Source of the DNA: a virus
Lineage: Duplodnaviria > Caudoviricetes
Virus record (IMG/VR): IMGVR_UViG_2857398645_000001
DNA length: 64,000 nucleotides
Reading direction: 5' to 3' (one strand)
Part shown: positions 1-64,000 of the stretch, one piece after another
Position numbering within the stretch: the first letter of the stretch is position 1
How the letters are laid out: every line of letters begins with the position of its first letter
Translations under genes and position numbers: made by a program
Notes under the pieces: generated by a model
The model's database searches: none
Told to the model about the DNA's origin: nothing
Seen by the model: the letters and a program-made list of their open reading frames with translations, nothing else

Positions 1-104
1 ATGTCGCTGCCCGCCCACACGGTGCAGGCGGCAGTAATCCCGGCCGCGAACCCCGCGGCGAACAGCAGGAGGCGGCCGGCGGGCCGGTTCGGGTGGCGGG
101 TCAC
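1..104 (-). CDS. Partial membrane protein downstream of endolysin (possible holin), truncated by window edge
   Basis: GTG overlaps endolysin stop (GTGA); translates VTRHPNRPAGRLLLFAAGFAAGITAACTVWAG, a hydrophobic helix. Confidence 0.4.
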   Translation of the reverse strand, partial: MTRHPNRPAGRLLLFAAGFAAGITAACTVWAGSD

Positions 105-919
105 GTGACGGGGGCGGTCCATGCGGCGTCCCATGTGGCCCGGCCGATCAGCGCGTCGACGCCCAGCCCCTTCTCGGCCTGGAACTGGCGGGCCACGCGT
201 GCGGTGCGGGGCCCGTAGAGCCCGTCCGCGTTGCCGATGCCGACCCAGCCCCGGTCGAGCATGCGCTGCTGCCACCGCCGCAGGTCAGAACGGTGGGAGT
301 AGAACCCGGACACCTGCCAGTTCGGGCCGGACTTGGGGCCAAACGCCCACCGGTGCGGGAGCGGGAAGGTCGGGGCCTTGCCGGTGGGCGGCGTACCGCC
401 ACTGCCGCCCGGGGTGCCGCCGCTCCCGGTGATCTTGCGGGCGCGGGCGACGATCTCATCGAGCTGGGCGACGATCTTCGGGCCGGGGCAGGAGGTGTGT
501 CCGCCCCACGCGGAGCCGCCCATGCCGTGCCAGCCCAGACCCCGGCCTGAGGTGGAGTTGGTGCGCTGGAGCGGGATGCCGTGGGTGCGGTGCGCCCACG
601 CGAGGATTTCGGCGTTGCGGTCAAGCTGGGCGTCGGTCAGCCGGTCACCCCCCTTGCCTTCGTTCTCGATCGAGATGCAGAAGCTGTTACCTGCGGCCTG
701 CGCCCACGCCCTGTTCGCGGTGTCCACCCACTGGTACAGGGCACCGTTCTTACCGGTCCCGAAGTGGGAGGAGGCGCGGGCGCGGGACTGCCGGAACCAG
801 GAGTCGGTTCCGGTGAGCGTGCCCTCCATGATGTGCACGACGACGATCCGCGGGGAGATCCCGCCGCCGCTGTAGTTGACGGGGATAGGGCGCCACGTGG
901 CGCCCGGCATGCGAGCCAA
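101..919 (-). CDS. Endolysin: N-acetylmuramoyl-L-alanine amidase with C-terminal peptidoglycan-binding domain
   Basis: VVVH, SSHF, SIENEG, H..CPG amidase_2 motifs; Gly/Pro linker; DGLYGPRT..FQ..GL.VDALIG PG-binding motif. Confidence 0.92.
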   Translation of the reverse strand: MARMPGATWRPIPVNYSGGGISPRIVVVHIMEGTLTGTDSWFRQSRARASSHFGTGKNGALYQWVDTANRAWAQAAGNSFCISIENEGKGGDRLTDAQLDRNAEILAWAHRTHGIPLQRTNSTSGRGLGWHGMGGSAWGGHTSCPGPKIVAQLDEIVARARKITGSGGTPGGSGGTPPTGKAPTFPLPHRWAFGPKSGPNWQVSGFYSHRSDLRRWQQRMLDRGWVGIGNADGLYGPRTARVARQFQAEKGLGVDALIGRATWDAAWTAPVT

Positions 920-945
920 GCGAGGTCCTTCCGGTTGAGGGCATG

Positions 946-969
946 AAAAAAGCCCGCACGATGGCGGGC
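946..969 (-). terminator. Intrinsic terminator just upstream of endolysin
   Basis: Minus strand GCCCGC-CATCGT-GCGGGC followed by TTTTTT. Confidence 0.75.
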
Positions 970-1066
970 GTTGGGGTGGGGGTGCTCTAGATACTTGGTG
1001 GGCTTCAGCTGGTCACATCAACTCCTTTGGGTGTGAGTATGTGGCGACCACGCTGTGTAAACCCCG

Positions 1067-1540
1067 TCAGTCGCGCCAGATGACCACGGCCATGTCCATC
1101 AGCTGGTTGAGCTCCCGCTCGATCTGCTCGCGCGAGCGCTGGTCGCGCACCACCTGCGAGACGGTGACCGGGTTTCCCCTGATCATGCGCGTGAGGTGGT
1201 AGACCGGGTACCCGTCCTGGATGGTCCAGGAGAGCCCCTTCTCCGTCGGAACGGACGATCCGGAGTGGTCGACCTGGGCCGCCGCGACTTCGGGCTCCCC
1301 CCCGTCGAGGACCGCCCGCACCGAACCGGGCGCCCATCCCAGCGTCTCTTCCAGACGGCGGATGGTGAGGTCCCGCGGGAAGCTGCGCCCGCGGCGAATA
1401 TCACGCAGCGCCTGCTCCGAGGTGCCGGCCCGGACCGCGACGTCCTTCCAACGCAGACCCAGCTCCAGGCGGCGGTCGTCCATGGCCTGATCGAGCAGGT
1501 CGTACCTGGGGTCGGCGGGGGGCGGGGTGTGCTGTTCCAT
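1067..1540 (-). CDS. XRE-type HTH regulator, paralog of the repressor N-terminal domain
   Basis: LDQAMDDRRLELGLRWKDVAVRAGTSEQALRDIRRG...LGWAPGS aligns with 62709..63419 N-terminus. Confidence 0.8.
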   Translation of the reverse strand: MEQHTPPPADPRYDLLDQAMDDRRLELGLRWKDVAVRAGTSEQALRDIRRGRSFPRDLTIRRLEETLGWAPGSVRAVLDGGEPEVAAAQVDHSGSSVPTEKGLSWTIQDGYPVYHLTRMIRGNPVTVSQVVRDQRSREQIERELNQLMDMAVVIWRD

Positions 1541-1688
1541 GACCCAAGTTTATGCCAACTTGCAGCTAGCTAGGAACAACTTTGGCCTAGTTTGCTCTTC
1601 CTGGTGGCCCGAAGCACATCCCCGCTTCCCCCCACCAGGCGACGCCGTGACCCCCCATCACCCATCCACGTGCCGAAGCGGCGAGTGT

Positions 1689-2030
1689 TCACCGTCCGCC
1701 TCCTTCCACATCGTCGACCCGTGTCGTAAGCCGGTGAACCGCGTCCTCGGTGCGCTTCACGGCGTCTTTCAGGCTGCCGCCGTTGTTGTGCTGCACCTCG
1801 TGGCGGACCTCCTCCACCCGTTCCTCCAGTGCGGCGACGCGTTCCATCAGCCCTGGGCGCGCCTCGACTCCCGCGCGCTCGGGCTCTCCGGCGAGGTCGT
1901 CCACCAGGTGCACGACCCTGCGCACCATCCGGCCGACCCGGCGGGCTCCCATCGCGAACGCCCCGACTGCGGCCACGGCCCCGGCTGCGGCGGCGTACCA
2001 CGGCTCGATGCCATTGATCCATGCGGGCAA
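1689..2030 (-). CDS. Membrane-anchored coiled-coil protein of the lysis region
   Basis: GGAGAGGAGG RBS then TTG at 2030; N-terminal hydrophobic helix; NGGSLKDAV motif typical of actinophage lysis-region proteins. Confidence 0.7.
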   Translation of the reverse strand: MPAWINGIEPWYAAAAGAVAAVGAFAMGARRVGRMVRRVVHLVDDLAGEPERAGVEARPGLMERVAALEERVEEVRHEVQHNNGGSLKDAVKRTEDAVHRLTTRVDDVEGGGR

Positions 2031-2050
2031 ACCGCCCCTCCTCTCCAGAG

Positions 2051-3052
2051 TCAGAGCGAGTACTGCCACGAGTCGAAACTGACCCACGCCGGGCGGTGGT
2101 CGGACTGGCGGCGGATGATGATCTGCCCCGGCAGCCACGACGTCGCACCGCTCGACGCGATCGTCAGATTGACGCTGTGCGACCCGCCCGCCGCCGCCAC
2201 GTGCCGCGTGTACCCGCCCGGCCGCGCCACCGCTGGCACACGGGCGATGTAGGTCTCATCGGGCATCGTCCCGCCGTTGGTACGGGCGATCATGCCGCGC
2301 AGCTCCACCCGGTCTGGGGCGATCATCCTCCACCCGGGCGTGTACCCGGAGTTGTGCCACTTCGTGTACCCCCTCCGCAACTCCAGGGGCTTCCACGGTG
2401 TGGGGTAGGCGGCGTCGACAAGGGTGCGGTACACCGGCTCCGACTGGCCGGAGGAGTGAAGAAGCTGCCCGTCATACACCCGCAGGCGGCTGGTGTCGGT
2501 CTCCCAGATCAGCGCCCCCACGTGCGGGTGGCGCGGCCGCGAATCCGAGGTGCAGGGGATCGCCCCATACGGGACGGTCCACTCCCGCACCCCCTGATCC
2601 ACCCCGCCCCCGGCCACCACCGTGGAGCCCCCCGCGATGCTGATGTGGGCCAGGCCGACCTCCCACCGCCCATCCGGTTGCCGAACAGGCATAGGGCGGG
2701 AACCGCCCGGGGTACCCTCGACCACGGCCAGCCCCACGGTTCCGGTGTCCGGGTCGGCCCGGATGGCCACCAGGTCGGTGCGCGGCGCCGACGAGGTGTT
2801 CGGGGTGACGGGGCGCTGGATAGGGGCGGTGTTGCGGTACCAGTACCCGCCGACCAGGGCATAGCCCGGGTGGATCGTGACCAGGGCGGTGCCGTCAGCG
2901 GTCACCTCGAACCGGTCGGCGTGGTCGGCCGGTTCGCCGGTGCCCCACGCCCCGTGGACGACCCCGGACGGGGCGAACTGCCTGAACCAGCGGGCGAGGT
3001 CGACGGCGCGGTCGATGGGTGAGTCGGGCATGACGCCGTACTGCTCGGCCAC
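2051..3052 (-). CDS. Minor tail / baseplate protein
   Basis: Position after Gp37-like gene; PRTDLVAIRAD, GALIWETDT and VSFDSWQYSL motifs; GTG start after AGAAAGG. Confidence 0.75.
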   Translation of the reverse strand: MAEQYGVMPDSPIDRAVDLARWFRQFAPSGVVHGAWGTGEPADHADRFEVTADGTALVTIHPGYALVGGYWYRNTAPIQRPVTPNTSSAPRTDLVAIRADPDTGTVGLAVVEGTPGGSRPMPVRQPDGRWEVGLAHISIAGGSTVVAGGGVDQGVREWTVPYGAIPCTSDSRPRHPHVGALIWETDTSRLRVYDGQLLHSSGQSEPVYRTLVDAAYPTPWKPLELRRGYTKWHNSGYTPGWRMIAPDRVELRGMIARTNGGTMPDETYIARVPAVARPGGYTRHVAAAGGSHSVNLTIASSGATSWLPGQIIIRRQSDHRPAWVSFDSWQYSL

Positions 3053-3063
3053 AGAGAGCCTTT

Positions 3064-4257
3064 CTATGCTGCTTGGAGTCGGTCCACGTCCTGCCGGAGC
3101 CGCCGCAGCGCCCGGTACACCTTGGGAATGTGGATGGGGTCGCCGACGATCGGGGTGATGGTCTGCCCGTGGTCGGGGGTGCGCCGGTAGACGACCTCGC
3201 GGATCACGTCCTGCACCGGGCCGCGGTCGGTCAGGAACGTCACCCGGTCGCCGAGGTCGACGTCCCTCCCCCACTGGATGCCCTCGGTGCCCAGCAGCTC
3301 GAACGCGACGGTTTGGGTGCCGGCGGCTTCGGCGAACCGCTCGTCGGCGAGCTGCCGTGTGGCTTCGTCGGGTGGCCGCCACTGGTCGTCGTCTTCGGAT
3401 TCGGGTTTTTCGGCGAGGTCACGCTGGTCGACGAATTCTTCGAGGCGCAGGTTCGGGAACAGCGGGGAGGTTCGGGAGTACTCGAAGAGGAGCCGGTCCT
3501 TGCCCTCCCCGCCGCACCCGTAGACCAGGTGGGTGACCTCGGGCGGGGTGAGCTCGTAGGTGTAGCTGCTGACGTTGCCGAGCTCCACCCCGAACGCCAC
3601 ATCTGAGGTGAGGTCGCGCGGCTCGTAGTACTCGAACACCAGCTCTGTTGCGTGTTGGAGGATGCGCCACCCCACCCCCGCCCCGTTCGCGACGGCGAAA
3701 AGGTGCTCGTGCAGGTCGGTGAACCGCTCCGCGCTGGCCAGCCGGGGGCCGCGGCCCTGCGATACGGGGACCGTCAGGCCGGGGTGGCGTCGGGTGCGAA
3801 GGGCGGCGGGACCGGCGTGGCGGGACAGGACGGTGCTGATGACGGTCTCAGCCGGGCCGCGGATGGTTTCCCGGTCGGTGGGGTGTTTGACGCCCTTCGG
3901 GGTGATGGGGGCCAGGTGGGACGGGTAGATGACGCGGCGGAAACCGGTGGTGTCGCAGGCCCCGGTTGCGGTGATAGTGCCCGCGCCGGTGGGGTTGGTG
4001 GTTCCGGCGTCCTGGGTGCCGGTTTCGTCGGTGATGTGGGTGATGGGGCCGGAGAACACCACTCGGCCGTCGACCTCGAAACTGATGCCTTCCCCTGTGT
4101 CGAGAAGTTCGGCCGACGGGGTGCCTGCTGCGACGGCGATCTTCCATGACCCGGCTGCGAGGTGACGGGCGTGGATTTCGAGGTCGTGCTCGTCGTCGAT
4201 CTCACCAGTGAAGTCACGGTCGTGATTGCGGACGCGGATGGCCCATTCCTCCCGCAC
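3064..4257 (-). CDS. Siphovirus Gp37-like minor tail protein
   Basis: GPAETVI, GGEGKDR, EEFVDQRD, WGRDVDLGDRV motifs; start could extend to 4293. Confidence 0.8.
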   Translation of the reverse strand: MREEWAIRVRNHDRDFTGEIDDEHDLEIHARHLAAGSWKIAVAAGTPSAELLDTGEGISFEVDGRVVFSGPITHITDETGTQDAGTTNPTGAGTITATGACDTTGFRRVIYPSHLAPITPKGVKHPTDRETIRGPAETVISTVLSRHAGPAALRTRRHPGLTVPVSQGRGPRLASAERFTDLHEHLFAVANGAGVGWRILQHATELVFEYYEPRDLTSDVAFGVELGNVSSYTYELTPPEVTHLVYGCGGEGKDRLLFEYSRTSPLFPNLRLEEFVDQRDLAEKPESEDDDQWRPPDEATRQLADERFAEAAGTQTVAFELLGTEGIQWGRDVDLGDRVTFLTDRGPVQDVIREVVYRRTPDHGQTITPIVGDPIHIPKVYRALRRLRQDVDRLQAA

Positions 4258-4419
4258 CTCTTCCCCTCTCCATTGTTCGGCTTGGGATTTCACGCGGGAG
4301 GTCTCGGGAGGTCCAACTCAGCTGAAAGTTACGGAGGTAGGCATGCGCACGCAAGAAACGCTTGGTGGCCTGCATACATGGCGTTTGTCCGATGCGTACT
4401 CAGGCCGAGCCAACTTGCT

Positions 4420-5280
4420 TCAGTAGAGAACACCCCGAGAAGTCGCACCTGAACTTTCGGACATGACCGTGTAAATCCCCGAGCCAGGGGGATATTCCAC
4501 TGAAGCACGGTGCATGCGCTGGTTAAATTCAGAAGTGGGCCATCGGGTATTCTCGTCCCACCTGATCCCTCCAAGTTTCGCCGTGTAGACTTCCACGCCA
4601 CCTGACGACAGATCCGCCCCTAGAAAATCGTTTGCCGACTCTTCAATCAAGCGAACAGCGGAACTCAAATCATTATACATACCCTTAACCTCCTGCCGAG
4701 AAATACGTGCAGAAAGCGCAGAAAAGTAAAGTTTATCTTCGTACCACCCAAGGACCATCACAATCCTTGAAACTGCACGCCATCCATCCTCAAGTTGTAT
4801 CCCGAGCCCTCTCTTGGCAACCACTTCGCGCATTTTACCCACCGCTTCATTGCGGCCATACCTCAACCGAAGAAGATGATGAGGGACCGGACGGCCTCGA
4901 TTTGTTTTTCCGCGTAGAATGTAGTCATCAGACACAAGAATCGCCCTACTTCGAACTGAGCCCAGAAAATCGAGGACGTCAGCGAGGACATCTGAAAGCT
5001 GGAGAATTACAGCACGAAACACAAGTCGTTGAATCGGCGAAACTCGGCGCAATATGCTCGCCGCTGATGTTAGCGAACCATGGATACTTCGCTTCGCCAG
5101 TTCCTCTTGCACCTGACCTGCAACCTCCGCCGCTGTTAGGCGGTTCATAGCCCGACTGCAGACCAGGCCCACAGGGAGAGGCACAGAGCGACCTGAGGTA
5201 TGTGGTCGCCGAAATCCCGGAGACCGCAGAGAGAACGCGGCCAGCACCCGCCCCAGGAAGCTCTCAGCATTCAGGGTCAT
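4420..5280 (-). CDS. Hypothetical protein (low-GC insert in tail module); start uncertain
   Basis: ATGA-coupled to upstream membrane gene; C-terminal DFLGADL..GIRWDENTRWP motif; visibly AT-richer. Confidence 0.6.
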   Translation of the reverse strand: MTLNAESFLGRVLAAFSLRSPGFRRPHTSGRSVPLPVGLVCSRAMNRLTAAEVAGQVQEELAKRSIHGSLTSAASILRRVSPIQRLVFRAVILQLSDVLADVLDFLGSVRSRAILVSDDYILRGKTNRGRPVPHHLLRLRYGRNEAVGKMREVVAKRGLGIQLEDGWRAVSRIVMVLGWYEDKLYFSALSARISRQEVKGMYNDLSSAVRLIEESANDFLGADLSSGGVEVYTAKLGGIRWDENTRWPTSEFNQRMHRASVEYPPGSGIYTVMSESSGATSRGVLY

Positions 5281-5837
5281 TCCGCACCTCCCTCACCTAT
5301 TTTCCTCTGACGCCCTTCTGTTGAACGAGGATGCTGAACCTCATGCCTTGTGTTTATTCCCCCCTCAGGGCTCTCCGGCACGTCACCTGGCGGACACACA
5401 TCGGGTTGGCTACTGCCATCCAAATGGCTGATTTGCTGCGCTGTATCGACGAGGCCGTTCATAGCCGCGCGTCCGACGTTCCTCACCGCGAGTGGCACCA
5501 GGGTGGCCAGCAGTTGCGCAGCTGAGAGCGCCCCCAAGCCCACCAGAAAGGCAACGAGCGGGTTCATGGACTGCGGGAACGTTGCCCCGATCGCACCTGC
5601 GACCACACTGCTGACGAAGAGCCCGAGGCCCACTGCCACAAAGTAGGCGCCTGCCCCTGGAGCTGGAAGGCGTTCCTCTCCCGGCCTCACGTCCGGCAGC
5701 CTCTGGGATGGGTTTAGGGGGTCCGCTCTCACCTTCCAGGGTGCCTGGCCATGCCACATGATCGATCTAATGGCGACGAGAGCATGCGAAACACCACCTC
5801 CCCCTAGCCCCCAGATGGCTACCCAGTACCAATCCAT
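5277..5837 (-). CDS. Three-helix membrane protein (insert in tail module)
   Basis: Three hydrophobic segments followed by a polar tail. Confidence 0.65.
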   Translation of the reverse strand: MDWYWVAIWGLGGGGVSHALVAIRSIMWHGQAPWKVRADPLNPSQRLPDVRPGEERLPAPGAGAYFVAVGLGLFVSSVVAGAIGATFPQSMNPLVAFLVGLGALSAAQLLATLVPLAVRNVGRAAMNGLVDTAQQISHLDGSSQPDVCPPGDVPESPEGGINTRHEVQHPRSTEGRQRKIGEGGAE

Positions 5838-5907
5838 GCGTAAAGGTTAGGTTGGATTGGCCCCCTCGTGAGGAATTTCTAGGAAATTCACCAGCGCGCA
5901 CCATGCG

Positions 5908-6873
5908 TCAGCACGTAGCAGCGATTGGTGTGTAGCGGAGAACAAGTCGGGAATTATCGGACATCTGTCCCGTCTCGGCATCGATGGTGTTGTCTCCTGG
6001 CCGTAGCGGCCACAGCGTTGAACCGGGCTGGGTGAGGTAACGGTAGGCGTTGGCCCCGTCCAACCGCACGGACTTGCGGCGGGGCCGGGTGTCGATGACC
6101 AGCGTCTCCCCCTCACCGATGGCACGGTCGATCTCCAGCCACTTCCCCGTCGTCCGGTTGGCCAGCCGCACCCCCGGCCCCAGCGGGCCCTTGAGTTCCC
6201 ACACCGGCCAGGTGCGCACCCCTCCCTCGATGCGGATGGGCATGCCGGGGCCGATCGCGGTGGAGTCGCGGACACGCACCGGCAGGATCGGCAACCAGGT
6301 GCCGTCGTCGCCGGTGGGGCCTCGGTAGATGAGTTCCACCGGATCCAGCTCCCAGTACGGTTGCTCGCACCTGAACTTCAGCCCGAGCGTGGCCCAGGTG
6401 AGGCCTTCGTGGTCGCGGCCCATGTCGCCCTCCGCGCCGCCCTCGTAGTGGGCTGTGATGCGGCGCCGGGTGCCGTCGAACTCGGTGACAGTGATCGTCC
6501 CGGCCCCACCCCCGTGGGCGGGGAACGGGTCGAGATCCCTGGCGAGGGCGCGGCGCCGGTCGATGATGTCGCGGCGTGATTCCCCGTGGACCCTGATAGG
6601 GAGGAAGACCTCCCGGGGCAGTGCGCGCACCCCGGCCACCTGGTCGCCGTCGAGCACCCCGGACTCGCGCCTGTAGTACTCGTACTCCGGCATGCCCAGC
6701 CCGCGGGCACCGTCGAGCAGCGTGCACCCGCCTGCCCAGTCGGAGAGCACCGTCACCCGCCCGGCGGCCGATGTCCAGGTGATGCGGGTGGTGTAGTCGA
6801 CGGGCCGAACCCACCCGGGTGGCCTGCCCCCACCGCCGGTCTCGGGGGGTGGGGGCAGGTAGATGATCGGCAC
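5908..6873 (-). CDS. Distal tail protein (Dit-like)
   Basis: Directly after tape measure; RGLGMP, REVFLPI, LWPLRPGDN motifs. Confidence 0.85.
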   Translation of the reverse strand: MPIIYLPPPPETGGGGRPPGWVRPVDYTTRITWTSAAGRVTVLSDWAGGCTLLDGARGLGMPEYEYYRRESGVLDGDQVAGVRALPREVFLPIRVHGESRRDIIDRRRALARDLDPFPAHGGGAGTITVTEFDGTRRRITAHYEGGAEGDMGRDHEGLTWATLGLKFRCEQPYWELDPVELIYRGPTGDDGTWLPILPVRVRDSTAIGPGMPIRIEGGVRTWPVWELKGPLGPGVRLANRTTGKWLEIDRAIGEGETLVIDTRPRRKSVRLDGANAYRYLTQPGSTLWPLRPGDNTIDAETGQMSDNSRLVLRYTPIAATC

Positions 6874-6877
6874 GCTC

Positions 6878-9800
6878 TCACCTCACTGTCGGGTGCAGGG
6901 CCTCGTAGTCCCGCAACGCGGTGACGACCTGGCGGGCCGTGGACCGGGGCGCCCGGGTTTCGGTGATGTGGAAGGTGTGGCCCTCCCGGGCGGCCGGCTC
7001 CCTGTTCCGGTCGGCTCGGATGTCGGCCCACTGCTCCCGGGTGAGCACCGGCTCCGGGCCACCAGTGGCATTGGCCACCAGGTTCAGCCCCGGGGGCAGC
7101 CACCCGCCGTCGTCATACAGCGTCGGCACACCTATCGACGCGCGCAGCGCCTGGGTGAGCAGCGGCGTCGTCGCCGCCGTGTTGTCCGCGCGGTCCTGGA
7201 GGAGGAAGTCCTTCCAGTCGATGATGCCGCCAGTGGCCATGGCCTTGGGCCGCAGGATCGCGGTGGCGGAGTTGACGTACCCCTTGTTGATGCGGACCGC
7301 GTTCGACTCGTTGCCGCCCACCGTGGTGTTGCGGTCGACCACGATGTTGATGTGGCCGTTTCCGCGGTAGGTGGCGAGGTCACCGGTCCGCCGCTCGCTC
7401 AACGGAACATGCTTCATTCCCCCGTTGAACGATGCGACGGCTGCCGACCAGATGTTGTTGTACCGGTCGGCGACCTTCGCGTCCTTGATGATCTTGGACA
7501 CGAACATGGCGCACCACGGCAGGCCGTTCATTCCGAACGCCCGGGTGAACTCGTTGGAGTAGTCCGAGCCGCCGAAGTTGCCGACCTTGGACTTCGCGAG
7601 CTTGATCATGCTGCCGAAGTCGCCGCCGAGCTTCGGCTCGATGACCTTGCCCAACCAGGAGGTCAGGCCGCTGATCATCGACTTGGGTAGTTTCGCCACG
7701 GCGTCGCCGAAGCGGCCCATGCGGCCGCCGCCGATCGCCGCCAGGGTCTCCCCCACCAGCGGGTCCAACGCGGCCTTGGCGGTCTTTTTCAGCCCGCCGG
7801 TGAACCCGTCCGTGGCGGCCCTGGCGAAGCTGCCGATGCGGTCGAGGATGCCGCCGTTGGCGAACGCCTGGTGGGGGACCATCCCGGACAGGGCGTTGCG
7901 CACCCCGGCGGTGCCTCCGCTGCGGGCGGCCGAGTTGATCGCGTTGACCCACCCGGGACCCACAGCTGCGGTGAATTCGGGGCGCATGACGGATTCGCCG
8001 CCGGACAGGTCGAGAATTCCGCCTGTCGGTGAGAAGAACCGGTGCACGTCCTTGCCGGGGGTGTACCCTGGAAGTGTGCCGCCGTCAGCGAATGCCATCC
8101 GAGAGAGCTTGTCCATTTTGACAAGCCCAGCGACCTTGTTCCAAACCGCTCGGATACCGTTGTTATAGACGGTGTCCACAACGAATTGGACCGGTTTCTT
8201 CGTGGCAGACCGGATCTTATCCCAAGCAGTCTTGATGCCCTGCTGCGCCCGTTCGAAAGCCCTGATGCTCTTCGCGCGGAAATCCTCGAACACCTTGACT
8301 GTTCGGTCGCGGAGTGATGACGCCCGCTGCGCCACCCAATCCCGAAGTGTCGCGACCAGCTGAGCGGGTTTATCCCGCACCGCAGTGAAGATCGAAACTG
8401 TTTTGTTCCGCAAGTCCGCGTAGGTGGAAACCGCCCGGTCACGAAGCGACACCGCGCGCTGAACGACCTGGTCACGCATGCCCTGCACACGGCTGATCGC
8501 GTCATCGCGCAAACCGGTGAAGAGCCCGACCACGCGGTTCTTCAGATCGACCGCTGTCTGCACCATGTCATCGCGAAGTTCAGCGAACTTCGAACCGACT
8601 TCGGAGACCTTGGAAGAGATCGCCTGACCGACCAGCGACATCAGCCCGGTGAACTTCTCAGTCAGCCATTTACCGAGCTCGAAGACAATGACACCGAGAA
8701 CATAGAGAACAGCGGCCGCCACCCCGAGCAGAAGCGCGGGGATACCAGCGACGACCACCGCGACCGCGATCCCCAGGCCAGCGAGGATCTTCGGCCCCCA
8801 CTCGGCCAGCCAATCGACGATATTCGCCGCGTTATCAACAGCGGAACTGAGTTTCGCGGGAAGTTCTTTCGCCCACTCAACAGCGGAATCCGCTAGCCCA
8901 CGCAGTTTCTCAAGCGCTTTGTCTTTAAGCCCGTCGACCCATTCGACAATGGCGCCTGTGTCGATCGCTTCGCTGATCTTTCCGGGGATCGACTTGACCC
9001 GATCGACAATGGACTGCGCGAACCCAGTCAGGTGCTCGTGGGCTTTGCCGGGCAGCTCCTTCAGCCACTCCAGCGCCGCGTCGCCGATCTCCGAGACACG
9101 CGGCCCGACCCGCCCTGGGAGCTCGGTGGCCCACGCGATGATGTCGTCGCCCAGCCCGGTCAGCCACCCGGCGATGTCCTGCCCTATGCGGGTGAGGTTG
9201 TCCAGGTCGAGGATCCCGGCCAGCAGATCCATGAGCCCCTGGCCGAGGTCGACCATGGCGTCGTAGAACCGGGCGGGCAGGTCGCCGGCCCACGCCACCA
9301 GGTCGTCGCCGCGGGCTTTGAGCCAGTCAGCGGCCTGCGCACCGGCGTCCTGCAACGCGGTGACAATCTCGGAGAAGCTGGGCGGGTCGGTGAAGACGCC
9401 GACCAGGGCGTCCCACCCGTCGACGAGGGCGTCCCACGCCGCAGACGAGGCGTCGACGACCCAGTCCCAGCCCGCGACGATGGCATCCCAGGTGACCTGG
9501 CACGCCCACACCACGGGTTGGAGGACCGACATGATCGCCGCGCCCATGGCGTTGAGCCCGTCGCGGAACCACTCGCAGTGCTGGTAGGCCTCGTAGATGG
9601 CCACCCCGAGCAGCACCAGGCCGGTGATGATCAGCCCGACCGGGTGGGCATTCCAGGCGACATTCAACGCCCACTGGGCCGCGGTCCACGCCAGGGTGGT
9701 GCCGCGAACGATCTTGACCCACGTGTTGTAGGCCTTCATGCCGAGGACGCTGCGGCCCTGGGCGGTGGCCTGCTGGTTCCACAGGAGGGTTTGGGAGCGG

Positions 9801-11665
9801 ATGGCCGCGCTCAGCCGGGTGGCCAGCGGGGCGCCTGTGGCCATCGCAGTGTTGATGTTGGTCCAGCCGCGCCGGAAGTTCCCGAGCGTGGTCGCGGCCG
9901 CGGCGGCAGCCCCCGCTGTGCGGTTGATGCCGGTCGTCAGCAGCCCGACCGTGGTCACGACTTTGCCGCCGACCCACACCATGGGGCCGATCGCGGCCAC
10001 GACCATGCCGATCGTGGTGGCGGTGGACAGCAGCTCGGGGTTGGTGTGCGCCAGGTCTTGGAGTCCGACCGTCAGCCACTTCACCCGGTCGGTGGCCTGC
10101 TCCAGCATCCCGGAGTCGCCGATCGCGATCAGCAGGCCCTCCAGGGCGGATTTCAGTTCCGCTAGGGCCCCGTTGAGGCCCTGCATCTGGATGTCGGCGA
10201 TGTCCTGGGCAGTGCCCCCGGCGCCCTCCAGCTCGGTGGTGAGATCCGAAAGCGCCCCGGAACCCTGCTCCAGCAGCGCGGACATGCCCGGCCCGGCCTC
10301 CAGGCCGAAAATGGTGAGCATGTCGGCCGTGGAGGCCCCCGAATGCTCCAGTTGGCCGATGATGTCGACCAAAGGAAGCATCTGCCCGGTGGAGTCAGCG
10401 ACAGACACTCCGAGCTCGTCAAGGGTGTCCTTGACCGCGCCGGTCGGCTTCAGGAGGCGGCTGATCGCCCCGCGCAGCACGGTCCCGGCCTGTTCGCCCT
10501 GGATACCGGCGTTGCCGAGCAGGCCGACCGCAGCCGAAACCTCTTCGAACTGCAATCCGGCGGACTTAGCGACCGGGCCGATGTACTTGAACGAGTCGCC
10601 GAGCATCCGCATGTTGACGTTCGAGGACGTGAACGTCTTGGCGAGGACATCGTTGACCCTGGTCAGGTCGCTGGCGGCGAACCCGTACCCGGTGAGGATG
10701 TTGGAGGCGATGTCGGCCGCGTCCGCCAGGTCCAGCTGGCCGGCTGCCGCCAAGTCCAACGTTCCGGGAAGGGCGGTGAGGATGTCGTTGGCGTCGAACC
10801 CCGCCATGGCCAGGTAGCCCATGGCGTCGGCGGCCTGGGAGGCCGAGTACTGGGTGGACGCGCCGAGCTGCTGGGCCAGGCCCCTCAGCTGGGAGAACTG
10901 GTCGCCAGTGGCACCGGAAACCGCGCGGACGCGGTTCATGGACGACTCGAAGTCCCCGGCGGTGGACAGCATCACCCCGGAGGCCGCCACCAGCGGGACC
11001 GTCATCCTGGTCGTGGCCGACCGGCCGACCGCCGCCATCTCGTCCCCGGCCGACCGCCACGCCCGCCCCGCCTCGGCGACACCTTCGGAGGAAGCGGCGG
11101 TGATCGCCCCACCCACAGCCCCGGACAGGGCGGAGGTGATCGCGGGACCGGCCTTGGCGATGACACCGCCGAGGTCGCGGGTCGAGCGGGCCAGCGCTGC
11201 CGACAGGGCGGCCCCACCTGCCGACCCGGCGCGGGTGCCCTGGGCCGACATGGCGGCCGGGAGGGTGCGCTCGGTGGACTGGGCGACGGCCTGGACTGCG
11301 GCGCGGGTGGCGGCCTGGGTGGAGGCGGTCAGGGCGGCCCCCATGGACCGGTCCACCGCACGGGCCGCCGAGGACGACAGGGTTTCCCCGGCGCGCGCCC
11401 CGGCCGCCCCCATCGCTGAGGGCATGGCGGTGGTGGCGGCGCGCCCGGCCGCCTTCGCGGTCTTCTCCCCCGCCTCGCTGGCGGCCTTGGCGGCGGTGCG
11501 GGACACTTCCCGGCCAGCGGCGTCGGTGATGCCTGATCCGAGGCGGGTGCCGGTGGTGGTGGCGGCTTTCGCGGCGGCGCGGGTCGCCTCGGCCCCCAGC
11601 CGTTTGGAGAAGTCGCGCATGGACGGCAGGACGTTGAGCCAGACGGCGCCGACAGTGGAGGCCAC
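6878..11665 (-). CDS. Tape measure protein (TP901-type core) with C-terminal CHAP-like peptidase domain
   Basis: FESSMNRVRAVSGAT, AADAMGYLAMAG, LGNAGIQGEQAGT; Trp-periodic repeats; PWCAMFVS..GHINIV..GGNESNAV; GTG after GGGAGG. Confidence 0.95.
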   Translation of the reverse strand: MASTVGAVWLNVLPSMRDFSKRLGAEATRAAAKAATTTGTRLGSGITDAAGREVSRTAAKAASEAGEKTAKAAGRAATTAMPSAMGAAGARAGETLSSSAARAVDRSMGAALTASTQAATRAAVQAVAQSTERTLPAAMSAQGTRAGSAGGAALSAALARSTRDLGGVIAKAGPAITSALSGAVGGAITAASSEGVAEAGRAWRSAGDEMAAVGRSATTRMTVPLVAASGVMLSTAGDFESSMNRVRAVSGATGDQFSQLRGLAQQLGASTQYSASQAADAMGYLAMAGFDANDILTALPGTLDLAAAGQLDLADAADIASNILTGYGFAASDLTRVNDVLAKTFTSSNVNMRMLGDSFKYIGPVAKSAGLQFEEVSAAVGLLGNAGIQGEQAGTVLRGAISRLLKPTGAVKDTLDELGVSVADSTGQMLPLVDIIGQLEHSGASTADMLTIFGLEAGPGMSALLEQGSGALSDLTTELEGAGGTAQDIADIQMQGLNGALAELKSALEGLLIAIGDSGMLEQATDRVKWLTVGLQDLAHTNPELLSTATTIGMVVAAIGPMVWVGGKVVTTVGLLTTGINRTAGAAAAAATTLGNFRRGWTNINTAMATGAPLATRLSAAIRSQTLLWNQQATAQGRSVLGMKAYNTWVKIVRGTTLAWTAAQWALNVAWNAHPVGLIITGLVLLGVAIYEAYQHCEWFRDGLNAMGAAIMSVLQPVVWACQVTWDAIVAGWDWVVDASSAAWDALVDGWDALVGVFTDPPSFSEIVTALQDAGAQAADWLKARGDDLVAWAGDLPARFYDAMVDLGQGLMDLLAGILDLDNLTRIGQDIAGWLTGLGDDIIAWATELPGRVGPRVSEIGDAALEWLKELPGKAHEHLTGFAQSIVDRVKSIPGKISEAIDTGAIVEWVDGLKDKALEKLRGLADSAVEWAKELPAKLSSAVDNAANIVDWLAEWGPKILAGLGIAVAVVVAGIPALLLGVAAAVLYVLGVIVFELGKWLTEKFTGLMSLVGQAISSKVSEVGSKFAELRDDMVQTAVDLKNRVVGLFTGLRDDAISRVQGMRDQVVQRAVSLRDRAVSTYADLRNKTVSIFTAVRDKPAQLVATLRDWVAQRASSLRDRTVKVFEDFRAKSIRAFERAQQGIKTAWDKIRSATKKPVQFVVDTVYNNGIRAVWNKVAGLVKMDKLSRMAFADGGTLPGYTPGKDVHRFFSPTGGILDLSGGESVMRPEFTAAVGPGWVNAINSAARSGGTAGVRNALSGMVPHQAFANGGILDRIGSFARAATDGFTGGLKKTAKAALDPLVGETLAAIGGGRMGRFGDAVAKLPKSMISGLTSWLGKVIEPKLGGDFGSMIKLAKSKVGNFGGSDYSNEFTRAFGMNGLPWCAMFVSKIIKDAKVADRYNNIWSAAVASFNGGMKHVPLSERRTGDLATYRGNGHINIVVDRNTTVGGNESNAVRINKGYVNSATAILRPKAMATGGIIDWKDFLLQDRADNTAATTPLLTQALRASIGVPTLYDDGGWLPPGLNLVANATGGPEPVLTREQWADIRADRNREPAAREGHTFHITETRAPRSTARQVVTALRDYEALHPTVR

Positions 11666-11684
11666 CCCCGCACCTCCCCTTTTC

Positions 11685-12108
11685 CTACTGGTCGTGGTTG
11701 CGGGAGTGGGCGGGGGTGAGCCGGGCCACCATCGCCTCATAGCCGTCGCGCAGCGCCTGCGCCTGCTCCTCGCGGGCAGCCTGCTCGGCCTCGTCCGTGG
11801 GGCGCGGCACCGGATCGGGGCGTTTGATCGCCCGCGGATTCTTCGCGTTGACCGCGGCGGTCAGGGTGGCGTGCTCCCGCACCGCGTCCGTGATCGCCGC
11901 CAGCAGGTAGGTGTCATCCGACCAGGTGTGGCCGCGCGCTGACCGGTGCAGCGCGGAGTCCGGCGGCAGGTGCTCCACCAGGACACGCAACTGCCGCAGG
12001 GTGATCTCACCCCGGAAGTACTCGGCTACCGCGTCGCGGTGGTACTCGGCGATGAGCGCCGCCTCCACCGCCTCGGGGTGGTCGCCCAGGAGGTCTAGGA
12101 CCGTGTAG
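11685..12108 (-). CDS. Tail assembly chaperone, second (frameshift) ORF
   Basis: ITLRQLRVLVEHLPPDS motif; open in -1 frame from the CGC CCT codons of the upstream chaperone; boundary approximate. Confidence 0.75.
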
Positions 12109-12433
12109 GGCGCCCGTCCACCAGCTCGTCCTGAAGGCTGGCGTTGACATCGAGGAAGACCAGCATGACGTCAGCGTCACGATGCTCGGGGTGGGCGATG
12201 AACTGCTCGTACTGGTCGCCCAGGATCGCGCGGGCCTTGTCGGAGGTGGTCTTGGCGGCGTCGAAGGCCTCGCTCCACTCGTCGTCGGCGAACAGCGGGT
12301 GCGGGAAAGCGTAGGTTTCCCCGTCCTCACCGTCGAAAGCGACCTTGGCCTCGTCGTCCAGGCCCAGGGTTTCGGTGTACTTGCGGCGCACCGCGGCGAG
12401 GGTGCGGCGGGTCTTGCGGTTCTTCTCAGCCAC
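12095..12433 (-). CDS. Tail assembly chaperone
   Basis: Position; FPHPLFADDEW and ARAILGDQYEQF motifs; ends RPTRS. Confidence 0.8.
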   Translation of the reverse strand: MAEKNRKTRRTLAAVRRKYTETLGLDDEAKVAFDGEDGETYAFPHPLFADDEWSEAFDAAKTTSDKARAILGDQYEQFIAHPEHRDADVMLVFLDVNASLQDELVDGRPTRS

Positions 12434-12450
12434 TCACGGGCTCCAATCGT

Positions 12451-12717
12451 CTACTTCTTCTTGGGGATGGCGGGTTCCAGGTCCGCCGACTCCGGCGAGA
12501 TGTGCAGGGTCTCGGGATCGGGCTCGGTGACGGTCACCTCGGCGGTGGCCTCCAGGCCCCTATAGGTGGCGGTGATCGTCGCCTCACCGGGGGCCACGGC
12601 GGTGGCCGTCCCGGTCTTGTCCACGGTGGCCACACTGGTGTCCGAGCTGGACCAGTCCGCGTCAGCGGTGACATCACCGTGGTTGGTGGTGGCGGTGAAC
12701 TGGCGGGTGGAAGCCAT
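12451..12717 (-). CDS. Stand-alone Ig-like (Big_2) protein, circularly permuted
   Basis: QFTAT..WSSSDTSVATVD..GTATAVAPGEATITATY; own RBS GGAGGG; first-strand-like TLHISPESADL lies at the C-terminus. Confidence 0.85.
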   Translation of the reverse strand: MASTRQFTATTNHGDVTADADWSSSDTSVATVDKTGTATAVAPGEATITATYRGLEATAEVTVTEPDPETLHISPESADLEPAIPKKK

Positions 12718-12800
12718 AGGTGTCCCCTCCAGGGGTGGTGTGCGGTTGGTGGTCGCCCAGCCCACTCACACGGTGAGCCGGACCTCGCGGGGCGCCACCC

Positions 12801-13457
12801 TCAGGAAGAAGGGTCCGGCCGCCCACCAGCGAGTTCACGCCACCCGGGGCCATCCAGCCAATTCAGGACGTCCGTGCCGAACACCGGGTCCATGTAGGCC
12901 TTGACAGTGGTCTCATAGCCGGTCGCGTCAGAGCGCGACTCCTGGGCGCCGCCCACGTCGGTCACCGCGCCGCGCGGGAACAGGCGCGCCCGGACACGCT
13001 CCTGGCCGGTGGTCTTCGACCGGTCAGAAGCGAGGAACAACCACCGCCGGTCAACGGTCGGCGGAACAGCGGGCTTGGCCCACCGCAGCGGCTTGCCCAG
13101 GTCAGTGCCCAGTTCGTCGAACTGCAACCCCTCGTACAGGGCGATGGACACCGGGCTGGTTTCGAGCATGGTGAACTTCGCTGTCTGGGTGTCGCTGTTG
13201 ATGTCGTCGCGCACCGAGGTCGCTTCCTGGGCGGCCTTGGTCTCGGCCAGGTCCCGGTCCCGGTCATGCGTGGTGCCGTCCTCACCGGTGTAGCCCACCG
13301 GGTACCAGCCCTCGGGCAGCGGCTCCAGCTCCCCCGTGTCCGGATCGAACAGCTGGTCAGGCACAGGGGTGGTGTAAGAGGCGACGAACACCGCGGTGAA
13401 CAGGCCCTTGAAAACGAGGTCCTTGTTGACGGTGTAGAGGCTCGCCACGTCGGGCAA
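12801..13457 (-). CDS. Major tail (tube) protein
   Basis: GWYPVGYTGEDG, FTMLETS, YETTVKAYMDP motifs; position. Confidence 0.88.
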   Translation of the reverse strand: MPDVASLYTVNKDLVFKGLFTAVFVASYTTPVPDQLFDPDTGELEPLPEGWYPVGYTGEDGTTHDRDRDLAETKAAQEATSVRDDINSDTQTAKFTMLETSPVSIALYEGLQFDELGTDLGKPLRWAKPAVPPTVDRRWLFLASDRSKTTGQERVRARLFPRGAVTDVGGAQESRSDATGYETTVKAYMDPVFGTDVLNWLDGPGWRELAGGRPDPSS

Positions 13458-13529
13458 AGCGGATCTCCTTGCTGTGAGTCACCCCCGCGGCGGTGTGGCA
13501 GGCACGCAGGGGTCAAGCGGTTTAGGGGC

Positions 13530-13895
13530 TCAGCCATCAGAGCGGGACGCGAGCCGAACGATCTGGAACGTGCGGTACAACTCGGGGTCGGGGTGGGTGG
13601 CTTGGCCGGGGCCTGAGTGCAGCCGCACGTCGTCGACCAGCACGTTTTGGTAGAAGCGGGTTGATAGCGCCACCAGCTCCTCGGTGGCGGCGCGGGTGGT
13701 CGCCCACACCACTTCGGGGTCGGTGTCCAACGCGTCGAGCTCGAACAGGACCGTGGTCTCCCCCGCATGGGTGCTCTGGCCTCCGGGGGCGCGGCGCACC
13801 CGCACCACCGGCAACTCCTCCCGCAGCCGCTCGGCGGCCGGGAGTTTCGTGCACACCCGCACCTCGGGCAGGCGCTCGGCCAGCCACGCGACCAC
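13530..13895 (-). CDS. Tail terminator / completion protein
   Basis: LPVVRVRRAPGG motif; position; start may be about 24 nt upstream. Confidence 0.7.
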   Translation of the reverse strand: MVAWLAERLPEVRVCTKLPAAERLREELPVVRVRRAPGGQSTHAGETTVLFELDALDTDPEVVWATTRAATEELVALSTRFYQNVLVDDVRLHSGPGQATHPDPELYRTFQIVRLASRSDG

Positions 13896-13915
13896 CAGGG
13901 CGGTGAAATCCAGGC

Positions 13916-14209
13916 TCAGAGCACCCTCCCTGAGGCTTTGAGCAACGACAGGAGGCGGGCACGCGCCGCCCCGTCCGCATCCGCGGCAGGTTCGGCGCGC
14001 ACCTGCGCCTCGGGGCGGCCACGGCCCTTGCCCTGGGGTCGGACGCTCTCCGCGACGGTGATCTCCGCCTTCAGGCCGGAGCCGGCCGACAGGGTGCGGG
14101 CGTTGGCCGCGATGTCCTCCGCCCGTTTCCGCAGGGCGTCGCGGACGCCTTTGGACCGCATCGCCTCACCGATGCCCGCATAATCGGGCTGGAAGTAGGC
14201 GTTGCCCAC
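13916..14209 (-). CDS. Neck/tail completion protein (HK97 gp10-like position)
   Basis: GIGEAMRSKGVRDAL motif; position. Confidence 0.6.
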   Translation of the reverse strand: MGNAYFQPDYAGIGEAMRSKGVRDALRKRAEDIAANARTLSAGSGLKAEITVAESVRPQGKGRGRPEAQVRAEPAADADGAARARLLSLLKASGRVL

Positions 14210-14212
14210 GCG

Positions 14213-14545
14213 TCACCCCCTGACATGGCGAAGGTGGATCGCGGTGTGGGTGAGCCGCCCGGTGGGTGAGCGCTGCTGTTCGGGGCGGCCGTGCACCTCG
14301 GCGACGATCCCCCGGTGTTCGAAGGCGTCGGTGGGGTGCACATTGGTGAATCCGCGGATGTAGAGGCGAAAGTGAGCGGTCACCGTGTCCCGCGTGGTGG
14401 TCTCGTCTTCGGAGGAGTCCACGGTCTGCCAGCACACCCCGTGCAGCGGCACGCGCTCGTCGATGTAGACGTCGTTGCCGTACTGGTCCCGCCCGTCGAG
14501 GCGGCGCCGCACCCACGTCACGGTGTCGGACCACAGCAGGCTCAC
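14213..14545 (-). CDS. Head closure protein (head-to-tail stopper)
   Basis: RDQYGND, EVHGRP, LRHVRG motifs. Confidence 0.75.
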   Translation of the reverse strand: MSLLWSDTVTWVRRRLDGRDQYGNDVYIDERVPLHGVCWQTVDSSEDETTTRDTVTAHFRLYIRGFTNVHPTDAFEHRGIVAEVHGRPEQQRSPTGRLTHTAIHLRHVRG

Positions 14546-15054
14546 GGGCGCGCCCCCAGCCGGTACCGGTCTAGGGCGGCTTCGTCGAGCGGGTCAAGGG
14601 CGGTCGCCTGGGCGTAGCGCACGGTGAGCCGGTCCACCGTCTCCGAGACCACACCGGCGGGGACCGACGCGGCGCGCGCCGCCAACCCCACCGCCAGGGC
14701 GGCGAGGTTGTCCGGCACCGGGTCATACCCGGCCGTGTAGTCCACGGTGATGCGGCCGAACCCCTGCGGCCACCCATGCGGGTGGTGAAGCTGGGCGTAG
14801 CGGTGCGACACCCGGTACCCGGCCACTGGCTTCCCGTCGACGCGGACCTCGTGGACCTGGCGCAGCCGCATCGTGTGCAGGGTCAGCACCCGCCCGCCGT
14901 GGCCGTCATACTCCTCACCGTCCACGGTGTGCCGTTCGATCGGCCACCCGCAGCAATCGACGATGTTCTGGCAGGCTGCGGCCAGGAGGGCGGGGGCGTG
15001 CGGCGGGGGCGGCACGTCACTGTGCCGCCCCCAATCCTCCAGGGTGGCCAACAT
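14542..15054 (-). CDS. Head-to-tail adaptor
   Basis: ATG at 15054; GWPQGFGRITVDYTAGYDPVP, ALDRYRL motifs. Confidence 0.8.
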   Translation of the reverse strand: MLATLEDWGRHSDVPPPPHAPALLAAACQNIVDCCGWPIERHTVDGEEYDGHGGRVLTLHTMRLRQVHEVRVDGKPVAGYRVSHRYAQLHHPHGWPQGFGRITVDYTAGYDPVPDNLAALAVGLAARAASVPAGVVSETVDRLTVRYAQATALDPLDEAALDRYRLGARP

Positions 15055-15362
15055 CAGTTGCCTCCCCGCTTCGTGTGCGGGGCGCGGGCCTTGTTGTGCG
15101 CAGGCTCCGCGCTCCCCTGCACCTCCTGGTCGCCGTGGTCCGGGTCGAGGAGCTTGCGGCGGCGCGCCTCCCTCTCGGTCAGCTGCACCTTCGTGCGGTA
15201 CCCGTTCATTTCGACCTCGTAGGTGGCCAGCGGTCCAGGGTTGGTCATGGTGTTCACCCCCTCCCCCAACGAGATGACGCTCGGCGCGGCGCCGGGTGTG
15301 CCGCAGGAGGCATGTCCCGCCCCGCACACCGGACACCGGCCTTTCTGCTGCCGGACGAACAC
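15054..15362 (-). CDS. Small head-region protein with N-terminal CxxC..HxxC
   Basis: CPVCGAGHASCG and NKARAP motifs; alternative start at 15248. Confidence 0.6.
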   Translation of the reverse strand: MFVRQQKGRCPVCGAGHASCGTPGAAPSVISLGEGVNTMTNPGPLATYEVEMNGYRTKVQLTEREARRRKLLDPDHGDQEVQGSAEPAHNKARAPHTKRGGN

Positions 15363-15368
15363 CGGCTA

Positions 15369-15608
15369 CTACTTCTTCTTGGCGGCGTCTTCGAGGGCCT
15401 TGACCCTCTCTGCCAGCGCCTCCAGGTCGGCCCCGGCCGCGTACCCGGGGTGCTCATGGTCGCCGGGCGGGAAACTCGACGGCTTGGACTCGATGTCCTC
15501 CCACTCGACAGGGCCACCGGCCCCGCCACCGGAGGGGACCAGGCCCTCCAGATCCTCCGGCTTCTCCGCGCTGCGCAGGCGGGCCTGGAACTCGCTCATG
15601 TGGCTCAT
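15369..15608 (-). CDS. Small fibre-like/decoration protein
   Basis: VEWEDIESKPSSFPPGDHEH phage fibre repeat followed by a short coiled coil; RBS GGAGG. Confidence 0.6.
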   Translation of the reverse strand: MSHMSEFQARLRSAEKPEDLEGLVPSGGGAGGPVEWEDIESKPSSFPPGDHEHPGYAAGADLEALAERVKALEDAAKKK

Positions 15609-15810
15609 ATGGGGAACCTCCGCATCACTACCGCAAACCTATGATCTGCGACACACCAATCTTCGGAACCGAACTTGAAACACGGGAACACCAGGGCTTT
15701 TAAATGAGGATCAAAACAGCACCACCAATACACCGAAGAAGCATGCACATAGAATCACCCCTGGCGGACAACTCCCACCAGGGAAACCCTCCACACAGAA
15801 AGGACACCCA

Positions 15811-16053
15811 TTGCTGAAAAGCGCAAAGAAATCAGCATCCGCAATCCTCGCCACCGCCAGCATGGCGACCGTCGCACTTATCGCAACAGCCCCGGCGGCC
15901 GCAGCCCACAACGGACCGATCACCGTCGCAAGTGGCTTGAGTGAAAAGCGGTGCAACACCTTGCAGGGGATATACACCCGCTTCGAGCCCCGGTACAAAT
16001 TCGGCTGCGTCCGAACCTTCCCCGACTACAAGCTCGTAAGGTTCGCGAAATGA
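15811..16053 (+). CDS. Small secreted cationic protein (moron)
   Basis: AGAAAGGA RBS, TTG start, Sec signal peptide ending AAA, mature part with two Cys; opposite strand, AT-rich upstream region. Confidence 0.75.
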   Translation: MLKSAKKSASAILATASMATVALIATAPAAAAHNGPITVASGLSEKRCNTLQGIYTRFEPRYKFGCVRTFPDYKLVRFAK

Positions 16054-16099
16054 TCCGCCCAGAGGAAACTCCGGAATGATCTAGAGACCTCAAATCATG

Positions 16100-16140
16100 C
16101 GGGCACCGCCGGAGCCTACGCAAGGCCGCCGGCGGTGCCC
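16100..16140. terminator. Hairpin between convergent capsid and moron genes
   Basis: GGGCACCGCCGG...CCGGCGGTGCCC inverted repeat. Confidence 0.6.
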
Positions 16141-16151
16141 TGCCCGCCGGG

Positions 16152-17477
16152 CTAAGCGGCCAGTTCCACCTTCACGAACGCACTGGGCTGGATCACCGCG
16201 AACGCCACACGGCACTCCGCGAGAATGGCGACCATGTTCCGGACAAAAAAGTCCGCATGCGAATCAGTGACGGTGATAGAGGCGTCCTCGCGGTCGTACA
16301 GGATCGCCTTCTGCCAATCCCCCACGAACAGCTGGCCCTGCGGCACCGCCTCGTTCTCCACCACCGGCAGGTTCCACAAGGTGCCGGTGCCCCCGGCCGC
16401 CACCGGGCCGCCCAGCACATAGCGTCCCTCGTTGTCCTTGATCAGGTCCATCGCCTCAAGGTCGAGCGGGTTGCCCACAATGCCATTGGCCCGCGCGCGA
16501 GCGCCCAGCCGAGCCATCGTCTTCGCGCGTCGAATCGCCTCGATATTGGACCGCACAGGGTCACCCTTGCCCGGGTCGACGTTCAGGACCTGGACGCCGT
16601 CGGTGTTGGCGATACCGCGCAGATTCTCCGAACCGCTGTCATCACCGGAAATGATCTGCCGGTCGATCTCATCTTCCAGGCCGTAGCGCAGGAGGGCGTC
16701 GACCAGGGTGCGCACCTGGGCGGCGTCACTGATCGCGCGTCTGGTCATGGCGAACCAGTGGGCGATGGTCTTCACACCCGTCGAGCTCTGCCGGGTGGTG
16801 AATCCGGACAGCGGCTTCACGCCAGTGTTCGGCCCCGCCTCCTTCGGGGTTTCCACCTGCTGGGACTCGGCCACGAACCGGGCGTTCAGCGACACCGCGT
16901 CGATGTAGGTGTACTCGACCGTGTCGCTCGTGGTGGTCGCCGAGGCCACCAGCTCCCGCATCGTCAGCGGCCGCATGAACGGGTCCAGCCCGAGCTGGAG
17001 GCCCCGGTAGTCCGGTCGGACGAACCCGCCCGCGCTACTTCGGTCCGAACCGGTCAGCAACAGGTCCTTGTAGCCCACCGGGCGGGAATTGATGCGCTGC
17101 TGGGTCCCGAAGTGCGCGCCCGACTTGGACGCCAGCATCTCCTGGAACTCCGCAGAGTCCACGAAATGCTCACCCAGGGACTTACCGCCCAGGTCGGCGC
17201 TCTTGCCTCCCCGTGGCGGGCGCTGGCCACCGTTTGAAGGGCTGTACCCGACGCCTTCCAGATCCTTGATCGCTTCCCGGAGCGCGTTGTCGCCCCGGCG
17301 AGCCTTCACCTGCTGAGCGACGTCTCGGGCCTTCGCGAGGTGCTGGTGGGCGGCGGCCCGCTCGTCCTCGGTCATGTCGCGGCCCGCGTGTTCGGCTGCG
17401 TCCGCGATGTCACTGGCGGCCTTCAGGGACGCCTTCAGCTGCCCCTCAAGGTCGTCCAGGGTGTGGGTGTGCGCCAT
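16152..17477 (-). CDS. Major capsid protein, HK97 family
   Basis: N-terminal delta coiled coil; VKTIAHW, LWNLPVVE, FFVRNMVAILAECR motifs. Confidence 0.95.
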   Translation of the reverse strand: MAHTHTLDDLEGQLKASLKAASDIADAAEHAGRDMTEDERAAAHQHLAKARDVAQQVKARRGDNALREAIKDLEGVGYSPSNGGQRPPRGGKSADLGGKSLGEHFVDSAEFQEMLASKSGAHFGTQQRINSRPVGYKDLLLTGSDRSSAGGFVRPDYRGLQLGLDPFMRPLTMRELVASATTTSDTVEYTYIDAVSLNARFVAESQQVETPKEAGPNTGVKPLSGFTTRQSSTGVKTIAHWFAMTRRAISDAAQVRTLVDALLRYGLEDEIDRQIISGDDSGSENLRGIANTDGVQVLNVDPGKGDPVRSNIEAIRRAKTMARLGARARANGIVGNPLDLEAMDLIKDNEGRYVLGGPVAAGGTGTLWNLPVVENEAVPQGQLFVGDWQKAILYDREDASITVTDSHADFFVRNMVAILAECRVAFAVIQPSAFVKVELAA

Positions 17478-17595
17478 CTGCGCTGTTCCTCGTTCCTGGG
17501 TTGGAGCGAGGCGGCACCGACGGCCGGGCACACCCCCGATGGGGGTGGCGGGGCTGGTGTGGCCTGCATGGTCTGCTTGCTTAAAGGTGGGCGGC

Positions 17596-18426
17596 TCAGG
17601 CCGCCAGGTCGGGCAGGTCGCGGGTCAGCTCGTCCAAGGCGGCGCGCACCGCACCGGCCGCGGTCGCCCCGCCAGGCTCGGCCGACTTGCCGCGCGGGTC
17701 GTCGTCGGCGGGTCGCGGGGAAACGGCGGCCGGCAGGTGGGCGATGGTCTCGGTGAGCGTCTTGACCTGCTCGGCCAGGCCGGTGAGGAGGCGGTGGGTC
17801 TCCTCGGCCCCTGCTGTGCCCGCCCCCGGTCCAGCCACGGGTTCGGGTGTGGTGTGAGCGAGCTTCGCTGTGATCGCCTCGGTGACGATCTCGCGGACCC
17901 GCTCCTCACTCACCCCGGCCGGGGTCTTCACCGATTCGAGGCGTGTCGACTGGTTCGCCCCCACAAGGCACGGGCCGACCTCGAACAGCTTGAGCTCGTT
18001 CAGCGCGTAGTGGCCAGGGGCACCGTCCTTGCCCTCCACGTACTCGCCTCCGCCCTCGGGCACCTCATAGCCGAAACTGAACTGGGTGACCCTGCGGCCC
18101 TTGAGGAGCTTGTAGATCTTGGCGGCCTTGGGTTCGTCCAGGTCCAGGCGCGCCTTGACCCACAGCCCTTCCGGGGTTTCCTTTGCGTCCTCGACCACGC
18201 CGATGTGGGAGTCAGGGTCGGCCCAGTTGTGCGACCAGATCACCGGGATCGGATCGCCCTTCAGGGTCCACTCGGCGAGGGTCTTCTCAAAGGCCCCCGG
18301 GCTGATCTTGTCGCCTACAGAGTCGACGTTGTACGCGGCGACGATCGCCTCGAACACGCCGTCCTCGGTTCCTTCGTGCGTGCCCGCGGCTTTGATCGTC
18401 ACCGGGGCGGACTTCGTGCGCATCAT
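17596..18426 (-). CDS. HK97-family prohead protease
   Basis: NVDSVGD, WSH, FSFGY, EVGPCLVGAN motifs. Confidence 0.93.
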   Translation of the reverse strand: MMRTKSAPVTIKAAGTHEGTEDGVFEAIVAAYNVDSVGDKISPGAFEKTLAEWTLKGDPIPVIWSHNWADPDSHIGVVEDAKETPEGLWVKARLDLDEPKAAKIYKLLKGRRVTQFSFGYEVPEGGGEYVEGKDGAPGHYALNELKLFEVGPCLVGANQSTRLESVKTPAGVSEERVREIVTEAITAKLAHTTPEPVAGPGAGTAGAEETHRLLTGLAEQVKTLTETIAHLPAAVSPRPADDDPRGKSAEPGGATAAGAVRAALDELTRDLPDLAA

Positions 18427-18435
18427 CGTGCGGGG

Positions 18436-20400
18436 TTACTCCTCGTCCGGCTCCATGACGCCGGTGATACTCAGTTGGCACTTGCACTTCGCGGCTTCTT
18501 TGGCGGGCAGCACCGAATCCCCAGGCCACCGGGCGCCGTTGCTGAATTTCGCGTCGATCGGCACGGTCTGCCCGTTGAGGCGTGAGTGGGTAGCTCGCGG
18601 GTTCCTGGTGGTGGTGCGCCATGTCTTGCGCGCTGAGGACCCGAACACCTTGCGGGCTTCGTTCACGCGCGTGTACCCGGCGACGTGCATGGTCTGCCGA
18701 GCCGCCAACTCCGCCGCACGCGAGGTAGACCAGGCAGCGAACAGCGCCTTCAGCGCCTTCGGCGGGTCGTCGCCCTCCAACGCTGCCTCGACCTGGCGCC
18801 GCGACGTCTCCGTGCTCGCTTCGGCCTGGCCTTGGGCGTTTTCCATCAGCCACTCGACCGCGTCCGACGAGTCGAAGTCGGAACTGTCGGGGTCGGTCCC
18901 CATCTCTTCCAGGGCCGCACTCGCTGAGGCCGACGCGGTGGACACGTTGATCCCTGACAGCACCAGCGCGAGTTCGTCCTGCCACCGGCCCCAGTTCACA
19001 GCATCGGCCGCGTCCTTCGTCAGTGGCCGGCTGGCCTTGGCGGCCCCCAGCAGGCTCGACAGGGACCGGGCCTGGCGGCCGAAAAACGCCGACAGCTCCC
19101 GTTCGGCGCGGGTCACCGCCCGCTCAGGCGCACCCGCCTTCACGTGGATGGTGCGCGTCTTGCTGCGGTCGTCATCCCGCACGGAGGGGTCCGGCGCCGA
19201 ATCCCTCGGGGACGCCTGCCCGCCCTTGGCCACGTTCAACGGGGTCACGAGCTCGTCCCCGCCGTCGAGCGCAGGCAGGTTGTTGCGGGCACGGACCTCG
19301 TTCACCGTCATCCACGGGGCTCCCGCGCTGGTGGACGCTGCCGCGGCCTGCTCCTCGAACGACCCGCGCAGCTTCTCCTGAATGTTGAACTCCAGGTACA
19401 AGTCGCCGAACTCATCAGCCAGCTGCGCCTCAAACGCCTCATCGATCTGGGTGAGCAACGGCCCCAACGTGTCCTGGTACAAGTGCTCATGCTGCGCCCG
19501 AATGTTCGAGAACGTGGCGTGGTCCAGAATCCCGACCAGCGGCGGCGGGACGAAATACGCGGCCGCGACCTCTTCACGCGTGAGCTTGCGGGCCTCGATG
19601 TACTGCGCGGCACGCGGGTCCAACCCGGCCGGCACATACGTCATGCCGTCCTCTAGGACCGGCACCCCGCCAGCCCCGGGACCATCACCGGTGTACAAGT
19701 CGGCGAACTCGCGTTTGAAGCGTTCGCGGGCCTCATCCGACCAGTCGCGCCCGCCTTTCGGCACCGGCCGTTGGATGAACCCGGAGGTGCGGGCGCCGTT
19801 ACGCCACATCTGCTGGCGGTGCCGGTTGGCCTCGTGCTCCTCGATGAGCACGCTCCGCAGAGACTCCAACGGCGAGGTGCCGCCCCACAAAGAGTCTGTG
19901 GCGTACCCGTGCAGGTGGATCACATCCCCCGCGGGGACCTCCGACCCGCCCGCGATGCGGTAAGCGTGCGGGGCGATCCACGACCCCCCTTCCGGGGCGA
20001 CCCACGCGGCGGGAACCGGGATCAAGCCGACCACGGAACCGCTGCCATCCCGGACCTTCACGACGAACGCTGCGTCGTAGATGCACAGGTCTGCCACTAC
20101 ACGGAACATCAACCCGAAACGGGTCAGCTTCGTCTGCGGCAGCGGGCGGGCCAGCAGCTTCGCCAGAGGGTGGTCGGTGACGCGTTCCCGGTCGGTGTCT
20201 GAGACCCGCCGGTACACGTGCAGCCCGAGCTGGGCGATGTTGCGCGCAAGAAACGCGACGACGGTGCGCACCTGGGGCTGTCGGCGGTAGATCTCCCCGT
20301 ACTCCACCCACTCGGCGCCGAGCTGCATGGAGCTCGGCAACTGGTAGCCGCCGGGGCCGCGCACCAGATCCAGCTTCCCACCAGACACGATCATGCTCAC
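18436..20400 (-). CDS. HK97-family portal protein fused to a MuF-like head morphogenesis domain
   Basis: VAFLARNIAQL, EEVAAAYFVPP, MTVNEVRAR portal motifs; C-terminal KTW..RATH..FSNGARWPGD..CKC. Confidence 0.92.
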   Translation of the reverse strand: MSMIVSGGKLDLVRGPGGYQLPSSMQLGAEWVEYGEIYRRQPQVRTVVAFLARNIAQLGLHVYRRVSDTDRERVTDHPLAKLLARPLPQTKLTRFGLMFRVVADLCIYDAAFVVKVRDGSGSVVGLIPVPAAWVAPEGGSWIAPHAYRIAGGSEVPAGDVIHLHGYATDSLWGGTSPLESLRSVLIEEHEANRHRQQMWRNGARTSGFIQRPVPKGGRDWSDEARERFKREFADLYTGDGPGAGGVPVLEDGMTYVPAGLDPRAAQYIEARKLTREEVAAAYFVPPPLVGILDHATFSNIRAQHEHLYQDTLGPLLTQIDEAFEAQLADEFGDLYLEFNIQEKLRGSFEEQAAAASTSAGAPWMTVNEVRARNNLPALDGGDELVTPLNVAKGGQASPRDSAPDPSVRDDDRSKTRTIHVKAGAPERAVTRAERELSAFFGRQARSLSSLLGAAKASRPLTKDAADAVNWGRWQDELALVLSGINVSTASASASAALEEMGTDPDSSDFDSSDAVEWLMENAQGQAEASTETSRRQVEAALEGDDPPKALKALFAAWSTSRAAELAARQTMHVAGYTRVNEARKVFGSSARKTWRTTTRNPRATHSRLNGQTVPIDAKFSNGARWPGDSVLPAKEAAKCKCQLSITGVMEPDEE

Positions 20401-20615
20401 GACGGGTCCACCACCTGCCAAAACCTGATGCGGGACCGCTCTAGGACGATCGCCCCGTCGCACGGGGTGGGGGTGGCGCCGGGCTCCAACCGTTCGGCCT
20501 GGCGGAGCTCCACCAGCGGCCCGGCCTTGCGGTACAGCACCCCGCGGAACCCGGTGTCGTCGTCGAGGGTGATGACGACGCTGCGGCGGGACAGCAAGCG
20601 GAGCCACGCGAACAA
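20397..20615 (-). CDS. Small conserved protein between terminase and portal
   Basis: FRGVLY..DGAIVLERSRIRFWQV; GTGA-coupled to portal. Confidence 0.65.
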   Translation of the reverse strand: MFAWLRLLSRRSVVITLDDDTGFRGVLYRKAGPLVELRQAERLEPGATPTPCDGAIVLERSRIRFWQVVDPS

Positions 20616-20668
20616 TGCGGGCCACCCCCCTATCTGTGGGTCGGCCCGCGCACGGGGGCGGGGCAGGG

Positions 20669-23401
20669 TCAAGCGACTGTGAGGCCGCGGTCCTCGTAGG
20701 CCGAGCTGGGAGCGGCGTCCTCGCCCCGCAGCGTCCAAGCGGCCGCGGCCATCGCGGCCGTGGGTACCGCATCGATCCGCTTCGCGGACTTGTCCCGCTC
20801 GGGCTTGTCCGGCCGGATCAGGTCCGGGTTGTACGGGGCGCGCCGCACCTCCACCGAGTCGAAGCAGAACGACGCGACGGGGTTTCCGTGGTGCTGGAAC
20901 CGGCCGGTCTTCACCAGCGCCATGATCTCGGTGAGACCAGGAGTCATCCGGTCGTAGGTGTTCTTGTACGCGGCCACTTCGCCGACCTCCGGGTCGAGCC
21001 CGACAGCGTCAGCGACCTTGTTGATGACCGGCCACATCGACCACTCATCGGCATCCAGACCACGAAACGCGAAGTGATCGCCGTCGTCAGCGATGTCGGC
21101 CAGGATGCGGTCGTAGTCCTGGATGTTGCCCTCGGTGACCGTCAACCAGCCCTCTTGTGCCCACCGAGTGAACGCCCCGTCGTTCTCGTCGTCCAGGCGC
21201 GGCAGCGCGTCCTCAGGAAGCCAGAACCGCCACACCACGTCAACCGGCCCGCCGGGCTCCTCCGGAGGCAGGAGCACACACCACGCGGTGAGGTCGAACT
21301 TCGCCGACAGGTCCAGCCCGCCCCACGCCTCGCGGCCGACCAGATCCTCACGCGCTTGGTGCGGGTGGCTCCACACGTCCCCCCTGCACGCGTCGTATGA
21401 GTGCATCGGCATCCACCGTGTCGCCTGCCGCACCCACTGGTTCAGCCGGAACTGGCGAAACGCGTTCTCCTTCTCCGGGGCGTTGCGCGCGTCATTGGCA
21501 GCCTGCCGGAACTTCTCCACCGACAAGAAGTCCCCCAGGGCGGGGTTGGCGATCTTCCAGGTCTCCTCATCCCACGGGTCCGCGTCATCCGGGGTGTTAC
21601 GCAGGTAGACGAACGTGTGCGGCGACCGCTCCGGCCGGTCCGAGATACGCTGCATCTCGTTGTGCATGTTCGCCGCGAAACTCGCCGGGTCGTTGCCCGC
21701 AGTCGTCGCGGCGATCATCAAAGGTTGCTTGCGCGCCCCGGACCCCATGCCGGTCTCCATCGCATCCCACAGGTCCCGCTTGCGCCACGCCAGAATCTCG
21801 TCGGCGGCGACACCGTGGGGGTTGTACCCCAGGGCACCGGCGGCGTCAGCGGCGATCACCTGGTAGAACGACGCGGTTTTCGGGTCGACGATCCGCTTGT
21901 TGGTCTCCTTGATTCGCAGACGCCTCGACAGCACCGGCGACAGCTGCACCATGCGGGACGCCACGTTGAACACCAGGGACGCCTGATCCCGGTCGCGGGC
22001 GCACCCATAGAGCTCAGCCTCCTCCTCGTTGTCGGCGACCAGCAGGTACAGCATGATCGCGGCGAGGAGTTCAGAGTTGTGCGTCGGCGTTAATGACCGG
22101 CCGGCGAGGAACACACTTGAAGGGTGCTCGATGGCGATGCAAACTGCTTCGGCCGGTTCCACCTGGTCCACTGCGGTGATGGCATTGGTGGAGGAGCGCG
22201 TAGGCCGGTGGGGGCGCGTAGCCAACAAGCGGGCCTTGCGGGTCAGGTGGAACGGGGCCTCATCGGCGTAGGCCGTCCATGCCACCCGCCAGCGCGGCCC
22301 GCAGTCACGTCCGTTCAAGCGCGCCCGGCTCTCCTTGATCGTGGCCTTCCACCCCAACGATCGGGCGAGCACCAGCACCGCGTCGGCAAGCCGGTACTGC
22401 GTCGAGACGAACTCGACCCGGGGGGTGTTCGGGCCGGTGTTGACCGATCCGTCGGTGTCCATCAGTCCCCGCAGCAACTCCAGGCGCTGGGAGCGTGAAG
22501 CGGTCAGGTAGGCGTCAGGCACGTGCTTGTTGCCCAACAGTCCGAGTGCGCGCAGCCGCGCGTTCAGTGTCGCCCCGCCGTTGCCCCGGCCCAGGCGGCG
22601 TCCGTCCGACAGTGTCCACGCATACGGGCCGCCCGCTTCGCGTTTCACGGGCTGCCCCAGGGCGCGGATCCGCTCGATGATCTCCGCATCGGCGCACGTC
22701 AACGCCGCCCGGTGGGTATTGCCGTCGCCCAACCAGCACCCCAGCAGGTACGGCTCGATGGGCAGCGGTGTCTCGGGGCGTTGCAGCGCCTGGGGGACGT
22801 CCACGCTGTAACGGCGGTCGCCCCGCCGACCGTAGGTGAAGGTTTCGGCGAGCTCACGCGTGGCCACTACGCGCTGAACATTCAGCCTGCGGTCGTTGAC
22901 CCACCACTTGTGCTCATCGCTCGCAACGAGCTCCGCACCGTCAGCGAACCGGACCTTGTAGGTCGGCCTGGTGTGCCGTTCGCTGACCCACAGCACCCTC
23001 GTCAACTCACCGTCAGCGGCATGCACCTCATCGCCCGGCCGCAGTTGCCCCATCGTCGTCCAACCCGCCCGGGTGAGGATCGGGGTGTCCACCGCCAGGG
23101 CCTTGCCGTTCTTCCTGGCGATCTCGATCCAGGCCGCGTTGTACCGGCGGACATAGGCCCCGTGCTCGCTGGACCAGGTGACCGTCCCCATGAGGGGGCG
23201 GATGATGTCGTCGCTCTGCCAGCCGGTGAGGAGGAACGGCTTGCGCGCGTAGGTGCCCTTGGTGTGGACGAGGACTTCCTCCACGAACCCCGTCGCGTGG
23301 TCGGCGCGCGGGACACAGAAGTGGCTGGTGGTCTCTCGGCACGTGGTCCCGTCGTGGGTCCACCCACACACCTGGTTAGGAGAGGAACCGCTCGGCGCCA
23401 C
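20669..23401 (-). CDS. terL: Terminase large subunit, intein-containing
   Basis: Split Walker A RKNGK/S, Walker B VAADE, TTAG, GGLDLS, KRIDA motifs. Confidence 0.96.
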   Translation of the reverse strand: MAPSGSSPNQVCGWTHDGTTCRETTSHFCVPRADHATGFVEEVLVHTKGTYARKPFLLTGWQSDDIIRPLMGTVTWSSEHGAYVRRYNAAWIEIARKNGKALAVDTPILTRAGWTTMGQLRPGDEVHAADGELTRVLWVSERHTRPTYKVRFADGAELVASDEHKWWVNDRRLNVQRVVATRELAETFTYGRRGDRRYSVDVPQALQRPETPLPIEPYLLGCWLGDGNTHRAALTCADAEIIERIRALGQPVKREAGGPYAWTLSDGRRLGRGNGGATLNARLRALGLLGNKHVPDAYLTASRSQRLELLRGLMDTDGSVNTGPNTPRVEFVSTQYRLADAVLVLARSLGWKATIKESRARLNGRDCGPRWRVAWTAYADEAPFHLTRKARLLATRPHRPTRSSTNAITAVDQVEPAEAVCIAIEHPSSVFLAGRSLTPTHNSELLAAIMLYLLVADNEEEAELYGCARDRDQASLVFNVASRMVQLSPVLSRRLRIKETNKRIVDPKTASFYQVIAADAAGALGYNPHGVAADEILAWRKRDLWDAMETGMGSGARKQPLMIAATTAGNDPASFAANMHNEMQRISDRPERSPHTFVYLRNTPDDADPWDEETWKIANPALGDFLSVEKFRQAANDARNAPEKENAFRQFRLNQWVRQATRWMPMHSYDACRGDVWSHPHQAREDLVGREAWGGLDLSAKFDLTAWCVLLPPEEPGGPVDVVWRFWLPEDALPRLDDENDGAFTRWAQEGWLTVTEGNIQDYDRILADIADDGDHFAFRGLDADEWSMWPVINKVADAVGLDPEVGEVAAYKNTYDRMTPGLTEIMALVKTGRFQHHGNPVASFCFDSVEVRRAPYNPDLIRPDKPERDKSAKRIDAVPTAAMAAAAWTLRGEDAAPSSAYEDRGLTVA
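22076..23101 (-). mobile_element. Class 3 intein with LAGLIDADG homing endonuclease (342 aa)
   Basis: Begins ALAVDTPILT, ends PTHN/S; WCT triplet (EHKW, AVC, THN); LLGCWLGDG and LLRGLMDTDG. Confidence 0.92.
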
Positions 23402-23837
23402 CGGGTTTCCCCTCCTCCTCGATGCTCAGTCCGCCCCGGTCGGACGGGTTGAGACCGAACCGGCCCCCCAAGCGGGTCATCACGTCGGTGGTGTCCCGCC
23501 AGATCTGGAACCACGGGTTCTTGACCTCCGAGCCCCGGTAGCCCTCGATGACCTCGCCCATCGCGTCCAGCTGGGCCGCGGCGCGCGCGTGGCGGGCGAC
23601 GGCATCGCAGTAGGAAGCGAAGGTGTCAGCGTCCCACGGGGTGAGGACGCGTGCGGCCACCAGCCCGGGGGCCAGGCGCTCCCACACCGCACGGGCGCCC
23701 GGGGATAGGTAGCCGGGGGGCGCGACATCTGTCTGTTCGGGGGTGGGTTCGCGGGTGTTGATGCGGCTGGTACGGTCGCCGTCGATGACGGCCAAGCCCC
23801 GGGGTTTGCGGGGGCGTCCGCCCTTCTCGTTGGGCAC
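23376..23837 (-). CDS. terS: Terminase small subunit, P27 family
   Basis: PPGYLSPGARAVW, YC, KNPW, FGLNPSDR motifs. Confidence 0.92.
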   Translation of the reverse strand: MPNEKGGRPRKPRGLAVIDGDRTSRINTREPTPEQTDVAPPGYLSPGARAVWERLAPGLVAARVLTPWDADTFASYCDAVARHARAAAQLDAMGEVIEGYRGSEVKNPWFQIWRDTTDVMTRLGGRFGLNPSDRGGLSIEEEGKPGGAERFLS

Positions 23838-23869
23838 AGAGCACCCCCTCCGGGGGATTGTGCAGAAGT

Positions 23870-23965
23870 CGGGAGTTTCGGTTTTTTGACAGCGACGTCA
23901 CCCGCGCGCCCGCCCAGACCCAGCCCTTCAGCGATTGCGACCCCCCTACCCCCTCCCCCACGGGG
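23870..23965 (-). other. Probable cos/packaging region
   Basis: GGGGGTAGGGGGGTC tract just upstream of terS, as is usual for HNH/P27 cos phages; exact cut site not determinable. Confidence 0.45.
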
Positions 23966-24666
23966 GTGCCAGGGAGATCCGGGGGAGGACTCCGGGTGCG
24001 GCGGGAGTGGTGGTGCTGGTCCGCGTTGGGTGGGCGGGGGTGGTGTGGTGCGGTCCCCGGGGGTGCCGCTGCTCGTTGCCGGGTGCCCGGTGGTGGTTCG
24101 GCCGGTCCGCTGGGTGTGGTGTCGCGGGTGCGTGTGGTGCGGTGCCGGTGGAGGGTTCTGCACGGTTCGGTTCGCGGTTCGTTGTTCGCGGCGTTGTTCG
24201 TCGTCGCGGTTGTCGCGGTTCAGTTCCGGGGCGACGTGGTTTGTGGTTCGCCGTGTGGCGAGTGCGAGGCGGAGCCGGCCGCGGAGTGTGGCGCGTTCCC
24301 ATTGGGTGGTGGGGTTGAGCTCGTTGTGGTGCGACGTGTCCGAGTTCGTTGTGTGGTTGCCGCGGATCTGGTTGATGATCCACCAGCGGCGGCATGTGCC
24401 GCATCGCCACAGGGTTCCGGGGTCGCCGTCGGGTTCGTGGATCGTGATGATGTGGCGGGTCCATGGCCCGAAGAGCTTTGTGGCGGGGCGGGTGGTGGTC
24501 CGGGTCGGGGGTGTGCACACGTGGCGGCGGGGCATGGAACGCTCCTGGTCGGCGTGGGCGGGGGTGGCGGTGTTCGGGGGTGCCGTCCCCCTCATGGGGT
24601 GCGGGGGTTACCAGGGGGCTCCCCGGTGCCCCCCCCCGGGGGGTCACTGGCTGCGTGGCGCGGTTC

Positions 24667-25086
24667 TCAGTGCTCGCCACTCGCCGCTTCAACGTCGTTG
24701 GCGCGCAGCCACCACGGGAGACTCCGCTCTCGCCTGCCGTTGACGCCAGTTCCCGTGGTGAACCAGTCCCACACGTAGGCGGAGCGCATCGGGGTTGCGC
24801 ACCCGGTTACGCGGAGGGGGCGGTCCCGGTCGACGTTCGTTGGCAGGAGGAGGGCGTTGGGTGTGGTGTTCAGGGCCGTGGCCAGGGCAGCGAGCTCGTC
24901 GACCGTTACCTTGCGTTGGGCCTTTTCGATCTTGGTGATCGCGGTTGCCTGGAGTGGTACGCCGAGGCGGGTGAGTTCGTCGGCCAGGGCTTCGGTGGTC
25001 TTCCCCTGGTTGGCGCGGTGTTCGCGGACAGCGCGGGCGGCATGGGCTCCGGTGGGCCCGATGGGTGTGTGGATGCGGGTGGTCAC
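24667..25086 (-). CDS. XRE-family HTH protein
   Basis: AITKIEKAQRKVTVDELAALATALNTTP; GTGA-coupled to HNH gene. Confidence 0.8.
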   Translation of the reverse strand: MTTRIHTPIGPTGAHAARAVREHRANQGKTTEALADELTRLGVPLQATAITKIEKAQRKVTVDELAALATALNTTPNALLLPTNVDRDRPLRVTGCATPMRSAYVWDWFTTGTGVNGRRERSLPWWLRANDVEAASGEH

Positions 25087-25466
25087 CAGGGGGCTCCCTT
25101 CCACCAGCCGCCGGGTTGATGTCGGGCGCTTTCGGAGCTATGACAGCTATGACATAGGCCCCGCCCGTACTCGGGGTCGTTGGGGTTGAGGCCCATCTGG
25201 GTGAGGGTTTTGCGGTCCAGGGGGTAGTGGTCGGCTTCGGTGGCGGGGGCGCGTCGGCAGACCACGCAGATGCGGTCGCGGGTGAGGACGCCTTGCCGGA
25301 AGCGTTGGCGGTGGGCGCGTCCGTAGCCCTGGCGGTGGGAGTTGCCGCGGCGTTGGCGGAGGTCACGGTTGGCGCGGGTGCGGCACTGGGTGCAGGTGGG
25401 TTTACCGGGGCGGGACATGTTGCGGCAGCCGGGGGTTTTACAGGGCTGTTGGGGGCGGGAGGGCAA
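25083..25466 (-). CDS. Packaging-associated HNH endonuclease
   Basis: RQGYGRAH, CVVC, ADHYP, GRGLCHSCHS motifs. Confidence 0.9.
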   Translation of the reverse strand: MPSRPQQPCKTPGCRNMSRPGKPTCTQCRTRANRDLRQRRGNSHRQGYGRAHRQRFRQGVLTRDRICVVCRRAPATEADHYPLDRKTLTQMGLNPNDPEYGRGLCHSCHSSESARHQPGGWWKGAPW

Positions 25467-25516
25467 CGGGGACGTCCCCCTCAACAGCTTCTCGGGTATC
25501 AGCGGCGCTGGGACTG

Positions 25517-26119
25517 ATGACGCAGTACATTTACGCCATGTTCTTCATGAGCGGATGGTTCTCCTGGTGGGACACTGCGGCATACGGACCCAACATCGCG
25601 GGCGGATTAGCGGGTGGGTTGGTGGGAGGTTTGATCGCGTTGGCGATCGCCTTGCTCGTGTCAAAACGAGAGGTTAAACAGTACGAAAATCAGCGAATCG
25701 CCACCCGGATAGATGCGCTACGGCGTAGTATCGTGGACGAATTCGCTATCGCATGTGACAGGCTCCTAAACTCCTCACCAGCCGAGTGTGAGTCTGCTTT
25801 CTACCGAGCCAACCATGCAGCCACCGAGGTTCTTCTTGCTCTCAGGGAGATTAGACCCGAGACGCAGAATTTTCAATGGTTCGATCAAGAGTGGAAATCG
25901 GTCCACGAAATCTATGAACGTCAGCTGATCCTCGCAAGGGTTGTTGCGAAAGATGCGCGCACTCCCGTTGTTGTGGAGCCTTTGAAGTCTGACGAGCTGG
26001 ACAGGGCAACAGGATCCTTGACCCGTTTGACGAATGCCTGCCACCGGTGGGCGCTTCAGCCAGTCGAGCGGTGGAGCCCACCCAGAGACCCCAAGGCAGA
26101 CGAAATCGAGCGTTCGTGA
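25517..26119 (+). CDS. Membrane-anchored hypothetical protein (low-GC moron)
   Basis: N-terminal hydrophobic helix and helical body; opposite strand. Confidence 0.6.
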   Translation: MTQYIYAMFFMSGWFSWWDTAAYGPNIAGGLAGGLVGGLIALAIALLVSKREVKQYENQRIATRIDALRRSIVDEFAIACDRLLNSSPAECESAFYRANHAATEVLLALREIRPETQNFQWFDQEWKSVHEIYERQLILARVVAKDARTPVVVEPLKSDELDRATGSLTRLTNACHRWALQPVERWSPPRDPKADEIERS

Positions 26120-26175
26120 TGCGCTGTCATTTTCTAGCAGTTGCCAAGCAAAGCACTCGAAAGACTCCACCTAGG

Positions 26176-26769
26176 TTACGTGGGTAGAGTAGGGTCCACC
26201 CACGCCTGTTGGGCTCGGTTGAACCAAGCCTCAGCACCAGCCAGAGTCTCATCGACGCTGTTTCCTGCGAGATAGCTTCTGTATTCCGCCTCGCCAGCTT
26301 TGTGTTTCTTTTCCGCCACAGGGAGTTCACAAAGCGGCCGCCACTTGATGGCGCAGGCATATGCTTCACCGAACTCCCCCTGGCCGAATCCCCGGCCTTC
26401 CACACCGAACCGGAAGGTCATGTCTTGCGCAATAAGCGCCCGCTGGTGACCACACCTATTACGGGCGTAAACAACTCCCACAATCGCTTCCCCCCGCTCC
26501 CCAAAATTTTTCCGAAGAGTCCGATATTGATTTATTCTGTCACTCCCATGGCATTTTGAAAGCTCGTCATCGAGGCTAACCACCCACCAAAGCACCTCAA
26601 CCAAGGAAATGAGGACTCTTCTCAATTCTTCATTCAATCCTTGATCTGAGCCAGAGGCCTGAGAAGAATACCAGAGATTCCGCTCTTTGTACCGCTCGTG
26701 GGCTTCATCAAATCCCCGCCTAGCCAGACCAAGTCGATTCGCGGGGGTATCATCTAAATTCCAAAGCAT
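26176..26769 (-). CDS. Helical protein with HEPN-like RxxxxH motif (low-GC moron)
   Basis: YARNRCGH; RBS GAGGTAGGGG. Confidence 0.6.
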   Translation of the reverse strand: MLWNLDDTPANRLGLARRGFDEAHERYKERNLWYSSQASGSDQGLNEELRRVLISLVEVLWWVVSLDDELSKCHGSDRINQYRTLRKNFGERGEAIVGVVYARNRCGHQRALIAQDMTFRFGVEGRGFGQGEFGEAYACAIKWRPLCELPVAEKKHKAGEAEYRSYLAGNSVDETLAGAEAWFNRAQQAWVDPTLPT

Positions 26770-26945
26770 TCCCCTACCTCTGACCCTAACGCTGTTTCCT
26801 GGATGCTGCCCCGGGGACGATCAGGGTATCGCGCGCTCCGCGAAAGCTCAGGCGTCCGCGCCGCGGCAGACACTGAGGGGTTCCCCGCCCTGGGGCCGCG
26901 GCACCCCGGAGAAGAACCGGGCGGCGCCTCACAAGGCGGGGAAGA

Positions 26946-27212
26946 TCATCCAGAGAAACGCGCCACCGCCAACACCGTGCCCTCGGCACCCCGCCACTGC
27001 TGGGCAGGGATCAGCCCCAAAGCGCGGGCGTCACCCAACGGCAGCTCCCGCACGATGTCAGGGGTGTGCCCGAGCTCGCGTGTCAGCCGAAGAAGGACGT
27101 CATCGCGCGGCGTTGTGTCACCAGGATCGAGCAGGATCGTGGCAATGTTGGGGGGCAATTCGTGCTCCGGTTCGCGGTTGGCGGGTGTGGTGTGCCCCGG
27201 CCGGCTCGACAC
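26946..27212 (-). CDS. Hypothetical protein
   Basis: ORF on the phage coding strand with plausible composition. Confidence 0.4.
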   Translation of the reverse strand: MSSRPGHTTPANREPEHELPPNIATILLDPGDTTPRDDVLLRLTRELGHTPDIVRELPLGDARALGLIPAQQWRGAEGTVLAVARFSG

Positions 27213-27321
27213 CGCCCAACCCCCGTGGGGCGGCGGAGCCGTGGCCGAGGCACGTGGTGGCCGGCAGGGATCGCAGGCGGTGTCCTGTGCGTGGGTTTTC
27301 CTGGTGCCTGCCGGGCACGGT

Positions 27322-28242
27322 CTATCGGGCGGGGTCGGGCCACGCTTCGAGGTCGGCGAGCGCGGCGGCGGCCTGCTGGGGGACGACCCCGTTGCCCAGA
27401 GCGTGGCGTTGGGCGGAGTAGGACAGGCCGGGCACCCCCGTCACCCACCCCTCGGGGAGTCCCATGAACCACTCCAGCCACCGCATGGACAACCGCGGCG
27501 TCCGGGGGCCTTGTTCGGCCGGGTAGGGGGCGGGGCGGCCTACGACCTGTTCCCACCGCCGGATCGGGGTGTGGAAGCGTCCCCATAGGTCGGGGTCGTG
27601 TACCCCCTCGCCGCTGAGGCTTCCAGCAGGGACCGGATCTGGTGTGTCACCCACACCTGGCTTCCCTTCGCTCTCATCTCCTGCTCGGGGCGGCCCCACC
27701 CGCTCTCCGAGGCGCAGGGCGTCGACAGCAACGACAAAGACGCGGGGGCGCTGGTGGGGCGCGCCAGCGTCGGAGGCGCGCAGAACCCGCCATCGTGGTA
27801 GAAACCCATGCTCGGCCAGACCGTGAACGACGCGTCGCATCGCTTCTCCCTGGTTGGCGGTGAACAGTCCGCGCACGTTTTCGAACACGAGCCGTCGCGG
27901 GCGTTGGGGCAGTTGCTGGATTCCGTTGAGGATGAAGTCAAAGATCCACCGTTCGTCGTCGATCCCGCCCCGGCGGCCGGATAGCGAAACCGGCTGGCAG
28001 GGGAACCCGGCGGTGATGATGTCGACCGGGGGCGTGTTGGCCCAGTCGATGCTGTGTAGGTCGCCGAGGTTCGGGGCGGGGTAGTTGTGCGCGAGGATGG
28101 CCGCGGGTCCGGGTGCGGGGTCGGCGACCCACGCCGTCCGTGCTCCGTAGACCTGTTCGGCGGCCATGTCGAGGCCGCCGTAGCCAGTGCACAAACTGCC
28201 GATGAGCGGTGGTTGAGCTGGTTGGTTCAAGCGGTTCCCCAC
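27322..28242 (-). CDS. DNA cytosine-C5 methyltransferase
   Basis: LCTGYGG, GFPCQ, ENV, HQRPRVF, LGNGV motifs. Confidence 0.93.
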   Translation of the reverse strand: MGNRLNQPAQPPLIGSLCTGYGGLDMAAEQVYGARTAWVADPAPGPAAILAHNYPAPNLGDLHSIDWANTPPVDIITAGFPCQPVSLSGRRGGIDDERWIFDFILNGIQQLPQRPRRLVFENVRGLFTANQGEAMRRVVHGLAEHGFLPRWRVLRASDAGAPHQRPRVFVVAVDALRLGERVGPPRAGDESEGKPGVGDTPDPVPAGSLSGEGVHDPDLWGRFHTPIRRWEQVVGRPAPYPAEQGPRTPRLSMRWLEWFMGLPEGWVTGVPGLSYSAQRHALGNGVVPQQAAAALADLEAWPDPAR

Positions 28243-28385
28243 TGGTCTCGCGTGGTTTCTCGGGTGCGGGAGGGTGTGGGGAGGAGTTGGTCCTGACCGC
28301 CGATCCCCCCCAGGCGGCGGTCAGGGGTTTTCCGGAAGTGCGCCGGTCCTGGGCGCGAGGGGGTGCGCTCGGTGGGCCGTTTCCG

Positions 28386-28460
28386 TGGTGTGCCGGGCGG
28401 GGTTCGAACCCGCGCCTCCCCCGCCAGTGGGGGGCTCTGCCGGTGTTGAGCTACCGGCAC
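28386..28460 (-). tRNA. tRNA-like gene with encoded CCA and aberrant, shortened anticodon arm (isotype undetermined)
   Basis: GTGCCGG/CCGGCAC acceptor + ACCA; GCTC/GAGC D stem; GCGGG-TTCGAAC-CCCGC T arm; CCCCC-ACTGGC-GGGGG anticodon arm. Confidence 0.8.
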
Positions 28461-28477
28461 ATGGGGGTGTCGTCGTT

Positions 28478-28732
28478 CTAGGCGGCGATGGTGTGGGCGC
28501 GGGAGGTGCCGCGGACGGTGACCGCGTGCACTACTCGCTGGGCGTCGACGATGTCGAAGAGTTTGTTGCCCTGGTGGTCCAGGCCGACGATGGGGAGGAC
28601 GTAGCGGGTGCCGTCTGGGAGTTTCACGCCGCGTTTCGTCCAGGCGTAGATGGTTTTCGCGGATTTCCCGGTGAGGCGGGCGAGGTCGGGGGCGGTGATC
28701 AGGTGTCCGTCGACCAGTGGCACGGCGCGCAC
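28478..28732 (-). CDS. Small HTH DNA-binding protein
   Basis: ITAPDLARLTGKSAKTIYAWTKRG. Confidence 0.7.
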   Translation of the reverse strand: MRAVPLVDGHLITAPDLARLTGKSAKTIYAWTKRGVKLPDGTRYVLPIVGLDHQGNKLFDIVDAQRVVHAVTVRGTSRAHTIAA

Positions 28733-29054
28733 GCGTTTTTGTCCCCCTCTGGGTATAAGAAATGCCCCCGCGCCTGGTGGCGTGAGGGCATACGTGTGGT
28801 GCTGGAATCGAGTCTACATGTAGATGCGACCACCCAACACCACCACAGCATGTGGGGTCAGCCACATGCTTGGGGCTCGAACCTGCCGTGCACACCCGCG
28901 TCACCCTGGATCACTCACTACCGGAATCCACCCAGGCCGGTCAGACCCCACACGTATCCTAGGCAAGCCACTTGGACCTGCCGCTTTGAGAGGATTCAGT
29001 GTGACCCCGGACGACCTGTTTACTAAGGCCCCCGATTCCCGGGGCGGCTTCACG

Positions 29055-30053
29055 ATGACGTTCAATCGTCCGCTAGTGGAACAGCTCAGGCGCGGCCCCA
29101 TGCTCGCCTACCGCGATGAGGACGTCGCTTATCAGCTGGTGTGCCTACTAGAAGCCGAGGTGCCGCTCATCGACGGCCACGGCAGGCTCAGTAACCAGGA
29201 CGTGTCCGACGCAGTCCGATGCGCGGACGCGGTCCTGGGTCGACTCAACACCTCCCAACGCATACCTTTCGCAACTCGACGCGAATATCTGAATTCTCCG
29301 GGATTTGATCGCGATATCGCAGATATCTGCGGACCCATCCTGCGGGCGCTCGCCGATCACGAACGGGCCACGTCCCACGCAGGATTCCGGGGCGTGAACG
29401 GCGACCTGCGTAACGTGATATTCGCTGCGACGAAGAAACCAGAACTCGTCTGGGTCGACGTGACCCAGGGAATCGTGGAGATCACGAAGAACGCCGAGCA
29501 CTGCCTCATGTACGACCGGCCCATCCCCTCCACCGGCCTAACCGTGTCCGACATTCTCGCCTGGTGGAAGAACCGGGACGGCATCCACTCGCTCCCACCC
29601 ACCGCTCAACTCCAGCAGCTCAAGACCCGACTCGCAGACTCCTCCCCCAGCAGCCAACCGGAAAAAGACCTGCTTCGCTCCTACTGGGCGTTCGCGGAGT
29701 CCCGCGGATTCGACTCCACCCCGGCGATCCTGCCCCAGGTCTACCTGCACTACGACCCGGTAACCCAGGCGCAGCGCGACCGCAACGGCGGTCGTGTCAT
29801 CCCCAATCAGCGCAGGGACTTTCTGCTGCTCGCGCCCGGCTCCCGCAGGATCATCTTGGAGATCGACGGCAAGCACCACTACTCCACCAGCGGTGAGCCC
29901 GACCCGCGGAAGTACGCGGAGATGGTCAAAGAAGACCGGCGCCTGCGCCTCCAAGGCTACGAGGTATACCGCTTCGGCGGCTACGAGTTCCAGCCCAGCC
30001 AGGCGCCAGACAACATGCTCATGGCGTTCTTCACTGAACTCCTCACCGACTAA
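29055..30053 (+). CDS. AbiJ-associated Vsr/DUF559-like endonuclease, putative anti-phage
   Basis: NVIFAA..KPELV, PAILPQVYLHYDP, DF..IILEIDGKHHY, DRRLRLQGYEVYRFGG. Confidence 0.8.
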   Translation: MTFNRPLVEQLRRGPMLAYRDEDVAYQLVCLLEAEVPLIDGHGRLSNQDVSDAVRCADAVLGRLNTSQRIPFATRREYLNSPGFDRDIADICGPILRALADHERATSHAGFRGVNGDLRNVIFAATKKPELVWVDVTQGIVEITKNAEHCLMYDRPIPSTGLTVSDILAWWKNRDGIHSLPPTAQLQQLKTRLADSSPSSQPEKDLLRSYWAFAESRGFDSTPAILPQVYLHYDPVTQAQRDRNGGRVIPNQRRDFLLLAPGSRRIILEIDGKHHYSTSGEPDPRKYAEMVKEDRRLRLQGYEVYRFGGYEFQPSQAPDNMLMAFFTELLTD

Positions 30054-30401
30054 CTAACTGTTTCCTCTCCTGAGGGGTTGGGAGAGCAGCCTTAGACCGT
30101 TCTCTGCTATCGGGTCAGAACAGAAATACAGATGGACCAGGGTGTCCACGGGACCCTCCTTCGAGCACGGGTATCAGGGCGCACGTGTGGCACCCCGTGT
30201 CCCCCCCGAAGGGCCGATGAGAAAACGCAGCGCACCCTAGGCCCGCCGCTGGAGCAAAGCCTACCCAGGCGTGGTGGGCAGCGCACCCGGCGGCAGCGGC
30301 TACCCGCCCCGCGCATTGGCCGTACCTAGCCGGCGCCCCCGCCACCCCCAATCGACGGGTTAGCGTCGACACGCCTCACCCCTAAGAAACCAGGAGGCCC
30401 G

Positions 30402-30566
30402 ATGCCTAGCACCCGAACCACTACCCGCCCCGCCCACCACCCCAGAGCAGCCGACTGTTCCAACTGCGGTGGAAGCGGCGTGGTGTGGGTCGAGCAGGAC
30501 GGCGCCGGGAAATGGAAGAAAGAGGCGGTGACATGCCCGGTATGCAACGGAAGCGGGGTGGTCTAG
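30402..30566 (+). CDS. Zinc-ribbon RiPP precursor (cysimiditide / type II pamtide-like), 54 aa
   Basis: AGGAGG RBS; MPSTRTTTRPAHHPRAADCSNCGGSGVVWVEQDGAGKWKKEAVTCPVCNGSGVV; stop overlaps PIMT start. Confidence 0.82.
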   Translation: MPSTRTTTRPAHHPRAADCSNCGGSGVVWVEQDGAGKWKKEAVTCPVCNGSGVV

Positions 30567-31690
30567 TGGGAAACGCGAACGACGCGCTGTACGCCCGCCA
30601 CACCAACCTCGTCGCCGAACTCGACACCACCGAGGAGATCCGCACCGCGTTCAACGCCCACCCCCGGCACCACTTCATCCCCGACCTGATCTGGCCCACC
30701 GCCATGGGGCCGCCCGTGAGCCGCGACGCCAACCCCGACGCGTGGGCCGAGACCGTCTACCGCGATGATGCGGTTACCACGCAGACCGAGGGAACCGGAA
30801 GCGTGAACGTGCCGACGTCCTCATCATCGGCGCCCCAGGTCATGGCCGACATGATCCGAGCAGCCGGGGTGCGCCCCGGCATGCGGGTGCTGGAGGTCGG
30901 CACCGGGACCGGGTGGAACGCGGCGATTCTCGCCGAACTCGTCGGCACCGGGGGCAGCGTGACGACGGTCGAGGTCGACCCGGGCGTCGCGGACGCCGCA
31001 CGCCACCGGCTCGCCGGCACCGGAGTTCGGGTTGTCACCGGAACCCGGCCCCCCGGCACCGGCGAGTTCGACGCGGTCCTGGTGACCTGCGCTGTCACCC
31101 GCATCCCCGACGCGTGGGCGCTAAGCGCCGCTCCCGGCGGGGTGATGGTGCTGCCGTGGGCGCCCGCACCCCACGCCGAAACCACACCCATCGCCGCGCT
31201 CAGCATCGACGGGCACCGGTGGTCCGGCGCTTTCATCCGCGAAGGGTCGTTCATGCGGTGCCGCGACCAGCCCCGCCGTGTCGGCCGGTTCCCCGGCATA
31301 CAGGCGACGCCCCAGGCTTCCGGTGTGTTCCCCGCGACCTCCGAGGAGCTGCTAGAAAGCGACCTCATGACACCGCTCATGCTGACGCTGCCCGGTCTGC
31401 GGTTCGGGGTGGGCATGCGCCCGTTCAACGGCGACCCCCGCACCATCGTCTATGTGGGCGCACCTGACGGTTCCTGGGCGTATGTGTGGCCAGACGCGAC
31501 CGTGACCATGGGCGGGCCGACCCCTGTCGCTGAACGCCTCGACGCGGCGTACCGCCAGCTCACCGGCTCTGGGGCGCGGCTGGAGGAGTTCCAGCTCGAA
31601 GCCGGTACCGGTGCCGCGTCCTACCGGGTCGTGCTCGACGGTGTCGGCAGCTGGGATTACCCCGTTGCGCGGTTCGACCAGGCCGAGTAG
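30566..31690 (+). CDS. PIMT-family O-methyltransferase with C-terminal extension (RiPP type)
   Basis: PRHHFIP, SSSSAP, VLEVGTGTGWNAA, GSFM, GSWAYV motifs. Confidence 0.88.
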   Translation: MGNANDALYARHTNLVAELDTTEEIRTAFNAHPRHHFIPDLIWPTAMGPPVSRDANPDAWAETVYRDDAVTTQTEGTGSVNVPTSSSSAPQVMADMIRAAGVRPGMRVLEVGTGTGWNAAILAELVGTGGSVTTVEVDPGVADAARHRLAGTGVRVVTGTRPPGTGEFDAVLVTCAVTRIPDAWALSAAPGGVMVLPWAPAPHAETTPIAALSIDGHRWSGAFIREGSFMRCRDQPRRVGRFPGIQATPQASGVFPATSEELLESDLMTPLMLTLPGLRFGVGMRPFNGDPRTIVYVGAPDGSWAYVWPDATVTMGGPTPVAERLDAAYRQLTGSGARLEEFQLEAGTGAASYRVVLDGVGSWDYPVARFDQAE

Positions 31691-31744
31691 ACGTTCCGCT
31701 CAGCTCTTGGGCGCACCCCCCGCTGAGACGCCCCCGGCGGGGCG

Positions 31745-31987
31745 TCACTTGGGCGTGGCAGGGGCTGTGTCCAGTCCGAGACGCCGGTGGGGGTGCTTCA
31801 TCGCTTGGAACTGGGCGGCCCACGCGGCTTCGCTTTCGGGGGTGTCGTCGCTTCCCAGGGACGGTACGACGGCGCGGGTGATGTGGCCTTGGTCGTTGGT
31901 GGCCTCCACGGTCCAACGGTTGAGGTCGCGGTCAAGGTGGATGCGGGGGTCGGCGAGGGTGCCGGCCCCGGTGTCGGTGTGGCTCAC
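31745..31987 (-). CDS. Hypothetical protein
   Basis: AGGA RBS, GTG start, phage coding strand. Confidence 0.5.
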   Translation of the reverse strand: MSHTDTGAGTLADPRIHLDRDLNRWTVEATNDQGHITRAVVPSLGSDDTPESEAAWAAQFQAMKHPHRRLGLDTAPATPK

Positions 31988-32044
31988 GGGAGTTCCTAGC
32001 CAGAGAGAAGACGGGGGCGGGTGTGCCGCCCCCGCGCGGGCTCA

Positions 32045-32509
32045 TCAGTGCTCGATGTCGCCGTCGAGGACGGCTTGTGCCTTCTCCAATCGCGTCCGTG
32101 CCACACGCAGCTCTGCCCGTGTTCTGGCGAGCACAGCGGCCTGCTCCTCCTCCCGCTCGGTGAGGGTTGCGATTCGGCGCGTGTACTGGGCGACACGGTC
32201 CTTCGCGACAGCCGTGCTCGGCCGACGTGGAGCACGCGGTCGGTCGTCGCCTCTCGGGCCGCCGCGCGGCTTCTCCTTCTGACGGCGGGCGAACTCCTCG
32301 AACTCCGCTCGAACCACCCACTTGGTGGGTCGCATGGCCCCGTTATCCACTTCCATGACGATCTTTGGGAAGTTGGGGTGGCGGCTGATCCAGTTCGAGA
32401 GAGCAGCTCGGGTGACTCCGGCGTCACGGGCAGCTTGGGCGAGGTAGGTGAGCTCGTCCTCGCGCCCCTGGTATTCGGGGCGGTACCAGGTGACGTGGGG
32501 GCTGTGCAT
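32045..32509 (-). CDS. HTH plus coiled-coil protein
   Basis: LAQAARDAGVTRAALSNWISRHPNFP; RBS GAAGGA. Confidence 0.65.
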   Translation of the reverse strand: MHSPHVTWYRPEYQGREDELTYLAQAARDAGVTRAALSNWISRHPNFPKIVMEVDNGAMRPTKWVVRAEFEEFARRQKEKPRGGPRGDDRPRAPRRPSTAVAKDRVAQYTRRIATLTEREEEQAAVLARTRAELRVARTRLEKAQAVLDGDIEH

Positions 32510-32574
32510 CGTGTGGTCCTTCCGTGGGTTGGTGGGGGCCGGGTTTCCCGTCCCGGCCCCGTGTGGAGTGCGGT

Positions 32575-32724
32575 TTAGATGCGGCGGACGGGGATGCCTG
32601 CCTTGGTGATGGGGGGCTCCTCGGTGTAGTGGTCGGTTTCATCGTCGGTGTTGTAGGCGGCGGCCAGTTCGTTCTCGGCGCGGGCGGCGGCTGCGTCGGT
32701 GATGGCTTCGTAGTAGTCGTACAC
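32575..32724 (-). CDS. Small acidic protein, 49 aa (not in ORF track)
   Basis: GAAAGA RBS; MYDYYEAITDAAAARAENELAAAYNTDDETDHYTEEPPITKAGIPVRRI. Confidence 0.6.
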   Translation of the reverse strand: MYDYYEAITDAAAARAENELAAAYNTDDETDHYTEEPPITKAGIPVRRI

Positions 32725-32798
32725 GGTTCGTCTTTCGGTGTGGGGCTAGTAGGGCTTGGTGGGGGCGGGGGTGATCCCCCGCCCCGGTTCGCTGGGGG

Positions 32799-33053
32799 TT
32801 ATTCGCCTTCGGGTTCTTCGTGGATGAGGGCGCCGCACTTGTCGCAGTCCACGCGCGTTCCGGGGTCGATGTTCCACGGGTAGATCTCGCCGAGTTCCTG
32901 GTTGGCGTCGGCGAGCCGCTGTGCTTCGTGGTGGGGCATGCAGGTGAGGCACATGGCGTGGCCGTTCCAGTCGGTGTAGGCGATGGTGGGGTCGGCGCGG
33001 AGGTCACGGAGGGTGGCGGTCAGCTGTTCGGCGGGGGTGGTGTGGTTGTTCAT
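32799..33053 (-). CDS. Small CxxC-containing protein
   Basis: GAAAGGA RBS; CLTC and CDKC. Confidence 0.7.
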   Translation of the reverse strand: MNNHTTPAEQLTATLRDLRADPTIAYTDWNGHAMCLTCMPHHEAQRLADANQELGEIYPWNIDPGTRVDCDKCGALIHEEPEGE

Positions 33054-33178
33054 CTCGGTCCTTTCGGGGTGGTGTTGGGGCGGGTTCCCGTTCCGCTCCC
33101 AACACCCCAAACACTACACGAAACTACGCACAAGTCAAATCATCGTGTTGCCCTCCGACCCCGCCGGAGGGCGGCGCC

Positions 33179-33388
33179 CTACAGCTCGGAAAGGACCTCT
33201 TCAGGCGAGAACCCGGCCGCGTCGCATACCAGGCCGAATGCCGCTTCGGCGTCGCGGTAGGCGGCGACCGCACCCCAGTCGGGAGCGAATCCACGGTGTG
33301 CTGCCTGGCAGGCGCGGCGCATCGCGTCGTGGGCGTCGGAGATGGAGCGGTATTCGGTTTCGGTGAGCTGGTCGAGGACGCCGGACAT
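33179..33388 (-). CDS. Small acidic helical protein
   Basis: GAAAGGA RBS downstream of repeated promoter. Confidence 0.7.
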   Translation of the reverse strand: MSGVLDQLTETEYRSISDAHDAMRRACQAAHRGFAPDWGAVAAYRDAEAAFGLVCDAAGFSPEEVLSEL

Positions 33389-33539
33389 GCGGTTCCTTTC
33401 GCGGTTGGTGGTGCCGGGTGGGGTTCCCGTCCCTCCCGACACACCAAATACTACACGAAACTACGCACAAATCAAAATCCGTGGGGGAAGGAAAGCCGCC
33501 CCGGCACCACCGGAGCGGCCACACCCGACCCAGACCCGA

Positions 33540-34520
33540 TCAGTCCCCCCGCACCACCTGTTCGATCTCCTCCGCCGACGCACGCCCGCGCACCCTGTCA
33601 TAAGGCAGCGTGTCCGTGATCAGACGCCCATTCGCCTTCCGGCCACGCGGGTTAGCGTGAGCCTCCTCCCAGGTGTAGACACGGCTACCCGTGATCCACA
33701 GGTGCGCCCACGGGATGCTCAGCGACTTCTTGTTCACCCGAAGCACCGGCACCCACTGCCCCCACACCTTCACGTAGTCGCCCTTCGTGAAGTCCTCGGG
33801 CCGCCACACCTTGACCCCCGCCGCTTCGGCCTGGGCGACGTGATCCCGCCAGTAGGCCAGCTCGTCACGCAGCTGGGCGAGGTCGGCCCGCCAGGACGCG
33901 CACGTCTCGGTGTACTGAAAATCGCGCAGCAGGCGGCGCTCCCGCTCCTCCAACCGCTCGATACGCCGCAGCGTCGCCGGGACGCTCTCCCGGAACCGGC
34001 GGCCCTGTTCGGCGGCGGCCTGCTTTCCATCCCAGTAGGACGCTTTACCGGCCTCCCGGTGGGCCCGGTCGTCGGTGGCCATCATCTTCTTGTGGAACGA
34101 GCGCGCCCGGTCGCTGATCAGCGGCTGGCCGATCGGCCATCCCTCGGCCATCTCCTCGAAGCGGGAACGGGCCGCGGCCGATTTCTCGGCTGCCCGGGAG
34201 CGGTAGGTCGCGGCGCGCTCGGCCCGCGCCTCGGCGCGCTCGCTGTTCTCGGCTTCGGCGTCGGCGAACGCCCGCCCGGGGGTGGCGTTGTCGACCTCGA
34301 CGGTGACGGCGAATCCTGCGTCGCGCAGTCGCCGCGCGGCGTCGTCGACGCGCCAGGAGGCGGCCTTGTCGCGGGACCGGGGCACGTACCAGCCGGGGCC
34401 GTCTGGGAGGTTGCGAGAGAACCAGAAGCCTGCCGCTTTGAGATGCTGGTCGGTGCCGTCGCCCCGGGCGGTTCCGTCGGCGATGGTCCCGTCTGCGCGG
34501 GTGTGGCGGATGGTGATCAC
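33540..34520 (-). CDS. DUF3560-like protein
   Basis: ITIRHTRADGT, WYVPRSRD, PIGQPLI, RRIERLE, RVNKKSL motifs. Confidence 0.75.
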   Translation of the reverse strand: MITIRHTRADGTIADGTARGDGTDQHLKAAGFWFSRNLPDGPGWYVPRSRDKAASWRVDDAARRLRDAGFAVTVEVDNATPGRAFADAEAENSERAEARAERAATYRSRAAEKSAAARSRFEEMAEGWPIGQPLISDRARSFHKKMMATDDRAHREAGKASYWDGKQAAAEQGRRFRESVPATLRRIERLEERERRLLRDFQYTETCASWRADLAQLRDELAYWRDHVAQAEAAGVKVWRPEDFTKGDYVKVWGQWVPVLRVNKKSLSIPWAHLWITGSRVYTWEEAHANPRGRKANGRLITDTLPYDRVRGRASAEEIEQVVRGD

Positions 34521-34584
34521 AGTGTGTCCTTTCGCGGTTGGTGGTGTGGGGCCGGTTTCCCGTCCGGCCCCCGTTGTGCGGGGG

Positions 34585-34869
34585 TCAGGCGATGGCGTCG
34601 AGCGCGTCGTCTTCGGCGATCCCGGCGGCCTGGCAGGCGCGGCTGAAGGCGAGCCGTGCGGCGGCCCAGGTGCGGTCCCACCCGGTGGGTGAGGGAACGT
34701 CGGGGTCGGCGAGCAGGGTGGTCGAAGCGGTGAGCTCGCACAGCTCGTGCGTGGTCCGGATGATCTTTCGCTGCTTGGGGGTGAGCCGTTCCCACGCGGC
34801 GGCCGCCCTGTTCGTTTCGGCGGCGCGGAGGGCTGCGGCAAGGGTGTCGACGGCGTGGCTGGTGTGCAC
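34585..34869 (-). CDS. Hypothetical protein
   Basis: GTG start after a GC hairpin and AAGGG. Confidence 0.6.
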   Translation of the reverse strand: MHTSHAVDTLAAALRAAETNRAAAAWERLTPKQRKIIRTTHELCELTASTTLLADPDVPSPTGWDRTWAAARLAFSRACQAAGIAEDDALDAIA

Positions 34870-34931
34870 GGGGGCGCCCTTGGGTGTTGTGGCGGGGGCC
34901 GGGGTTGTGCGCCCCGGCCCCGGGGCGGCGG

Positions 34932-35198
34932 TTAGAGGCACATGACGTCGCTCATGTCGAAGGGGATTCCGGCCGCCTCTGCGGCTTCCTGGGCGGCGGC
35001 GACGCGGGTGTTGAGGCCTGCGAGGACGGCGAGCTTTTCGGCGTCGGTGGGGGCGGGGCCGTCTGCGTTCATGCGGCACCAGTAGGCGCGGGCCTCGGCG
35101 AGGGCGTCAAGGTAGGCGCCGTGGGGGCCGTGGATGATGGCGAGGACGAGGGTGCCGTCGGTGTTGGCGGTCATGGTGAGACCTGCGGTGGTGTCCAT
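34932..35198 (-). CDS. Hypothetical protein
   Basis: GAAAGGA RBS after repeated promoter. Confidence 0.7.
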   Translation of the reverse strand: MDTTAGLTMTANTDGTLVLAIIHGPHGAYLDALAEARAYWCRMNADGPAPTDAEKLAVLAGLNTRVAAAQEAAEAAGIPFDMSDVMCL

Positions 35199-35284
35199 GG
35201 TGGTCCTTTCGGTGGGGGTGGGGGCGGTTTCCCGTTCCGCCCCCGAACAAGAACAACTCTACACCAAACTACGCACAAGTCAAA

Positions 35285-35662
35285 TCATTTGGTGTGGCGA
35301 GAATCCCTCAGATTCTCCGCGATCGCCAACAGCTCGCGGAACAACAGGCAGGCGTTGGCCCCCGCGAAGACATCACCGCTGCGCAGGTAGGCCAGAGCCG
35401 CGTTCTGCATGCGGATGTGCAGCGCCAGGGCCTCGATAACCAGTTCGTCACCGGACTCGCCAATCCCCACGGAGCGGCGGGCGGCGAGTCGGGCGTAGAT
35501 GCCTTCCAGGGTGTCGTTTTCGATGCCACACATGGCGTCTTCCATGCCGGGCAGGTAGATGCCGAGCCGGGTGGCGGCATCGCGGGCGATGTACATGGCG
35601 CAACCCTGGCCGACGCAGGAGGCGTAGCGGACGGCGTTTTCGGGGGTGCTGTCGAAGCCCAT
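35285..35662 (-). CDS. Hypothetical protein
   Basis: GAAAGG RBS after repeated promoter. Confidence 0.7.
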   Translation of the reverse strand: MGFDSTPENAVRYASCVGQGCAMYIARDAATRLGIYLPGMEDAMCGIENDTLEGIYARLAARRSVGIGESGDELVIEALALHIRMQNAALAYLRSGDVFAGANACLLFRELLAIAENLRDSRHTK

Positions 35663-35815
35663 CGGGGGTGCCTTTCGTGGTAGTCCTTGGCGGCCGGCGC
35701 GGGGTTCCCGTCCCGTTCCGACACCAACCACTATACACGAAAACACGCACAAATCAAAACACTTGGGTGGAGAAAAGGGCGACCCCGGCCACCCACCGGA
35801 CACCGCCCCCAACCA

Positions 35816-36409
35816 TCACCCCGAACGCTTGCCCTCCCCCGCCTTCCCCCGCAGCCAAAACCCCGCCTGCAACTCATCCACCCGCCCCCGGCGCCACCTC
35901 TCTACCCGATCGGCTCCCACCTCACCCGGCTCCCACAACCCCGAAGACCTGCGGTAGCGCATGGTCGACTCCGGAGTGCACGGCGCCAGGTACGCGCACA
36001 CCCCCTCCCACGTCAACATGTCCTCAGGCGACCCCACCGGGTCCGGAACGTTCTGCACCCGCCGCCGCACCCGGTCCAGCCCCTCCTCGGGGAACGTCGC
36101 CTTACGGTCGCGCTTGGGCCCGGGCTGCGGCCAGATGTCCGCGTGCTCGCGCGGCCACCGCTCCAGGGTGCGCGGCGACAGGCCGTGCTTGGCCGCATAC
36201 TCGGCGAGGGTGACCCACCCGGGGACGATGCCGCGCGCCTCGTCCAGCGCCTGGGGGTCGAAGAGGGGTTCCCCGCCCCGCTCCCCGACCGGTTCGGGCA
36301 GGGTCTTGTGGCGTTTGAGGGTGCGCCGCAGCTTCTCGGGGTCCAGTGGCTTCTCGGGGTCGGGGCTGCGTGCTGCGGCGTACTCAGCGAGGGTGACAAG
36401 CTGTACCAT
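35816..36409 (-). CDS. Tandem winged-HTH (Xis/MerR-like) DNA-binding protein
   Basis: VTLAEYAA repeated twice plus third unit LTWEGVCAYL..ESTMRYRRS. Confidence 0.65.
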   Translation of the reverse strand: MVQLVTLAEYAAARSPDPEKPLDPEKLRRTLKRHKTLPEPVGERGGEPLFDPQALDEARGIVPGWVTLAEYAAKHGLSPRTLERWPREHADIWPQPGPKRDRKATFPEEGLDRVRRRVQNVPDPVGSPEDMLTWEGVCAYLAPCTPESTMRYRRSSGLWEPGEVGADRVERWRRGRVDELQAGFWLRGKAGEGKRSG

Positions 36410-36573
36410 GGCAGGCGTCCTTTCGTGGGACACGGGGCGGCCGAGTTTCCCGCTTCCAGCCTGCGGGCTGGTCGCCGGTCCTGGACCGGTAGAGGCCGCC
36501 CCACTCTTGCTCTTATGCGCCAGCGGCCCGCCCCCGGTATGTCGGGGCGGGCCGCGCGCTTTCTTCCTTACTT

Positions 36574-37059
36574 CTACACGTGGTCGGTGATCTGTTCCAA
36601 TCGGTCGTCCCAGTAGGCGGCCTCATCGGCGTCCGGCCACCCGGAGAAGGCGGCCACGGCCTTGGCGCGGGAGCGGGCCGAAGCCATCACCGCCTCGACA
36701 CAGCGGTTGATGTTCCGCCCGTAGGGGCTGTTCCACCATGGGATGATCGCGCGGACTCCGAGCGCGGACGCGGCCTCCGAGGTGTCGCGCATGGCGCGCA
36801 CCAGGACGGGGTGGAGGTCGGCGGGGAGCCCGGAGTTGCGGTTTTCGAGTTTTTCTAGGGCGCGTTCGACACGGTGGCAAGCGTCGTCCAAGTCGCGGAA
36901 TTTCGCCGTGTTGGGGTCCAGCCGGGGCAGGTGGATGGCTTTGGGGATGGTGGAGAGCATGTCCCGGACGGCGGGGTAGAGGTCGGAGGCCCAGAGGCGG
37001 TGGAGGCGCTGGAGTTCGTAGTCGGGGGCGGTGGTGAGGTCTCCGGGCCAGATGGTCAT
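36574..37059 (-). CDS. Hypothetical protein
   Basis: GAAAGGA RBS after repeated promoter. Confidence 0.7.
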   Translation of the reverse strand: MTIWPGDLTTAPDYELQRLHRLWASDLYPAVRDMLSTIPKAIHLPRLDPNTAKFRDLDDACHRVERALEKLENRNSGLPADLHPVLVRAMRDTSEAASALGVRAIIPWWNSPYGRNINRCVEAVMASARSRAKAVAAFSGWPDADEAAYWDDRLEQITDHV

Positions 37060-37145
37060 GCTGTGGTTCCTTTCGCGGTTGGTGGCGCCGGGTGGGGTTC
37101 CCGTCCCTCCCGACACACCAAATACTACACGAAACCACGCACAAG

Positions 37146-37562
37146 TCAAACCACGTATTCGGGTGTCGGCCCCACACGCGCCTCCCAGCGGCCCAACATC
37201 ACCCCGACCTGCCCCGCGTGCGCCGCGAAGTCCCGCACACACCACGGCGCCCCCGATCGGGAGTAGGCCGTGTACTGCGTGGCCGCCGAAACCCACTCCC
37301 GGGCGGCCGCCTGCAGGACCACGGTCACCCACCAGCGCCCATCGGCGGTGTGCGCCTCGGCGACCTTGTCGGCCGCCCGCCAGACCAGGGCCTGCCAGCG
37401 GAACACGTCGACGTCGCTGCGCGCCTCGGGGGCGCCGAGGTGGATGCCGTGGGCGGCGAAGGCCCGGACGAGGGTGCGCAGGGTGCCGGCGAGTTGGTCT
37501 TCCATGTCTGCGAGCTGGGCGTGGCGGCCGGGGCGTTCCGGTCGTGCGTGGTGTGCGGTCAT
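37146..37562 (-). CDS. Hypothetical protein
   Basis: GGAGGA RBS after repeated promoter. Confidence 0.7.
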   Translation of the reverse strand: MTAHHARPERPGRHAQLADMEDQLAGTLRTLVRAFAAHGIHLGAPEARSDVDVFRWQALVWRAADKVAEAHTADGRWWVTVVLQAAAREWVSAATQYTAYSRSGAPWCVRDFAAHAGQVGVMLGRWEARVGPTPEYVV

Positions 37563-37635
37563 GGGGTCCTCCGTGGGGTTGGTGGTCGGGGTTCCCGTCC
37601 CGACACACACCACCTTACACGAATCCACGCACAAA

Positions 37636-37848
37636 TCAAACAGGGTTGGGGGTTGCCAACCGCCACCCCTCACCCGTCGACACGAACCGCACCCCCGGCA
37701 GCTCACCAACCCCCAGCCCCGACACCGTGCACAGCACTCCGGCCGGGACCATGACGGGGTCCCCGATCGGATACTCCACCCCCGAGGCCACGCCCGTCAG
37801 CTCAGCAGCATCCCCGTCGACCATCGACACCTCGAACACATCACTCAT
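37636..37848 (-). CDS. Hypothetical protein
   Basis: ORF follows the endonuclease gene; plausible beta-rich composition. Confidence 0.45.
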   Translation of the reverse strand: MSDVFEVSMVDGDAAELTGVASGVEYPIGDPVMVPAGVLCTVSGLGVGELPGVRFVSTGEGWRLATPNPV

Positions 37849-37858
37849 GATCCAAAGG

Positions 37859-38743
37859 CTAGCCGCCACAAGGCGCATCCAAGCGCCGCGCACGCACGGC
37901 GGCGAACAGCCCAGGGTCCCACCCCGCCCGCTGCGCCCGCTCCACCGTCTTCGCATAACACTTGCCCATGTCCGGGTAGACCAGCCCCAACCGCACCGCC
38001 GGAGGATGATCCAGGTAGCCCGCCCACACGCACCCCGCGACGTGCGGGCACTCGTCAATCCAGGCGTTGCAGTGACAGCACAGCAGCCCCCGGACGAGCC
38101 CGGTGAACGGGTCGTGGTCGACGAATTCCCCCGGCCCGCCGCACGCCGCGCACCCCGGCCCGAACTCCTCCGCCAGCGCCCGCCGGGCTCTCCCCCGTGC
38201 ACCGGCGCCACCCAGCCACATGGGCCACACAACAAGGCATCGGGCGGGGCACCGCCGCTGTGGCGGCACCAGGGCGGCGTCGACCGGCTCACCCACCGGA
38301 CGGACCTTCCAGGCAAGGCTGCGTCTACGGCCCTCGCTCCCAGGCGGAGGATGGACGCGGTAGCAGGTACCGTCCGTCCACCAGCAGATGTGCTGTTCGT
38401 GTTTCCAAGGGGCATCCTGGCGGGCGCGCACGGGCCGGTGCCCGCACACCATGCGCCCCTCATCCCACAGGTGGAAACGGCCATCGTCGCCCGCAATAGC
38501 GCGCGGGGCAACACTGCCCCCACTGCGGACCGGGCAGGCGTAGACCGACGACTCCCGCACCCACGCGTCCAGCCCGGCCTGATCGAAGGTGAGCGCGTAT
38601 CGCCACACCAGCAGAAGCCGCCGGTGCTCGGGGAGAGCATCGAGCCCGCGCGGCACCGCGCCAGGGATCGGATTCCGGGCGGCCGGCGCATAGGAGGGCG
38701 GCGCGGCCACGATGCGGTCGGGGGCCATCCGGCCGCCCATCAC
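37859..38743 (-). CDS. Protein with C-terminal endonuclease VII-like domain
   Basis: CAAC..VDHDPFTGLVRGLLCCHCN. Confidence 0.75.
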   Translation of the reverse strand: MMGGRMAPDRIVAAPPSYAPAARNPIPGAVPRGLDALPEHRRLLLVWRYALTFDQAGLDAWVRESSVYACPVRSGGSVAPRAIAGDDGRFHLWDEGRMVCGHRPVRARQDAPWKHEQHICWWTDGTCYRVHPPPGSEGRRRSLAWKVRPVGEPVDAALVPPQRRCPARCLVVWPMWLGGAGARGRARRALAEEFGPGCAACGGPGEFVDHDPFTGLVRGLLCCHCNAWIDECPHVAGCVWAGYLDHPPAVRLGLVYPDMGKCYAKTVERAQRAGWDPGLFAAVRARRLDAPCGG

Positions 38744-39429
38744 ATGTCGGCCTTCTCGCACACCTCGCCCGCGCACGCCAGCACGAACGGCCACCGCCAC
38801 GGCGTGCCCGCCCCGCGCGCGTGCGCATCGTAGGGGTACACGCGGTACCGGCCGCCCCACCGGCGGCACAGCAGCATCACGGCTTCCTCGATCTCGCCCT
38901 CCGCCGGGTCATGCATCTCAGAGCGGAACACCACCCCCACATGCCCGTGTGGTGCTGTCACCGTCCACCGGGACAACGGGAACACGTCGCGCGTCTGCCG
39001 GAACCCGATCTCCCGCCCAGGCCGGAACCCGTGGTTCTCCTCGAACCCGTCCCAGAACTCGTTAACTTCACGCAGGGGATGGTCTGCGTAATCGTGGTGG
39101 ATCGCCCCCGGGGACATCTTGAAGGAGTGCGGCTTGCCCACTGCCCGCCCCAAGTAGTCGGCTTGCGCGGTCAGAACGATCCGGGCTCCGCCTTCCGCAG
39201 GCACGTCGACACCGTCCATGGGGCCCGCAACGATGGTCCACATTCCATCGCCGGAGGGGCGCGCCCACGCCGTGGACGACACCGCGGTGAAATCCTCACC
39301 AGGGGACCATGTCGGGGCGCCGAACTGGGCGTGGGGCAGGACCACCAGGACCTCGAAACGGTCGACGGGGTCGTGCGGGTCAGCGGCCTGTGCCGCTCGG
39401 GTGAGGCGTCGGCGCAATCCTCTACGCAT
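38740..39429 (-). CDS. Hypothetical protein
   Basis: Coupled to downstream gene; plausible composition. Confidence 0.6.
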   Translation of the reverse strand: MRRGLRRRLTRAAQAADPHDPVDRFEVLVVLPHAQFGAPTWSPGEDFTAVSSTAWARPSGDGMWTIVAGPMDGVDVPAEGGARIVLTAQADYLGRAVGKPHSFKMSPGAIHHDYADHPLREVNEFWDGFEENHGFRPGREIGFRQTRDVFPLSRWTVTAPHGHVGVVFRSEMHDPAEGEIEEAVMLLCRRWGGRYRVYPYDAHARGAGTPWRWPFVLACAGEVCEKADM

Positions 39430-39689
39430 CTCATGCCCCCTAAGGTTCAGGGAATCGTTTCGAGGTTACCGGTGGGGACGCGAGGCCGCCTTCGTTTTTG
39501 TTGGATAAGTTCTTCAAAGGTGCAGCGTCGTGCGGTGGGAGGCCTGTTCATGTGCGAGGTCGGCGATCGCCTCACGCCGATCCGGTGGTGGCCATCGCCC
39601 AGTCGACCATCCGGATGCCCTCCTCGCTAATGAGGTGGTGGCTGTTCAGCTCGATGAGGCCAGGGCGGCCTCCTCGGGCCCATCGGGCC

Positions 39690-40208
39690 TCAGTCGTTGG
39701 GGAGCGCGTCCATGTAGATGAGGTCGCACGGGCGGTGGCCCCAATACCCCCCGCGCCTGATCACCCCAGCCCTCTTAAATCCAGCCTTCTCGTAAGCGCT
39801 AATAGCACTGGCATTGGGCTCCAAAGCCTGAAGCCAGACGCATTGCCGACCTGCGACCCCGAACGCGTAATCAAGGGCCAGCCGAGTCGCCATTGCGGCA
39901 TACCCATTCCCCCGGGCTTCTGGAGCAATGATCAGGTGGTACTCGGCCGTCCTCACAACGTCGTCATTATCGAACCTCACCATACCGACAGGCGTTGAAT
40001 CGGCGGTGACCAGCTCAAAAGAATGGGTGTCCCGCTGAGGGTGGTCCCATCGCATCTCGTAGCGGTCAAGTGTAGGGGGGAACCGGTTCCCGAAACCCCG
40101 AATGGTCTCGCTGTCGGATATCCACCTGTGGTAGACGGGGATCATTTCCTTACGCGACACGGCAAGACTCAGAGGGTTTCCCGGGTATACGATAACGGGT
40201 TCGTCCAT
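39690..40208 (-). CDS. GNAT acetyltransferase (RimL/SpeG-like)
   Basis: ARGNGYA, LDYAF, NASAISAYEKAGF motifs. Confidence 0.88.
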   Translation of the reverse strand: MDEPVIVYPGNPLSLAVSRKEMIPVYHRWISDSETIRGFGNRFPPTLDRYEMRWDHPQRDTHSFELVTADSTPVGMVRFDNDDVVRTAEYHLIIAPEARGNGYAAMATRLALDYAFGVAGRQCVWLQALEPNASAISAYEKAGFKRAGVIRRGGYWGHRPCDLIYMDALPND

Positions 40209-40310
40209 ATGGTGCCCCTGTTTCGCGCGAGTATTCAAGTTACTCATGATGGTAGCACAGCGCCAAAAAATGACCCGTTTCACCCTGACACATCCGGGAA
40301 GAATCCGCTC

Positions 40311-40454
40311 ATGGGTGACCTTTCGCATGATCATGGGGCATCATTCAGCGACCAGGGAAAACATGACGGGACGCCCAAGTTCTGCGACCACTGCGGCGCT
40401 GACAACTCTGTCATGAGTATTAACTGCCGAAAGTGCGGCCGACCACTGCCGTAG
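40311..40454 (+). CDS. Small zinc-ribbon peptide, 47 aa
   Basis: FCDHCGADNSVMSINCRKCGRPL; followed by an inverted repeat; weak RBS. Confidence 0.5.
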   Translation: MGDLSHDHGASFSDQGKHDGTPKFCDHCGADNSVMSINCRKCGRPLP

Positions 40455-40505
40455 ACACACAAGAACCCCTAGCTGGGCCACGCGCCAGGGGTTCCCTCTC
40501 ACTCC

Positions 40506-40799
40506 CTACATGGATTCGTCGTTGATCCGCATGATCTGCACCAGCACCTCGTCGAGCTGCCACAGCAGACGGGCAGCCTCAGACGCGCCCTCCATCTCTT
40601 CCGGGACGGCCGGCAGGGGAAGGCGGCACAGCCGCCCGTGCAGGATGTAGATGCGGGCCTTCTCGATGGCCGCACGGATCGCCTCAGGGTCGCGCACCGT
40701 CTCGGGGTCGGTGAAGTCGCCGAACCACGTCAGCGCGGTGGTGACCATCTCGGCGGTGAGCGATCCGCCGTCGCTGCCTTTGACCTCTAACCGCCTCAT
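40506..40799 (-). CDS. Hypothetical protein
   Basis: Last of four coupled small genes. Confidence 0.6.
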   Translation of the reverse strand: MRRLEVKGSDGGSLTAEMVTTALTWFGDFTDPETVRDPEAIRAAIEKARIYILHGRLCRLPLPAVPEEMEGASEAARLLWQLDEVLVQIMRINDESM

Positions 40800-41125
40800 C
40801 GGTGTCCTTTCCCCGCGGCCACGAGAGCGGCCGGGGCCGCGCCGCCGCCTGTCTCGGTGTCTCCCGCGGTTCGGGATCGGTGTTCGGCCCGCAGGGATGC
40901 CGCGCGCCGGTTTTGGCCTTCCAACGCGACCCGCAGCGCCCCCAGACCGACCGCCCGCACCTGGTCATACAGCCCCGGTGTCTCGTACCACGGGGCGTCC
41001 AACGGCGTTCGCCGCTGGGCGACGCAGAGCAGGCCACCGGCTATCCGCTCCGTGCGGATCGTCCAGTCGGGGTAGTCGCGTCTGAGCGCGGCCAGCTCGG
41101 TCTCGTGTTCCGTTGGGGCGTTCAC
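40796..41125 (-). CDS. Small protein, paralog family (LRRDYPDWTI)
   Basis: Coupled operon; motif shared with neighbours. Confidence 0.65.
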   Translation of the reverse strand: MNAPTEHETELAALRRDYPDWTIRTERIAGGLLCVAQRRTPLDAPWYETPGLYDQVRAVGLGALRVALEGQNRRAASLRAEHRSRTAGDTETGGGAAPAALVAAGKGHR

Positions 41126-41382
41126 CGTTCCGGCCTTGAGAGCTCAGCGTTGCCCCGGAGGCCTTCTCTCAGCGCCTCCTGGACGCACAGCTTGTCTTCT
41201 AGGGTGCTGAGGTCGGGGGCGGGTAGTTCAGTGTGGACCTGGCCCCACTCGGCGGCCGGGTTGCGGGGCTCGGTGCGGTGCACCGCGCGCAGCAGCCCGC
41301 CGGGCTCGGGGGTGATCTCCCAGTGCTGGCCGTGCTTGGCGCGGACCTCCTCGAGCAGCACATCAGTCGTGGGGGATGCCAT
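41122..41382 (-). CDS. Small protein, paralog family (VRAKHGQHWEI)
   Basis: Coupled operon; motif shared with neighbours. Confidence 0.65.
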   Translation of the reverse strand: MASPTTDVLLEEVRAKHGQHWEITPEPGGLLRAVHRTEPRNPAAEWGQVHTELPAPDLSTLEDKLCVQEALREGLRGNAELSRPER

Positions 41383-41385
41383 GGG

Positions 41386-41616
41386 TCACCGCTCCTTCTC
41401 CAGCAGCTCCCGCAACTCGTCAGCGGTAGCCGCGCTGAACTGCGCGGCGTCGGCGAGGCGCTGGGAGCACCACGCACCCGGGGTCATGTCCTCGCGGGTG
41501 GCCCGCCAGATGAGGTGGTCGTCGTAGCGGACCCGTAGGAGCCGCAGCTCGGTCTCGTCCTCGCTCTCGCCGGGCCACGCGTGGAGGGTGTGGCGTCGCT
41601 CCTGGCGGATCGTCAT
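41386..41616 (-). CDS. Small protein, paralog family (LRVRYDDHLIW)
   Basis: GGGAGGA RBS; AATADELRELL ending. Confidence 0.65.
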   Translation of the reverse strand: MTIRQERRHTLHAWPGESEDETELRLLRVRYDDHLIWRATREDMTPGAWCSQRLADAAQFSAATADELRELLEKER

Positions 41617-41673
41617 GTGTCCTCCCTTGTCGTCGGGGTGTCGCCGACGCTACGCAGGCAAAGGGAGGAAACC

Positions 41674-41777
41674 CAGGTACAAGGTGTACGGTTCTTGGTC
41701 TCAGACGACGGCCGACCCGTACAAGGTGTACGGGTCGGCCTTTTCGATCATCGTGACCCGTACAAGGTGTACGGGTC
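41674..41777. promoter_or_regulatory. Three palindromic operators CCCGTACA-AGG-TGTACGGG
   Basis: GTAC cores at 41677, 41719 and 41760 (42 and 41 bp spacing). Confidence 0.8.
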
Positions 41778-41785
41778 TTCGGCTG

Positions 41786-42994
41786 CTATTCGCTGCCCTG
41801 CATGCCCTGCCCCTCCGACACCGCCTCGGCCATGCGCCGCAGCGCCTCGGGCAGCTGTGTCTTGCGCGCCGCCAAGTCAGCGACGACGGAGTTGGCGACG
41901 CGCTGGTGCCGGAACCACTCCGGACTGATGCTGTAAGCCCGGTCGGCGACCGCGATCGCCTCATCCACGCTCCGCCGCCGCTCCAGCGCCGCCGCCTCGT
42001 TCAGCGAGTGTCGGGCGTAGCTGATCGGGAAGAGCGCCCGGGGGTCCACCCGCGCGGACGCCTCCAGCGCCTTGCCGGGCTGGTCGGCGGCCGTCCACAC
42101 GTGCGCTTCCTGCATCGCCACACTGGTCGGCCCGAAACTGACCCAGTAGTCGTGGCGGTCCTCACCCATCAGCTCCGCGCCCGCCCGAGCCCGCGCCAGA
42201 TACTGCTGGGCGTCGTCGTGCCGCTCCGCTGCCCCGGCCACCACCGCCGCGTGCAGCAGCTGCCCGCCCCACGCCGTGAGCTGGCGGCGGTCGGTGGTCG
42301 ACCACGACGGCTCGATCGACTCCGCAGTGCGCACCGCCAAAGACTCGGCCTGGTGGTGGCGCCCCATCCGCAGCAGGATCCAGGTGTAGGTGCCGTACAG
42401 GGTCGCCAGCCGGTATTCGTCGTCGCCCTCGGTGGCGGCCTGGATCCCGCGCTCCGAAGCCAGGAGGGACGCATCATCCTTGCCGGTGTGGATCATCAGG
42501 CACGCGGCGAGCTGGTAGGCGTGGGCGTAGGCGGCCGCCACCGGGCCCGGCCCCAGTGCGTGGCGGGTGACCCGGCACTCGGCCAGCAGGTTCGGCAGCG
42601 CGCAGGCGAGCGCACCGAAATGCCCGGCGAAATACGCCCCGTAGGCGCGCTCGACCTGGCGCCACAGCTCGCCCGGGTCGCTGGGCTCCCCGTCCTCCTC
42701 GTCCATGCCGGGCAGCAGCGCGGGGTCGCTGACCGCATCGCGCACCGCGAGCACCCCGGCCTCGCCGACACGCTGCACCCGGTTGGACTTGCCGACGAGC
42801 ACGGACAGGTCTTCGTCGAGGCCGCGGGCGATCTTGGTGAGGCTGGTGAGCTTCGCGGTCTTGCGCGAGCCGCGTTCCAGCTTGGAGATGAGTTCCACGG
42901 AGACCCCGGAGCGGCGCGCGAGCTGGGCTTGGGTCATGCCGTGGTCGGTGCGAAGCTTCCGGAGGCGGGGGCCGATGCTGATAGTGTCGTCCAT
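41786..42994 (-). CDS. XRE-family regulator with C-terminal TPR-like domain
   Basis: GMTQAQLARRSGVSVELISKLERG; SFGPTSV and SPEWFRHQ motifs. Confidence 0.9.
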   Translation of the reverse strand: MDDTISIGPRLRKLRTDHGMTQAQLARRSGVSVELISKLERGSRKTAKLTSLTKIARGLDEDLSVLVGKSNRVQRVGEAGVLAVRDAVSDPALLPGMDEEDGEPSDPGELWRQVERAYGAYFAGHFGALACALPNLLAECRVTRHALGPGPVAAAYAHAYQLAACLMIHTGKDDASLLASERGIQAATEGDDEYRLATLYGTYTWILLRMGRHHQAESLAVRTAESIEPSWSTTDRRQLTAWGGQLLHAAVVAGAAERHDDAQQYLARARAGAELMGEDRHDYWVSFGPTSVAMQEAHVWTAADQPGKALEASARVDPRALFPISYARHSLNEAAALERRRSVDEAIAVADRAYSISPEWFRHQRVANSVVADLAARKTQLPEALRRMAEAVSEGQGMQGSE

Positions 42995-43077
42995 GGATTG
43001 AGCCCGTCCTATCTGTCAGTGGCACTGTCAGGATAGGGCGGGCTTTTCCACGTGTCAGGGGAGTGTCGTCGCCGTGA

Positions 43078-44199
43078 CTATCCGGGCGCCGCGTGGGTGA
43101 GCGGGCGGTCGGGGTTGTCGAGCCATACCTGCTGGCCCTCGGCGGTGACGGTCAGGCCGAACCGGTCGTGTTCAGGGCGGCCCGCCTTGAGCCACCACGC
43201 ATAGGCGGCCGCCAGCTCGTCGAACAGCGACCGCGGCCCGTGCTGGCGCACACGGTACTCCCGGACCGTCTCCGGGGTGATCCGCCAGGACGCCCACGAC
43301 CCCGATTCGGGATCCATCAGGTAAACAGTGAACCGGCCATCGGAGACCTCACCGTCGTGCACCACGGTGGACAGCATCCTTGGCACCCGCAGGCCGACCG
43401 CGAACGACGCGTCGAAGTCCGCGACCGGCTCATAGGGGTGCAGGTCGGTGACGGACTCGACGAAGTCGTGGCCGGGCAGCACCCGGTCCTCCACCGCACC
43501 GTGCGGGGTGCGCTGCGCGCGGACCCACATGAACCCGGCGTCGCCGCCGAAGCGGCCCTGCGCGGACCCGTCCGGCCCGACGTCGAGCCGCAGCAGCGTC
43601 CCGTTGTGGAACGCTGTCCCCCATGGGGTGACGATTCGCCCTCCGGGCTGGGCCTGGGCCACCCACGTGTGGGGCACCTGCTGCACTGCGGCCGTGGAGA
43701 TCACCCTGTCGTAGGGTGCGCCCTCGGGCCATCCGGCCATCCCGTCACCGGCGACCACCTGCGGGTGGAACCCGGCCGCAGCGATGCGCTCGCGCGCGGT
43801 CTCGGCCAGGTCAGGGTCGACTTCTATGGTGGTGACGTTCTCCTCGCCCAGGCGGGCGCACAGCAGCGACGCGTTCCACCCCGTGCCAGTGCCGACCTCC
43901 AGGACCCGGTGCCCCTCCTCGGCATTCAGAGCGTCCAGCATCATCACGACGATCGACGGTTTGGACGCCGAGGAGGACACATAGCCGTCCCCCGATCCGG
44001 TGCCGTCGTCGAGCTGGGTGATGACGGGGGCGTCGGCGTTGGCGAGTTCAGCCCACCGGGCAGGGTTGGTCGCCCGGTCGACAGGGCGGCGCTGCCCATC
44101 CCACACCTGGTCGGGGATGAACGCGACGCGCGGCACCCGCTCGAACGCTTCGCTCCACGCTGGGGGCACCTGGTGCGGTTCGAGGAGGGGGGTGGCCAC
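43078..44199 (-). CDS. PIMT-family O-methyltransferase (imiditide-type)
   Basis: VPRVAFIP, TQLDDG, SSASKP, VLEVGTGTGWNA, AGFMWVRAQR, GPRSLFDELAAAYAWW..RFGLTV. Confidence 0.92.
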   Translation of the reverse strand: MATPLLEPHQVPPAWSEAFERVPRVAFIPDQVWDGQRRPVDRATNPARWAELANADAPVITQLDDGTGSGDGYVSSSASKPSIVVMMLDALNAEEGHRVLEVGTGTGWNASLLCARLGEENVTTIEVDPDLAETARERIAAAGFHPQVVAGDGMAGWPEGAPYDRVISTAAVQQVPHTWVAQAQPGGRIVTPWGTAFHNGTLLRLDVGPDGSAQGRFGGDAGFMWVRAQRTPHGAVEDRVLPGHDFVESVTDLHPYEPVADFDASFAVGLRVPRMLSTVVHDGEVSDGRFTVYLMDPESGSWASWRITPETVREYRVRQHGPRSLFDELAAAYAWWLKAGRPEHDRFGLTVTAEGQQVWLDNPDRPLTHAAPG

Positions 44200-44291
44200 T
44201 ACTTGTCCTTCTTCTCGGGCGGGGGCGGTGGGGGGATTTCCTTCTCGGGTTTGTGGCCGTCGTGGTTGGAGTTGTCTTCGTGCTTACCCAC
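44199..44291 (-). CDS. Imiditide (type I pamtide)-like precursor, 30 aa (not in ORF track)
   Basis: AAGGAG RBS; MGKHEDNSNHDGHKPEKEIPPPPPPEKKDK; stop overlaps PIMT start. Confidence 0.85.
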   Translation of the reverse strand: MGKHEDNSNHDGHKPEKEIPPPPPPEKKDK

Positions 44292-44351
44292 TCGGTCTCC
44301 TTTTCTGCCACGGGAGCTGCAGCATGACGGTAACCCCGTGGTTGCTGTGTG

Positions 44352-44553
44352 TCAGGGGTACGGCCGGATCCGGCCACTCGACACACAGCCGACCCCTGGC
44401 ATCAGCGACAGCGAGCACCACATCTTCTTCGCCGACACCGCAGAGCGCGTCGGTGACCCGGCCGAGGATTGGGCAGCCGAAGGCCGTTCCATGATCTTTC
44501 AACCCATTGAGGAAACCCCACCCTCGGCACGAATGGAGATCACCGTGACATGA
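44352..44553 (+). pseudogene. Remnant resembling the C-terminal part of an actinomycete NUDIX hydrolase
   Basis: GRIRPLDTQPTPGISDSEHHIFFADTAERVGDPAEDW without a Nudix box. Confidence 0.5.
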
Positions 44554-44720
44554 CGGCGCCCCGTTACTGGAGAAGTCCAGTCCAGGACGCTTCCCATTTA
44601 CCCACTTTAGAAACAAGCGCGAATCGCGCAAGCACCCAGCATTTCATCTGCTGGACGCGCGGCACACTCGAACATTTCCGCTTGCGCAGTTGAAGCGGCA
44701 TAAGTGCGGCACGGCGTTTT

Positions 44721-45104
44721 TTATGACCTGGACACTTCGGCTTCAAGGATGGCCCACCGAAGTGCGGCCACGACGCACGGGAACTCTGCATCGTCGTCCG
44801 GCTCGTCAGCACCGTGGTCGGTGGCCTCTTCGCACAGCCCGAGCTCCCATGCCTCATGCAGGTTCAGGGACACGGCGAGGATGTTCGGCCGGGCTTGGAA
44901 GGAGCGCAGCGCCGACTCCTCCTCTTCACGGGAGGCGGCCAGGCGCGTGTCCCACCCGGTGAGCTGGGCGCCGTCGGGCACGTCGGGCTCCGCTTCCACC
45001 AGGTGGCGCCACCACCGCGCCCGTCGCTCCTCGGACCACAGCTTGTCGAAGCGCGCAGTCTCAACTGTCAGCGATTCCACGAGCTTCGCCTGAGCGTTCT
45101 TCAT
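44721..45104 (-). CDS. Hypothetical protein
   Basis: GGAAGGA RBS; acidic helical protein. Confidence 0.65.
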   Translation of the reverse strand: MKNAQAKLVESLTVETARFDKLWSEERRARWWRHLVEAEPDVPDGAQLTGWDTRLAASREEEESALRSFQARPNILAVSLNLHEAWELGLCEEATDHGADEPDDDAEFPCVVAALRWAILEAEVSRS

Positions 45105-45214
45105 TGTTGTCCTTCCTCGGTGATCGGATCTGGTGTCGGGGCCTCGTACAGGACCGTGACCACGGCCGACCTCTCATCCGAGGCAGAACCGAACCCCAGT
45201 GTTCGCGGTTCATG

Positions 45215-45955
45215 TCAGGCTGCCTGTCCGTTTGCGTTCGCGACCTGGTGGGCCACCAGGCCACTGTACTCATCAGGTGCGACAGTGGACCCGCACTGCC
45301 CGCACCACGCACTGTCGTCCCCCGCGCGCCGGTGCAGCATCAGGGAACCGCAGCCATCCCGGGGGCAGGGCACCCACACGGCGAGCACGGGGTGGTGGGG
45401 GCGGGCCAACCGGTCGGCGGCGCGGTGGGCTTCCAGGAGGTCCAGCCCGGCATCCGCGCCGCCGCGTTCGTCCACGGTGCCGTCGACCAGTCCCATGGGT
45501 TCCATGGGGAGCCCGAGCAGCGTCGCCAACCGGTCGGTGAGGAGCCGGCACGCCCCGGTGATGCGGGCGTGCTCGCGCCCCCACGAAGCCACCGGGGCCT
45601 CCGGGAGCCCGAGCACGCGGCGGACCCGGGCCTCCCACGCGAACACGAGCCCGGCCAGGTCGGTGAGGGCTTCGTCGACCCGGCCGTTGATCGGCATCGG
45701 CGCGCCGGTGCGCGACGTGGCCACCCGCACACCGTCATCGCCGCAGCCGGGGTGGTCGCCGATGAGTTCCCGCAGCTCCCCATACACCTTGGGCAGGTCC
45801 TCCAAGGCCCGGCGGATCAAGGTCTCACAACCCGGGCAGAACGCCCTCGGCCCCCTCGCCCCGGTTGTCTCACCGGTGCCGGGGTTGGTGGTGGCCGAGG
45901 TGCAGCGCGGCCCGCGAACGCACTCCCGCAGCGGATCGTCGGCGTCGTGGTGCAC
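45215..45955 (-). CDS. Zinc-finger phage protein (possible late regulator)
   Basis: N-terminal FCPGC and C-terminal CPRDGC..CGQC. Confidence 0.65.
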   Translation of the reverse strand: MHHDADDPLRECVRGPRCTSATTNPGTGETTGARGPRAFCPGCETLIRRALEDLPKVYGELRELIGDHPGCGDDGVRVATSRTGAPMPINGRVDEALTDLAGLVFAWEARVRRVLGLPEAPVASWGREHARITGACRLLTDRLATLLGLPMEPMGLVDGTVDERGGADAGLDLLEAHRAADRLARPHHPVLAVWVPCPRDGCGSLMLHRRAGDDSAWCGQCGSTVAPDEYSGLVAHQVANANGQAA

Positions 45956-46012
45956 GGTTCCTCCCCATGTGGTGGCTGGTGTGGGCAGGTCGGCACGCTA
46001 ACACCCCGGGCG

Positions 46013-46225
46013 TCACCCGCCGCGCAAACCGGCCTGCCGCAGCCGCGCCCGGTCGTTGAGCCAGGTGCGGGAGCATGACGGCGAGGAGGCGGTGATGACG
46101 GGGCGGCGGCTGCCGGGCGGGTACCACGCCCAGTGCTGCGAACCCGGTCGGCGCACCACCCTCCACCCGGCGTTTCTCGCGGCCCGGTACAGTGCCCGGT
46201 ACTCGCGGGGCACTCTCGCGGTCAT
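46013..46225 (-). CDS. HicA-like protein
   Basis: AGWRVVRRPGSQHWAWYPP..SSPS..ARLRQAGL. Confidence 0.7.
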   Translation of the reverse strand: MTARVPREYRALYRAARNAGWRVVRRPGSQHWAWYPPGSRRPVITASSPSCSRTWLNDRARLRQAGLRGG

Positions 46226-46965
46226 GGCTGGTCCGCGGCCGGTTCGGTGAGGATGGGCCACCCGAAGTTGACGGTTCCGGCGCGGGGGTCGTCGTGCTTC
46301 TCCCAGTGGGCTTTGAGGCTGCGCGCTTGCTCCTCGGCCCAGTCCACTTGCAGGTCATGGAGCCGGTCCGGTGTGAGCTGTCCGATCCACGCGTGGCGTG
46401 CGCCGATCCGGTAGGCGACGCGGACCGCGGCCAGGGCGTCGGCCTCAGCCCCGTGTGCGTCCTGTTCGGACAGCTCCACTTTGTAGTGCCGGGCGACATC
46501 GACAAGCTTGCGGGAGCCCTTCCGGTACCGGTCCGCCTGCTTGTCGAGGATCTTCGGGTCGACCACCGGGCGTAGTTGCTCGATCTGCCCGGCGAGGCCG
46601 GGGTGGCCGTGCCGGTGCAGCTCGGAGGCGAGGAGGGTCAGGTCATAGGAGGCGTTCATGGCGATCGTGGTGGCGCCATCGTCGGCCAGGCCCAGGAGGG
46701 CGCGGGCGATCTCCGCGACCCCCTGTGCGGCGTCCTGCCCGCCTTCCCGGGCCTGGAGTGTCGTCACCCCGTGCACCGCGGCAGCTTCATCCGGGATGGA
46801 CACCCCGGGGTTGAGCAACCACGTGCGGGTCGCGGTTTCCCTGCCGCCGGCGCCGTCGATGTCGAGGACGGCCGCGGTGACGATCCGGTCCGAGAACGGG
46901 TCGGTTCCGGTGGTTTCCAGGTCGAACCCGGACAGGCGGCGGGTGAACCAGGGGGTGGGGGTCAT
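46222..46965 (-). CDS. DEDDh 3'-5' exonuclease (DnaQ-like)
   Basis: FDLETTG, NASYD, AHGAEADA motifs. Confidence 0.92.
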   Translation of the reverse strand: MTPTPWFTRRLSGFDLETTGTDPFSDRIVTAAVLDIDGAGGRETATRTWLLNPGVSIPDEAAAVHGVTTLQAREGGQDAAQGVAEIARALLGLADDGATTIAMNASYDLTLLASELHRHGHPGLAGQIEQLRPVVDPKILDKQADRYRKGSRKLVDVARHYKVELSEQDAHGAEADALAAVRVAYRIGARHAWIGQLTPDRLHDLQVDWAEEQARSLKAHWEKHDDPRAGTVNFGWPILTEPAADQP

Positions 46966-47154
46966 TTGGGGGTTCCTGTTCTAGTTCCGGGGCCGGGCGG
47001 GCAGGTGTCCCGCCCGGCCCCGGGTGTTGTGTCGGCGGGACTTAGGCGTAGGACGCACAGGCGGTGTTGATCTCGGCCTGGTCGGGGCCACCGAGGACGT
47101 TTGCTCTGCGCGTGTGGACAGGGTGGCCGTGTGGAAGCGGTAGAGGTTCGGTCG

Positions 47155-47466
47155 TCACGTCTCCTCCCCCGCGAGCACGTACCGGGTCGTGACGACCTGG
47201 CGCTCCTCGACCTGGTGCACGGTCACCGGCCCCCCTGCGGGGAACAGGTCCACGTCCTGGTACTCGGTGAGGCCGAGCTGGTAGCGCAGCACCCAGAGGG
47301 TGGTGTCGCTGTCGCGGCGCACGATCAGCTCGTGGACCGACACCCACCGGCGGGTCTCGACCAGTTCTGTGTGGACCGGTGTGTAGCCGCCGAAGGGCTT
47401 CATGCTGTAGCTCAGGTCGACGAGGGCTTCGGCGGTGTCGAGGGGGATGGTGTGGGTGATGGCCAC
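47155..47466 (-). CDS. Hypothetical protein
   Basis: GAGGAG RBS; RRWVSVHELIV..YQLGLTEYQD. Confidence 0.65.
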   Translation of the reverse strand: MAITHTIPLDTAEALVDLSYSMKPFGGYTPVHTELVETRRWVSVHELIVRRDSDTTLWVLRYQLGLTEYQDVDLFPAGGPVTVHQVEERQVVTTRYVLAGEET

Positions 47467-47828
47467 GCGGGGTCTCCTCATGGTGCGTAGGGGCGGTTGC
47501 GGCGTTTGCCAGCAATGGGTTGTGTCGGTCACGTGTCAGGGGCGTCAGGCCAGCACAGCGGGCAATCGCATTCGGTCGACTCGTAGCCCAGGTCGTAGAG
47601 GCATTCGTCCTCAGGGGCACCCTCGTATCGGCGCAGACGTGCTGCTTCGCGGGTCCGCTCGCTCATTCGCTTCTCCTTCTCGGGCAGTGGCGCGGGCGCC
47701 ACCCCGGGCGGGCCGCTGGTGGGTGTAGCCGAGTTCGACGAGGTAGGCGCGGCGCTTCATGGGGTCCACGTGGTCCTCCTTAAGTGCGTGTGGCCCGCCC
47801 TGGCCCTGCGAGGGCGGGCCGGTGTGGG

Positions 47829-48257
47829 TTAGGCGGTGGGGTTTTGGGGGACCAGGCGCCACCACTTGCCGTCAGCGGCGACCGGCGTGCCGGTCCGGGC
47901 GGCCTCCGCGACCACCCGGGCGGCGTCAGAGATCGCGGGTTCGCCGATGATCCGACCCTCCTCGGTGGTCTTGGGCGGGGCTGGGGTGTCCGTGGTGATC
48001 AGGTGGTAGTAGGGGCCGCGGTCGTCGATGCGGATCGGCATGCCGACCTCGGCGTGGTGGCGGACAGTGTCCAGTGCGCCCTGCACGTCGCGGTTGGCGA
48101 AGGGGGCCTCCAGCCCGGCGCGCATCCGGATCATGAGGGCCTTGATGAGGTCGTCGCGGTCGGCGGTGCGCCATTGCTCCTGGGTGCCGTCGAGGACATC
48201 GCGGAGCGCGCTTTCGATCTGGTCGTAGAGGTGGTCGGTCGGTCCGGGCCAGGCCAT
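47829..48257 (-). CDS. Hypothetical protein
   Basis: AAGGAGG RBS. Confidence 0.65.
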   Translation of the reverse strand: MAWPGPTDHLYDQIESALRDVLDGTQEQWRTADRDDLIKALMIRMRAGLEAPFANRDVQGALDTVRHHAEVGMPIRIDDRGPYYHLITTDTPAPPKTTEEGRIIGEPAISDAARVVAEAARTGTPVAADGKWWRLVPQNPTA

Positions 48258-48324
48258 CGGTGCCTCCTTGGTGGTGCGGCTGGGTGTCGTGCCCGCCCCC
48301 GGCATTCCTTGCCGTGTGCGGTTG

Positions 48325-48579
48325 CTAGGCGTCGGCTTCCTTGGCGACGGCGGCGTAGGAGTCGATGTGGCCGCAGGGGGTGTCCCAGACGTGGGTGGCG
48401 TACCACTCTCCGTCGTCGTGCTGGTTGAAGACGCGGGGCGTGCCGCGGGGGCCGCCGCATCGCGGGCAGGTGGCCGAAATGGTGACAGTGCGGGTCACGG
48501 GACGGAGCGGGCCGGAGCCCCACGGGGCCTCGGCTGCGCGGTCACGGATGCGGACGGTCATGGTAGGGCTATCGCTCAT
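48325..48579 (-). CDS. Small zinc-binding protein
   Basis: CPRCGGPRG..PCGH. Confidence 0.65.
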   Translation of the reverse strand: MSDSPTMTVRIRDRAAEAPWGSGPLRPVTRTVTISATCPRCGGPRGTPRVFNQHDDGEWYATHVWDTPCGHIDSYAAVAKEADA

Positions 48580-48859
48580 CGGTGCCTTCCTTCGCGGGGG
48601 TGGCCCCGGGTGACGACGCCCGGGTGTGGTGGCGGAACCCGGCCGGGATCATCCGTGTGGTCTTCCGGGTGAGTTCGCGCTCGTGAAGGACGAGTGCGAC
48701 CTCGGCGGGGTCCTGGCGCTGGTCCATGGCGGGACCGATCACGAACCACCGGTCAGCGCGGGTGATCTCCAGGTCGCGGCCGAGGTCGGCGCACGCGTCC
48801 AACACGGCTTCGGTGTAGTCGTCCAGGCGACGGGCCTGTTCGGTGTTGTCGGTGGTCAT
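48569..48859 (-). CDS. Hypothetical protein
   Basis: ORF coupled to the downstream gene. Confidence 0.55.
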   Translation of the reverse strand: MTTDNTEQARRLDDYTEAVLDACADLGRDLEITRADRWFVIGPAMDQRQDPAEVALVLHERELTRKTTRMIPAGFRHHTRASSPGATPAKEGTDER

Positions 48860-48929
48860 GGTGGTTCTCTCTCGGGGGTGCGGCCCCGACCACAACAGGG
48901 GGCCGGGGCCGCGTCTCGGAGTACGGCGT

Positions 48930-49706
48930 CTACTTCTTGCGTCCGGAGTCCCGACGCTTCAGGGTCCGCTCGTAGTCGGTGAAACGGGCTTTCGCTATCA
49001 CCGACCGGTCGACGCTGCGCAGCACGATCCCCTCGGGTCGGCCGCCCGCTCCGTCGTCCAGCGCCACACGGGTCGACGGGAGCCGTTCGGCGAGGAAGTC
49101 CCGCATCGGCGCGATGCCACTCGGCAGGTCGGCGGCGTTGATGGCGCCGAGCCGCGGAGTGAGGGGGATCTGCTCCTTATCAGCCACCACGTGCAACGCG
49201 TCCTCGGGTAGGAAGGACTGCCCGCCCTCCTCGCGCCACGCGGAGATGCGGGCACGGTCCCAGCCCATAAGGCTGCCTGGCACATCGGCGACGTCGAACA
49301 TGCGGTACCCGACCGTGCGCTGGCCGGTGTACTGCTTACTGGCTCCGGTGACCTTCCCGCCGTACACCTCGAGGTAGTAGACGCGCACCCCCTCGTCGGG
49401 CGGTGTGATGCGGTCGGCCAGGTCCCGTAGGGCGTCCACGATCCCCAGTGCCGGGTTCGCGATGAGGTCGCCCCGGGCGTGGAGAAGTTCCTCGCGGCTG
49501 CCGATGAGGTAATCCCCGGTGGGGAAGATGATGAGGCGCGAGTTCGTACCGTCCACCTTCTCCGTCAGAATCACCTCCCCTGCGAATTCGGTGGCCGTCT
49601 CCAGCAGGCCGCCGTTCTTCTTGTCGAGCTCGTGGTAGGTGGAGATCGACGGGTACTTCGTGGCGGAGTTCAGGGCGTCCAGGTCGATGGTTCGGGGGTC
49701 GATCAT
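48930..49706 (-). CDS. ATP-dependent RNA ligase family protein
   Basis: KYPSI, TEKVDGTN (motif I), LEVYG, MFDV, EGIVLR, IAK. Confidence 0.85.
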   Translation of the reverse strand: MIDPRTIDLDALNSATKYPSISTYHELDKKNGGLLETATEFAGEVILTEKVDGTNSRLIIFPTGDYLIGSREELLHARGDLIANPALGIVDALRDLADRITPPDEGVRVYYLEVYGGKVTGASKQYTGQRTVGYRMFDVADVPGSLMGWDRARISAWREEGGQSFLPEDALHVVADKEQIPLTPRLGAINAADLPSGIAPMRDFLAERLPSTRVALDDGAGGRPEGIVLRSVDRSVIAKARFTDYERTLKRRDSGRKK

Positions 49707-49790
49707 CGGGTGTTCCTTTCTCTTATGGGTCCTGCTTCGGCGGACGACGTGTCCCACAACAGGGAGCAGGTTTCGTGGGATCGGGGGCGC

Positions 49791-50219
49791 TCAGGACCGC
49801 CCAGTACGAGGCGGTTGGAAGGTCCACCACCCGTCGTAGCCCTCGGGCACGGTGGGGAAGGCGTCCAGCATGGGGCGCAGCACCGACAAATGCCGCTCCA
49901 TCACCTCGGGCTCCTGGGCGCCCCAGTAGCGTTGCCCGTCCCACCGGCCGTGGCAGTCGCCGCCGTAGCGGCCGTCGAGGTCCGCGCCCAACACGTCGAG
50001 CGGGTCGTCGAGGTCGAGGAGCCGGGGTAGGTAGTGGCTCCACAGCTTGAGGTCTCCGATGCACGCCCGAGTCACGCCGCCCTGCCTGCGGTACCAGACC
50101 GCGTTGGCCTGTCCGGTGAAGGCGATGCGGTCGCCGCGTGGGTGCTGGGTGCCGGTGATCGTGGCGAGGTCGATGGCGTAGAGGCCTCGGGAGATCAGGA
50201 ATCGGGTTTCGCGGTGCAC
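49791..50219 (-). CDS. Hypothetical protein
   Basis: GTG start after AAGAGAG; Trp/Gly-rich globular composition. Confidence 0.6.
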   Translation of the reverse strand: MHRETRFLISRGLYAIDLATITGTQHPRGDRIAFTGQANAVWYRRQGGVTRACIGDLKLWSHYLPRLLDLDDPLDVLGADLDGRYGGDCHGRWDGQRYWGAQEPEVMERHLSVLRPMLDAFPTVPEGYDGWWTFQPPRTGRS

Positions 50220-50422
50220 GTTGGTTCTCTCTTGTCGGGTGTGCGGGCTGTAGCTAGAGGGGTGAGCACGACATCGCCGACGTCGCGGGGGGCGAGCTTG
50301 TTCAGGTGCCGACCGCAGGCTTTGGCCTCGCCCGGGTACCGCCACAGGAGTTGCCACGTCGCTGGGTGCGAGCACTCGTCGCACCAGGGGCCGGGGTGGG
50401 TGTCGCGGTAGTAGCGCATCAC
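50195..50422 (-). CDS. Small zinc-binding protein
   Basis: WCDEC..ACGRH. Confidence 0.5.
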   Translation of the reverse strand: MMRYYRDTHPGPWCDECSHPATWQLLWRYPGEAKACGRHLNKLAPRDVGDVVLTPLATARTPDKREPTCTAKPDS

Positions 50423-50916
50423 GCAACCTCCGCGTAGAAAGGGGCGTCGAACAGCTCATCCGGCCAGTTCTCGGGGCGCAGCCACTCCCACCGCAGCCAC
50501 CGGTCGGTGGTGACGCTGTCCAGCACCTCGTCATCGGTGATGGGGGTGGCGCGGGTCTCCGGCGGGACCGTGCCCGGGGTGAAGGGGTCGCCCGGGTCCT
50601 GGTGGTCGGGGCCGACGACGCGGTACCGGTGTGCGTTGTAGCCGTTGGCGCGGTGCCACTCGGCGCGTTCGGCGCGCCTTCGGCGCATACGGTCCAGGAT
50701 CTGGGCTTCCGTGGGGTGCGCGAACGTGTGCCAGCCAACTCCGGTCTTGTACCGGCTCCAGTGCTCACGAGCGCTCACCCCGCACCACCGGCACCCTGAC
50801 GGCGCCCTGTCACCGAACGGGGGTTTCGGTGCGAGCTTCCCGGCTGCTTTGGCTTCGGCCACGTCGGCGGACCCGGAGCCATTGCAGGCGGGGCATGGGC
50901 GGGTGAGCGGGGTCAT
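50419..50916 (-). CDS. Cys-containing hypothetical protein
   Basis: CPACNGSG and PSGCRWCG motifs. Confidence 0.6.
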   Translation of the reverse strand: MTPLTRPCPACNGSGSADVAEAKAAGKLAPKPPFGDRAPSGCRWCGVSAREHWSRYKTGVGWHTFAHPTEAQILDRMRRRRAERAEWHRANGYNAHRYRVVGPDHQDPGDPFTPGTVPPETRATPITDDEVLDSVTTDRWLRWEWLRPENWPDELFDAPFYAEVA

Positions 50917-51011
50917 TTCTCGATCTTTCTGTGTGCGGTGGTCCCGGGGCCGCCCCCACCCGAAAACCGTGGGGCGGCCCCGGGTGAGCTAGAGGTAGGT
51001 GATGTCGGCGG

Positions 51012-51374
51012 TTAGGGGGCGGTGTGTTCGGCGTCGGCCAGGTAGGCCCGGGCGCGCGCGATCGCGGGATTCTCCCCGGCGGGTTGCTGGGTTCCGGGGT
51101 CAAGGTGCTCGATACCGTCCAGCCACCCGTGGCGGCGGCCCACAGCAAGGTCGGCGCCTTCGGACGGGTAGCCGAGGACGAGGGCCCAGCGCAGGCGGGC
51201 GCGGGCGAGCTTGTCACCAGGCCCCCACTCGCGGGAGTGGGCGGCCCAGCGTTTGGCTTCGGCGAGGTCTTCCCAGGCGCGGCGGACCTCCGCGATGACG
51301 GTCCGCCGGATCTCCGCGTAGCGGGGGTCGGCCTCCCCGAGGGGGACCTGCCCGGGGATGCGGCGCCGGTTCAC
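51012..51374 (-). CDS. Hypothetical protein
   Basis: GTGA-coupled ORF. Confidence 0.55.
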   Translation of the reverse strand: MNRRRIPGQVPLGEADPRYAEIRRTVIAEVRRAWEDLAEAKRWAAHSREWGPGDKLARARLRWALVLGYPSEGADLAVGRRHGWLDGIEHLDPGTQQPAGENPAIARARAYLADAEHTAP

Positions 51375-51655
51375 CGGTCCGCCGGGGGGTCGGGGACCGG
51401 AACGAACCCGTTGGCCTCCAGGTGCTTTTCCACGTAGAACCGGCCGTCGGGTTTCCGCACGATGTAGTCATCGACGGTGGCGTTCCTCCGGAACCGGAAC
51501 GCGGCGCCGTGGATGAGCGGCAGCACGATCCAGGGGTCTCCGAAAGCGTCACGTCCGCCGACCCGGCCTCCGGCCCATTGGGCGACCTGTTCGGCGTTGT
51601 CGGGGGTGATTCGGACGGCTCGCACTTCGAGCCGGTACACGGTGGGGGTTATCAA
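51371..51655 (-). CDS. Conserved phage hypothetical protein
   Basis: VRAVRIT..VAQWAGG..DYIVRKPDGRFY. Confidence 0.6.
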   Translation of the reverse strand: MITPTVYRLEVRAVRITPDNAEQVAQWAGGRVGGRDAFGDPWIVLPLIHGAAFRFRRNATVDDYIVRKPDGRFYVEKHLEANGFVPVPDPPADR

Positions 51656-51686
51656 GGGGTCCTGCCTCTCCGGGGGATGGGTGGGG

Positions 51687-51926
51687 TCAGGTGGTGGAGG
51701 CGGCGGCCATCTCACGCACGTGCGCCTCTTCGCGGAGGGCCCGCGCGAAGCGTTCGGCGGCGCGGGCGAGCTCTTCGACCTGGGCGGGGGTGGCATCGTC
51801 GGCGGGCCGGATCACGGTGTCGCTGACCTCTTCCAATCCGCGGCCCAGGTGGAGTTCGGGCAGCGGCTGCTGTGGGGTGTCGGCCCAGGCGTCGGGTGTG
51901 GACTGGGCGAGGATGATGCAGGTCAT
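51687..51926 (-). CDS. Hypothetical protein
   Basis: GAGGAG RBS. Confidence 0.55.
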   Translation of the reverse strand: MTCIILAQSTPDAWADTPQQPLPELHLGRGLEEVSDTVIRPADDATPAQVEELARAAERFARALREEAHVREMAAASTT

Positions 51927-51995
51927 AAGGGGCTCCTCAGGGGTGGGAGTTGGAGGGGTGGCCCCGGCGCGAGGGGGAAAGGCGCCGGGGCCGGT

Positions 51996-52331
51996 TCACC
52001 CCCACGCCACGTCGGCGCCGCGGTGGTGCACCCATTCGGCGAGGTCGTGGAGTTCACGCAGCCGCATGGCCAGAAGGCCGGGGCTGCGCCCTCCGTAGAC
52101 CACGCGCCCGTCGTGGACGGGCGGTCGGCCGTGGGCGTCGTCCGTTGCGGTGTCGACGAGCGCGAGGGCGGTCAGGACCCGCCCCAGGAAGACCGGGGCG
52201 GGTTCTACACCGCCGGGGTAGTCGGTGTCGTGCCCGAGGAGTCCGAGAAGCGTGGCGGCGTTGCCGTTGTTCACGTTGACCTGCGGGTCGTTGTCACCGA
52301 GGTGGCCGGCGGGGTAGAAGGTGACGGACAT
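51996..52331 (-). CDS. Hypothetical protein
   Basis: GGAGGA RBS; VNVNNGNAATLLGLLG. Confidence 0.65.
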   Translation of the reverse strand: MSVTFYPAGHLGDNDPQVNVNNGNAATLLGLLGHDTDYPGGVEPAPVFLGRVLTALALVDTATDDAHGRPPVHDGRVVYGGRSPGLLAMRLRELHDLAEWVHHRGADVAWG

Positions 52332-52449
52332 GTGTTCCTCCCTTTGTGTTGGAATCGGTGGCCGTTCGGTGGCCGGGAGGAACGGGTGTCCGTTGTGGGG
52401 TCCGCTGTTGAGTTGTCAAGGATCTGAGCTTGGGGGTTCACCCCCGCAC

Positions 52450-52490
52450 TGTGTATATACACACTATCATGGGCTCTGTATATACACAAC
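52450..52490 (-). promoter_or_regulatory. Promoter TTGTGT-17-TAGTGT with two TGTATATACA palindromes
   Basis: Read directly; a second copy lies at 54191..54231. Confidence 0.8.
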
Positions 52491-52495
52491 TCGTG

Positions 52496-53023
52496 TCATG
52501 CAGCCTCCCCCGAGGCATCGCCCGAACCGATCTCGTGCCTCAACACCTCCCCCAACAACAGCTCCCCCCGCTCGAAAGCGCACCGCATCGCCTCGAACGC
52601 CGCCTCGCGCTCCGGCCCCTCCTCCGGCCGGTCAACCCGCACCGGCGACGGCTTGCTCTCCACCTCCGCCCACGGCACCGGCACGATCTCCCCACGCACC
52701 ACCACCCCGCCGTACTGGCGAACCTGGTCCTTCACCGACTTCAACGTGGAAGGCCGGATCACCTCGACCACCTCATCGGCCATGTGCTCCTTGGCCCACG
52801 CCACCGCCGCCGCCTCATCGACCCGCACCGAGCGCGTGTCCTTGGGCTGGGAGACGGTCCCCACCCGAACCAGGCGGCCATCCGGCCCCGGCAAGGCGAC
52901 GCCCGAGCGGTCGCCCTCCATCAGCCCGGCCCCGGCCTCGGCACGCACCCGGTCATAGACGTCAGCGACCTCTCCTTTCAGCATCGCCAGCACTGCGGCA
53001 CGGAGCTTGGGGTCAGGCTGCAT
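52496..53023 (-). CDS. Hypothetical protein in recombination module
   Basis: Follows the annealase; VDEAAAVAW..EVIRPS..GEIVP. Confidence 0.65.
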   Translation of the reverse strand: MQPDPKLRAAVLAMLKGEVADVYDRVRAEAGAGLMEGDRSGVALPGPDGRLVRVGTVSQPKDTRSVRVDEAAAVAWAKEHMADEVVEVIRPSTLKSVKDQVRQYGGVVVRGEIVPVPWAEVESKPSPVRVDRPEEGPEREAAFEAMRCAFERGELLLGEVLRHEIGSGDASGEAA

Positions 53024-53810
53024 CGGACATCTCCTCTTCCTTCTTGTTCTGGGTGAGCATGCGGCGGCGCTTGTCGATCTCGGCGCGCAGCCCCTTGCCG
53101 TCGTGCTGGGTCATCTCCAACGCGTCGTATTTCGCTTTGGCCTCGGCTTCCAGGACGACCAGCTCAGCGTCGTCCTCAGCCCCCTGGGCGCGGCGCAGGG
53201 CGTCCAGCAGCCACGCCTTGTCGGTGACGCGCTCGGGCTGCTCGCCCTTGCGCAGGCGCCGCCGAGCCTTGCCCCCTTGGGCGATCGCGTTCTCGGCCGT
53301 GGGGTCGGCGCGCTCCCCCTTGGACCACAGGTTGAGCGCGACCCCGAAGCGCATAGCGGCGTTGCGAAGGGCGTCACCAATGAGCACCTTGACCGCGTCG
53401 GCCTGGTTCGACGGGCAGGACCCGTAGCCCTTGCGGGTGATGCCGCCGACGGTCAGGGTGATCCACAAGCCGACCGGGTTGCCGTTGCGGTCGTGGTCGA
53501 GGATGGGCATCCCGTTGTCGTCGGTAGCGAGGAAGTCCCAGTTCCACGCGGGGTCGACGTCGAGAAGGCGGCCGGTGACATCGGCGTGTCCGACGAAGTC
53601 GATGTGGATGTGCTGGGGGCTGATCCACTGGTCGCACACCTTGCACCTGGACTTGCTGTGCTTGGCGCATTCGCCGGACCGGGATTCGCGGCAGCCTCCG
53701 CAGGTGACGCGGGGCAGCTTCCCGACGACGTCGTCGGAGAAGTGGGCGCGCAGCCGGTTGGAGGTGTCCAGGAGGGCCTGGAGCGCGTCTGTGTCACTCG
53801 GTGTGGTCAT
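53013..53810 (-). CDS. Rad52/Rad22-like single-strand annealing protein
   Basis: DFVGHADVTGRLLDVDPAWNW, LTVGGITRKGYG, GDALRNAAMRFGVALNLW. Confidence 0.85.
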   Translation of the reverse strand: MTTPSDTDALQALLDTSNRLRAHFSDDVVGKLPRVTCGGCRESRSGECAKHSKSRCKVCDQWISPQHIHIDFVGHADVTGRLLDVDPAWNWDFLATDDNGMPILDHDRNGNPVGLWITLTVGGITRKGYGSCPSNQADAVKVLIGDALRNAAMRFGVALNLWSKGERADPTAENAIAQGGKARRRLRKGEQPERVTDKAWLLDALRRAQGAEDDAELVVLEAEAKAKYDALEMTQHDGKGLRAEIDKRRRMLTQNKKEEEMSDAA

Positions 53811-53881
53811 TGGTTCCTTTCTTGGGTCGGCAGGAAGCAGGGGGCCGCCCCGGGGACGGTCCGGGGCGGCCCGGGTGGGGG

Positions 53882-54145
53882 TCAGTCGTCCCAGTGGCCG
53901 GGGGCTCCGCAGTCGGGGCTGGCGAAGTGGTCGAGGGCGAGGTCGTCGATCTCGTTGATCAGGGCGGTGGTGATGGCGAGGGTGCCGTCCAGTTCGTAGA
54001 GGACTTCGTTGCAGGTGCACCGCACGTCGCACAGGCCGATCTCCAGTGCGCCGGGGAGTTCGTTGAGCAGGGCCTCGTAGAAGGCCTCTCTCATGTCGTC
54101 GGTGTCGATGAGGTGGGTGGCCGGGGCGGTGAGGGTGGTGGTCAT
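53882..54145 (-). CDS. Small acidic protein
   Basis: GGAGGA RBS; 5' leader similar to that of 37146..37562. Confidence 0.7.
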   Translation of the reverse strand: MTTTLTAPATHLIDTDDMREAFYEALLNELPGALEIGLCDVRCTCNEVLYELDGTLAITTALINEIDDLALDHFASPDCGAPGHWDD

Positions 54146-54190
54146 GGGGTCCTCCGTGGGGTGGTGGGCGGGGGTTTCCCGTCCCCCGCT

Positions 54191-54231
54191 ATGTATATAC
54201 ACAATAGCATCATCTCTGTATATACACAAAC
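54191..54231 (-). promoter_or_regulatory. Promoter TTGTGT-17-TATTGT with two TGTATATACA palindromes
   Basis: Read directly; divergent from the RHH gene. Confidence 0.8.
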
Positions 54232-54304
54232 CCTGGCCCCGCCAACCAGCCCCTTCCCACCCCTCCCGTGCTAACCTCACCCGCGCATATACACAGGAGA
54301 GGCC

Positions 54305-54571
54305 ATGACCGACACACCCCAGCAGCCCCCCAGCAAGAAGCGGACTCCCCTGCGGCCCATCAGGGTCGACGACGACATCTGGGAGCCCTACAAAGCCATC
54401 TGCGCACGCGACAGCACCGACGCGACCAACGACCTCCTCGGCCACATCGGCCGACGGATTCTCGAGAGCGGAACCCCCGAAGAGATCGAGCGCTACAAAA
54501 GGGGCGTCGCCGCACAAGAGGAACGTCGTTCCCGCGTCATCGGCGCCCGCAAGAAAAAGTCCGACGACTAA
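54305..54571 (+). CDS. Ribbon-helix-helix DNA-binding protein
   Basis: RTPLRPIRVDDDIWE..ICAR; AGGAG RBS. Confidence 0.75.
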   Translation: MTDTPQQPPSKKRTPLRPIRVDDDIWEPYKAICARDSTDATNDLLGHIGRRILESGTPEEIERYKRGVAAQEERRSRVIGARKKKSDD

Positions 54572-54762
54572 CGGCACCCCGGGCACAGGTCGGGCCGACG
54601 CTCCTGGGTGCGGTGCGAGGCGTACCACCCCTCAGCCCGAGCCGCCGCACGCGCATCCGACGCCAAACGCGGCAGCTCGCTGGGGTAGTGCACCGCCCCG
54701 CACCGGTGGCACGCCACCACATACACCGGGCCGCCCTGGTGTTCATAGCGGTGAACTGTCAC
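54568..54762 (-). CDS. Small zinc-binding protein
   Basis: CHRC..AEGW..DLCPGC. Confidence 0.6.
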   Translation of the reverse strand: MTVHRYEHQGGPVYVVACHRCGAVHYPSELPRLASDARAAARAEGWYASHRTQERRPDLCPGCR

Positions 54763-55148
54763 TGCGGACCTCCGGCCTCCCCAGTGCGGGGCGCTTCGTC
54801 CACGCATCGGTGGTGACCAACCGCCGTCACCAGATCGGCGAGCGTGTCCCCCGCTTCGGCGAACGCCCCGAACTCGCTGAACAGGCGCGAGCTGCCAGCG
54901 GCACAGTCGAGGTGAGCCAGCTCCAGGCCGGTGCCGCTCTTGAGCTCGAACCGCGACAGCCACCCCGGCAACGGCCGCGTCCCTGGCGGCTTGGGTTCCG
55001 CCAAGGCGCTCCGGGCCGCAGCGGCGATCCGTTCGGCGTCCTCCCGCAGCGCGGCCACCTCGCCGGACATGGAGTGCCCGGGGGCGTCCGGCTGGTGCAG
55101 CTCCACCAACACGTCCAGCACGGCCCGGGTGACAGGGTCCATGTTCAA
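54759..55148 (-). CDS. Hypothetical protein
   Basis: Coupled ORF. Confidence 0.55.
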   Translation of the reverse strand: MNMDPVTRAVLDVLVELHQPDAPGHSMSGEVAALREDAERIAAAARSALAEPKPPGTRPLPGWLSRFELKSGTGLELAHLDCAAGSSRLFSEFGAFAEAGDTLADLVTAVGHHRCVDEAPRTGEAGGPQ

Positions 55149-55408
55149 CGGTCCCCCTCGGTGGCCGAGATGAGCCGGTACCCGGCACGCCGGGGTGTCC
55201 CCAGGTGCGTTGTGCCGGTTGGGTGCAGGTCCGCGACCAGGAGGCGGCGGGGGTACTTGCCGGTGTGTGCGTCAACGACGACAGCGCGGGTGCTGCCAGG
55301 GGTGTAGTCGATGACCCGGATCGCGCGCTCGGGGTGGCGGGGGTCGCAGCACTGGTAGACGTGGCCGGCACGCACTGGGGCCGGGGAGGTGGGGGCGAGG
55401 GTGCCCAC
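55145..55408 (-). CDS. Hypothetical protein
   Basis: GHVYQCCDPR..IRV..RRAGYRL. Confidence 0.6.
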   Translation of the reverse strand: MGTLAPTSPAPVRAGHVYQCCDPRHPERAIRVIDYTPGSTRAVVVDAHTGKYPRRLLVADLHPTGTTHLGTPRRAGYRLISATEGDR

Positions 55409-55488
55409 GGGTGTTCTCCTCACACGGGTTTCTGGGGGGGCCGTGCCGTGCAGGCGAACACGGCACGGCCCCGGATCGAATTCGGGGG

Positions 55489-55908
55489 TCAGGAAGCGGA
55501 CTTGTGCGCGTTGTAGAGCGCTATGGCGTCCGGGCGCTCCCAGAACGTTTCGATCACGCCGGACCGGGATGCGTACAGCGCGTCCAGGCGGTCATAGCTG
55601 GAGCCGACCCACCGGGCGAGCTCGGGGCTGTGAAAGCGGGGCCGGTAGTGCTCAGCGGCGTAGTCGAACCCCTCGTCCTCGGCTTTCCTGACGAAGGCCA
55701 CGAGCTCCATGAAGTCGTAGTCCGACAGTTCGAACTCGGCGGGGATGATCCACTGCTCGCGGACCTGCGCCCCGGTGAGCCCTTCGGCTCCGGTGGCGTT
55801 CGCGAGGTCGGCGAGCTGGGCGGCGGCGTCGCGCGCTTCGGTCTCGCTTGTGGCGGTGGGGGCGAGGATCCAGTTCACCAGCGTGTGCGTGGCGTTCTGC
55901 GGGTTCAT
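55489..55908 (-). CDS. Hypothetical protein
   Basis: GGAGA RBS. Confidence 0.65.
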   Translation of the reverse strand: MNPQNATHTLVNWILAPTATSETEARDAAAQLADLANATGAEGLTGAQVREQWIIPAEFELSDYDFMELVAFVRKAEDEGFDYAAEHYRPRFHSPELARWVGSSYDRLDALYASRSGVIETFWERPDAIALYNAHKSAS

Positions 55909-56029
55909 GGTGGGGGTGTCTCCGTTCGTGGGGTGGTGTGGGGCGGGTGCGCGCCGGGCTTCCCCTTACCGGCGCGCACCCGGGTAGGTGGGGGCCGCCT
56001 ACGGGAGCGGCGGCCCCGATCGTGGTGGT

Positions 56030-56497
56030 TTAGAACGGCGGGGTGTCGTCGGCCGCCTGCGCCCACTGGTCGGTGGCGGGCGCGCCGGTGCCGCCGGTCC
56101 GGCCGTAGCCCTGCCCCTGGCCGCCGCCCTGCCGCTGGGCCTTCGTCACGGTCGCGGTCGCCGACCGCAGCGCCGGGCCGACCTCTTCCACATCGACCTC
56201 GAAGACGGTGCGCTTGTCGCCGTCCTTGGTCTCATAGGAGCGCTGCTTGAGGCGGCCCTGCACGATCACCCGCATGCCCTTGGCCAGGGACTCGGCGACG
56301 TTCTCCGCGTAGGCCCGCCACACCGAGCAGGTGAGGAACAGCGACTCGCCGTCCCGCCACTCCCCGGACTGCTTGTCGAAGGTGCGGGGAGTGGAGGCGA
56401 CGCGGAAGTTCGCCACGGCCGCACCGTTGGGGGTGAAGCGGAGCTCAGGGTCGTCGACGAGGTTGCCGACGAGGGTCATCTGGGTTTCGCCCGCCAT
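56030..56497 (-). CDS. ssb: Single-stranded DNA-binding protein
   Basis: [33 protein letters not shown]. Confidence 0.97.
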
Positions 56498-56586
56498 TGG
56501 GGGTGCCTTTCTGTCTCTGGGTGCCCACGTTCTTGTTTGCGCAGGTCACCCCCGGATGTTGGCTTGGTTTCCAGCCGATCGCGTAA

Positions 56587-56645
56587 CCCGATCATATCAA
56601 GTTTGGCCAAACTTAGCCATACAGATTGAGAGTTTGGCCAAACTT
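56587..56645 (-). promoter_or_regulatory. Repressor-controlled promoter with two AAGTTTGGCCAAACTT operators
   Basis: Palindromes at 56599..56614 and 56631..56645; TATGAT -10 box. Confidence 0.85.
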
Positions 56646-56649
56646 CAGG

Positions 56650-57042
56650 CTACAACTTGGCTACCCCCTCGCCACCACCTGTACGCCGTAGATCCGACAC
56701 CGCCGACCATCCACCCGACGCGCCCAACCGGACCCACACCCCGCCCGCATACAGCACCGGAACCACCTCCGGGTCCGCAAACTGCCGCAGACGAAACCCC
56801 CGCCGCTCCGCCTCACGCGGATGCGCCTCGATCCACCCATGGCACCCCGTGGTCCCACTTCCGTGCACCAGCACCAGGTTCACCGCAGAATTCGCATCCC
56901 GCCTCCGCGTACCACCCATCCCCCGCGCCCGACGGTGCTGCAAACTGTGCCACCCCGGGGAGACACCCCCGCCGCACCAGGCGCACGCCCCGCCGTCGCG
57001 ATCCCACACCAGATCACGCACACGCTTCGTCGGCCCGCTCAC
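56650..57042 (-). CDS. HNH-like endonuclease
   Basis: RDGGACAWC, QHRRARGMGG, GTTGCHGWIE. Confidence 0.8.
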   Translation of the reverse strand: MSGPTKRVRDLVWDRDGGACAWCGGGVSPGWHSLQHRRARGMGGTRRRDANSAVNLVLVHGSGTTGCHGWIEAHPREAERRGFRLRQFADPEVVPVLYAGGVWVRLGASGGWSAVSDLRRTGGGEGVAKL

Positions 57043-57755
57043 CGAACCAACCTCCGGTCCTCGCCCGTCACCGCGACCCGGCCCCCGGCCGTCATCTCGA
57101 TCAACCGCCCGCCCGGCGCGTCCCCGAACACAGCAGTGAACTGCTTCAACGGAACATTCGTCGTGATGATCGTCGGCAGCATCACGTTGTACCGATGGTT
57201 GACAAGGCGGTACAGAATCTCCTCCGTCCACGCCGAGTCCTTAGCCCGCCCCAAGTCGTCCAGCAGCAGCCAGGGGGCGTCCATCAACCGGCGCAACCCC
57301 TGCTCACGCTCCTCACCACTCCCAGGCCTCAACTGGGCCAAAAGCTCCGGCCAGGACGCGAACTCCGCACCGAACCGCGGCAGCCCCGCCTCGGCCACCC
57401 GCCGCAACGCGCCGAACCCGGCGAAGGTCTTCCCGGTGCCGGTGGGCCCGTACAGCAGCAGCGACGGAACCGGGACCGGCTCCGATGTGGCGCGCGACCT
57501 CCACGAGGCCACCGCCGCCTCCACCCACGCCACAACTTCCGGCCGGTCGGAGGTGGCCGATCGGTACCGCAACGGGGTGACCCGCGCAAGAACGCGGCGG
57601 GCGTGCTCGACGCGCTGGCGGTGGTGGTAGTCGGGGTGACCGGGTTCATCCGGCGAAAGCGCTGGGGGCTCCTCTGCCGGATCGGCGATTTCGAGGGTGT
57701 CGCAGATCCGCTGGATGCGGGCGATAGCGCCGGTGGCGTCGAATCGGATTGTCAC
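57039..57755 (-). CDS. DnaC/IstB-like ATPase (helicase loader)
   Basis: GPTGTGKT, LLLDDLG, TIITTN. Confidence 0.9.
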   Translation of the reverse strand: MTIRFDATGAIARIQRICDTLEIADPAEEPPALSPDEPGHPDYHHRQRVEHARRVLARVTPLRYRSATSDRPEVVAWVEAAVASWRSRATSEPVPVPSLLLYGPTGTGKTFAGFGALRRVAEAGLPRFGAEFASWPELLAQLRPGSGEEREQGLRRLMDAPWLLLDDLGRAKDSAWTEEILYRLVNHRYNVMLPTIITTNVPLKQFTAVFGDAPGGRLIEMTAGGRVAVTGEDRRLVR

Positions 57756-58654
57756 GCAGGGCTCCCTTCGTTGGTGCCGTCGGCCCAGGGGTCGGCCCAC
57801 GGGTCGGGGTCGTCGCCGAAAGAGGTGGGATTGCGGTGGGGCTGGTGGACTTTGCGTGTCTTCGCCTCGTTCTCCGCGACAGACACGAAGTCGTCAGCCC
57901 ACGCCTCGCCGTTCAACCACGTCGCGGGGTTGCGGACGTAGCCCCGATCAACATCCGGCGACCGTTTGTAGTTCTCCAAGCCAGCCATGAGCTCGTCGAA
58001 GCTGGCCTTCTTGATGGCGGCCCGCCATGCTCGGCGCGCTTGCCCCTTGCTCACCTTCTTGGGGTACTGCGCCCACCAGGCGCAGAACTGGGGGTCGTCA
58101 TCGCTACCAGGCTCCGGCGGCTTGGGCTGGTGGGGGTCGGGTTCCGTGTCGGGCTCGCCTCCCGGCGTCAGCCGGGTTTGTGTGTATGTCTCCGTCTTCT
58201 TCTCTTCGTCTTCTTCCTCTACGTCTTCTTCAGGGGTCGCGTGTGCCGACCCCCGGGGGTCGGTGTGCTGACCCCCCGGGTCGCTATGCCGACCCCTGGG
58301 GTCGCCCTGCTGACCCCCCGGGTCGCTATGCCGACCCCCCTCCGTGTGGAAGGGCTCATTGAACGCGATCACGTACTCGTTGGTGGTCTGCCGGCCCCCA
58401 TCGAACCGGGGCTGCACCACCAGCGCACCCACCGCTTTCAGCTCCCGCACGTGGTCGATCACCGTGCTCTTAGCGACACCGAGGTCAGCCGCGAGCTTCT
58501 TGTAGCCGGGGATGGTGCGCTCATAGTGGCCGTAGCGGCCGTGCAGCCACGCGTAGGTGGCGATCGCTTGAAGGGACACGCCGGTTTCGAACAGCCACAA
58601 GGGGATGCGGGCGTACTTGGTTTCGGTGCTCCGGCCGCGGAGACCTTCGGGCAT
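57752..58654 (-). CDS. Replication initiator (N-terminal HTH, lambda O-like layout)
   Basis: PGYKKLAADLGVAKSTV; YPKKVSK; PATWLNGEAW; internal iterons. Confidence 0.85.
   Translation of the reverse strand: MPEGLRGRSTETKYARIPLWLFETGVSLQAIATYAWLHGRYGHYERTIPGYKKLAADLGVAKSTVIDHVRELKAVGALVVQPRFDGGRQTTNEYVIAFNEPFHTEGGRHSDPGGQQGDPRGRHSDPGGQHTDPRGSAHATPEEDVEEEDEEKKTETYTQTRLTPGGEPDTEPDPHQPKPPEPGSDDDPQFCAWWAQYPKKVSKGQARRAWRAAIKKASFDELMAGLENYKRSPDVDRGYVRNPATWLNGEAWADDFVSVAENEAKTRKVHQPHRNPTSFGDDPDPWADPWADGTNEGSPA
58245..58343. repeat. Iteron array (putative origin): about five 21-22 bp palindromic repeats
   Basis: GCYGACCCCnnGGG(G)TCG units in tandem inside the initiator gene. Confidence 0.75.
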
Positions 58655-58727
58655 TCAGATTCCTTCGAGAATCGTGGGTGGTGGTTCGGGAGGTCCGGCC
58701 GGTTCGGGAGACCGGCCGGGTGGTTCG

Positions 58728-59123
58728 CTACTGGTCGATGCGCGCTGCGATCCGCGCCAGCTGCCGCCTCGCCTCCTCCAGCTGCTCGATCAGGTGTTCG
58801 GGCTCCATACCGCCGCGCATGTTCAGGCCCAGGCGGTTCATGTTCCGGTCGAGGTTCGTGATCTCCAGGGCGGTGGTCCGGGCCCGGTTGTCCGGGTGGT
58901 CCGGGTGGTCCGTCCAGATGTGCGCGATCGCGCGCAGATCCGGGCAGGAACCGACACGCTTCGCCGCACCGCCCTTCAGCGGGTCGTAGCCGCACCCCTG
59001 GCAGTCGGCGTCGTCGTTGGCGCGGTCGCCTTCGTGGTTGTCGAAGATGGTGCGGAGTGCCCGGTAGGCGGGGAGGTCCGGCGCCTCGTCGAGGCGGTCC
59101 GCGAGGAAGTCACGGATGGTCAT
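58728..59123 (-). CDS. Hypothetical protein
   Basis: FLADRLDE..CPDLRAIAHIWTDHPD. Confidence 0.6.
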   Translation of the reverse strand: MTIRDFLADRLDEAPDLPAYRALRTIFDNHEGDRANDDADCQGCGYDPLKGGAAKRVGSCPDLRAIAHIWTDHPDHPDNRARTTALEITNLDRNMNRLGLNMRGGMEPEHLIEQLEEARRQLARIAARIDQ

Positions 59124-59153
59124 CAGGGTGGTTTCCGATCGGTTCGCAGATGG

Positions 59154-59522
59154 TCAGCAGCGGGGGCAGGAGTCGGTGAGCCGGTACTGGTGCGTGCAGT
59201 AGGTGCTGTTCGCCAGAGCCCGGCCGGGGCCGCAGATGTGGTACGCGGGGTACCGGTCGACGTCGGCCTGGGTGATGCGGGCGGGGGCCGGGTCGGGGTG
59301 GGGGTCGGTGGCCCAGCTGAAGTTCTGGTAGCGGGCGGGGTGGTGCTCGCTGAGGAGTGCCCTGCCGGACAGGGTGAGGTAGAGGGCTCTGTCGGGGCGG
59401 TGGCGGGCGAAGCCCTGCCGCACCAGAGGTACGGTTGAAGCGTTGTCGGCGAGCCGTCCGTGGCGGTCCGCTGTCGCGGCGATGGTTCGTGCTGCCTGGT
59501 CGTGGGAGGTGTTGGTGTTCAT
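59154..59522 (-). CDS. Hypothetical protein with C-terminal Cys/His cluster
   Basis: AAGGAAG RBS; YCTHQY..SCPRC. Confidence 0.6.
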   Translation of the reverse strand: MNTNTSHDQAARTIAATADRHGRLADNASTVPLVRQGFARHRPDRALYLTLSGRALLSEHHPARYQNFSWATDPHPDPAPARITQADVDRYPAYHICGPGRALANSTYCTHQYRLTDSCPRC

Positions 59523-59654
59523 GGTGTGCTTCCTTGTTGTGGGGGGGGTGAGTGGACACCCCAGAACAGCGCTTCCCTGTAGCGCTACATTGTTGCGCAT
59601 CAGAGTAGCGAGCCAAGCGGGCAACCGCAACAAAGTTGCGCTACCCTGTTGCGC

Positions 59655-59894
59655 ATGAGCCAGGTGGACGAAGCACTAGACGCCCTCAGCAAGAGCACCC
59701 TCCGATACCAGCGCACCGAAAAGGAGCACGAGAAATCACGCGAGACGTCCATCGCCGACGTGGTCGCGGCCCTACGCGCCGGCGCGCGCCCCACCGACGT
59801 TGTGAACCGATCACCGTTCAGCCCCGCATACGTGCGCAAGCTCGCACGCGAACACGGCATCGAACCGGCGACCAAGAAGGAAGGCGACGCGTGA
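59655..59894 (+). CDS. Small HTH DNA-binding protein, probably leaderless
   Basis: RPTDVVNRSPFSPAYVRKLAREHGI; TACCCT 7 nt before ATG. Confidence 0.7.
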   Translation: MSQVDEALDALSKSTLRYQRTEKEHEKSRETSIADVVAALRAGARPTDVVNRSPFSPAYVRKLAREHGIEPATKKEGDA

Positions 59895-59912
59895 CCAAGG
59901 CCGCCGAGCCGA

Positions 59913-60176
59913 CTACAAGGCCCCTGCCCCCGCGCGTCGCGCCCGCGCCATGACCCGCTGCACCGTCCGGCACGACACACCACACCGGGCCGCCGCAACC
60001 GCATATGACCCGCCCGACCGCAGCACCATCAGAACGTCCTCCACCAGCAACGCATGAGAGGTCGGCCACTCGCCGAGCCGACCCGCCGCGGCTTCGCGCC
60101 GGTGGCACGCTGTGATCAACCCGCGGCCTCTCAGGAGGCCGACCTTCCCGCAGCAGGCGCACTCCGTCCGCCTCAC
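59913..60176 (-). CDS. Zinc finger plus HTH protein
   Basis: CACC..RGLITAC; AAARCGVSCRTVQR. Confidence 0.6.
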   Translation of the reverse strand: MRRTECACCGKVGLLRGRGLITACHRREAAAGRLGEWPTSHALLVEDVLMVLRSGGSYAVAAARCGVSCRTVQRVMARARRAGAGAL

Positions 60177-60646
60177 ACCGCACCTGCCACGGCCGGGCGG
60201 TGGTACAGGCACCCGCAGCCCGGGCGCACACACCGGCCGTCCTCGCCGATGTGCTCCGTCTCGTCGTGCCCGCACCGGCACCTGCGCGACGCCATCACGA
60301 TGAGCCGCAGCTGCCCACCGGGAATCTTGTGGGCGGGGTACATGTGCGGCCCGGACACGTGCAGGTGGTCATCGTCGGGCACAACCCCGGCGTCGACCAG
60401 CGCGCCGTCCACTGCCGCCTTGAAGCTCGGGTAGAAGTTGGCCGAGTCGAAGCGGCGGTTCGCCGCCGGGTGCACGTACCCGAGCACGAACGCCTCCCCC
60501 AGGTACGGGACGCGGGCGGCCAGCGACGCGATCATCGCTTCGTGGCGGAGACGGCGTGTGGCACGCGCCCGGGGGTGGTGGTGGAGGCGTTGGTTGGAGT
60601 TCAGGAGTGGAAGCCCGGCCGGGAGCTCGATCTCCCACACGCTCAC
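60173..60646 (-). CDS. RusA-like Holliday junction resolvase
   Basis: LNSNQRLH, RRFDSAN, KAAVDGALVDAGVVPDD. Confidence 0.8.
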   Translation of the reverse strand: MSVWEIELPAGLPLLNSNQRLHHHPRARATRRLRHEAMIASLAARVPYLGEAFVLGYVHPAANRRFDSANFYPSFKAAVDGALVDAGVVPDDDHLHVSGPHMYPAHKIPGGQLRLIVMASRRCRCGHDETEHIGEDGRCVRPGCGCLYHRPAVAGAV

Positions 60647-60993
60647 GCCGCCTCCCTGATGGACGAGGCTGTACCGACCCATTCCCGGCACATCGAACCC
60701 TTGGCTCCCGGCCGCCGCGATGGTTGACCACCGGTCGGCGAATGCTCGATCACCCCGGCCTTGCGCATGGCCGACAGCAGTGCACCCCATTGCTTGGCTC
60801 CGTTGCCCGGCTCCTCCACCCCGAACCGGGTCACGATGTCGTAGGCCTGGAACGGTTTCCCCTCACGGGCGAGCTGGGCGACCGCGGAGGAAGCGCGCGA
60901 CCACCAGTCCGGCGAAGCGGCGCGCGCCGTCTCCGCCAGGCCAGGGTTCACCTCCGCGATCGCGTCGGCCAGGGAGAGCTGTTCACCGCTCAT
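60643..60993 (-). CDS. Hypothetical protein
   Basis: FQAYD..WGAL..AGVI motif; coupled ORF. Confidence 0.6.
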   Translation of the reverse strand: MSGEQLSLADAIAEVNPGLAETARAASPDWWSRASSAVAQLAREGKPFQAYDIVTRFGVEEPGNGAKQWGALLSAMRKAGVIEHSPTGGQPSRRPGAKGSMCREWVGTASSIREAA

Positions 60994-61346
60994 GCGGCAC
61001 CTCCGTACCCGGCCAGCGATACCTCGGCCCGCACGGTCGCGATCTTCGTCCGGCCCACGTCGATTCGGGTGTGCAGGGCGCGGATGTGCGCCTTCTGCGC
61101 CGTCACCACGGCGGCCGCCTCACCCCACGTGCGGAATAGCTGGTCGCATGCCTCGACCGCGGCCATCTTCCTGGCCTCTACTGACCCCACCGCGTCGCGA
61201 AACGCTCGCGCCTGCGCCAGCTTGTAGTCGGCCTCGGCGTGCACAGCGGTCACCTCGTGCTTTTCGAGGTCGGACACGGCCTCTCCGAGCGCGAGCGTGA
61301 GAGCACCGAGATGCTCGATATTGCGGATGTTCTCCGGTGTCGACAC
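60990..61346 (-). CDS. Coiled-coil hypothetical protein
   Basis: GAGG RBS; helical pattern. Confidence 0.6.
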   Translation of the reverse strand: MSTPENIRNIEHLGALTLALGEAVSDLEKHEVTAVHAEADYKLAQARAFRDAVGSVEARKMAAVEACDQLFRTWGEAAAVVTAQKAHIRALHTRIDVGRTKIATVRAEVSLAGYGGAA

Positions 61347-61566
61347 GTGCGCCTCCTACTCCTCGTCCTGGCTTGGGGATGCGGGCTGGTTGTGGCCCCA
61401 CTGCGGGGCGTGCGGATCGCTCACCCACTCCGACCACGCCGGTTCCAAGAACGGCGCGCAGAGGGGGCGGGGCAGGGTCTTCGGGGCAGGGCTCAACACG
61501 GCCTCCAACGCGAGAGGGAAGAAGAAGGGGGCGGCCGGACAGCAGCCGCCCCCGAACGGAAGGTGG

Positions 61567-61902
61567 CTAGTCGACAGCGATGACCGTGGGAAACATCGAC
61601 CACATCGGCATCCGGTGGCCTACCGTCGTCACCCGGTGGGTAGCGCCGGGTTCGATACGGGACCACACGTCGGCAGCGGAGAAGTGTGCGCGAAGGGCCA
61701 CGTCAGCAACGGTGAGCGTCCCGCACTCTTGGGTGTACACGCGGTACGTGCCGTCGTCACCACCGCGGTCTTTGCCGGTGATCGTGCAGGTGTGAACGGT
61801 GGCGGGATAGGCCTGGGAAATGTTCCACGCCAGGGCGGCCAGGACGATCACGAGCACACCCAACTCGGGCAGGTAGGCACCCGCGGAGCGGCGATGTGTC
61901 AT
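61567..61902 (-). CDS. Membrane-anchored OB-fold-like protein
   Basis: TM helix then TCTITGKDR..YRVYTQECG..GHRMPMWSMFP. Confidence 0.65.
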   Translation of the reverse strand: MTHRRSAGAYLPELGVLVIVLAALAWNISQAYPATVHTCTITGKDRGGDDGTYRVYTQECGTLTVADVALRAHFSAADVWSRIEPGATHRVTTVGHRMPMWSMFPTVIAVD

Positions 61903-62123
61903 GTCGTAGCCTCCTGGGCCTTCGCCGCGACACACGCGTGCCCGGCGAGGTAGGTGACCAGCCCCGCGAGCATGCGCCCGGAGTCGACATGTCCAACGGT
62001 GTGGCCGCAGCGTCGGCAGTAGTGGGTCGAGCCGCCGCCCACGCCCACGACGGCGTCCACGGTCGGGGGTGATGCGGGGTCGACGGTGCGCGGGTCAGTG
62101 CGCGCAGGAAGGTCACGCGGCAC
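61899..62123 (-). CDS. Small zinc-binding protein
   Basis: YCRRC..HAC; coupled ORF. Confidence 0.45.
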   Translation of the reverse strand: MPRDLPARTDPRTVDPASPPTVDAVVGVGGGSTHYCRRCGHTVGHVDSGRMLAGLVTYLAGHACVAAKAQEATT

Positions 62124-62286
62124 GAAGGGCCTCCCGTTCCTCGGTGCCGTGCGCCTCGTTGAGTGCGGCCCGGTAGGCGGGGATGAAGATCGGGCGGATG
62201 CGTTCCAGGGCCGTGGCTGACAGGGGCGGCTGGTCCTCGACCCAGGCCTGGCGGGCGGCTTCGTACACCTCGGGGTCAAGCAGCAC
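62113..62286 (-). CDS. Small hypothetical protein
   Basis: AAGGAGG RBS; PPLSATALERI. Confidence 0.55.
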   Translation of the reverse strand: MLLDPEVYEAARQAWVEDQPPLSATALERIRPIFIPAYRAALNEAHGTEEREALRAA

Positions 62287-62533
62287 GGTTGGCCCCCTCC
62301 TTGGTGAGCAGAGCGCCGGGTTGCAGGTCGAGGGCGGCGATGACCGCGGCGTAGATCTGCCGACTGATCGGGCGTTCGCCTTCCTCGACCTTGTAGAGGT
62401 GCGAGGCGCTGTAGCCAACCCGCTCGGCGAGTGACCGCATGGGGATGCCGCGCTTCCGGCGGACGTGGTGCAGAGCGTCGGGGTCGAACGCGGCTAGGTC
62501 CAGGGGGCCGCGGTTGACTGTTGGGTGAGGCAT
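62276..62533 (-). CDS. Cro-like XRE protein
   Basis: LAERVGYSASHLYKVEEG; divergent from the repressor. Confidence 0.85.
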   Translation of the reverse strand: MPHPTVNRGPLDLAAFDPDALHHVRRKRGIPMRSLAERVGYSASHLYKVEEGERPISRQIYAAVIAALDLQPGALLTKEGANRAA

Positions 62534-62539
62534 GGGGGT

Positions 62540-62705
62540 GACAGTAGATTAAGTTTGGCCAAACTTTCAACTCGACCCAGAATTTTTGCCCAAACTCGTG
62601 GGTCTTCGCAGGCCAGAGGGGTGATGTGGCAGAAGTTACGCAGGCGAACGTTGGTTCACCCATCGAACGTGCGGCTAAATTTGGCCAAATTCAGGTAGCA
62701 TCCGT
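62540..62705. promoter_or_regulatory. Lysis/lysogeny switch: divergent promoters with three operators
   Basis: AAGTTTGGCCAAACTT at 62551, variants near 62581 and 62677; TTGAAA-18-TACTGT (minus); TAGCAT 7 nt before the repressor ATG. Confidence 0.85.
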
Positions 62706-62708
62706 CAC

Positions 62709-63419
62709 ATGATGCCCACGGACCCACCCCCCCAGCCTCATCACCGATCACCCGAGGCACAGCGACTAGACCACCACCTGAACGCCTCCCGCGAACGCCA
62801 AGGCCTCAGCTGGGCGGCGTTCGCACGCAAAGGCGGCATCTCCGAAGAGGCCCTACGCTACATCCGCACCGGAGAACGCAAAGCCCGCCAGTCCAGCATC
62901 GAGCGGATCGAACGCGCAGCCGGATGGGCACCCGGCGGCTTCGAAGACGCATTGAACGGCCGCACCCCCCGCCCCGCCCAACCATCCGATCACTATAAAA
63001 TCGAACAGGTCGCCGAACGCCTTGTCTTCCTCTTCAACAACGTCCGGAAAGACAAGCACGGGAACCTGCACACCCCCGAAGAGGTCTCAGAAGCCCTCGC
63101 GCGCACCAAACTCGAAGTCTCCCCCACCGACCTCGACAACATCATGACCGCCGCCAAGGAGGCCCCACTACTCAGCAACGAGGCCCTGGAAGGAATCGCC
63201 CGAGTCTTCAAAGTCGATAAGAGCTACTTCACAGACGACCACGTCGCAGAATCCGTGCGCTCCCAAATTCGGTTCGTCAACCGACTCCAGGACGAAGGCG
63301 TCCAACAGATCGCCATGCGAACCGAAGGACTGTCTGATCAATCAAGGCAACTCATCATCGGCATGCTCGACCGCGCACGCGAAGCAGAGGGGTTGCCGAA
63401 AATAGAAAACAACGAATAA
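62709..63419 (+). CDS. Immunity repressor with two HTH-like domains
   Basis: N-terminal XRE (GLSWAAFARKGGISEEALRYIRTG); second domain ERLVFLF..IARVFKVDKSYF..IAMRTEGLS. Confidence 0.85.
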   Translation: MMPTDPPPQPHHRSPEAQRLDHHLNASRERQGLSWAAFARKGGISEEALRYIRTGERKARQSSIERIERAAGWAPGGFEDALNGRTPRPAQPSDHYKIEQVAERLVFLFNNVRKDKHGNLHTPEEVSEALARTKLEVSPTDLDNIMTAAKEAPLLSNEALEGIARVFKVDKSYFTDDHVAESVRSQIRFVNRLQDEGVQQIAMRTEGLSDQSRQLIIGMLDRAREAEGLPKIENNE

Positions 63420-63481
63420 CAGACGAAACCAAACCGAATGAAGGCGCAACCCCTATCATTCGGCCTAGAAAGCCTCCCCCG

Positions 63482-64000
63482 TTGCGAACCAACGACCTGA
63501 TCCTAGGGCAACGCTGCAAAAGACTCATCCGACAAGTCACCGGCAGCAACAGCATCCGCACCATCGATGAACTCGTCCAACAGTTCTCCGAACGAAACGG
63601 GCGCAGCATCACCCTAATCCCAGTCCAAACCCCCGCAGCAACCCCCTGCGGCCTATGGATCAGCACCCAACACGAAGACCGCATCTACTACGAAGAACGC
63701 ACCTCACCACTCCACCGCCACCAGATCATCGGCCACGAACTCGGCCACCTCGCTTTCAACCACCAAAGCAACAACCAATCCGCAATCGACCTCCACGCCG
63801 CCCAGCTCCTCATGCCCAACCTCGACCCCGAACTCATCCGCCAGATGTTCGGGCGCACCTACTTCGACGCACCACAAGAACGCGAAGCCGAAGCATTCGC
63901 CGCAGTAGCAATCAAAATGATTGCCCGCAACAGCAACACCCCCCGAAATAAAGACTGCGCAACCGAACGATTCACCCAAGCAGTTGAAGGGGGATTCTGA
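63482..64000 (+). CDS. ImmA/IrrE-like metallopeptidase (anti-repressor candidate)
   Basis: PCGLW, IIGHELGH (HExxH), EREAEAFA. Confidence 0.85.
   Translation: MRTNDLILGQRCKRLIRQVTGSNSIRTIDELVQQFSERNGRSITLIPVQTPAATPCGLWISTQHEDRIYYEERTSPLHRHQIIGHELGHLAFNHQSNNQSAIDLHAAQLLMPNLDPELIRQMFGRTYFDAPQEREAEAFAAVAIKMIARNSNTPRNKDCATERFTQAVEGGF

Follow-up and report, generated by a model that had tools for sequence, protein, structure and literature searches.

A putative two-part Ig-like decoration system in actinobacterial siphophages, with a frameshift-encoded anchor strand and a permuted Big_2 protein

Results

Genes and features of the tail locus

The window, the whole stretch of 64,000 nucleotides of phage DNA analysed here, contains a free immunoglobulin-like (Ig) gene between the major tail gene and the genes that precede the tape measure gene (Table 1). 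The product of the major tail gene (tail tube) matched Pfam Phage_TTP_17 (E = 3e-11) and the major tail protein family phrog_476 (E = 9e-50). Searching with this protein by tblastn gave 307 phage records, and the matches listed were annotated as major tail proteins; a first scan of viral contigs with the single tail protein as the query gave no match. The two ORFs downstream of the Ig gene (11685..12433) had no significant match in Pfam and were assigned as a putative tail assembly chaperone pair by their position.

Table 1. Positions of the genes and sequence features in the window
Feature	Position	Strand	Basis or remark
Major tail (tail tube) protein gene, 218 aa	12801..13457	-	0-frame TGA stop at 12801..12803
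Candidate -1 slip heptamer C_CCT_TCT	12807..12813	-	0 frame Pro-Ser; -1 frame CCC TTC
-1 frame anchor: Pro-Phe-Phe and 12 codons beyond the 0-frame stop	12766..12813	-	Big_2 strand A/A'; TGA at 12766..12768
Stem-loop	12748..12799	-	RNAfold MFE; 5' arm from 12799; 3' arm 12748..12758, one bulge
Spacer from anchor stop to Ig start	12718..12765	-	Shine-Dalgarno GGAGGGG at 12724..12730
Free Ig ORF, 88 aa	12451..12717	-	Pfam Big_2; stop 12451..12453
Ig core, residues 1-64, Big_2 strands B to G	12526..12717	-	Pfam, AlphaFold2, Foldseek
Ig C-terminal tail, residues 65-88: Pro/Glu linker and strand-A/A'-like peptide	12454..12525	-	Alignment, hhalign
Two ORFs, tail assembly chaperone pair by position	12095..12433 and 11685..12068	-	Order tail tube, ORF pair, tape measure matches the P318 annotation
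Tape measure gene	6878..11740	-	Follows the chaperone-pair ORFs

The Ig gene encodes a circularly permuted Big_2 domain

The Ig protein belongs to the Big_2 family (PF02368; E = 1.9e-10, 41 bits against a cut-off of 22.8). The match spanned only positions 19-70 of the 79 positions of the profile; the first strand is therefore missing, and the polypeptide does not hold a complete A-to-G domain. The best Foldseek matches of the core were Big_2 domains of LigA/LigB, mycobacteriophage Douge and lambda gpV. The last core strand is followed by 24 residues with the pattern hydrophobic-x-hydrophobic-x-Pro-x4-hydrophobic. When a profile of 28 such tails was compared with 13 complete Big_2 domains, it aligned to columns 1-16, which correspond to strand A/A' (hhalign P = 6.9e-5, probability 63%), and none of the 13 complete domains carried a comparable C-terminal tail. 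The C-terminal segment is thus homologous to the native N-terminal segment, and since the protein lacks strand A and carries a strand-A-like peptide at its C-terminus, it is a circular permutant cut exactly at the loop of the A'-B turn. The initial annotation had read the gene as beginning at the second Big_2 strand and as bearing a first-strand-like peptide after its last strand, and both readings were borne out.

The same architecture was found in a family of 28 free permuted Ig proteins of 82-93 residues, which share 42-76% identity with the window protein and have unchanged boundaries. The tail was kept in 28/28 with an invariant Pro, which is followed by eight residues in 19 of the 28 tails, and in 27 proteins strand B is preceded by only one or two residues; the remaining one, P0061, has a recorded start that lies a few residues further on. 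The family includes a homologue from Nocardiopsis rhodophaea (P0002). Among protein representatives, a profile of four permuted sequences aligned contiguously (positions 3-83 of 85) across the boundaries of tandem Big_2 domains, and this search was dominated by giant tandem Big_2 proteins; a search of genome contigs with a two-sequence Ig alignment matched nothing beyond generic Big_2 domains from bacteria such as Paenibacillus.

The monomer predicted by AlphaFold2 was folded without strand A, with a pLDDT of ~93-95 over residues 11-60. Since the core was folded so confidently in this state, the model does not point to a requirement for a donor strand. The tail of the model formed no strand and was disordered (pLDDT ~61-72), and the Ig protein therefore appears not to be self-completed, as the initial annotation had expected. 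The reading in which the tail folds into the strand-A groove of its own chain to give a stable monomer, with the peptide encoded at the end of the tail gene (see below) as a competitor or an irrelevance, is quite improbable. The strand-A pattern in the tail would fit it, and circular permutants that arise by duplication and truncation often fold alone, but the tail is unstructured in the predicted monomer and the linker from the last core strand to the tail strand has only 5-9 residues (median 6, n = 28) and is rich in Pro and Glu. An Ig domain begins at one pole and ends at the other, so a linker of this length probably cannot span the domain in the native orientation and is probably too short for the tail to reach its own groove.

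A conserved heptamer and stem-loop at the end of the tail gene

The major tail gene ends in GAC CCT TCT TCC TGA on the minus strand, and its -1 frame continues past this stop to the TGA listed in Table 1, exactly as had been proposed. The heptamer CCCTTCT within this end occurs once in the window. It does not have the canonical X_XXY_YYZ form: the Pro tRNA in the P-site could re-pair after a slip, while the A-site tRNA could do so only with a G-U pair in the middle. Both of its 0-frame codons are rare in six genes of the window phage (CCT, 7/107 Pro codons; TCT, 11/158 Ser codons). An identical heptamer was found at the equivalent place in L053, L055, L062, L092, L121, L179, L196 (twice) and L218 as well as in the tail gene of Thermobifida phage P318, so that 11 cassettes share it, namely the ten used in the stem analysis and the P318 tail gene. 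The slip site of the P318 capsid gene, C_CCA_AAT, is canonical. A +1 shift at TCC_TGA was also considered and rejected, the sequence in that frame being not Ig-like.

In addition to the conservation of the site, a functional product of the shifted frame is expected of a programmed -1 signal, and two relatives encode one. Both L092, of the same tail-tube family as the window, and L179, of the Phage_TTP_16 family, share the heptamer and the 0-frame stop with the window, and their -1 frame encodes a complete Big_2 domain of 85 residues, which could not be made without a slip.

Downstream of the heptamer, a stem-loop was predicted in the window that begins after 7 nt, within the 5-9 nt spacing of programmed -1 signals, and encloses the coding region of the anchor. 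The stem lies 7 nt downstream in 10/10 CCCTTCT cassettes; it is a perfect stem of 8-9 bp in seven of them, with four different covarying arm pairs, and an equivalent stem is present at both slip sites of P318. Taken alone, the window stem has a fold energy that is ordinary against shuffled sequences (z = -0.87). The stems were identified sequence by sequence with RNAfold; RNAalifold run on a MAFFT alignment missed them because the loop lengths differ.

The slip region and the stem might instead mainly control how the Ig gene is expressed, by acting on mRNA stability, by attenuation or by coupling termination to reinitiation, with the -1 peptide as a by-product. The stems of L055, L121 and L196 agree with such a role, since their 3' arms start within 2-3 nt of the -1 stop, past it and upstream of the Ig ribosome-binding site. 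However, the heptamer and stem are also present in L092 and L179, where the whole Ig domain is in the -1 frame and no downstream gene is left to regulate, and at two sites followed by unrelated genes (the L196 capsid site and the P318 tail site), which makes a purely regulatory hairpin very improbable.

The -1 frame encodes a strand-A peptide

The -1 frame peptide, referred to here as the anchor, aligns with strand A of the Big_2 domain that is fused in frame to the tail protein of L054 and of the domain completed by frameshift in L092. In the window the shifted frame ends after strand A, so that a single strand is encoded in place of the whole Ig domain seen in L092 and L179. Eight of nine anchors end 7-9 residues after the conserved Pro, which is the same point where the Ig tails end; in the exception, L218, the -1 ORF continues for 35 residues. 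The comparative evidence thus supports well the equivalence of the -1 peptide and the Ig tail that the initial annotation had drawn from an alignment of the two.

In the window, the -1 frame and the Ig ORF share a reading frame and are separated by TGA and 48 nt. Similar-length spacers, each with its own ribosome-binding site and an ATG, GTG or TTG start, were found in L053, L055, L062, L121, L196 and P318. That the Ig ORF might be reached by read-through of the -1 stop was ruled out by L053, in which the -1 peptide and the Ig gene are in different frames, so that read-through is not the common mechanism, and by L062, which has a second in-frame stop. The single-chain read-through product was modelled by AlphaFold2, from an alignment in which strand A had been trimmed from the rows of the complete domains, with a strand at residues 15-20 at low confidence (pLDDT 37-49 there, mean 66), so that the model lends no support to a pairing of anchor and Ig protein.

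The anchor accompanies the permuted Ig gene on tail and capsid carriers

The split arrangement was found in eight loci from independent assemblies: the window, L053, L055, L062, L121, L196, L218 and phage P318. In all eight, the permuted Ig gene is immediately preceded by a gene whose 3' end holds a slip site (CCCTTCT in seven, C_CCA_AAT at the P318 capsid gene) and a -1 frame strand-A peptide. Among 37 viral or metagenomic loci with relatives of the tail tube protein, CCCTTCT stood at the stop in two, and these two were also the only loci in which a Big_2 pattern followed within 700 nt downstream. An 18-nt motif scan of IMG/VR gave 50 loci, six of which were judged to be cassettes on reading (L179, L196 with two sites, L200, L210, L212 and L218); the others look like chance, some tens of chance matches being the rough expectation. 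The motif matches L224, L225 and L226 (in G430, G432 and G000) were rejected as chance.

The carriers of the anchor cassette belong to two tail-tube families and a major capsid family. The carrier in L121 is a major capsid protein (Phage_cap_E, E = 1e-31), and both the provirus G464 (L196) and phage P318 have anchors on the capsid gene as well as on the tail gene, together with a single Ig gene. The initial annotation had placed the display on the tail specifically, a restriction that has to be dropped. It had also asked whether homologues conserve the -1 peptide wherever the permuted Ig gene is present, and all eight split loci do.

Two explanations without a present function for the anchor have to be weighed against this distribution. 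In the first, the Ig protein binds the virion through its surface, and the -1 peptide and slip signal are functionless relics of a frameshift fusion. The confident AlphaFold2 core without strand A could be cited for it, as could the fact that an open ORF of 12 codons is unsurprising in GC-rich DNA. Selection on the -1 peptide was also clear in only one of ten pairs, L053 and L055, with a synonymous excess in the -1 frame (pS 0.46, pN 0.08), the remaining pairs being saturated or reversed. (The anchor nucleotides are also under constraint from the RNA stem.) On the other hand, every split cassette retains the heptamer and a covarying stem, on carriers of little or no similarity; the co-occurrence of slip site and Ig gene is strict; the anchors stop, with the one exception, where the Ig tails stop; and two different phages have second anchors that no Ig gene follows, which are hard to explain as relics. 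A vestigial anchor is therefore rather unlikely.

In the second, the locus is either a product of faulty assembly or a tail-Ig fusion that mutation has recently broken in a prophage undergoing decay. Fusions of this kind do exist among the relatives, both in frame (L054) and completed by frameshift (L092, L179), and the L053 Ig gene contains an internal frameshift. That part of the objection, which the initial annotation had itself raised, stands, but a recent break does not: the eight split loci are independent and each has its own ribosome-binding site and start codon, the 28 free proteins have diverged within the same boundaries, and the split form is present in the cultured, plaque-forming phage P318, with its Ig protein in the virions (see below). 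Sequence comparison shows the split form to be long established, widely distributed and conserved, and decay or artefact is extremely improbable.

The permuted Ig protein of phage P318 was detected in virions

The permuted Ig protein of P318 (ORF22) was detected by LC-MS/MS in virions purified by gel filtration, with 18% coverage (PMC6893835). The same preparation also contained three nucleotide-metabolism enzymes (PMC6893835), so the detection of ORF22 is no proof of specific binding. The LC-MS/MS search in that study was confined to predicted ORFs, and neither "frameshift" nor "Ig-like" occurs as a word in the paper (PMC6893835); a frameshift product has been observed nowhere. The host of P318 is a harmless thermophile. 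The Ig protein of the window is a candidate virion decoration.

Together with the slip site and its covarying stem, the relatives with a whole Ig domain, the co-occurrence and the capsid anchors, the virion detection makes the proposal that a -1 frameshift would add the donor strand only, as first put forward in the initial annotation, well supported on comparative grounds.

Discussion

Proposed mechanism and its implications

These features are probably best explained as a two-part, snap-together Ig decoration system of actinobacterial siphophages, in which an anchor strand made by frameshift and a permuted Ig protein complete one fold in trans. A fraction of ribosomes would slip by -1 at C_CCU_UCU at the end of the tail gene, as the comparative evidence suggests, aided perhaps by the two rare codons and by the stem-loop 7 nt downstream. 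The slipped subunits would carry an extension of ~15 residues, corresponding to strand A/A' of a Big_2 domain, as the anchor. The next gene, from its own ribosome-binding site, would supply the 88-residue Big_2 protein, without strand A but with a second strand-A-like peptide at its end, and this free protein may take the anchor strand into its open groove. The anchor cassette would be portable, and one Ig gene could serve anchors on both head and tail.

The least certain step is that the Ig tail may fill the groove of another copy of the Ig protein. The outcome would be either the capping of unassembled subunits or the extension of head-to-tail Ig chains from each anchor, the latter resembling the pilus-like chains that the initial annotation had proposed for the tail tube. 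That the permuted Ig protein polymerises by donating its C-terminal strand to the next copy, and so forms non-covalent, bead-on-string fibres of open length seeded on capsid and tail anchors by slippage, is possible but doubtful.

We found no publication describing a strand-only anchor with a permuted Ig protein. If the two-part system is real, it represents a new principle for the attachment of virion decorations, by completion of a fold rather than by recognition of a surface. Splitting the gene would let one small gene serve head and tail carriers, separate the dose, and possibly allow a fibre to be extended. If chains are formed as well, a gene of ~270 nt would build fibres; this would be a natural tag and catcher dosed by recoding, a viral donor-strand exchange without chaperone or usher, and possibly a general, overlooked way to decorate virions. 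About 30 proteins of phages and prophages of Nocardiopsis, Streptomyces, Actinoalloteichus and Thermobifida, now named "Ig-like domain-containing" or "hypothetical", could be reannotated, and unannotated recoding sites are flagged in the capsid and tail genes of those phages. A natural pair of peptide tag and catcher on assembled capsids and tails could suit phage display. Phage P318 makes the system testable, as a cultured phage for which virion proteomics already exists.

Comparison with known systems

Fraser et al. are said to have surveyed the Ig-like domains of phages in 2006, and to our knowledge the Ig domains added by frameshift have been known since that year, always as whole domains. 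Programmed frameshifting that appends Ig-like domains to capsid or tail proteins is reported for T3 gene 10, Lactobacillus phage A2 and Listeria phages A118, A500 and PSA in a review (Atkins et al. 2016, PMC5009743). Of the relatives described here, L092 and L179 conform to this kind. The split system shares with it the slip site at the extreme 3' end of a major capsid or tail gene, the Big_2-type domain, the service of capsid and tail of one phage, the movement of the domain among unrelated carriers, and the coexistence of in-frame, -1 and +1 solutions among relatives. It differs in that the shifted frame holds one strand only instead of the whole domain, the remainder being made as a protein of its own, permuted and with one strand to spare.

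Decoration proteins such as lambda gpD, T4 Hoc and Soc, and T5 pb10 bind after assembly. Like them, the protein described here would be a small accessory protein on the outside of the virion, Ig-like as some of them are, and probably non-essential. We know of no decoration protein reported to need a strand of its carrier, the known ones being complete folds on capsid surface sites.

In chaperone-usher pili (Fim, Pap, Caf1), pilins that lack the last strand G are completed by donor-strand complementation and exchange with an N-terminal donor extension. Strand complementation of F1/Caf1 is mentioned in PMC3708895. As in these pili, an Ig-like subunit without one strand would be completed by a strand of another polypeptide, and a groove and a donor strand in one subunit can polymerise. 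Unlike a pilin, the window protein lacks the first strand A, its donor strand is C-terminal, and its Big_2 domain is unrelated to pilins in sequence; neither a chaperone or usher nor a secretion signal was seen among the window ORFs and the P318 annotations looked at.

Closer in polarity are the type V pili of Bacteroidia (FimA/Mfa1), which are assembled by protease-mediated strand exchange: the mature subunit lacks its N-terminal strand, and the C-terminal strand of a neighbouring subunit fills the groove. The polarity of strand donation proposed here is the same. The groove is opened there by proteolysis of a lipoprotein precursor, whereas here it is opened genetically by the splitting of the gene, and the first donor would be a frameshift product of a virion protein.

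The engineered counterpart is SpyTag/SpyCatcher, a man-made split of the Ig-like domain CnaB2 that is locked by an isopeptide bond. In both, a peptide of ~13-15 residues represents one Ig-like strand and docks the remainder of the domain onto any carrier. In the phage system no isopeptide chemistry is indicated, and the tag would be delivered by recoding, which would also set its stoichiometry.

Organization of the split Ig domain in the window

The Ig domain encoded in the window was divided between two genes, which lie, like all genes of interest there, on the minus strand. The tail ORF, whose product had tblastn matches in 307 phage records (those listed being annotated as major tail proteins), ends with GAC CCT TCT TCC TGA. 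The peptide read in the -1 frame past this 0-frame stop, referred to as the anchor, carried the pattern hydrophobic-x-hydrophobic-x-Pro-x4-hydrophobic, which was also found in the 24-residue tail beyond the last core strand of the 88-aa Ig protein. Since the Pfam Big_2 match of the latter was confined to profile positions 19-70 of 79, the protein begins at the second strand. The initial annotation had described the end of the tail gene, its -1 frame, the strand-B start and the tail pattern, and these observations were correct in every detail.

An alternative Ig ORF of 104 aa (12451..12765) starts with GTG directly after the -1 stop; as this GTG has no Shine-Dalgarno sequence and the extra N-terminal stretch is unconserved in relatives, translation probably starts at the ATG at 12717. 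The two ORFs at the chaperone position (11685..12433) had no significant Pfam family for either, and their overlap suggests the usual G/GT frameshift.

Features of the window and putative frameshift sites of the cultured Thermobifida phage P318
Feature	Coordinates	Strand	Basis
Major tail (tail tube) protein, 218 aa	12801..13457	minus	Pfam Phage_TTP_17, E 3e-11; phrog_476 'major tail protein', E 9e-50
-1 frame of tail gene, 12 open codons beyond the 0-frame stop, then TGA	12766..12768 (TGA)	minus	Translation
Spacer, 48 nt, between -1 stop and Ig ATG, with Shine-Dalgarno GGAGGGG	12724..12730 (Shine-Dalgarno)	minus	Sequence
Permuted Ig ORF, 88 aa	12451..12717	minus	Pfam Big_2, E 1.9e-10
Two ORFs, tail assembly chaperone pair by position	12095..12433; 11685..12068	minus	ORF list, position
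Tape measure gene	6878..11740	minus	ORF list
P318 putative frameshift sites (locus L227)	3398..3494 (orf21, C_CCA_AAT); 5890..5960 (orf27, C_CCT_TCT)		Stem-loop and -1 strand-A peptide at each

The family of permuted Ig proteins

A profile of four split-type sequences, searched against 5.8 billion proteins, added about 25 free proteins, 82-93 aa long, whose sources were Nocardiopsis, Actinoalloteichus, Streptomyces and metagenomes. Among 28 aligned free permuted Ig proteins (42-76% identity to the window protein), strand B started after one or two residues in 27, the other (P0061) as recorded beginning a few residues later, and the tail was present in all 28 with its proline invariant. The linker preceding the tail strand was 5-9 residues long (median 6, n = 28), and exactly 8 residues followed the tail proline in 19/28 members. 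Compared with 13 complete Big_2 domains, none of which had such a tail, the tail profile matched columns 1-16, corresponding to strand A/A' (hhalign P 6.9e-5, probability 63%). The A'-B turn of a complete domain was recreated by the tail end together with the protein start, and the four-sequence profile matched contiguously (positions 3-83 of 85) across the repeat boundaries of giant tandem Big_2 proteins. Because the tail maps to strand A/A', the turn is recreated and the alignment crosses repeat boundaries, the permuted Ig protein amounts to one tandem-Big_2 repeat unit with its register shifted by one strand. Such a permutation is the expected outcome of a tandem domain duplication in which translation then came to begin past the first strand A and to end past the second.

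AlphaFold2 modelling of the 88-aa protein from a 6-row alignment gave high confidence for the core (pLDDT 93-95, residues 11-60), whose Foldseek neighbours were the Big_2 domains of Leptospira LigA/LigB, virion proteins of mycobacteriophage Douge and lambda gpV. The tail was unstructured (pLDDT 61-72) and formed no strand, and because of this the Ig monomer is not predicted to complete itself; a self-completed monomer was the outcome that the initial annotation had set against its own proposal. In a single-chain fold reading through the -1 stop, for which table 4 served as a device only and strand A was trimmed from the complete rows against bias, the mean pLDDT was 66, and a strand at residues 15-20 appeared only at pLDDT 37-49.

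Whole-domain and split relatives

Searches of related genomes yielded four close tail-tube relatives, all in one genus, and others came from IMG/VR and metagenome contigs. In one relative (L054, genome G362) a complete Big_2 domain lies in frame on the tail protein, and the window anchor aligned with its first strand. In another (L092) the CCCTTCT heptamer and a TGA likewise close the tail gene, and a complete Big_2 domain of 85 aa is encoded in the -1 frame; since this domain can be made only by a -1 shift at the heptamer, the arrangement is the classical one. It was also found on another tail-tube family, Phage_TTP_16 (L179). As judged from these alignments, the window anchor appears to be the ancestral first strand of a Big_2 domain. 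Neither an Ig gene nor the heptamer was present in L056 or in six further loci with 52-54% identity.

Within the same bacterial family, another tail-tube family, unrelated to the first (L041, L042 and L044; genomes G072, G104 and G174), carries a complete Big_2 domain in frame at the C-terminus and lacks both the tail and the slip site. In L070 (IMGVR_UViG_2654587880_000002), a tail-tube relative with 36% identity, the in-frame C-terminal extension is a different one of ~100 residues, Gly/Thr-rich and not Big_2-like in appearance.

The exact architecture of the window was found in L053 (G432), L055 (G430) and L062 (an IMG/VR contig). In each, the heptamer and 0-frame stop come with a -1 strand-A peptide that has its own stop and with a spacer of 50-70 nt, followed by an Ig ORF that has its own ribosome-binding site, a GTG or TTG start, a strand-B beginning and a strand-A-like tail. 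The split form is thus conserved across loci, which ruled out a recent break of an ordinary tail-Ig fusion, an explanation that the initial annotation had also raised. In L053 the Ig ORF and the -1 peptide are in different frames, and stop-codon read-through is therefore excluded as the common mechanism. Among tail-tube relatives from viral and metagenome sequences (37 loci), CCCTTCT occurred at the stop in two, and only the same two had a Big_2 pattern within 700 nt downstream. The split arrangement is real, conserved and unannotated.

The permuted Ig gene of L053 (G432:C1) contains an internal frameshift mid-domain; as the genome is only 84% complete, an assembly indel and a decaying copy are both possible explanations. 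In L218 (IMGVR_UViG_3300009095_000170, 12478..12713) a split-type cassette was seen in which the -1 ORF continues 35 residues past the slip site, the Ig gene begins in another frame and the contig ends within it.

Frameshift signal

C_CCT_TCT was identical in all CCCTTCT cassettes and occurred once in the window. It is not a canonical X_XXY_YYZ site; the P-site Pro tRNA would slip from CCU to CCC while the A site waits on UCU. In six window phage genes, CCT made up 7/107 Pro codons, TCT 11/158 Ser codons and TTC 68/70 Phe codons. A stem began 7 nt past the heptamer in 10/10 cassettes and was perfect over 8-9 bp in seven; among these there are four different arm pairs, some with a G-U pair, in which the changes are compensatory. 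The window stem has one bulge and a folding energy that did not stand out from shuffles (z -0.87), and the case for the stem is therefore made by comparison and not from the window by itself. Nei-Gojobori counts over the 11-12 codons beyond the 0-frame stop, nucleotides that the stem also constrains, gave a synonymous excess in the -1 frame only for L053 versus L055 (pS 0.46, pN 0.08); in the remaining nine of ten pairs it was not seen, the counts being uninformative or reversed.

Portability and virion detection

The cassette is not confined to tail genes. In provirus G465 (L121) the carrier upstream of the permuted Ig gene is a major capsid protein (Phage_cap_E, E 1e-31), whose gene closes with these same elements (heptamer, stop, -1 strand-A peptide and stem), and the tail gene has no anchor. 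Provirus G464 (L196/L229) has the heptamer and the -1 strand-A peptide twice, at the end of its capsid gene (Phage_cap_E, phrog_29) and at the end of its tail gene (Phage_TTP_17, phrog_117), and the single permuted Ig gene lies behind the tail gene. P318 (MK240575.1), which alone among 50,697 phage records gave a permuted-type match (two queries), is the mirror image. Its permuted Ig gene orf22 lies behind the capsid gene orf21, which ends with a canonical C_CCA_AAT, a strong stem and a -1 strand-A peptide; its tail gene orf27 ends with CCCTTCT, an 8-bp stem and a -1 strand-A peptide, and the chaperone genes come directly next. Both putative P318 frameshift sites are unannotated in the GenBank record. 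The anchor stop lay 7-9 residues after the conserved proline, as in the Ig tails, in eight of nine anchors, L218 being the exception. The strongest argument that the anchor acts together with a protein made elsewhere comes from two different phages in which an anchor has no Ig gene behind it.

According to PMC6893835, LC-MS/MS of gel-filtration-purified P318 virions covered 18% of ORF22, called hypothetical by its authors, 47% of the capsid protein and 31% of the tail protein; 'frameshift' and 'Ig-like' have no occurrence in that paper. Three metabolic enzymes were also found (PMC6893835), and the preparation was therefore not perfectly clean.

Proposed mechanism

The split and permuted architecture is conserved, its recoding signal is conserved too, it moves between carriers, and one homologue was detected in virions. 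In the mechanism we propose, -1 frameshifting would add strand A to a minority of carrier subunits, and the free Ig protein would bind by taking this strand into its own groove. Such a donor-strand anchor, put forward in the initial annotation, is well supported by comparison, namely by the conserved split loci, the slip signal and the anchors without an adjoining Ig gene. An Ig domain has its N- and C-termini at opposite poles; with a linker of only 5-9 Pro/Glu-rich residues, insertion of the tail in cis looks sterically unlikely, and its donation to a second copy would be the natural outcome, though a less certain one. Strand donation may produce head-to-tail Ig chains seeded at each anchor, or transiently cap unassembled subunits; the role of the Ig protein's own tail, including fibre growth, is less certain than the anchor.

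Comparison with known systems

Full-text literature searches, mostly outside subscription journals, turned up neither a split Ig domain nor a donor strand described for phage virions; the cultured phage P318 makes the split-Ig finding directly testable. The addition of whole Ig-like domains to capsid or tail proteins by programmed frameshift is established for T3, A2, A118, A500 and PSA, as stated in PMC5009743. L092 and L179 are ordinary members of this group, whereas in the window only one strand is appended and the remainder of the domain is a separate permuted protein. Donor-strand complementation builds chaperone-usher pili, and C-terminal strand donation occurs in type V pili. These two, together with engineered tag/catcher pairs, are the nearest mechanistic analogues of the window system, none of them being a relative.

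Follow-up and report, generated by a model that had tools for sequence, protein, structure and literature searches.

A leader hairpin with a conserved tip and covarying stems, repeated before genes of related actinobacterial prophages

What kind of element is a small hairpin with a fixed loop that recurs at the head of one phage gene leader after another? In the window (the whole 64,000-nucleotide stretch of phage DNA analysed here), an earlier note had described nine such hairpins on the minus strand and had read them as a structured, protein-binding RNA element, possibly for boxB-like antitermination, translation enhancement, processing or stability. The observation itself is confirmed and proves stronger than first described; the interpretation as a whole is partly supported.

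Hairpin copies and leader architecture

The window contains 14 instances of the 8-mer ACGGGAAM, while 100 shuffles yield 5.46 ± 2.25 and none of them reached 14 (maximum 10). The minus-strand hairpin sites previously noted account for nine of these instances (32544, 33084, 33423, 34556, 35228, 35704, 37097, 37591 and 54175). All are flanked by complementary arms, with a mismatch or bulge in four, and at every one a start codon preceded by an SD-like sequence lies 28-41 nt past the 8-mer. As had been stated, the leaders stand behind promoters or between genes: six of the nine follow a conserved promoter block, two follow stop codons and one follows an operator-flanked promoter, three of the six blocks also being picked up by a generic sigma-70 scan. 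With a covariance model of the hairpin alone, the nine score 32.6-41.7 bits and the best remaining match 22.4 bits (21 matches at E ≤ 10, whole genome), and the 5.9-Mb host genome outside the prophage holds no hairpin with a close covariance score. The original count was short by one, since covariance modelling found a further copy, making ten in the window; none lies among the structural or late phage genes. The copies and their surroundings, with R2 scores in bits, are as follows.

55946-55979 (-): tenth leader hairpin, with loop UAAGGGGAAG on an 11-bp stem, followed by a C/A tract, the SD-like ACGGAGA and the ATG of gene 55489-55908; R2 24.4 (sequence and fold)
54192-54295: divergent control region with three palindrome-like operators TGTGTATAT(A/G)C at 54285-54295, 54217-54228 and 54192-54203 (sequence reading), separating the plus-strand gene 54305-54571 from the hairpin-led early transcript
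54162-54194 (-): leader hairpin, loop ACGGGAAA, downstream of the operator-flanked early promoter, heading the 87-aa gene 53882-54145; R2 33.5
37612-37639 (-): conserved promoter block, TTGATT-16 nt-TAAGGT, its -10 end placed by analogy with sites of the sigma-70 scan
37578-37610 (-): leader hairpin, loop ACGGGAAC, heading gene 37146-37562; R2 34.3
37122-37149 (-): conserved promoter block, TTGACT-16 nt-TAGTAT
37084-37116 (-): leader hairpin, loop ACGGGAAC, stem interrupted by an A.A mismatch, heading gene 36574-37059; R2 41.5
35777-35794: terminator-like hairpin directly upstream of the next promoter block
35730-35757 (-): conserved promoter block, TTGATT-16 nt-TATAGT
35691-35723 (-): leader hairpin with an internal loop, tip loop ACGGGAAC, heading gene 35285-35662; R2 32.9
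35256-35283 (-): conserved promoter block, TTGACT-16 nt-TAGAGT
35215-35247 (-): leader hairpin, loop AACGGGAAA, heading gene 34932-35198; R2 34.3
34543-34575 (-): intercistronic hairpin without promoter, loop ACGGGAAA, beginning right behind a stop codon and heading the DUF3560 gene 33540-34520; R2 40.5
33448-33475 (-): conserved promoter block, TTGATT-16 nt-TAGTAT
33410-33442 (-): leader hairpin heading gene 33179-33388; R2 43.4
33111-33138 (-): conserved promoter block, TTGACT-16 nt-TAGTGT
33071-33103 (-): leader hairpin, loop AACGGGAAC, its stem carrying a bulged A and a long GGTGTTGGG/CCCAACACC base, heading gene 32799-33053; R2 28.8
32531-32563 (-): intercistronic hairpin without promoter, 9-bp stem, loop ACGGGAAA, after a stop codon and heading the Xis/HTH-like gene 32045-32509; R2 38.3
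32011-32035: terminator-like hairpin at the end of the hairpin region

Rfam 15 gave no match at gathering thresholds over the whole window, and at E ≤ 10 over positions 32000-38500 the hairpin-overlapping matches were two to DicF, whose 19.3 bits fall below the gathering score of 48; no known family was matched. Homologous cassettes occur in four related prophages (G398, G461, G467 and G469), with 9-15 copies each and one more in a second G467 region, and the element was not found in 150 other host-family genomes. A search of actinophage genomes, which the earlier note had proposed, came back negative for phiC31 (NC_001978; best match to R2 at E 0.25) and the two other actinophages examined. 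The cassettes are located in a mosaic accessory region, the proteins common to the five prophages mostly share only some 30-85% identity, and we found no gene present in all carriers and absent from hairpin-free relatives. The carriers are temperate siphovirus prophages that make up a small lineage within a single actinobacterial family. The outlying copy some 17 kb away was correctly described as lying under a different promoter type, and this arrangement is conserved: in G461 the first early transcript carries its hairpin behind TGTAGCTACA palindromes and ahead of genes syntenic with the window's early genes, in the same placement and with a different stem.

A placement census of 53 copies gives the order of the cassette as a near-consensus, sigma-70-like promoter with conserved spacer, the stem-loop, a stretch rich in C and A, a Shine-Dalgarno sequence and the start codon, the last two being present downstream of 52 of the 53; every copy points in the direction of the genes. 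Distances are constrained, with 23-44 nt from loop end to start codon and 3-22 nt from helix end to SD, and the spacing to the start codon is kept whether the preceding element is a promoter (33 copies), a stop codon (18) or neither (2), several of these promoter anchors being uncertain and at least three having odd hexamers. In the 33 promoter-linked copies pairing starts -3 to +15 nt (median 6) past the predicted -10 hexamer, around the predicted transcription start; as the offset from the -10 box reaches 15 nt, some helices would not begin right at the 5' end. Of the 512 nt that separate helices from SD sequences, 92% are C or A (310 C, 162 A, 28 G and 12 T).

Covarying stems and the conserved tip

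That stem sequences differ while pairing is kept is borne out both in the window's nine copies and in the homologous prophage cassettes. In a gapless, loop-anchored alignment of the nine, both sides have changed in six of nine stem pairs. Its covariation score of 0.253 is attained by none of 500 shuffles, which give 0.083 ± 0.040, and slid controls do not exceed 0.136. A gapless alignment of 16 copies from three phages (A4) has 78.8% pairing cells against 59.6 ± 2.7 when shuffled, both sides changed in 8 of 10 pairs, and a score of 0.421 against 0.125 ± 0.031 (again 0 of 500; slid controls ≤ 0.131), while a model-fitted alignment from five prophages (A7; 47 rows, 45 of them members) reaches 83.4% pairing against 59.8% and a score of 0.470 against 0.115, all relative to shuffles in which composition is controlled column by column only. 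Compensatory change is found in the outer eight stem pairs of the 45 aligned members. Helices in the census contain 16 G.U pairs and 4 A.C or C.A mismatches, a comparison in which the helix-extension rule favours G.U. Because the 5' arm is strongly biased towards G (352 G-C against 58 C-G pairs in the census), the stems are not fully free and part of the pairing would arise from composition alone. The covariation results support selection on pairing of the stem, with a tip that is conserved on stems that turn over.

The tip, an A-N-GGGAA-N loop closed by two G-C pairs, is near-invariant among the 45 aligned members. In A7 the first A is present in all 47 rows, the three G in 46, 46 and 45, the two following A in 46 each, and the closing pairs in 46 and 44. 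The loop ACGGGAA(A/C), which had been called invariant, is so only within this phage; the relatives show A-N-GGGAA-N, of which it is a lineage variant. In a few cassettes of the relatives the hairpin bears a different loop (G398 near 7182, G467 near 5849, and G469 near 5266, where one G is missing), so the tip is not indispensable. Compensatory stems and a conserved tip, within the phage and among its relatives, uphold the reading as a structured element, and a strand-specific one. Elsewhere, G067 has a lone terminator-like hairpin with an identical tip, and intercistronic hairpins without the tip also occur in the window phage, for example at 46989-47020.

Candidate roles for the leader hairpin

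We tentatively favour, as a real possibility, a cis-acting leader RNA module that would act post-transcriptionally on the next cistron, with the tip as a putative factor recognition site. In the mRNA, a G/U-rich segment at or near the predicted 5' end would pair with the opening stretch of the C/A-rich leader to form a stable stem-loop that stops about 10 nt short of the SD, and the remaining leader, nearly without G or U, would probably be unstructured. The stem would need only to pair, and the tip would be held by selection as the recognition site for a putative trans-acting factor, phage- or host-encoded. We infer from the sequence patterns that the element acts as RNA, binds such a factor and affects message stability or translation: it may shield the message from decay that depends on the 5' end or runs 5'-to-3' and may govern how well the start site is used, and the common tip could place all tagged phage messages under joint control.

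A hairpin that blocks 5'-end-dependent RNases and sequesters the G/U-rich transcript start, with no factor at its tip and a loop retained for folding or through shared descent, would suit a helix that begins near the predicted start site (median 6 nt past the -10 box), stems that are stable and vary freely, and a combination of 5' stem-loop, open leader and strong SD like that of the T7 gene 10 and ompA leaders; the hairpin of G067 further suggests that the loop may just be favourable. Such passive stabilisation or insulation is nevertheless unlikely, as it needs no fixed loop, yet the tip is kept in 44-47 of 47 rows across five prophages while the stems have turned over; moreover, gene conversion behind a loop shared by descent would make the stems uniform too, and 18 of the 53 copies are operon-internal rather than at 5' ends. 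Antitermination of the boxB or nut type, one of the functions listed in the earlier note, has the nascent hairpin bring a phage antiterminator to RNA polymerase for terminator read-through. The position just past promoters, including an operator-controlled early promoter in two phages, agrees with it, as do terminator-like hairpins before two downstream promoters and at the end of the region, and a purine-rich conserved tip on a variable stem recalls the N-type reading of boxB. Against it, a net-charge scan of the predicted window proteins turned up no small early protein rich in arginine at its N-terminus, each phage has ten to fifteen sites, many 300-1000 bp apart with their own promoters, and distance is fixed to the next start codon rather than to terminators, which antitermination has no need of. 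The region's terminator-like hairpins, 7 against 3.8 ± 2.5 in shuffles, are not clearly more numerous, and the tip is near-identical in five diverged phages, whereas lambdoid boxB/N specificities differ. We consider this proposal quite unlikely.

Cleavage or halting at the hairpin by RNase III, RNase E or a phage endoribonuclease, yielding units with the same protected leader, would make sense of the 18 of 53 copies directly behind stop codons within operons, since promoter-proximal and intercistronic use together would yield uniform 5' ends, and the prophage does encode an RNA ligase (48930-49757) and an RNase T-like exonuclease (46222-46965). No endoribonuclease candidate is common to the carriers, however, and the window phage has the intercistronic hairpin at 46989-47020 without the tip; we judge a processing site improbable. 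It is very improbable indeed that the element works as DNA, whether as a regulator binding site past the start site or as a selfish MITE-like repeat. The tip in the relatives forms a tandem GGAAG-GGAAG that could be two half-sites, the cassettes lie in the mosaic accessory region, and the cassettes of the 33410-33442 hairpin and of 37084-37149 differ at only 3 positions (sequences read by eye), pointing to recent duplication or conversion. A duplex site would leave the compensatory arm changes unexplained, as well as the single orientation and the fixed spacing to the start codon, and the stems differ among copies, unlike those of transposed MITEs, for which unsystematic inspection noticed no terminal repeats or target duplications.

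Relation to known systems

The CsrA/RsmA site is an A-N-GGA-N hairpin loop, but a six-frame search of the whole genome with PF02599 gave no match at E ≤ 1, with control genomes responding. STAB-SD-like 5' stabilisers are SD mimics that bind the 16S 3' end; here the anti-SD duplex reaches -6.6 kcal/mol for the window type and -9.7 for the AAGGGAAG type, and composition-matched shuffles are equal or better in a fraction of 0.37-0.43. Tests for a kissing partner and for rRNA mimicry were likewise negative. A MITE/REP-like repeat does not fit differing stems in one orientation with just one near-identical cassette pair seen. The U-tract requirement of intrinsic terminators in actinobacteria, as given in the available part of the source (PMC3993855), does not fit C/A tracts that follow the helices, with only 12 T in 512 nt.

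Like phiC31, the window phage is an actinophage with a repeated promoter before many early genes, but the phiC31 leaders, with a repeated CCGGGTTGCCGACTCCCTTAC promoter and palindromic CIRs, have no GGGAA stem-loop. In E. coli ompA and T7 gene 10, a stem-loop no more than a few nt from the 5' end precedes an unstructured leader and a strong SD, in T7 as a version repeated at a promoter class; we know of no factor-read conserved loop or intercistronic reuse for either. The present hairpin differs from them in its invariant tip, its C/A-only spacer and its intercistronic copies.

With nut sites it shares a small promoter-proximal RNA hairpin with a purine-rich conserved loop and a pairing stem, behind an operator-controlled early promoter. 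Lambda N binds the boxB hairpin via an arginine-rich motif, according to the accessible portion of PMC11480772. The present loop has 7-9 nt rather than five, is common to diverged phages and occurs in ten or more copies, and among small early window proteins the net-charge scan, a crude one that remote analogues may escape, found no Arg-rich N-terminus, its top scorers being structural proteins or N-terminal extensions of longest ORFs. Nut sites are few, lie ahead of terminators beside a boxA and work at any distance from the next start codon; here there are 10 copies in the window and 9-15 in relatives, with 23-44 nt from loop to start.

A parallel in context is offered by Cluster K mycobacteriophages with their start-associated sequences (SAS) and extended SAS (ESAS) (Pope et al. 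2011, PMC3203893), to which analogous motifs were described in Cluster EF phages of Microbacterium (Jacobs-Sera et al. 2020, PMC7302621). In the portions of these papers at hand, SAS is a fixed 13-bp asymmetric motif that occupies the RBS 3-7 bp from the start, and the inverted repeats of ESAS are conserved in sequence, the authors seeing little support for RNA pairing. The hairpin lacks the 13-bp RBS motif: its tip lies 23-44 nt before the start with a separate SD of GAAAGG or GGAGG type downstream, and its arms vary and covary; there is no similarity in sequence. As far as those portions go, the two are nonetheless alike in being multi-copy (10-19 per genome for the SAS/ESAS kind), in one orientation, among non-structural actinobacteriophage genes, just before the starts of unrelated gene families and shared among related phages, and a further resemblance is the outer GGG...CCC symmetry that flanks a GGA core rich in purines.

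Leader stem-loops and their promoters in the window prophage

The nine minus-strand hairpins that the earlier note had listed as sharing an ACGGGAA(A/C) loop are borne out, and they account for nine of the 14 occurrences of the 8-mer ACGGGAAM in the window, compared with 5.46 ± 2.25 in shuffled sequence (14 was reached in 0 of 100 shuffles). All nine 8-mers are flanked by complementary G/C-rich arms, with a mismatch or bulge in four, and a start codon lies 28-41 nt past each of them, preceded by a Shine-Dalgarno (SD) sequence of the GAAAGGA- or GGAGGA- type. A hairpin-only covariance model (R1) separates all of them from the whole-genome background, scoring them at 32.6-41.7 bits and the next best place in the genome at 22.4 bits. 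The claim that pairing is kept while stem sequence changes also stands: in a gapless loop-anchored alignment, six of nine stem pairs show changes on both sides, and the covariation score is 0.253 against 0.083 ± 0.040 for shuffled alignments and at most 0.136 for slid controls. A broader model (R2, 16 copies from three phages) adds a tenth window copy at 55946-55979 with the loop UAAGGGGAAG.

A highly conserved block (TTGAYT, 16 nt, TAnnnT) immediately precedes six of the nine copies, and a generic sigma-70 scan recovers three of these six. The copies at 34556 and 32544 follow stop codons without a promoter, and the promoter ahead of the copy at 54175 is set among three TGTGTATAT(A/G)C palindrome-like repeats, with a divergent plus-strand gene opposite. 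The spacer of the promoter block is itself conserved across carrier prophages (GCGTAGTTTCGTG in the window, GGTTAGAGTTCGTG in relatives); an additional -10-like TAGnnT sits inside it, the real -10 box following about 10 nt downstream, and the spacer looks like an operator or activator site. Candidate regulators of the block are three Xis/MerR-like helix-turn-helix (HTH) proteins conserved alongside it (28478-28732, 32045-32509 and 35816-36433). The proteins common to the hairpin regions of the carriers are DUF3560, Xis/MerR-like HTH, EndoVII-like and HNH endonuclease proteins, with no evident RNA binder among them.

Two window cassettes on the minus strand, 33385-33490 and 37059-37164, differ by our reading at three positions from promoter to ribosome-binding site (RBS) and lead unrelated genes, which indicates a recent duplication or gene conversion. 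At 46989-47020 on the same strand, a strong 12-bp intercistronic hairpin has a stop codon before it, an RBS after it and no GGGAA in its loop, so the tip is absent from some junction hairpins of the window phage.

The host genome comprises 5.9 Mb in two contigs at 71% G+C, and most of the window belongs to a siphovirus-type prophage whose transcription runs along the minus strand. Its structural genes include a large terminase with an intein, portal, capsid and a 1620-aa ORF that we take to be the tape measure by size, position and synteny; its early genes include a replication initiator, a DnaC-like loader, SSB and a single-strand annealing protein, and a RusA-like resolvase, an RNA ligase and an exonuclease are also present. 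The hairpins are confined to the non-structural part. In the terminase ORF (20669-23401, minus strand, 910 aa), Hint and LAGLIDADG homing-endonuclease domains precede the ATPase domain, hence the intein. The RNA ligase, exonuclease and tRNA or tRNA-like genes may form an RNA-repair or anti-defence set. There are also two paralogous genes of the protein-L-isoaspartate O-methyltransferase (PCMT) family; the one that separates the hairpin region from the late genes runs on the opposite strand.

Promoter blocks and accessory genes of the window
33111-33138, minus, conserved promoter block
33448-33475, minus, conserved promoter block
35256-35283, minus, conserved promoter block
35730-35757, minus, conserved promoter block
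37122-37149, minus, conserved promoter block
37612-37639, minus, conserved promoter block (the block also occurs in loci L061, L194, L197 and L198)
48930-49757, minus, RNA ligase (PF09414)
46222-46965, minus, RNase T/DnaQ-like exonuclease
28386-28460, minus, odd tRNA-like gene with unreadable anticodon (ARAGORN)
58674-58765, plus, tRNA-Pro among early genes
30485-31690, plus, PCMT-like gene
43078-44199, minus, PCMT-like gene

Carriers and conserved anatomy

In the phage reference collection, blastn in near and distant modes gave no DNA-level match to the 5.6-kb hairpin region, and no phage there has a capsid or portal more than about 46% identical to that of the window. A portal search of 400 same-family genomes returned one close relative from another genus, G398 (68% identity), and one distant one. 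Synteny links the G398 and window prophages. At the equivalent place G398 has at least nine hairpins, whose stems differ from those of the window and whose loop reads A(A)GGGAAG. A C/A tract, SD and start come after every one of them, and most lie behind a promoter block visibly homologous to that of the window. A pattern taken from the stem base common to both led to a third carrier, the IMG/VR provirus G461, with 14 copies within 10 kb and one 22 kb upstream. Repeated TGTAGCTACA palindromes precede this upstream copy, and its genes are syntenic with those after window 54175, so that the early-promoter placement is conserved despite different stems; the distant window copy is under a different promoter type, as had been proposed. 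R2 run over 51 genomes of the genus of G398 gave two more carriers, G467 (at least ten copies and a further one elsewhere on the contig, in a second region) and G469 (at least nine). The second region of G467 (contig C31, L199/L200) is phage-like, with SSB, RusA-like and other early-gene homologues at 19-39 kb, and its hairpin (~16416-16448 in L199) lies ~78 kb from the main cluster; G467 may therefore hold a second carrier prophage in one genome.

Among 150 other family genomes from 90 genera sampled with R2 there were no multi-copy carriers and one strong match, a lone hairpin in G067, and the element is absent from two genomes of the window's own genus. R1 at E ≤ 0.1 gave matches in 20 of 150 relatives, single except in G068 (four, on four contigs) and G055 (two), and all 27 inspected loci were without the C/A tract and RBS context. 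Lone host hairpins bearing the tip outside cassettes occur at G067:C32 (L210, ~1759-1791, minus) and G000:C1:2962448 (minus), with apical motifs GG-AAGGGAAG-CC and GG-AGGGGAAG-CC; the G067 hairpin, followed by a T-rich tail, looks like a terminator.

In pattern searches of the wider collections, promoter block plus loop gave one viral and eight genome-contig matches, all due to chance (unrelated phyla, no hairpin). Loop plus RBS gave 18 IMG/VR loci with no high-GC multi-copy relative, about 11 of them belonging to a different, low-GC phage element. That element, on about eleven viral contigs of 35-40% GC (L042, L044, L045, L048-L054, L056), has a ~12-bp stem capped by a GAAA tetraloop, ACGG being part of the stem and not of the loop; it follows a TATATATACGTATAT box and leads a conserved gene that starts MRVLVFG. 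Stem base plus GGGAA gave 13 viral loci, of which only two are real, both in G461, and at least 117 metagenome stretches, with the cassette context in none of those inspected. An EndoVII-like alignment search of IMG/VR gave no relative, and single cassettes searched against the phage reference collection at E ≤ 10 matched only generic RBS-like stretches.

In the gapless alignment of 16 copies from three phages, 78.8% of cells pair compared with 59.6 ± 2.7% after shuffling, eight of ten pairs show changes on both sides, and the covariation score is 0.421 against 0.125 ± 0.031 (slid controls at most 0.131). An alignment from five prophages, which leans towards structure because it was fitted to the model, gives 83.4% against 59.8% and a covariation score of 0.470 against 0.115; two of its 47 rows, window 46989 and 33476(+), were judged non-members. 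The tip is nearly invariant in this alignment: of the two closing pairs, one is G-C in 46 rows and the other in 44 of the 47, and the first loop base is A in every row, followed by A (27), C (11), G (3) or no base (6). Of the loop columns after these, the three for G are conserved in 46, 46 and 45 rows and the two for A in 46 each, and the last base is G (35), A (6) or C (5). The loop ACGGGAA(A/C), which the earlier note had called invariant, is thus one variant among carriers. One G467 copy has ACGGGAAA amid AAGGGAAG copies and the tenth window copy shows the other loop type, so the second loop base is not strictly phage-specific. Odd loops at cassette positions (AAAGCAGAA at ~7182 of L061 in G398, AACCCA at ~5849 of L197 in G467, AGGAAG at ~5266 of L198 in G469) are natural variants and potential ready-made controls.

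A strict census, which leaves out the tenth window copy with its extra U, counts 53 copies in the regions examined: 33 preceded by the promoter block (with doubtful -10 anchors in at least three), 18 at most 30 nt after a stop codon without the block, and two in neither class. In most promoter-linked copies the loop lies 13-20 nt downstream of the end of the -10 hexamer (median 17). The first paired base is -3 to +15 nt after the hexamer (median 6), at about the predicted transcription start. An SD-like sequence and start codon follow 52 of the 53, with 3-22 nt from helix end to SD and 23-44 nt from loop end to start. The helix-SD spacer is composed of 310 C, 162 A, 28 G and 12 T, and among G-C pairs the G is on the 5' arm in 352 and on the 3' arm in 58.

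What the stem-loop may do

Several known identities could be set aside. No Rfam family matches, at gathering thresholds or in a permissive scan. Terminators are excluded by the absence of a U tract after the hairpins of the census, and a CsrA site with its partner by a genome without CsrA; pairing to the anti-SD and mimicry of a host rRNA hairpin were likewise rejected. A search for a kissing partner with a TTCCC loop found only the hairpins' own antisense and a few weak hairpins, mostly of 5 bp. Three other actinophages lack the element. In Streptomyces phage Abt2graduatex2, the best single-cassette match, the hairpins overlap a TTGCAC -35 box and have no GGGAA loop. Early-region stem-loops of phiC31 were reportedly described by Ingham, Hunter and Smith in 1995; we inspected that genome and the element is absent. 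The nearest isolated relative, Arthrobacter phage Kuleana, gives a best R2 match of only E 0.099. A 113-aa ORF between terminase and portal (20397-20738, minus) matches a Kuleana gene annotated 'RNA binding protein' at E 5e-12, and by eye its N-terminus is hydrophobic and its C-terminal pattern Sm-like, but being common to hairpin-free Kuleana it does not track the hairpins and was rejected as their partner.

Both the tip and the spacing between hairpin and following translation start are invariant, and this spacing is kept at transcript 5' ends and inside operons alike. Together they point to an effect on the downstream cistron at the RNA level, on stability, translation or both, and not on transcription initiation or terminator read-through. 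In the stem, the G/U-rich beginning of the message would pair with the initial portion of a long C/A-rich leader, and what remains of the leader, nearly without G or U, would be unable to fold onto the SD. A purely passive stabiliser is a minority reading: it is hard to see why selection would hold a 12-nt tip constant in five diverged prophages whose stems turn over, unless something recognises that tip. That same pattern leads us to favour a factor-binding leader module, to which we give slightly less than an even chance. The boxB-like antitermination site raised in the earlier note now seems improbable: no N-like arginine-rich early protein was found, and the fixed spacing to the start points away from terminator read-through. 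We consider a processing site quite improbable and an element acting at the DNA level very improbable. Within helices, G.U pairs outnumber A.C or C.A mismatches by 16 to 4 in the census, which fits folding of the sense strand, though the extension rule favours G.U.

The factor-binding module has a more specific and rather speculative form, which we think unlikely, in which the GGGAA tip is a 'self' tag: a dedicated phage or host protein would recognise GG-A(N)GGGAA(N)-CC at 5' ends or cistron junctions of early and accessory transcripts, and tagged messages would be selectively stabilised or translated, or spared phage-induced decay. If true, this would amount to a phage-wide post-transcriptional regulon in Actinobacteria, which are not known to possess Hfq or CsrA, and would suggest a mechanistic model of how the SAS/ESAS-type motifs of actinobacteriophages, long unexplained, might work.

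Relation to known gene-start motifs

The question of function is experimentally tractable: covariation is clear, the 12-nt tip is sharply defined, and five or six prophage regions supply at least 53 copies. Should a factor read the tip, tip and factor would form a new RNA-protein recognition pair and add phage-wide post-transcriptional control in high-GC Gram-positives. Even with a passive hairpin, the cassette of promoter, hairpin, C/A leader and SD is a compact, natural and portable expression module for actinomycetes. We found no earlier description of the element in the openly available full-text literature. It is new within known kinds, namely repeated gene-start-associated phage motifs and leader hairpins, and its structure is well supported.

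Unexplained multi-copy gene-start motifs recur in actinobacteriophages, and here the RNA-structure reading has clear covariation. Among published motifs, those that come closest are the SAS/ESAS described in Cluster K mycobacteriophages (PMC3203893) and in Cluster EF Microbacterium phages (PMC7302621), which are likewise multi-copy, orientation-specific and placed at the starts of non-structural genes only, with no known function. As described there, SAS occupies the RBS itself, whereas the present stem-loop is separate from the SD and upstream of it; and while the authors of the Cluster K study find little support for RNA pairing of the ESAS arms (PMC3203893), the element described here is a covarying stem-loop.

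Follow-up and report, generated by a model that had tools for sequence, protein, structure and literature searches.

A repeated promoter-like unit with a conserved leader hairpin in the accessory small-gene region of an actinomycete prophage

Introduction

Why should a phage set copies of one short sequence before a series of unrelated genes? The question is raised by a siphovirus prophage of a high-GC actinomycete (host genome, 5.94 Mb), in a stretch of 64,000 nucleotides that was analysed here and is called the window. The part from 32.0 to 37.9 kb is best read as the accessory small-gene portion of a leftward (minus-strand) early/middle operon, with recombination and regulator genes on one side and packaging genes on the other. 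An initial annotation had described it as an array of small genes, each behind a copy of the same promoter, that are shuffled by recombination between their leaders; as a whole, this interpretation is partly supported by our analysis. Just upstream of the array lies an Endonuclease VII/HNH-type gene whose start codon is uncertain (37859-38869; this and all features given below are on the minus strand), and a 402-residue XRE-TPR regulator is encoded nearby. The Rad52-like annealase invoked in the annotation is indeed present, as a Rad52/Sak-type single-strand annealing protein (53013-53810; phrog_3290, E = 8e-42), and a RusA-like resolvase is also encoded.

Results

Six copies of a promoter-like repeat

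A search with TTTGAYTTGTGCGTRG, allowing up to two mismatches, hit the window six times, in every case on the minus strand (33124-33139, 33461-33476, 35269-35284, 35743-35758, 37135-37150 and 37625-37640), where 0.05 are expected by chance. None of 100 shuffled windows reached six, which bears out the six copies of a -35/-10 pair reported initially. The coordinates given at that time correspond to the left ends of these units as counted on the plus strand, and the minus strand was not mentioned. The whole genome contains these six copies only; in a profile search they scored 23.8-31.1 bits and the next match 7.4 bits.

When the six units were aligned, the -35 element, spacer, -10 element, hairpin, Shine-Dalgarno (SD) site and ATG all fell in register. 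The form TTGAYT-16-TAnnnT (-35 TTGAYT, a spacer of 16 nt and -10 TAnnnT) fits all six copies: P1 (33111-33139; TTGACT-16-TAGTGT), P2 (33448-33476; TTGATT-16-TAGTAT), P3 (35256-35284; TTGACT-16-TAGAGT), P4 (35730-35758; TTGATT-16-TATAGT), P5 (37122-37150; TTGACT-16-TAGTAT) and P6 (37612-37640; TTTGATT...TAAGGT). The spacer is one nucleotide under the usual optimum, and a generic sigma-70 consensus scan flagged three copies (P3, P4 and P5). Each copy stands before genes, the motif is strictly one-stranded, and its distance to the start codon is always 60-75 nt. By sequence form the repeats look like promoters of the host housekeeping-sigma type, as had been proposed, with predicted activity and a predicted start site. 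The spacer is largely invariant (TGTGCGT..TT.GTG), the seven consecutive positions TGTGCGT being identical in all six copies. Over the 31-nt promoter part the copies are 74-94% identical to one another, versus 46-70% in the leaders (92% for the P2 and P5 leaders), which indicates tighter conservation of the promoter, with its spacer, than of the rest.

Genes behind the repeats

The genes of the array were said to be unrelated, and in an all-against-all BLASTP comparison no pair scored better than E = 0.075. From right to left, they code for products of 70 residues (37636-37848); 138 residues, behind P6, matching only 'hypothetical' actinobacterial clusters in the atlas (37146-37562); 161 residues, behind P5, which among 5.8 billion clusters matches itself only (36574-37059); 197 residues, with two weak excisionase/HTH-like repeats below the cut-off (35816-36409); 125 residues, behind P4 (35285-35662); 88 residues, behind P3 (34932-35198); 94 residues, with a GTG start (34585-34869); 326 residues, a DUF3560 protein with closest relatives about 50% identical (33540-34520); 69 residues, behind P2 (33179-33388); 84 residues, behind P1, with two CxxC pairs and zinc-ribbon-like by eye (32799-33053); 49 residues (32575-32724); and, last in the array, 154 residues, with what appear by eye to be an HTH-like N-terminus and a coiled coil (32045-32509). 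The small genes, including those for the products of 70, 138, 125, 88, 94, 69, 84 and 49 residues, had no family match in Pfam, PHROG, NCBIfam or PADLOC (80 ORFs were scanned against PHROGs, 40 of these also against Pfam), so that no family match backs the suggestion that they are anti-defence candidates. The description of one to three small genes per copy holds for number (1, 1, 1, 3, 1 and 3) but not for size, as one driven gene is that of the DUF3560 protein. Likewise, all six copies precede genes, but the gene at 35816-36409 has no copy.

Two stop codons do lie within the TTTGA of a neighboring unit, that of gene 37636-37848 in P6 (TGA at 37638-37636) and that of gene 37146-37562 in P5 (TGA at 37148-37146); in a third abutting gene, 35285-35662, the stop codon comes directly ahead of the following unit's TTTGA. 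Such stops had been taken as a sign that units were joined at the promoter edge. Because the motif carries stops in all three frames (TGA, TAG and TAG) amid GC-rich DNA, any abutting ORF ends in it; the shared stops weigh little and are not diagnostic of joining.

A conserved hairpin in the leaders

The conserved leader hairpin, which is also present away from promoters, is the most informative part of the locus and was absent from the initial annotation. Each of the six promoter copies is followed by this GC hairpin, a CA-rich spacer and an SD site. The loop, ACGGGAA(A/C), is invariant; the stems vary but covary. In the window the hairpin occurs nine times: six times behind the repeat promoters, twice in promoter-less intercistronic gaps and once at 54.2 kb. 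The string ACGGGAAMCC has nine occurrences where 0.58 are expected, and every one is on the minus strand; a covariance model recovered exactly the same nine hairpins (37.7-53.7 bits; next match, 21.3 bits). Behind P1 to P6, respectively, they lie at 33067-33108 (42.0 bits), 33406-33447 (53.7 bits), 35211-35252 (41.8 bits; stem GGGGGCGG/CCGCCCCC), 35688-35728 (37.7 bits), 37080-37121 (52.1 bits; loop ACGGGAAC, extended stem UUGGUGUG/CACCACCAA) and 37574-37615 (41.0 bits; loop ACGGGAAC). The promoter-less copies, both of 46.4 bits, are found between genes 34585-34869 and 33540-34520 (34539-34580) and between genes 32575-32724 and 32045-32509 (32527-32568). The ninth copy (54159-54199; 41.4 bits) lies directly downstream of the main early promoter/operator region and before the first early gene (53882-54145).

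The case for a structure rests on covariation, read across just nine sequences that include the near-duplicates P2 and P5: five of the eight stem pairs changed on both sides, and the covariation score was 0.257, whereas shuffles averaged 0.054 and none of 500 reached the observed value (slid controls gave at most 0.090). In MFE folds the hairpin with an 8-nt loop formed in eight of the nine copies, with the SD site unpaired or weakly paired; the exception was the P3 leader, whose stem was found by direct scan. Fold energies were mostly ordinary for the GC content (z from +0.7 to -3.5), and no U tract follows the hairpin in any of the nine copies. For P1, P2, P5 and P6 the hairpin starts about 1-5 nt past the expected transcription start; for P3 and P4 the core stem begins a few nucleotides later and the extended stems start earlier.

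Between 32.0 and 37.9 kb, a GC hairpin precedes the SD site in all 11 intergenic gaps of at least 60 nt; the loop is ACGGGAA in eight and of another kind in two, and the remaining gap holds a junction variant containing GCGGGAAAC. The variant, in the leader of gene 35816-36409 (36420-36500), is a three-way junction closed by GGGGCGGCC/GGCCGCCCC, with GCGGGAAAC unpaired, and lacks the repeat promoter. The leader hairpin of gene 34585-34869 (34889-34920) has the loop CGCACAA, and that of gene 32575-32724 (32757-32792; 14.8 bits) the loop AUCA on the stem GGGGCGGGGG/CCCCCGCCCC. Terminator-like hairpins lie between the DUF3560 gene and P2 (33494-33520; 12 bp then UUUCCUU; z = -2.2), between gene 35816-36409 and P4 (35775-35810; followed by UUUUCUCC) and after the last gene, at the end of the array (32011-32035; z = -2.6), and a strong GC hairpin that lacks a U tract on the minus strand follows gene 36574-37059 (36517-36559; z = -3.9). 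Since the ACGGGAA hairpin is used without a promoter in two intercistronic gaps and also after the main early promoter, it is best read as a separate RNA element of the phage.

Leader similarity and gene shuffling

The near-identical pair of leaders noted initially was recovered: 33388-33476 and 37062-37150, the leaders of P2 and P5, are 96% identical over 89 nt. Their longest exact run is 49 nt, that of other pairs at most 23 nt. Judged from their sequence, P2 and P5 are similar enough to recombine, and gene shuffling at the array is plausible, given this run in one pair and the presence of a gene for a single-strand annealing protein. The contigs of two DNA runs contained no joint of a deletion or circle; since rare variants are lost from contigs, this evidence is weak. 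No close relative or phage carrying the array or module was found in any collection searched. The only relative of a neighboring module, L306/G401, has nothing in common with the array; its regulator is 86% identical in amino acid sequence, and it diverges at about position 40890, the only mappable mosaic breakpoint, which is not at a promoter repeat.

Discussion

We favor, as probably correct, the view that the array leaders form a composite promoter-leader expression module of the accessory-gene region of the phage. Host RNA polymerase would start at each promoter copy, boosting transcription along the operon, and the spacer, being nearly invariant, probably holds a putative regulator site as well. 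The 5'-terminal hairpin would shield the end of the RNA and insulate the ribosome site from upstream sequence, giving every gene the same start context, and its invariant loop would be a putative docking site for a protein or RNA partner. Beyond the hairpin, a presumably unpaired CA-rich spacer would lead to a strong SD site and the start codon. Local duplication or recombination may have given the six promoter copies, with a recent exchange between P2 and P5, which would make the module a ready substrate for gene gain, loss and shuffling.

By analogy, the closest counterpart of the module appears to be the PeSL cassette of T4-like phages. As two reports describe them, PeSLs are sigma-70-like promoters with GGGG...CCCC stem-loops beside orphan ORFs, and they recombine, yielding mini-circles (PMC2839356, PMC4122927). 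The likeness lies in the pairing of a promoter with a stem-loop; shuffling has been shown for PeSLs.

The conservation of the 29-nt unit might also be that of an operator, with a phage repressor or activator bound on the invariant spacer (TGTGCGT..TT.GTGTA) and the promoter-like hexamers secondary. The six small transcription units would then be switched together, much as in Cluster A mycobacteriophages through their stoperators or in phiC31 through its conserved inverted repeats. This idea, which is compatible with the promoter-leader module, is possible if doubtful. A sigma-70-type spacer requires no fixed sequence, yet TGTGCGT is invariant here, the promoter part is more conserved than the leaders, and several HTH proteins are encoded in or near the array (the 197- and 154-residue products and the XRE-TPR regulator). 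The early region of phiC31, moreover, has two separate repeated intergenic motifs, which are named as promoters and operators. However, neither dyad symmetry nor a clear direct repeat is present in the unit, which is unlike the TGTGTATATACA repeats in the switch region of the prophage itself, and the confinement of the motif to one strand, invariably 60-75 nt ahead of a start codon, fits a promoter. That conservation is continuous over about 29 nt, more as expected for a dedicated factor than for a plain sigma-70 site, and that a single late-early region holds all the copies, with none elsewhere in the host genome, would suit a phage-specific middle promoter, comparable to T4 middle promoters, T7 promoters or phiC31 early promoters. 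Such a promoter would need a phage-encoded factor (sigma-like, appropriator or activator) and be silent with unmodified host polymerase. We regard this as unlikely: the hexamers match the housekeeping consensus well, the 80 ORFs scanned against PHROGs (40 also against Pfam) gave no match to a sigma factor or RNA polymerase family, and the main early promoter region, necessarily read by the host enzyme, has the same leader after it.

Other readings concern the hairpin. The nutL and put sites directly follow promoters, as does the hairpin, also at the main early promoter, and its loop is conserved; as an attenuator or antitermination site of this type it would stop or pause polymerase unless the enzyme had been modified by a loop-binding phage factor. 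The lack of a U tract, of a boxA-like partner and of a gene for a small, arginine-rich N-like protein (the product of the first early gene is acidic), together with the two copies inside operons, makes this more unlikely still. Acting as DNA, the hairpin could be a recombination or nicking site, extruded or single-stranded, its loop read by a structure-specific nuclease such as the EndoVII-type protein encoded directly upstream. This would make the array a genuine site-specific cassette system, comparable to an integron or a HUH-nuclease target. The single-strand hairpin sites of HUH nucleases and attC sites do combine an invariant loop with variable stems. The PeSL authors raised the possibility of a protein directed at the GGGG...CCCC stem-loop (PMC2839356). 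Nevertheless, we consider a DNA site very improbable, as the ORFs scanned (80 against PHROGs, 40 also against Pfam) matched no integrase, HUH or transposase family, the nine hairpins all share the transcribed strand and a constant spacing to the SD site that follows, one comes after the main early promoter, which is not an expected place for a cassette boundary, and the contigs contained no joints. Scarcely credible is the notion that the repeats are functionless, passive leftovers of local duplications: all lie within 4.6 kb and two of them are near-identical, but their conservation is patterned, with the hexamers, spacer, loop and SD site kept, the stems covarying and the rest about 50% identical. 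Duplication of whole segments is excluded, because the flanking genes are unrelated.

An orphan-gene array closing the early/middle region

The window comes from a high-GC genome of 5.94 Mb in two contigs, and most of it is a siphovirus prophage with its genes on the minus strand. From high to low coordinates, we found genes for a replication initiator, a DnaC-like loader and an SSB (56-58.7 kb), a divergent control region (54.15-54.30 kb), a gene for a single-strand annealing protein (53013-53810) followed by exonuclease, RNA ligase and methyltransferase genes, a gene for an XRE-TPR regulator of 402 aa (41786-42994), a GNAT gene (39690-40334) and an endonuclease VII-type gene (37859-38869), which adjoins the array. 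Past the array come a C5 methylase, an HNH gene, and the terminase, portal, capsid, tail, tape measure and endolysin genes, reaching position 101. The array thus closes the early/middle region, a position that is occupied by the nin genes in lambdoid phages.

The array genes are, in the order of transcription and all on the minus strand, g2 (37636-37848, 70 aa), g3 (37146-37562, 138 aa), g4 (36574-37059, 161 aa), g5 (35816-36409, 197 aa), g6 (35285-35662, 125 aa), g7 (34932-35198, 88 aa), g8 (34585-34869, 94 aa), g9 (33540-34520, 326 aa), g10 (33179-33388, 69 aa), g11 (32799-33053, 84 aa), g12 (32575-32724, 49 aa) and g13 (32045-32509, 154 aa). These minus-strand calls are supported by a frame plot, in which GC content is followed at each of the three codon positions. 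A plus-strand ORF at 36743-36979 was rejected as a real gene, as its GC1 is lower than its GC2 and the minus-strand frame fits better.

As the initial annotation had it, the array genes are mutually unrelated (best E = 0.075 between their proteins). Nine of the 12 had no match of any kind in Pfam, PHROGs, NCBIfam or PADLOC, and the NCBIfam and PADLOC scans of the array genes returned nothing meaningful. The product of g9 is a DUF3560 protein (E 8e-13), whose nearest relatives, about 50% identical, carry the source names of Nocardiopsis proteins. Excisionase/HTH-like matches to g5 were weak and under the cut-off; inspection by eye suggested an HTH-like g13 and two CxxC pairs in g11. A search of 5.8 billion protein clusters with g4 recovered g4 alone, and an atlas look-up with g3 led to unnamed actinobacterial clusters and no others (score 0.89, to be read as a lead only). 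Paralogues of the array genes were not found elsewhere in the 5.94 Mb genome. The genes served by the module are orphans. An anti-defence role, proposed for them earlier, is pure conjecture, neither supported nor excluded by anything found here.

The repeated element has the layout of a housekeeping-sigma promoter

Six copies of TTTGAYTTGTGCGTRG, at up to two mismatches, were found in the window, against 0.05 expected, at 33124-39 (P1), 33461-76 (P2), 35269-84 (P3), 35743-58 (P4), 37135-50 (P5) and 37625-40 (P6). All are on the minus strand, and the whole 5.94 Mb genome holds just those six. A profile built from them gave its own members scores of 23.8-31.1 bits and nothing above 7.4 bits in the rest of the genome. 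An alignment of the six units reads, in transcription order, TTTGAYTTGTGCGTRGtTTCGTGTAnnnT, a U/G-rich tract, a GC hairpin, a CA-rich tract (CACCACCAACC), GAAAGGA or GGAGGA, and the start codon. The distance from promoter copy to start codon is 60-75 nt, on the coding strand, for all copies. In pairwise comparisons, the 31-nt promoter parts are 74-94% identical and the leaders 46-70%, except for the leaders of P2 and P5, which are 92% identical.

All six copies have a -35 TTGAYT, a 16-nt spacer and a -10 TAnnnT. At the sequence level this is the layout of a housekeeping-sigma (sigma-70/HrdB-type) promoter, that is, a -35 TTGACN, a spacer of 16-18 nt and a -10 TAnnnT ahead of a gene. A generic sigma-70 scan, from which 0.5 promoter-like sites are expected per 12 kb, flagged three of the six. 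The prediction that the repeat is a promoter is, on these features of the DNA, well supported. Within the spacer, seven bases in a row, TGTGCGT, are invariant. Since a housekeeping-sigma promoter requires no invariant spacer sequence, the spacer probably also carries the site of a regulator. A candidate decayed seventh copy at about 36575-36600 was discarded, as it shares CGTGTAG alone with the others and is not found by the profile.

Of the claims made for the repeat in the initial annotation, that of near-identical leaders agrees with our alignment (33388-33476 versus 37062-37150, 96% over 89 nt). A promoter copy for each unit was found before g3, g4, g6, g7-g9, g10 and g11-g13, but g5 has none. 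It is also correct that both g2 and g3 have as their stop codon the TGA within the TTTGA of the next copy. This arrangement had been read as a mark of units joined at the promoter edge, but it is not diagnostic: the motif carries stops in all three frames, so that any ORF abutting it inside GC-rich DNA terminates there.

A hairpin with an invariant loop opens the predicted leaders

The leader hairpin is a feature that the first inspection had missed. ACGGGAAMCC occurs nine times in the window, against 0.58 expected, and on the minus strand throughout. Six of the nine lie behind the promoter copies and two in the promoter-less gaps g8/g9 and g12/g13. The ninth (54173-54182) comes immediately after a promoter/operator region that has TGTGTATAT in three copies, and lies ahead of the first early gene, 53882-54145. 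A covariance model made from the nine copies recovered exactly those (37.7-53.7 bits), the next match scoring 21.3 bits.

The loop is constant and the stems vary (for example, GCGGGGG/CCCCCGC, GUCGGG/CCCGAC, GGGGGCGG/CCGCCCCC, GGGGCCGG/CCGGCCCC and GGGGCCGGG/CCCGGCCCC). In the model alignment, five of the eight stem pairs are changed on both sides, and 79% of the cells are paired versus 64% in shuffles. The covariation score of 0.257, from only nine sequences with two near-duplicates among them and an alignment fitted to the model, was attained in none of 500 shuffles (mean 0.054) and compares with 0.090 at most for slid-partner controls.

Minimum free energy (MFE) folding gave a hairpin with an 8-nt loop in eight of the nine copies; for the remaining one, the P3 leader, an 8-bp stem was seen in a direct scan. 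The MFE folds extend the stem in the P1, P2, P4, P5 and P6 copies, where UUGGUGUG pairs with CACCACCAA, and leave the Shine-Dalgarno sequence (SD) of the leaders free. The fold energies are unexceptional for this GC content (z from +0.7 to -3.5). For P1, P2, P5 and P6 the predicted start site lies 1-5 nt ahead of the stem or within its foot; for P3 and P4 the core stems begin a few nt farther downstream of it, and the extended stems begin earlier. With start sites so placed relative to the -10 box, an RNA made from a repeat promoter would open with a 5'-terminal hairpin.

A GC hairpin ahead of the SD was present in all 11 gaps of at least 60 nt between g2 and g13. Eight of these have the ACGGGAA loop, two have other loops (CGCACAA and AUCA), and the g5 gap folds as a three-way junction with GCGGGAAAC unpaired. 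We found no Rfam family in 32000-38500; isrK came up as a sub-threshold match (19.8 bits versus a gathering score of 50). We suggest that this hairpin, with its covarying stem and invariant loop, is a mark of the 5' leaders in the predicted early transcripts of this phage; it has no described counterpart. The invariance of the loop suggests a specific RNA-binding partner.

Terminator-like hairpins divide the array

Terminator-like hairpins were found after g9 (followed by UUUCCUU), after g5 (followed by UUUUCUCC) and after g13. The hairpin after g4 is very strong and has no U tract; a U tract is also absent at all nine leader hairpins. P2 and P4 are the only promoters preceded by a terminator-like hairpin, and the remaining four directly adjoin the previous ORF with no significant structure between. 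From the positions of the hairpins after g4, g5, g9 and g13, the array would read as four blocks: P6, g3, P5, g4 and hairpin; g5 and terminator; P4, g6, P3, g7, g8, g9 and terminator; and P2, g10, P1, g11, g12, g13 and terminator.

The module is known from one prophage

Searches for relatives of the array were negative. By blastn, 32400-38900 had no match among 50,697 phage records, and neither did the DUF3560 protein by tblastn against phages. The promoter pattern was found in none of 400 other genomes of the family, and in its exact form it had no match in viral contigs. A looser pattern of 15 bases hit 97 viral and at least 117 metagenome loci, all of them lone chance matches in DNA of 20-63% GC in which the motif is not extended, and the six viral loci hit with the hairpin-leader pattern were all due to chance. 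The DUF3560 protein gave no locus as a single query; the DUF3560 alignment gave 80, none with the promoter or with more than one hairpin core, and in the nearest of them (L010) an analogous repeat is lacking. Matches of only 33-38 nt were found in the two other genomes of the genus. The portal protein had one match, 41% identical, in 200 genomes of the family. Thus, the module is known from one prophage alone.

The XRE-TPR regulator, in contrast to the array, has relatives: a copy 86% identical in amino acid sequence in a 41-kb IMG/VR record (L306/G401), and more distant ones in three further records. The array is absent from all four. Similarity to L306/G401 stops at about 40890, and the rest of that record is unlike the window. 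Because the regulator module matches this record while the remainder does not, the comparison shows the phage, at the level of sequence, to be a mosaic. The sole breakpoint of the mosaic that could be mapped (about 40890) is not at a promoter repeat.

The regulator itself (41786-42994; phrog_5823, E 2e-124) is an XRE-HTH protein with TPRs, a layout that recalls peptide-sensing regulators. Its gene is followed, at 41672-41777, by three copies of a 23-bp palindrome, GACCCGTACAAGGTGTACGGGTC, spaced by 41-42 nt, and then by two genes of 87 aa. The stretch 40890-43087 alone is 83% identical in nucleotide sequence (86% in amino acid sequence) to the otherwise unrelated L306/G401, and as it alone matches that record it moves as a unit.

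Known systems of the same kind

Several known elements can be compared with this organisation. A lambda-type nut site combines boxA with a boxB hairpin, whose loop is GNRA-like and of 5 nt, and works with an N-like protein. The hairpin here does not fit this type: its loop is of 8 nt, no N-like gene was found, and the product of the first early gene is acidic. Other elements to compare are the stem-loops that stabilise bacterial and phage mRNAs from the 5' end, such as that of ompA, and the pairs of promoter and RNase III site of T7. Here too the hairpin is predicted within a few nt of the 5' end and before an unpaired ribosome site, and it is repeated at intercistronic sites of a long phage operon; but its loop sequence is fixed, which, to our knowledge, elements of the ompA type and T7 RNase III sites do not need. 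Integron gene cassettes lie beside the gene for an integron-type tyrosine recombinase, have no promoters and end in attC. An integron-like system was rejected, since no integrase family was found among 80 ORFs scanned and the cassettes of the array bring their own promoters.

Like the present phage, phiC31 is a temperate actinomycete phage with multiple copies of one conserved intergenic motif before early genes. In its early region (AJ006589, 24000-38400) we found five to six copies of CCCGGGTTGCCGACTYCCTTAC, an intergenic motif of 22-28 nt about 50 nt before genes 9a, 11, 12, 13 and 25, and the same stretch has at least seven copies of a palindrome, CCTACTCACGTGAGTAGG. We take these to be the early promoters and the repressor operators (conserved inverted repeats), respectively; phiC31 early promoters and conserved inverted repeats were reportedly characterised by Ingham, Wilson, Smith and co-workers in 1993-1999. 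The deposited record annotates neither. The phiC31 copies differ from ours in spanning the whole early region, before replication genes, and in a motif unlike a sigma-70 promoter. Moreover, the consensus of the phiC31 early promoter family, CCGGGTTGCCGACTYCCTTAC, has no match in the window at up to three mismatches, and we know of no conserved-loop leader hairpin in phiC31.

In the Cluster K mycobacteriophages, SAS and ESAS repeats lie at the translation starts of some non-structural genes and are suspected of a role in expression; about half of the SAS cases have an inverted repeat immediately before them (Pope et al., 2011; PMC3203893). Both cases, as far as that description goes, involve a one-stranded repeated motif tied to starts in an actinobacteriophage. 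However, the ESAS is described as keeping its 17-bp arms and varying the spacer, whereas in the present hairpin it is the loop that stays constant and the arms that vary, with covariation, and the SAS as described there includes no promoter. The 13-bp SAS, GGGATAGGAGCCC, was not above chance in the window (three matches at two mismatches versus 2.4 expected; none in the array). In Gordonia phage CaiB (cluster DR, 68.6% GC), six genes are reported behind copies of a leader in which TGTTGT, GCGGGA, ACCCGCTC and an SD-like GAGAGGAC keep constant distances (PMC9302106). It resembles our unit in the order of its parts, a U/G-rich tract, then a GCGGGA...CCCGC hairpin, then a ribosome site, but the sequence is another, and the source is a genome announcement, whose account of the leader describes no promoter and gives no structure analysis. 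Intergenic repeats carrying promoters are also described for halovirus HF2 (PMC8707807).

The closest described system is that of the promoter-early stem-loop (PeSL) elements of T4-like phages. These are strong sigma-70-like promoters with stem-loops, often of G runs then C runs, scattered over hyperplastic regions beside orphan ORFs; the stem-loops were shown to be transcription terminators, and the PeSLs to recombine among themselves, yielding mini-circles (Arbiol, Comeau and Krisch, 2010, PMC2839356; Comeau et al., 2014, PMC4122927). A stem-loop downstream of the -10 is one of five positional subclasses in the first of these accounts (PMC2839356). Both elements are repeated intergenic composites of about 100 nt, with a sigma-70-like promoter and a G-run/C-run stem-loop; both cluster among small, mostly orphan genes, with an own copy for each gene or small group; and in both the repeats are alike over a length sufficient for the phage's recombination genes to carry out homologous recombination. 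At the sequence level, all six units here have the sigma-70-like consensus and all six the stem-loop, with a covarying stem. On the other hand, PeSLs have no sequence relation to the present module, and the T4-like phages are virulent myoviruses, whereas this is a temperate siphovirus of a high-GC actinomycete. Also, the hairpin here is a 5' leader past the start site, with an invariant loop and no U tract, and is used away from the promoter as well. Finally, shuffling and mini-circles were demonstrated for PeSLs and are an analogy drawn from sequence here.

Possible exchange between units

The initial annotation had invoked a Rad52-like annealase, and the gene for a single-strand annealing protein (53013-53810) bears this out; the phage also encodes a RusA-like resolvase and an EndoVII-type nuclease. 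P2 and P5 share an exact run of 49 nt, and every other pair of units at most 23 nt. In their promoter parts P2 and P5 differ at polymorphic sites that are also variable among the other copies, while their leaders are 92% identical, a patchwork such as short conversion tracts would give. Recombination of P5 with P2 would delete or circularise 3,674 bp (g4-g9). The contigs of two DNA runs from one sample, in which rare variants are lost, contained no joint, deletion or loose end in 32000-38500. Shuffling of the cassettes would be a reasonable reading by analogy to PeSLs, with one suggestive pair.

A broader reading, which we consider unlikely as a whole, would join these elements. The ACGGGAA hairpin would be a cis-acting RNA element not described so far, from an actinophage lineage that has yet to be sampled, and a factor of phage or host origin would be dedicated to reading it. 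Together with its private promoter it would form a plug-in expression cassette by which the annealase and the EndoVII-type nuclease excise, circularise and swap accessory genes, a PeSL-like system in a temperate high-GC phage. P5 and P2, which share a 49-nt run and lie 3,674 bp apart, would be its currently active substrate.

Should the module operate in the way proposed, organisation and exchange of accessory genes of the PeSL type would not be confined to T4-like phages of Gram-negative hosts and would extend to actinomycete phages that are temperate. The module would, in addition, supply a compact native unit of promoter, 5' hairpin and ribosome site for gene expression in high-GC actinomycetes.

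Other features of the prophage

The divergent control region (54146-54304) lies between 53882-54145 (minus strand) and 54305-54571 (plus strand), an 88-aa gene whose product is ribbon-helix-helix-like by eye. Within it, TGTGTATAT(A/G)C is present three times, twice in the form TTGTGTATATACA at a spacing of 26 nt, and a leader hairpin directly follows. These repeats are probably the operator set of a lysis-lysogeny switch.

Two paralogous PCMT-like methyltransferases are encoded on opposite strands, at 43078-44199 (minus) and 30485-31690 (plus) (phrog_13505, E 6e-111 and 5e-54), and a C5 cytosine DNA methylase at 27322-28242. In the large terminase ORF (20669-23401, 910 aa) the match to terminases is confined to residues 442-904, and the N-terminal third (residues ~90-320) matches primase and DnaC-like P-loop families; the ORF may be a fusion or have a miscalled start. 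The GC content is lower in 4001-6000 (0.58) and 62001-64000 (0.62) than elsewhere (about 0.68-0.70), and the first of these stretches holds two ORFs, 4420-5280 and 5277-5837, that lie among tail genes and have no PHROG match. Lastly, 24001-26000, just upstream of the small terminase gene and near HNH and HTH genes, has a strong local GC skew of +0.23 and an AT skew of -0.29, and may be a packaging or origin-like region.
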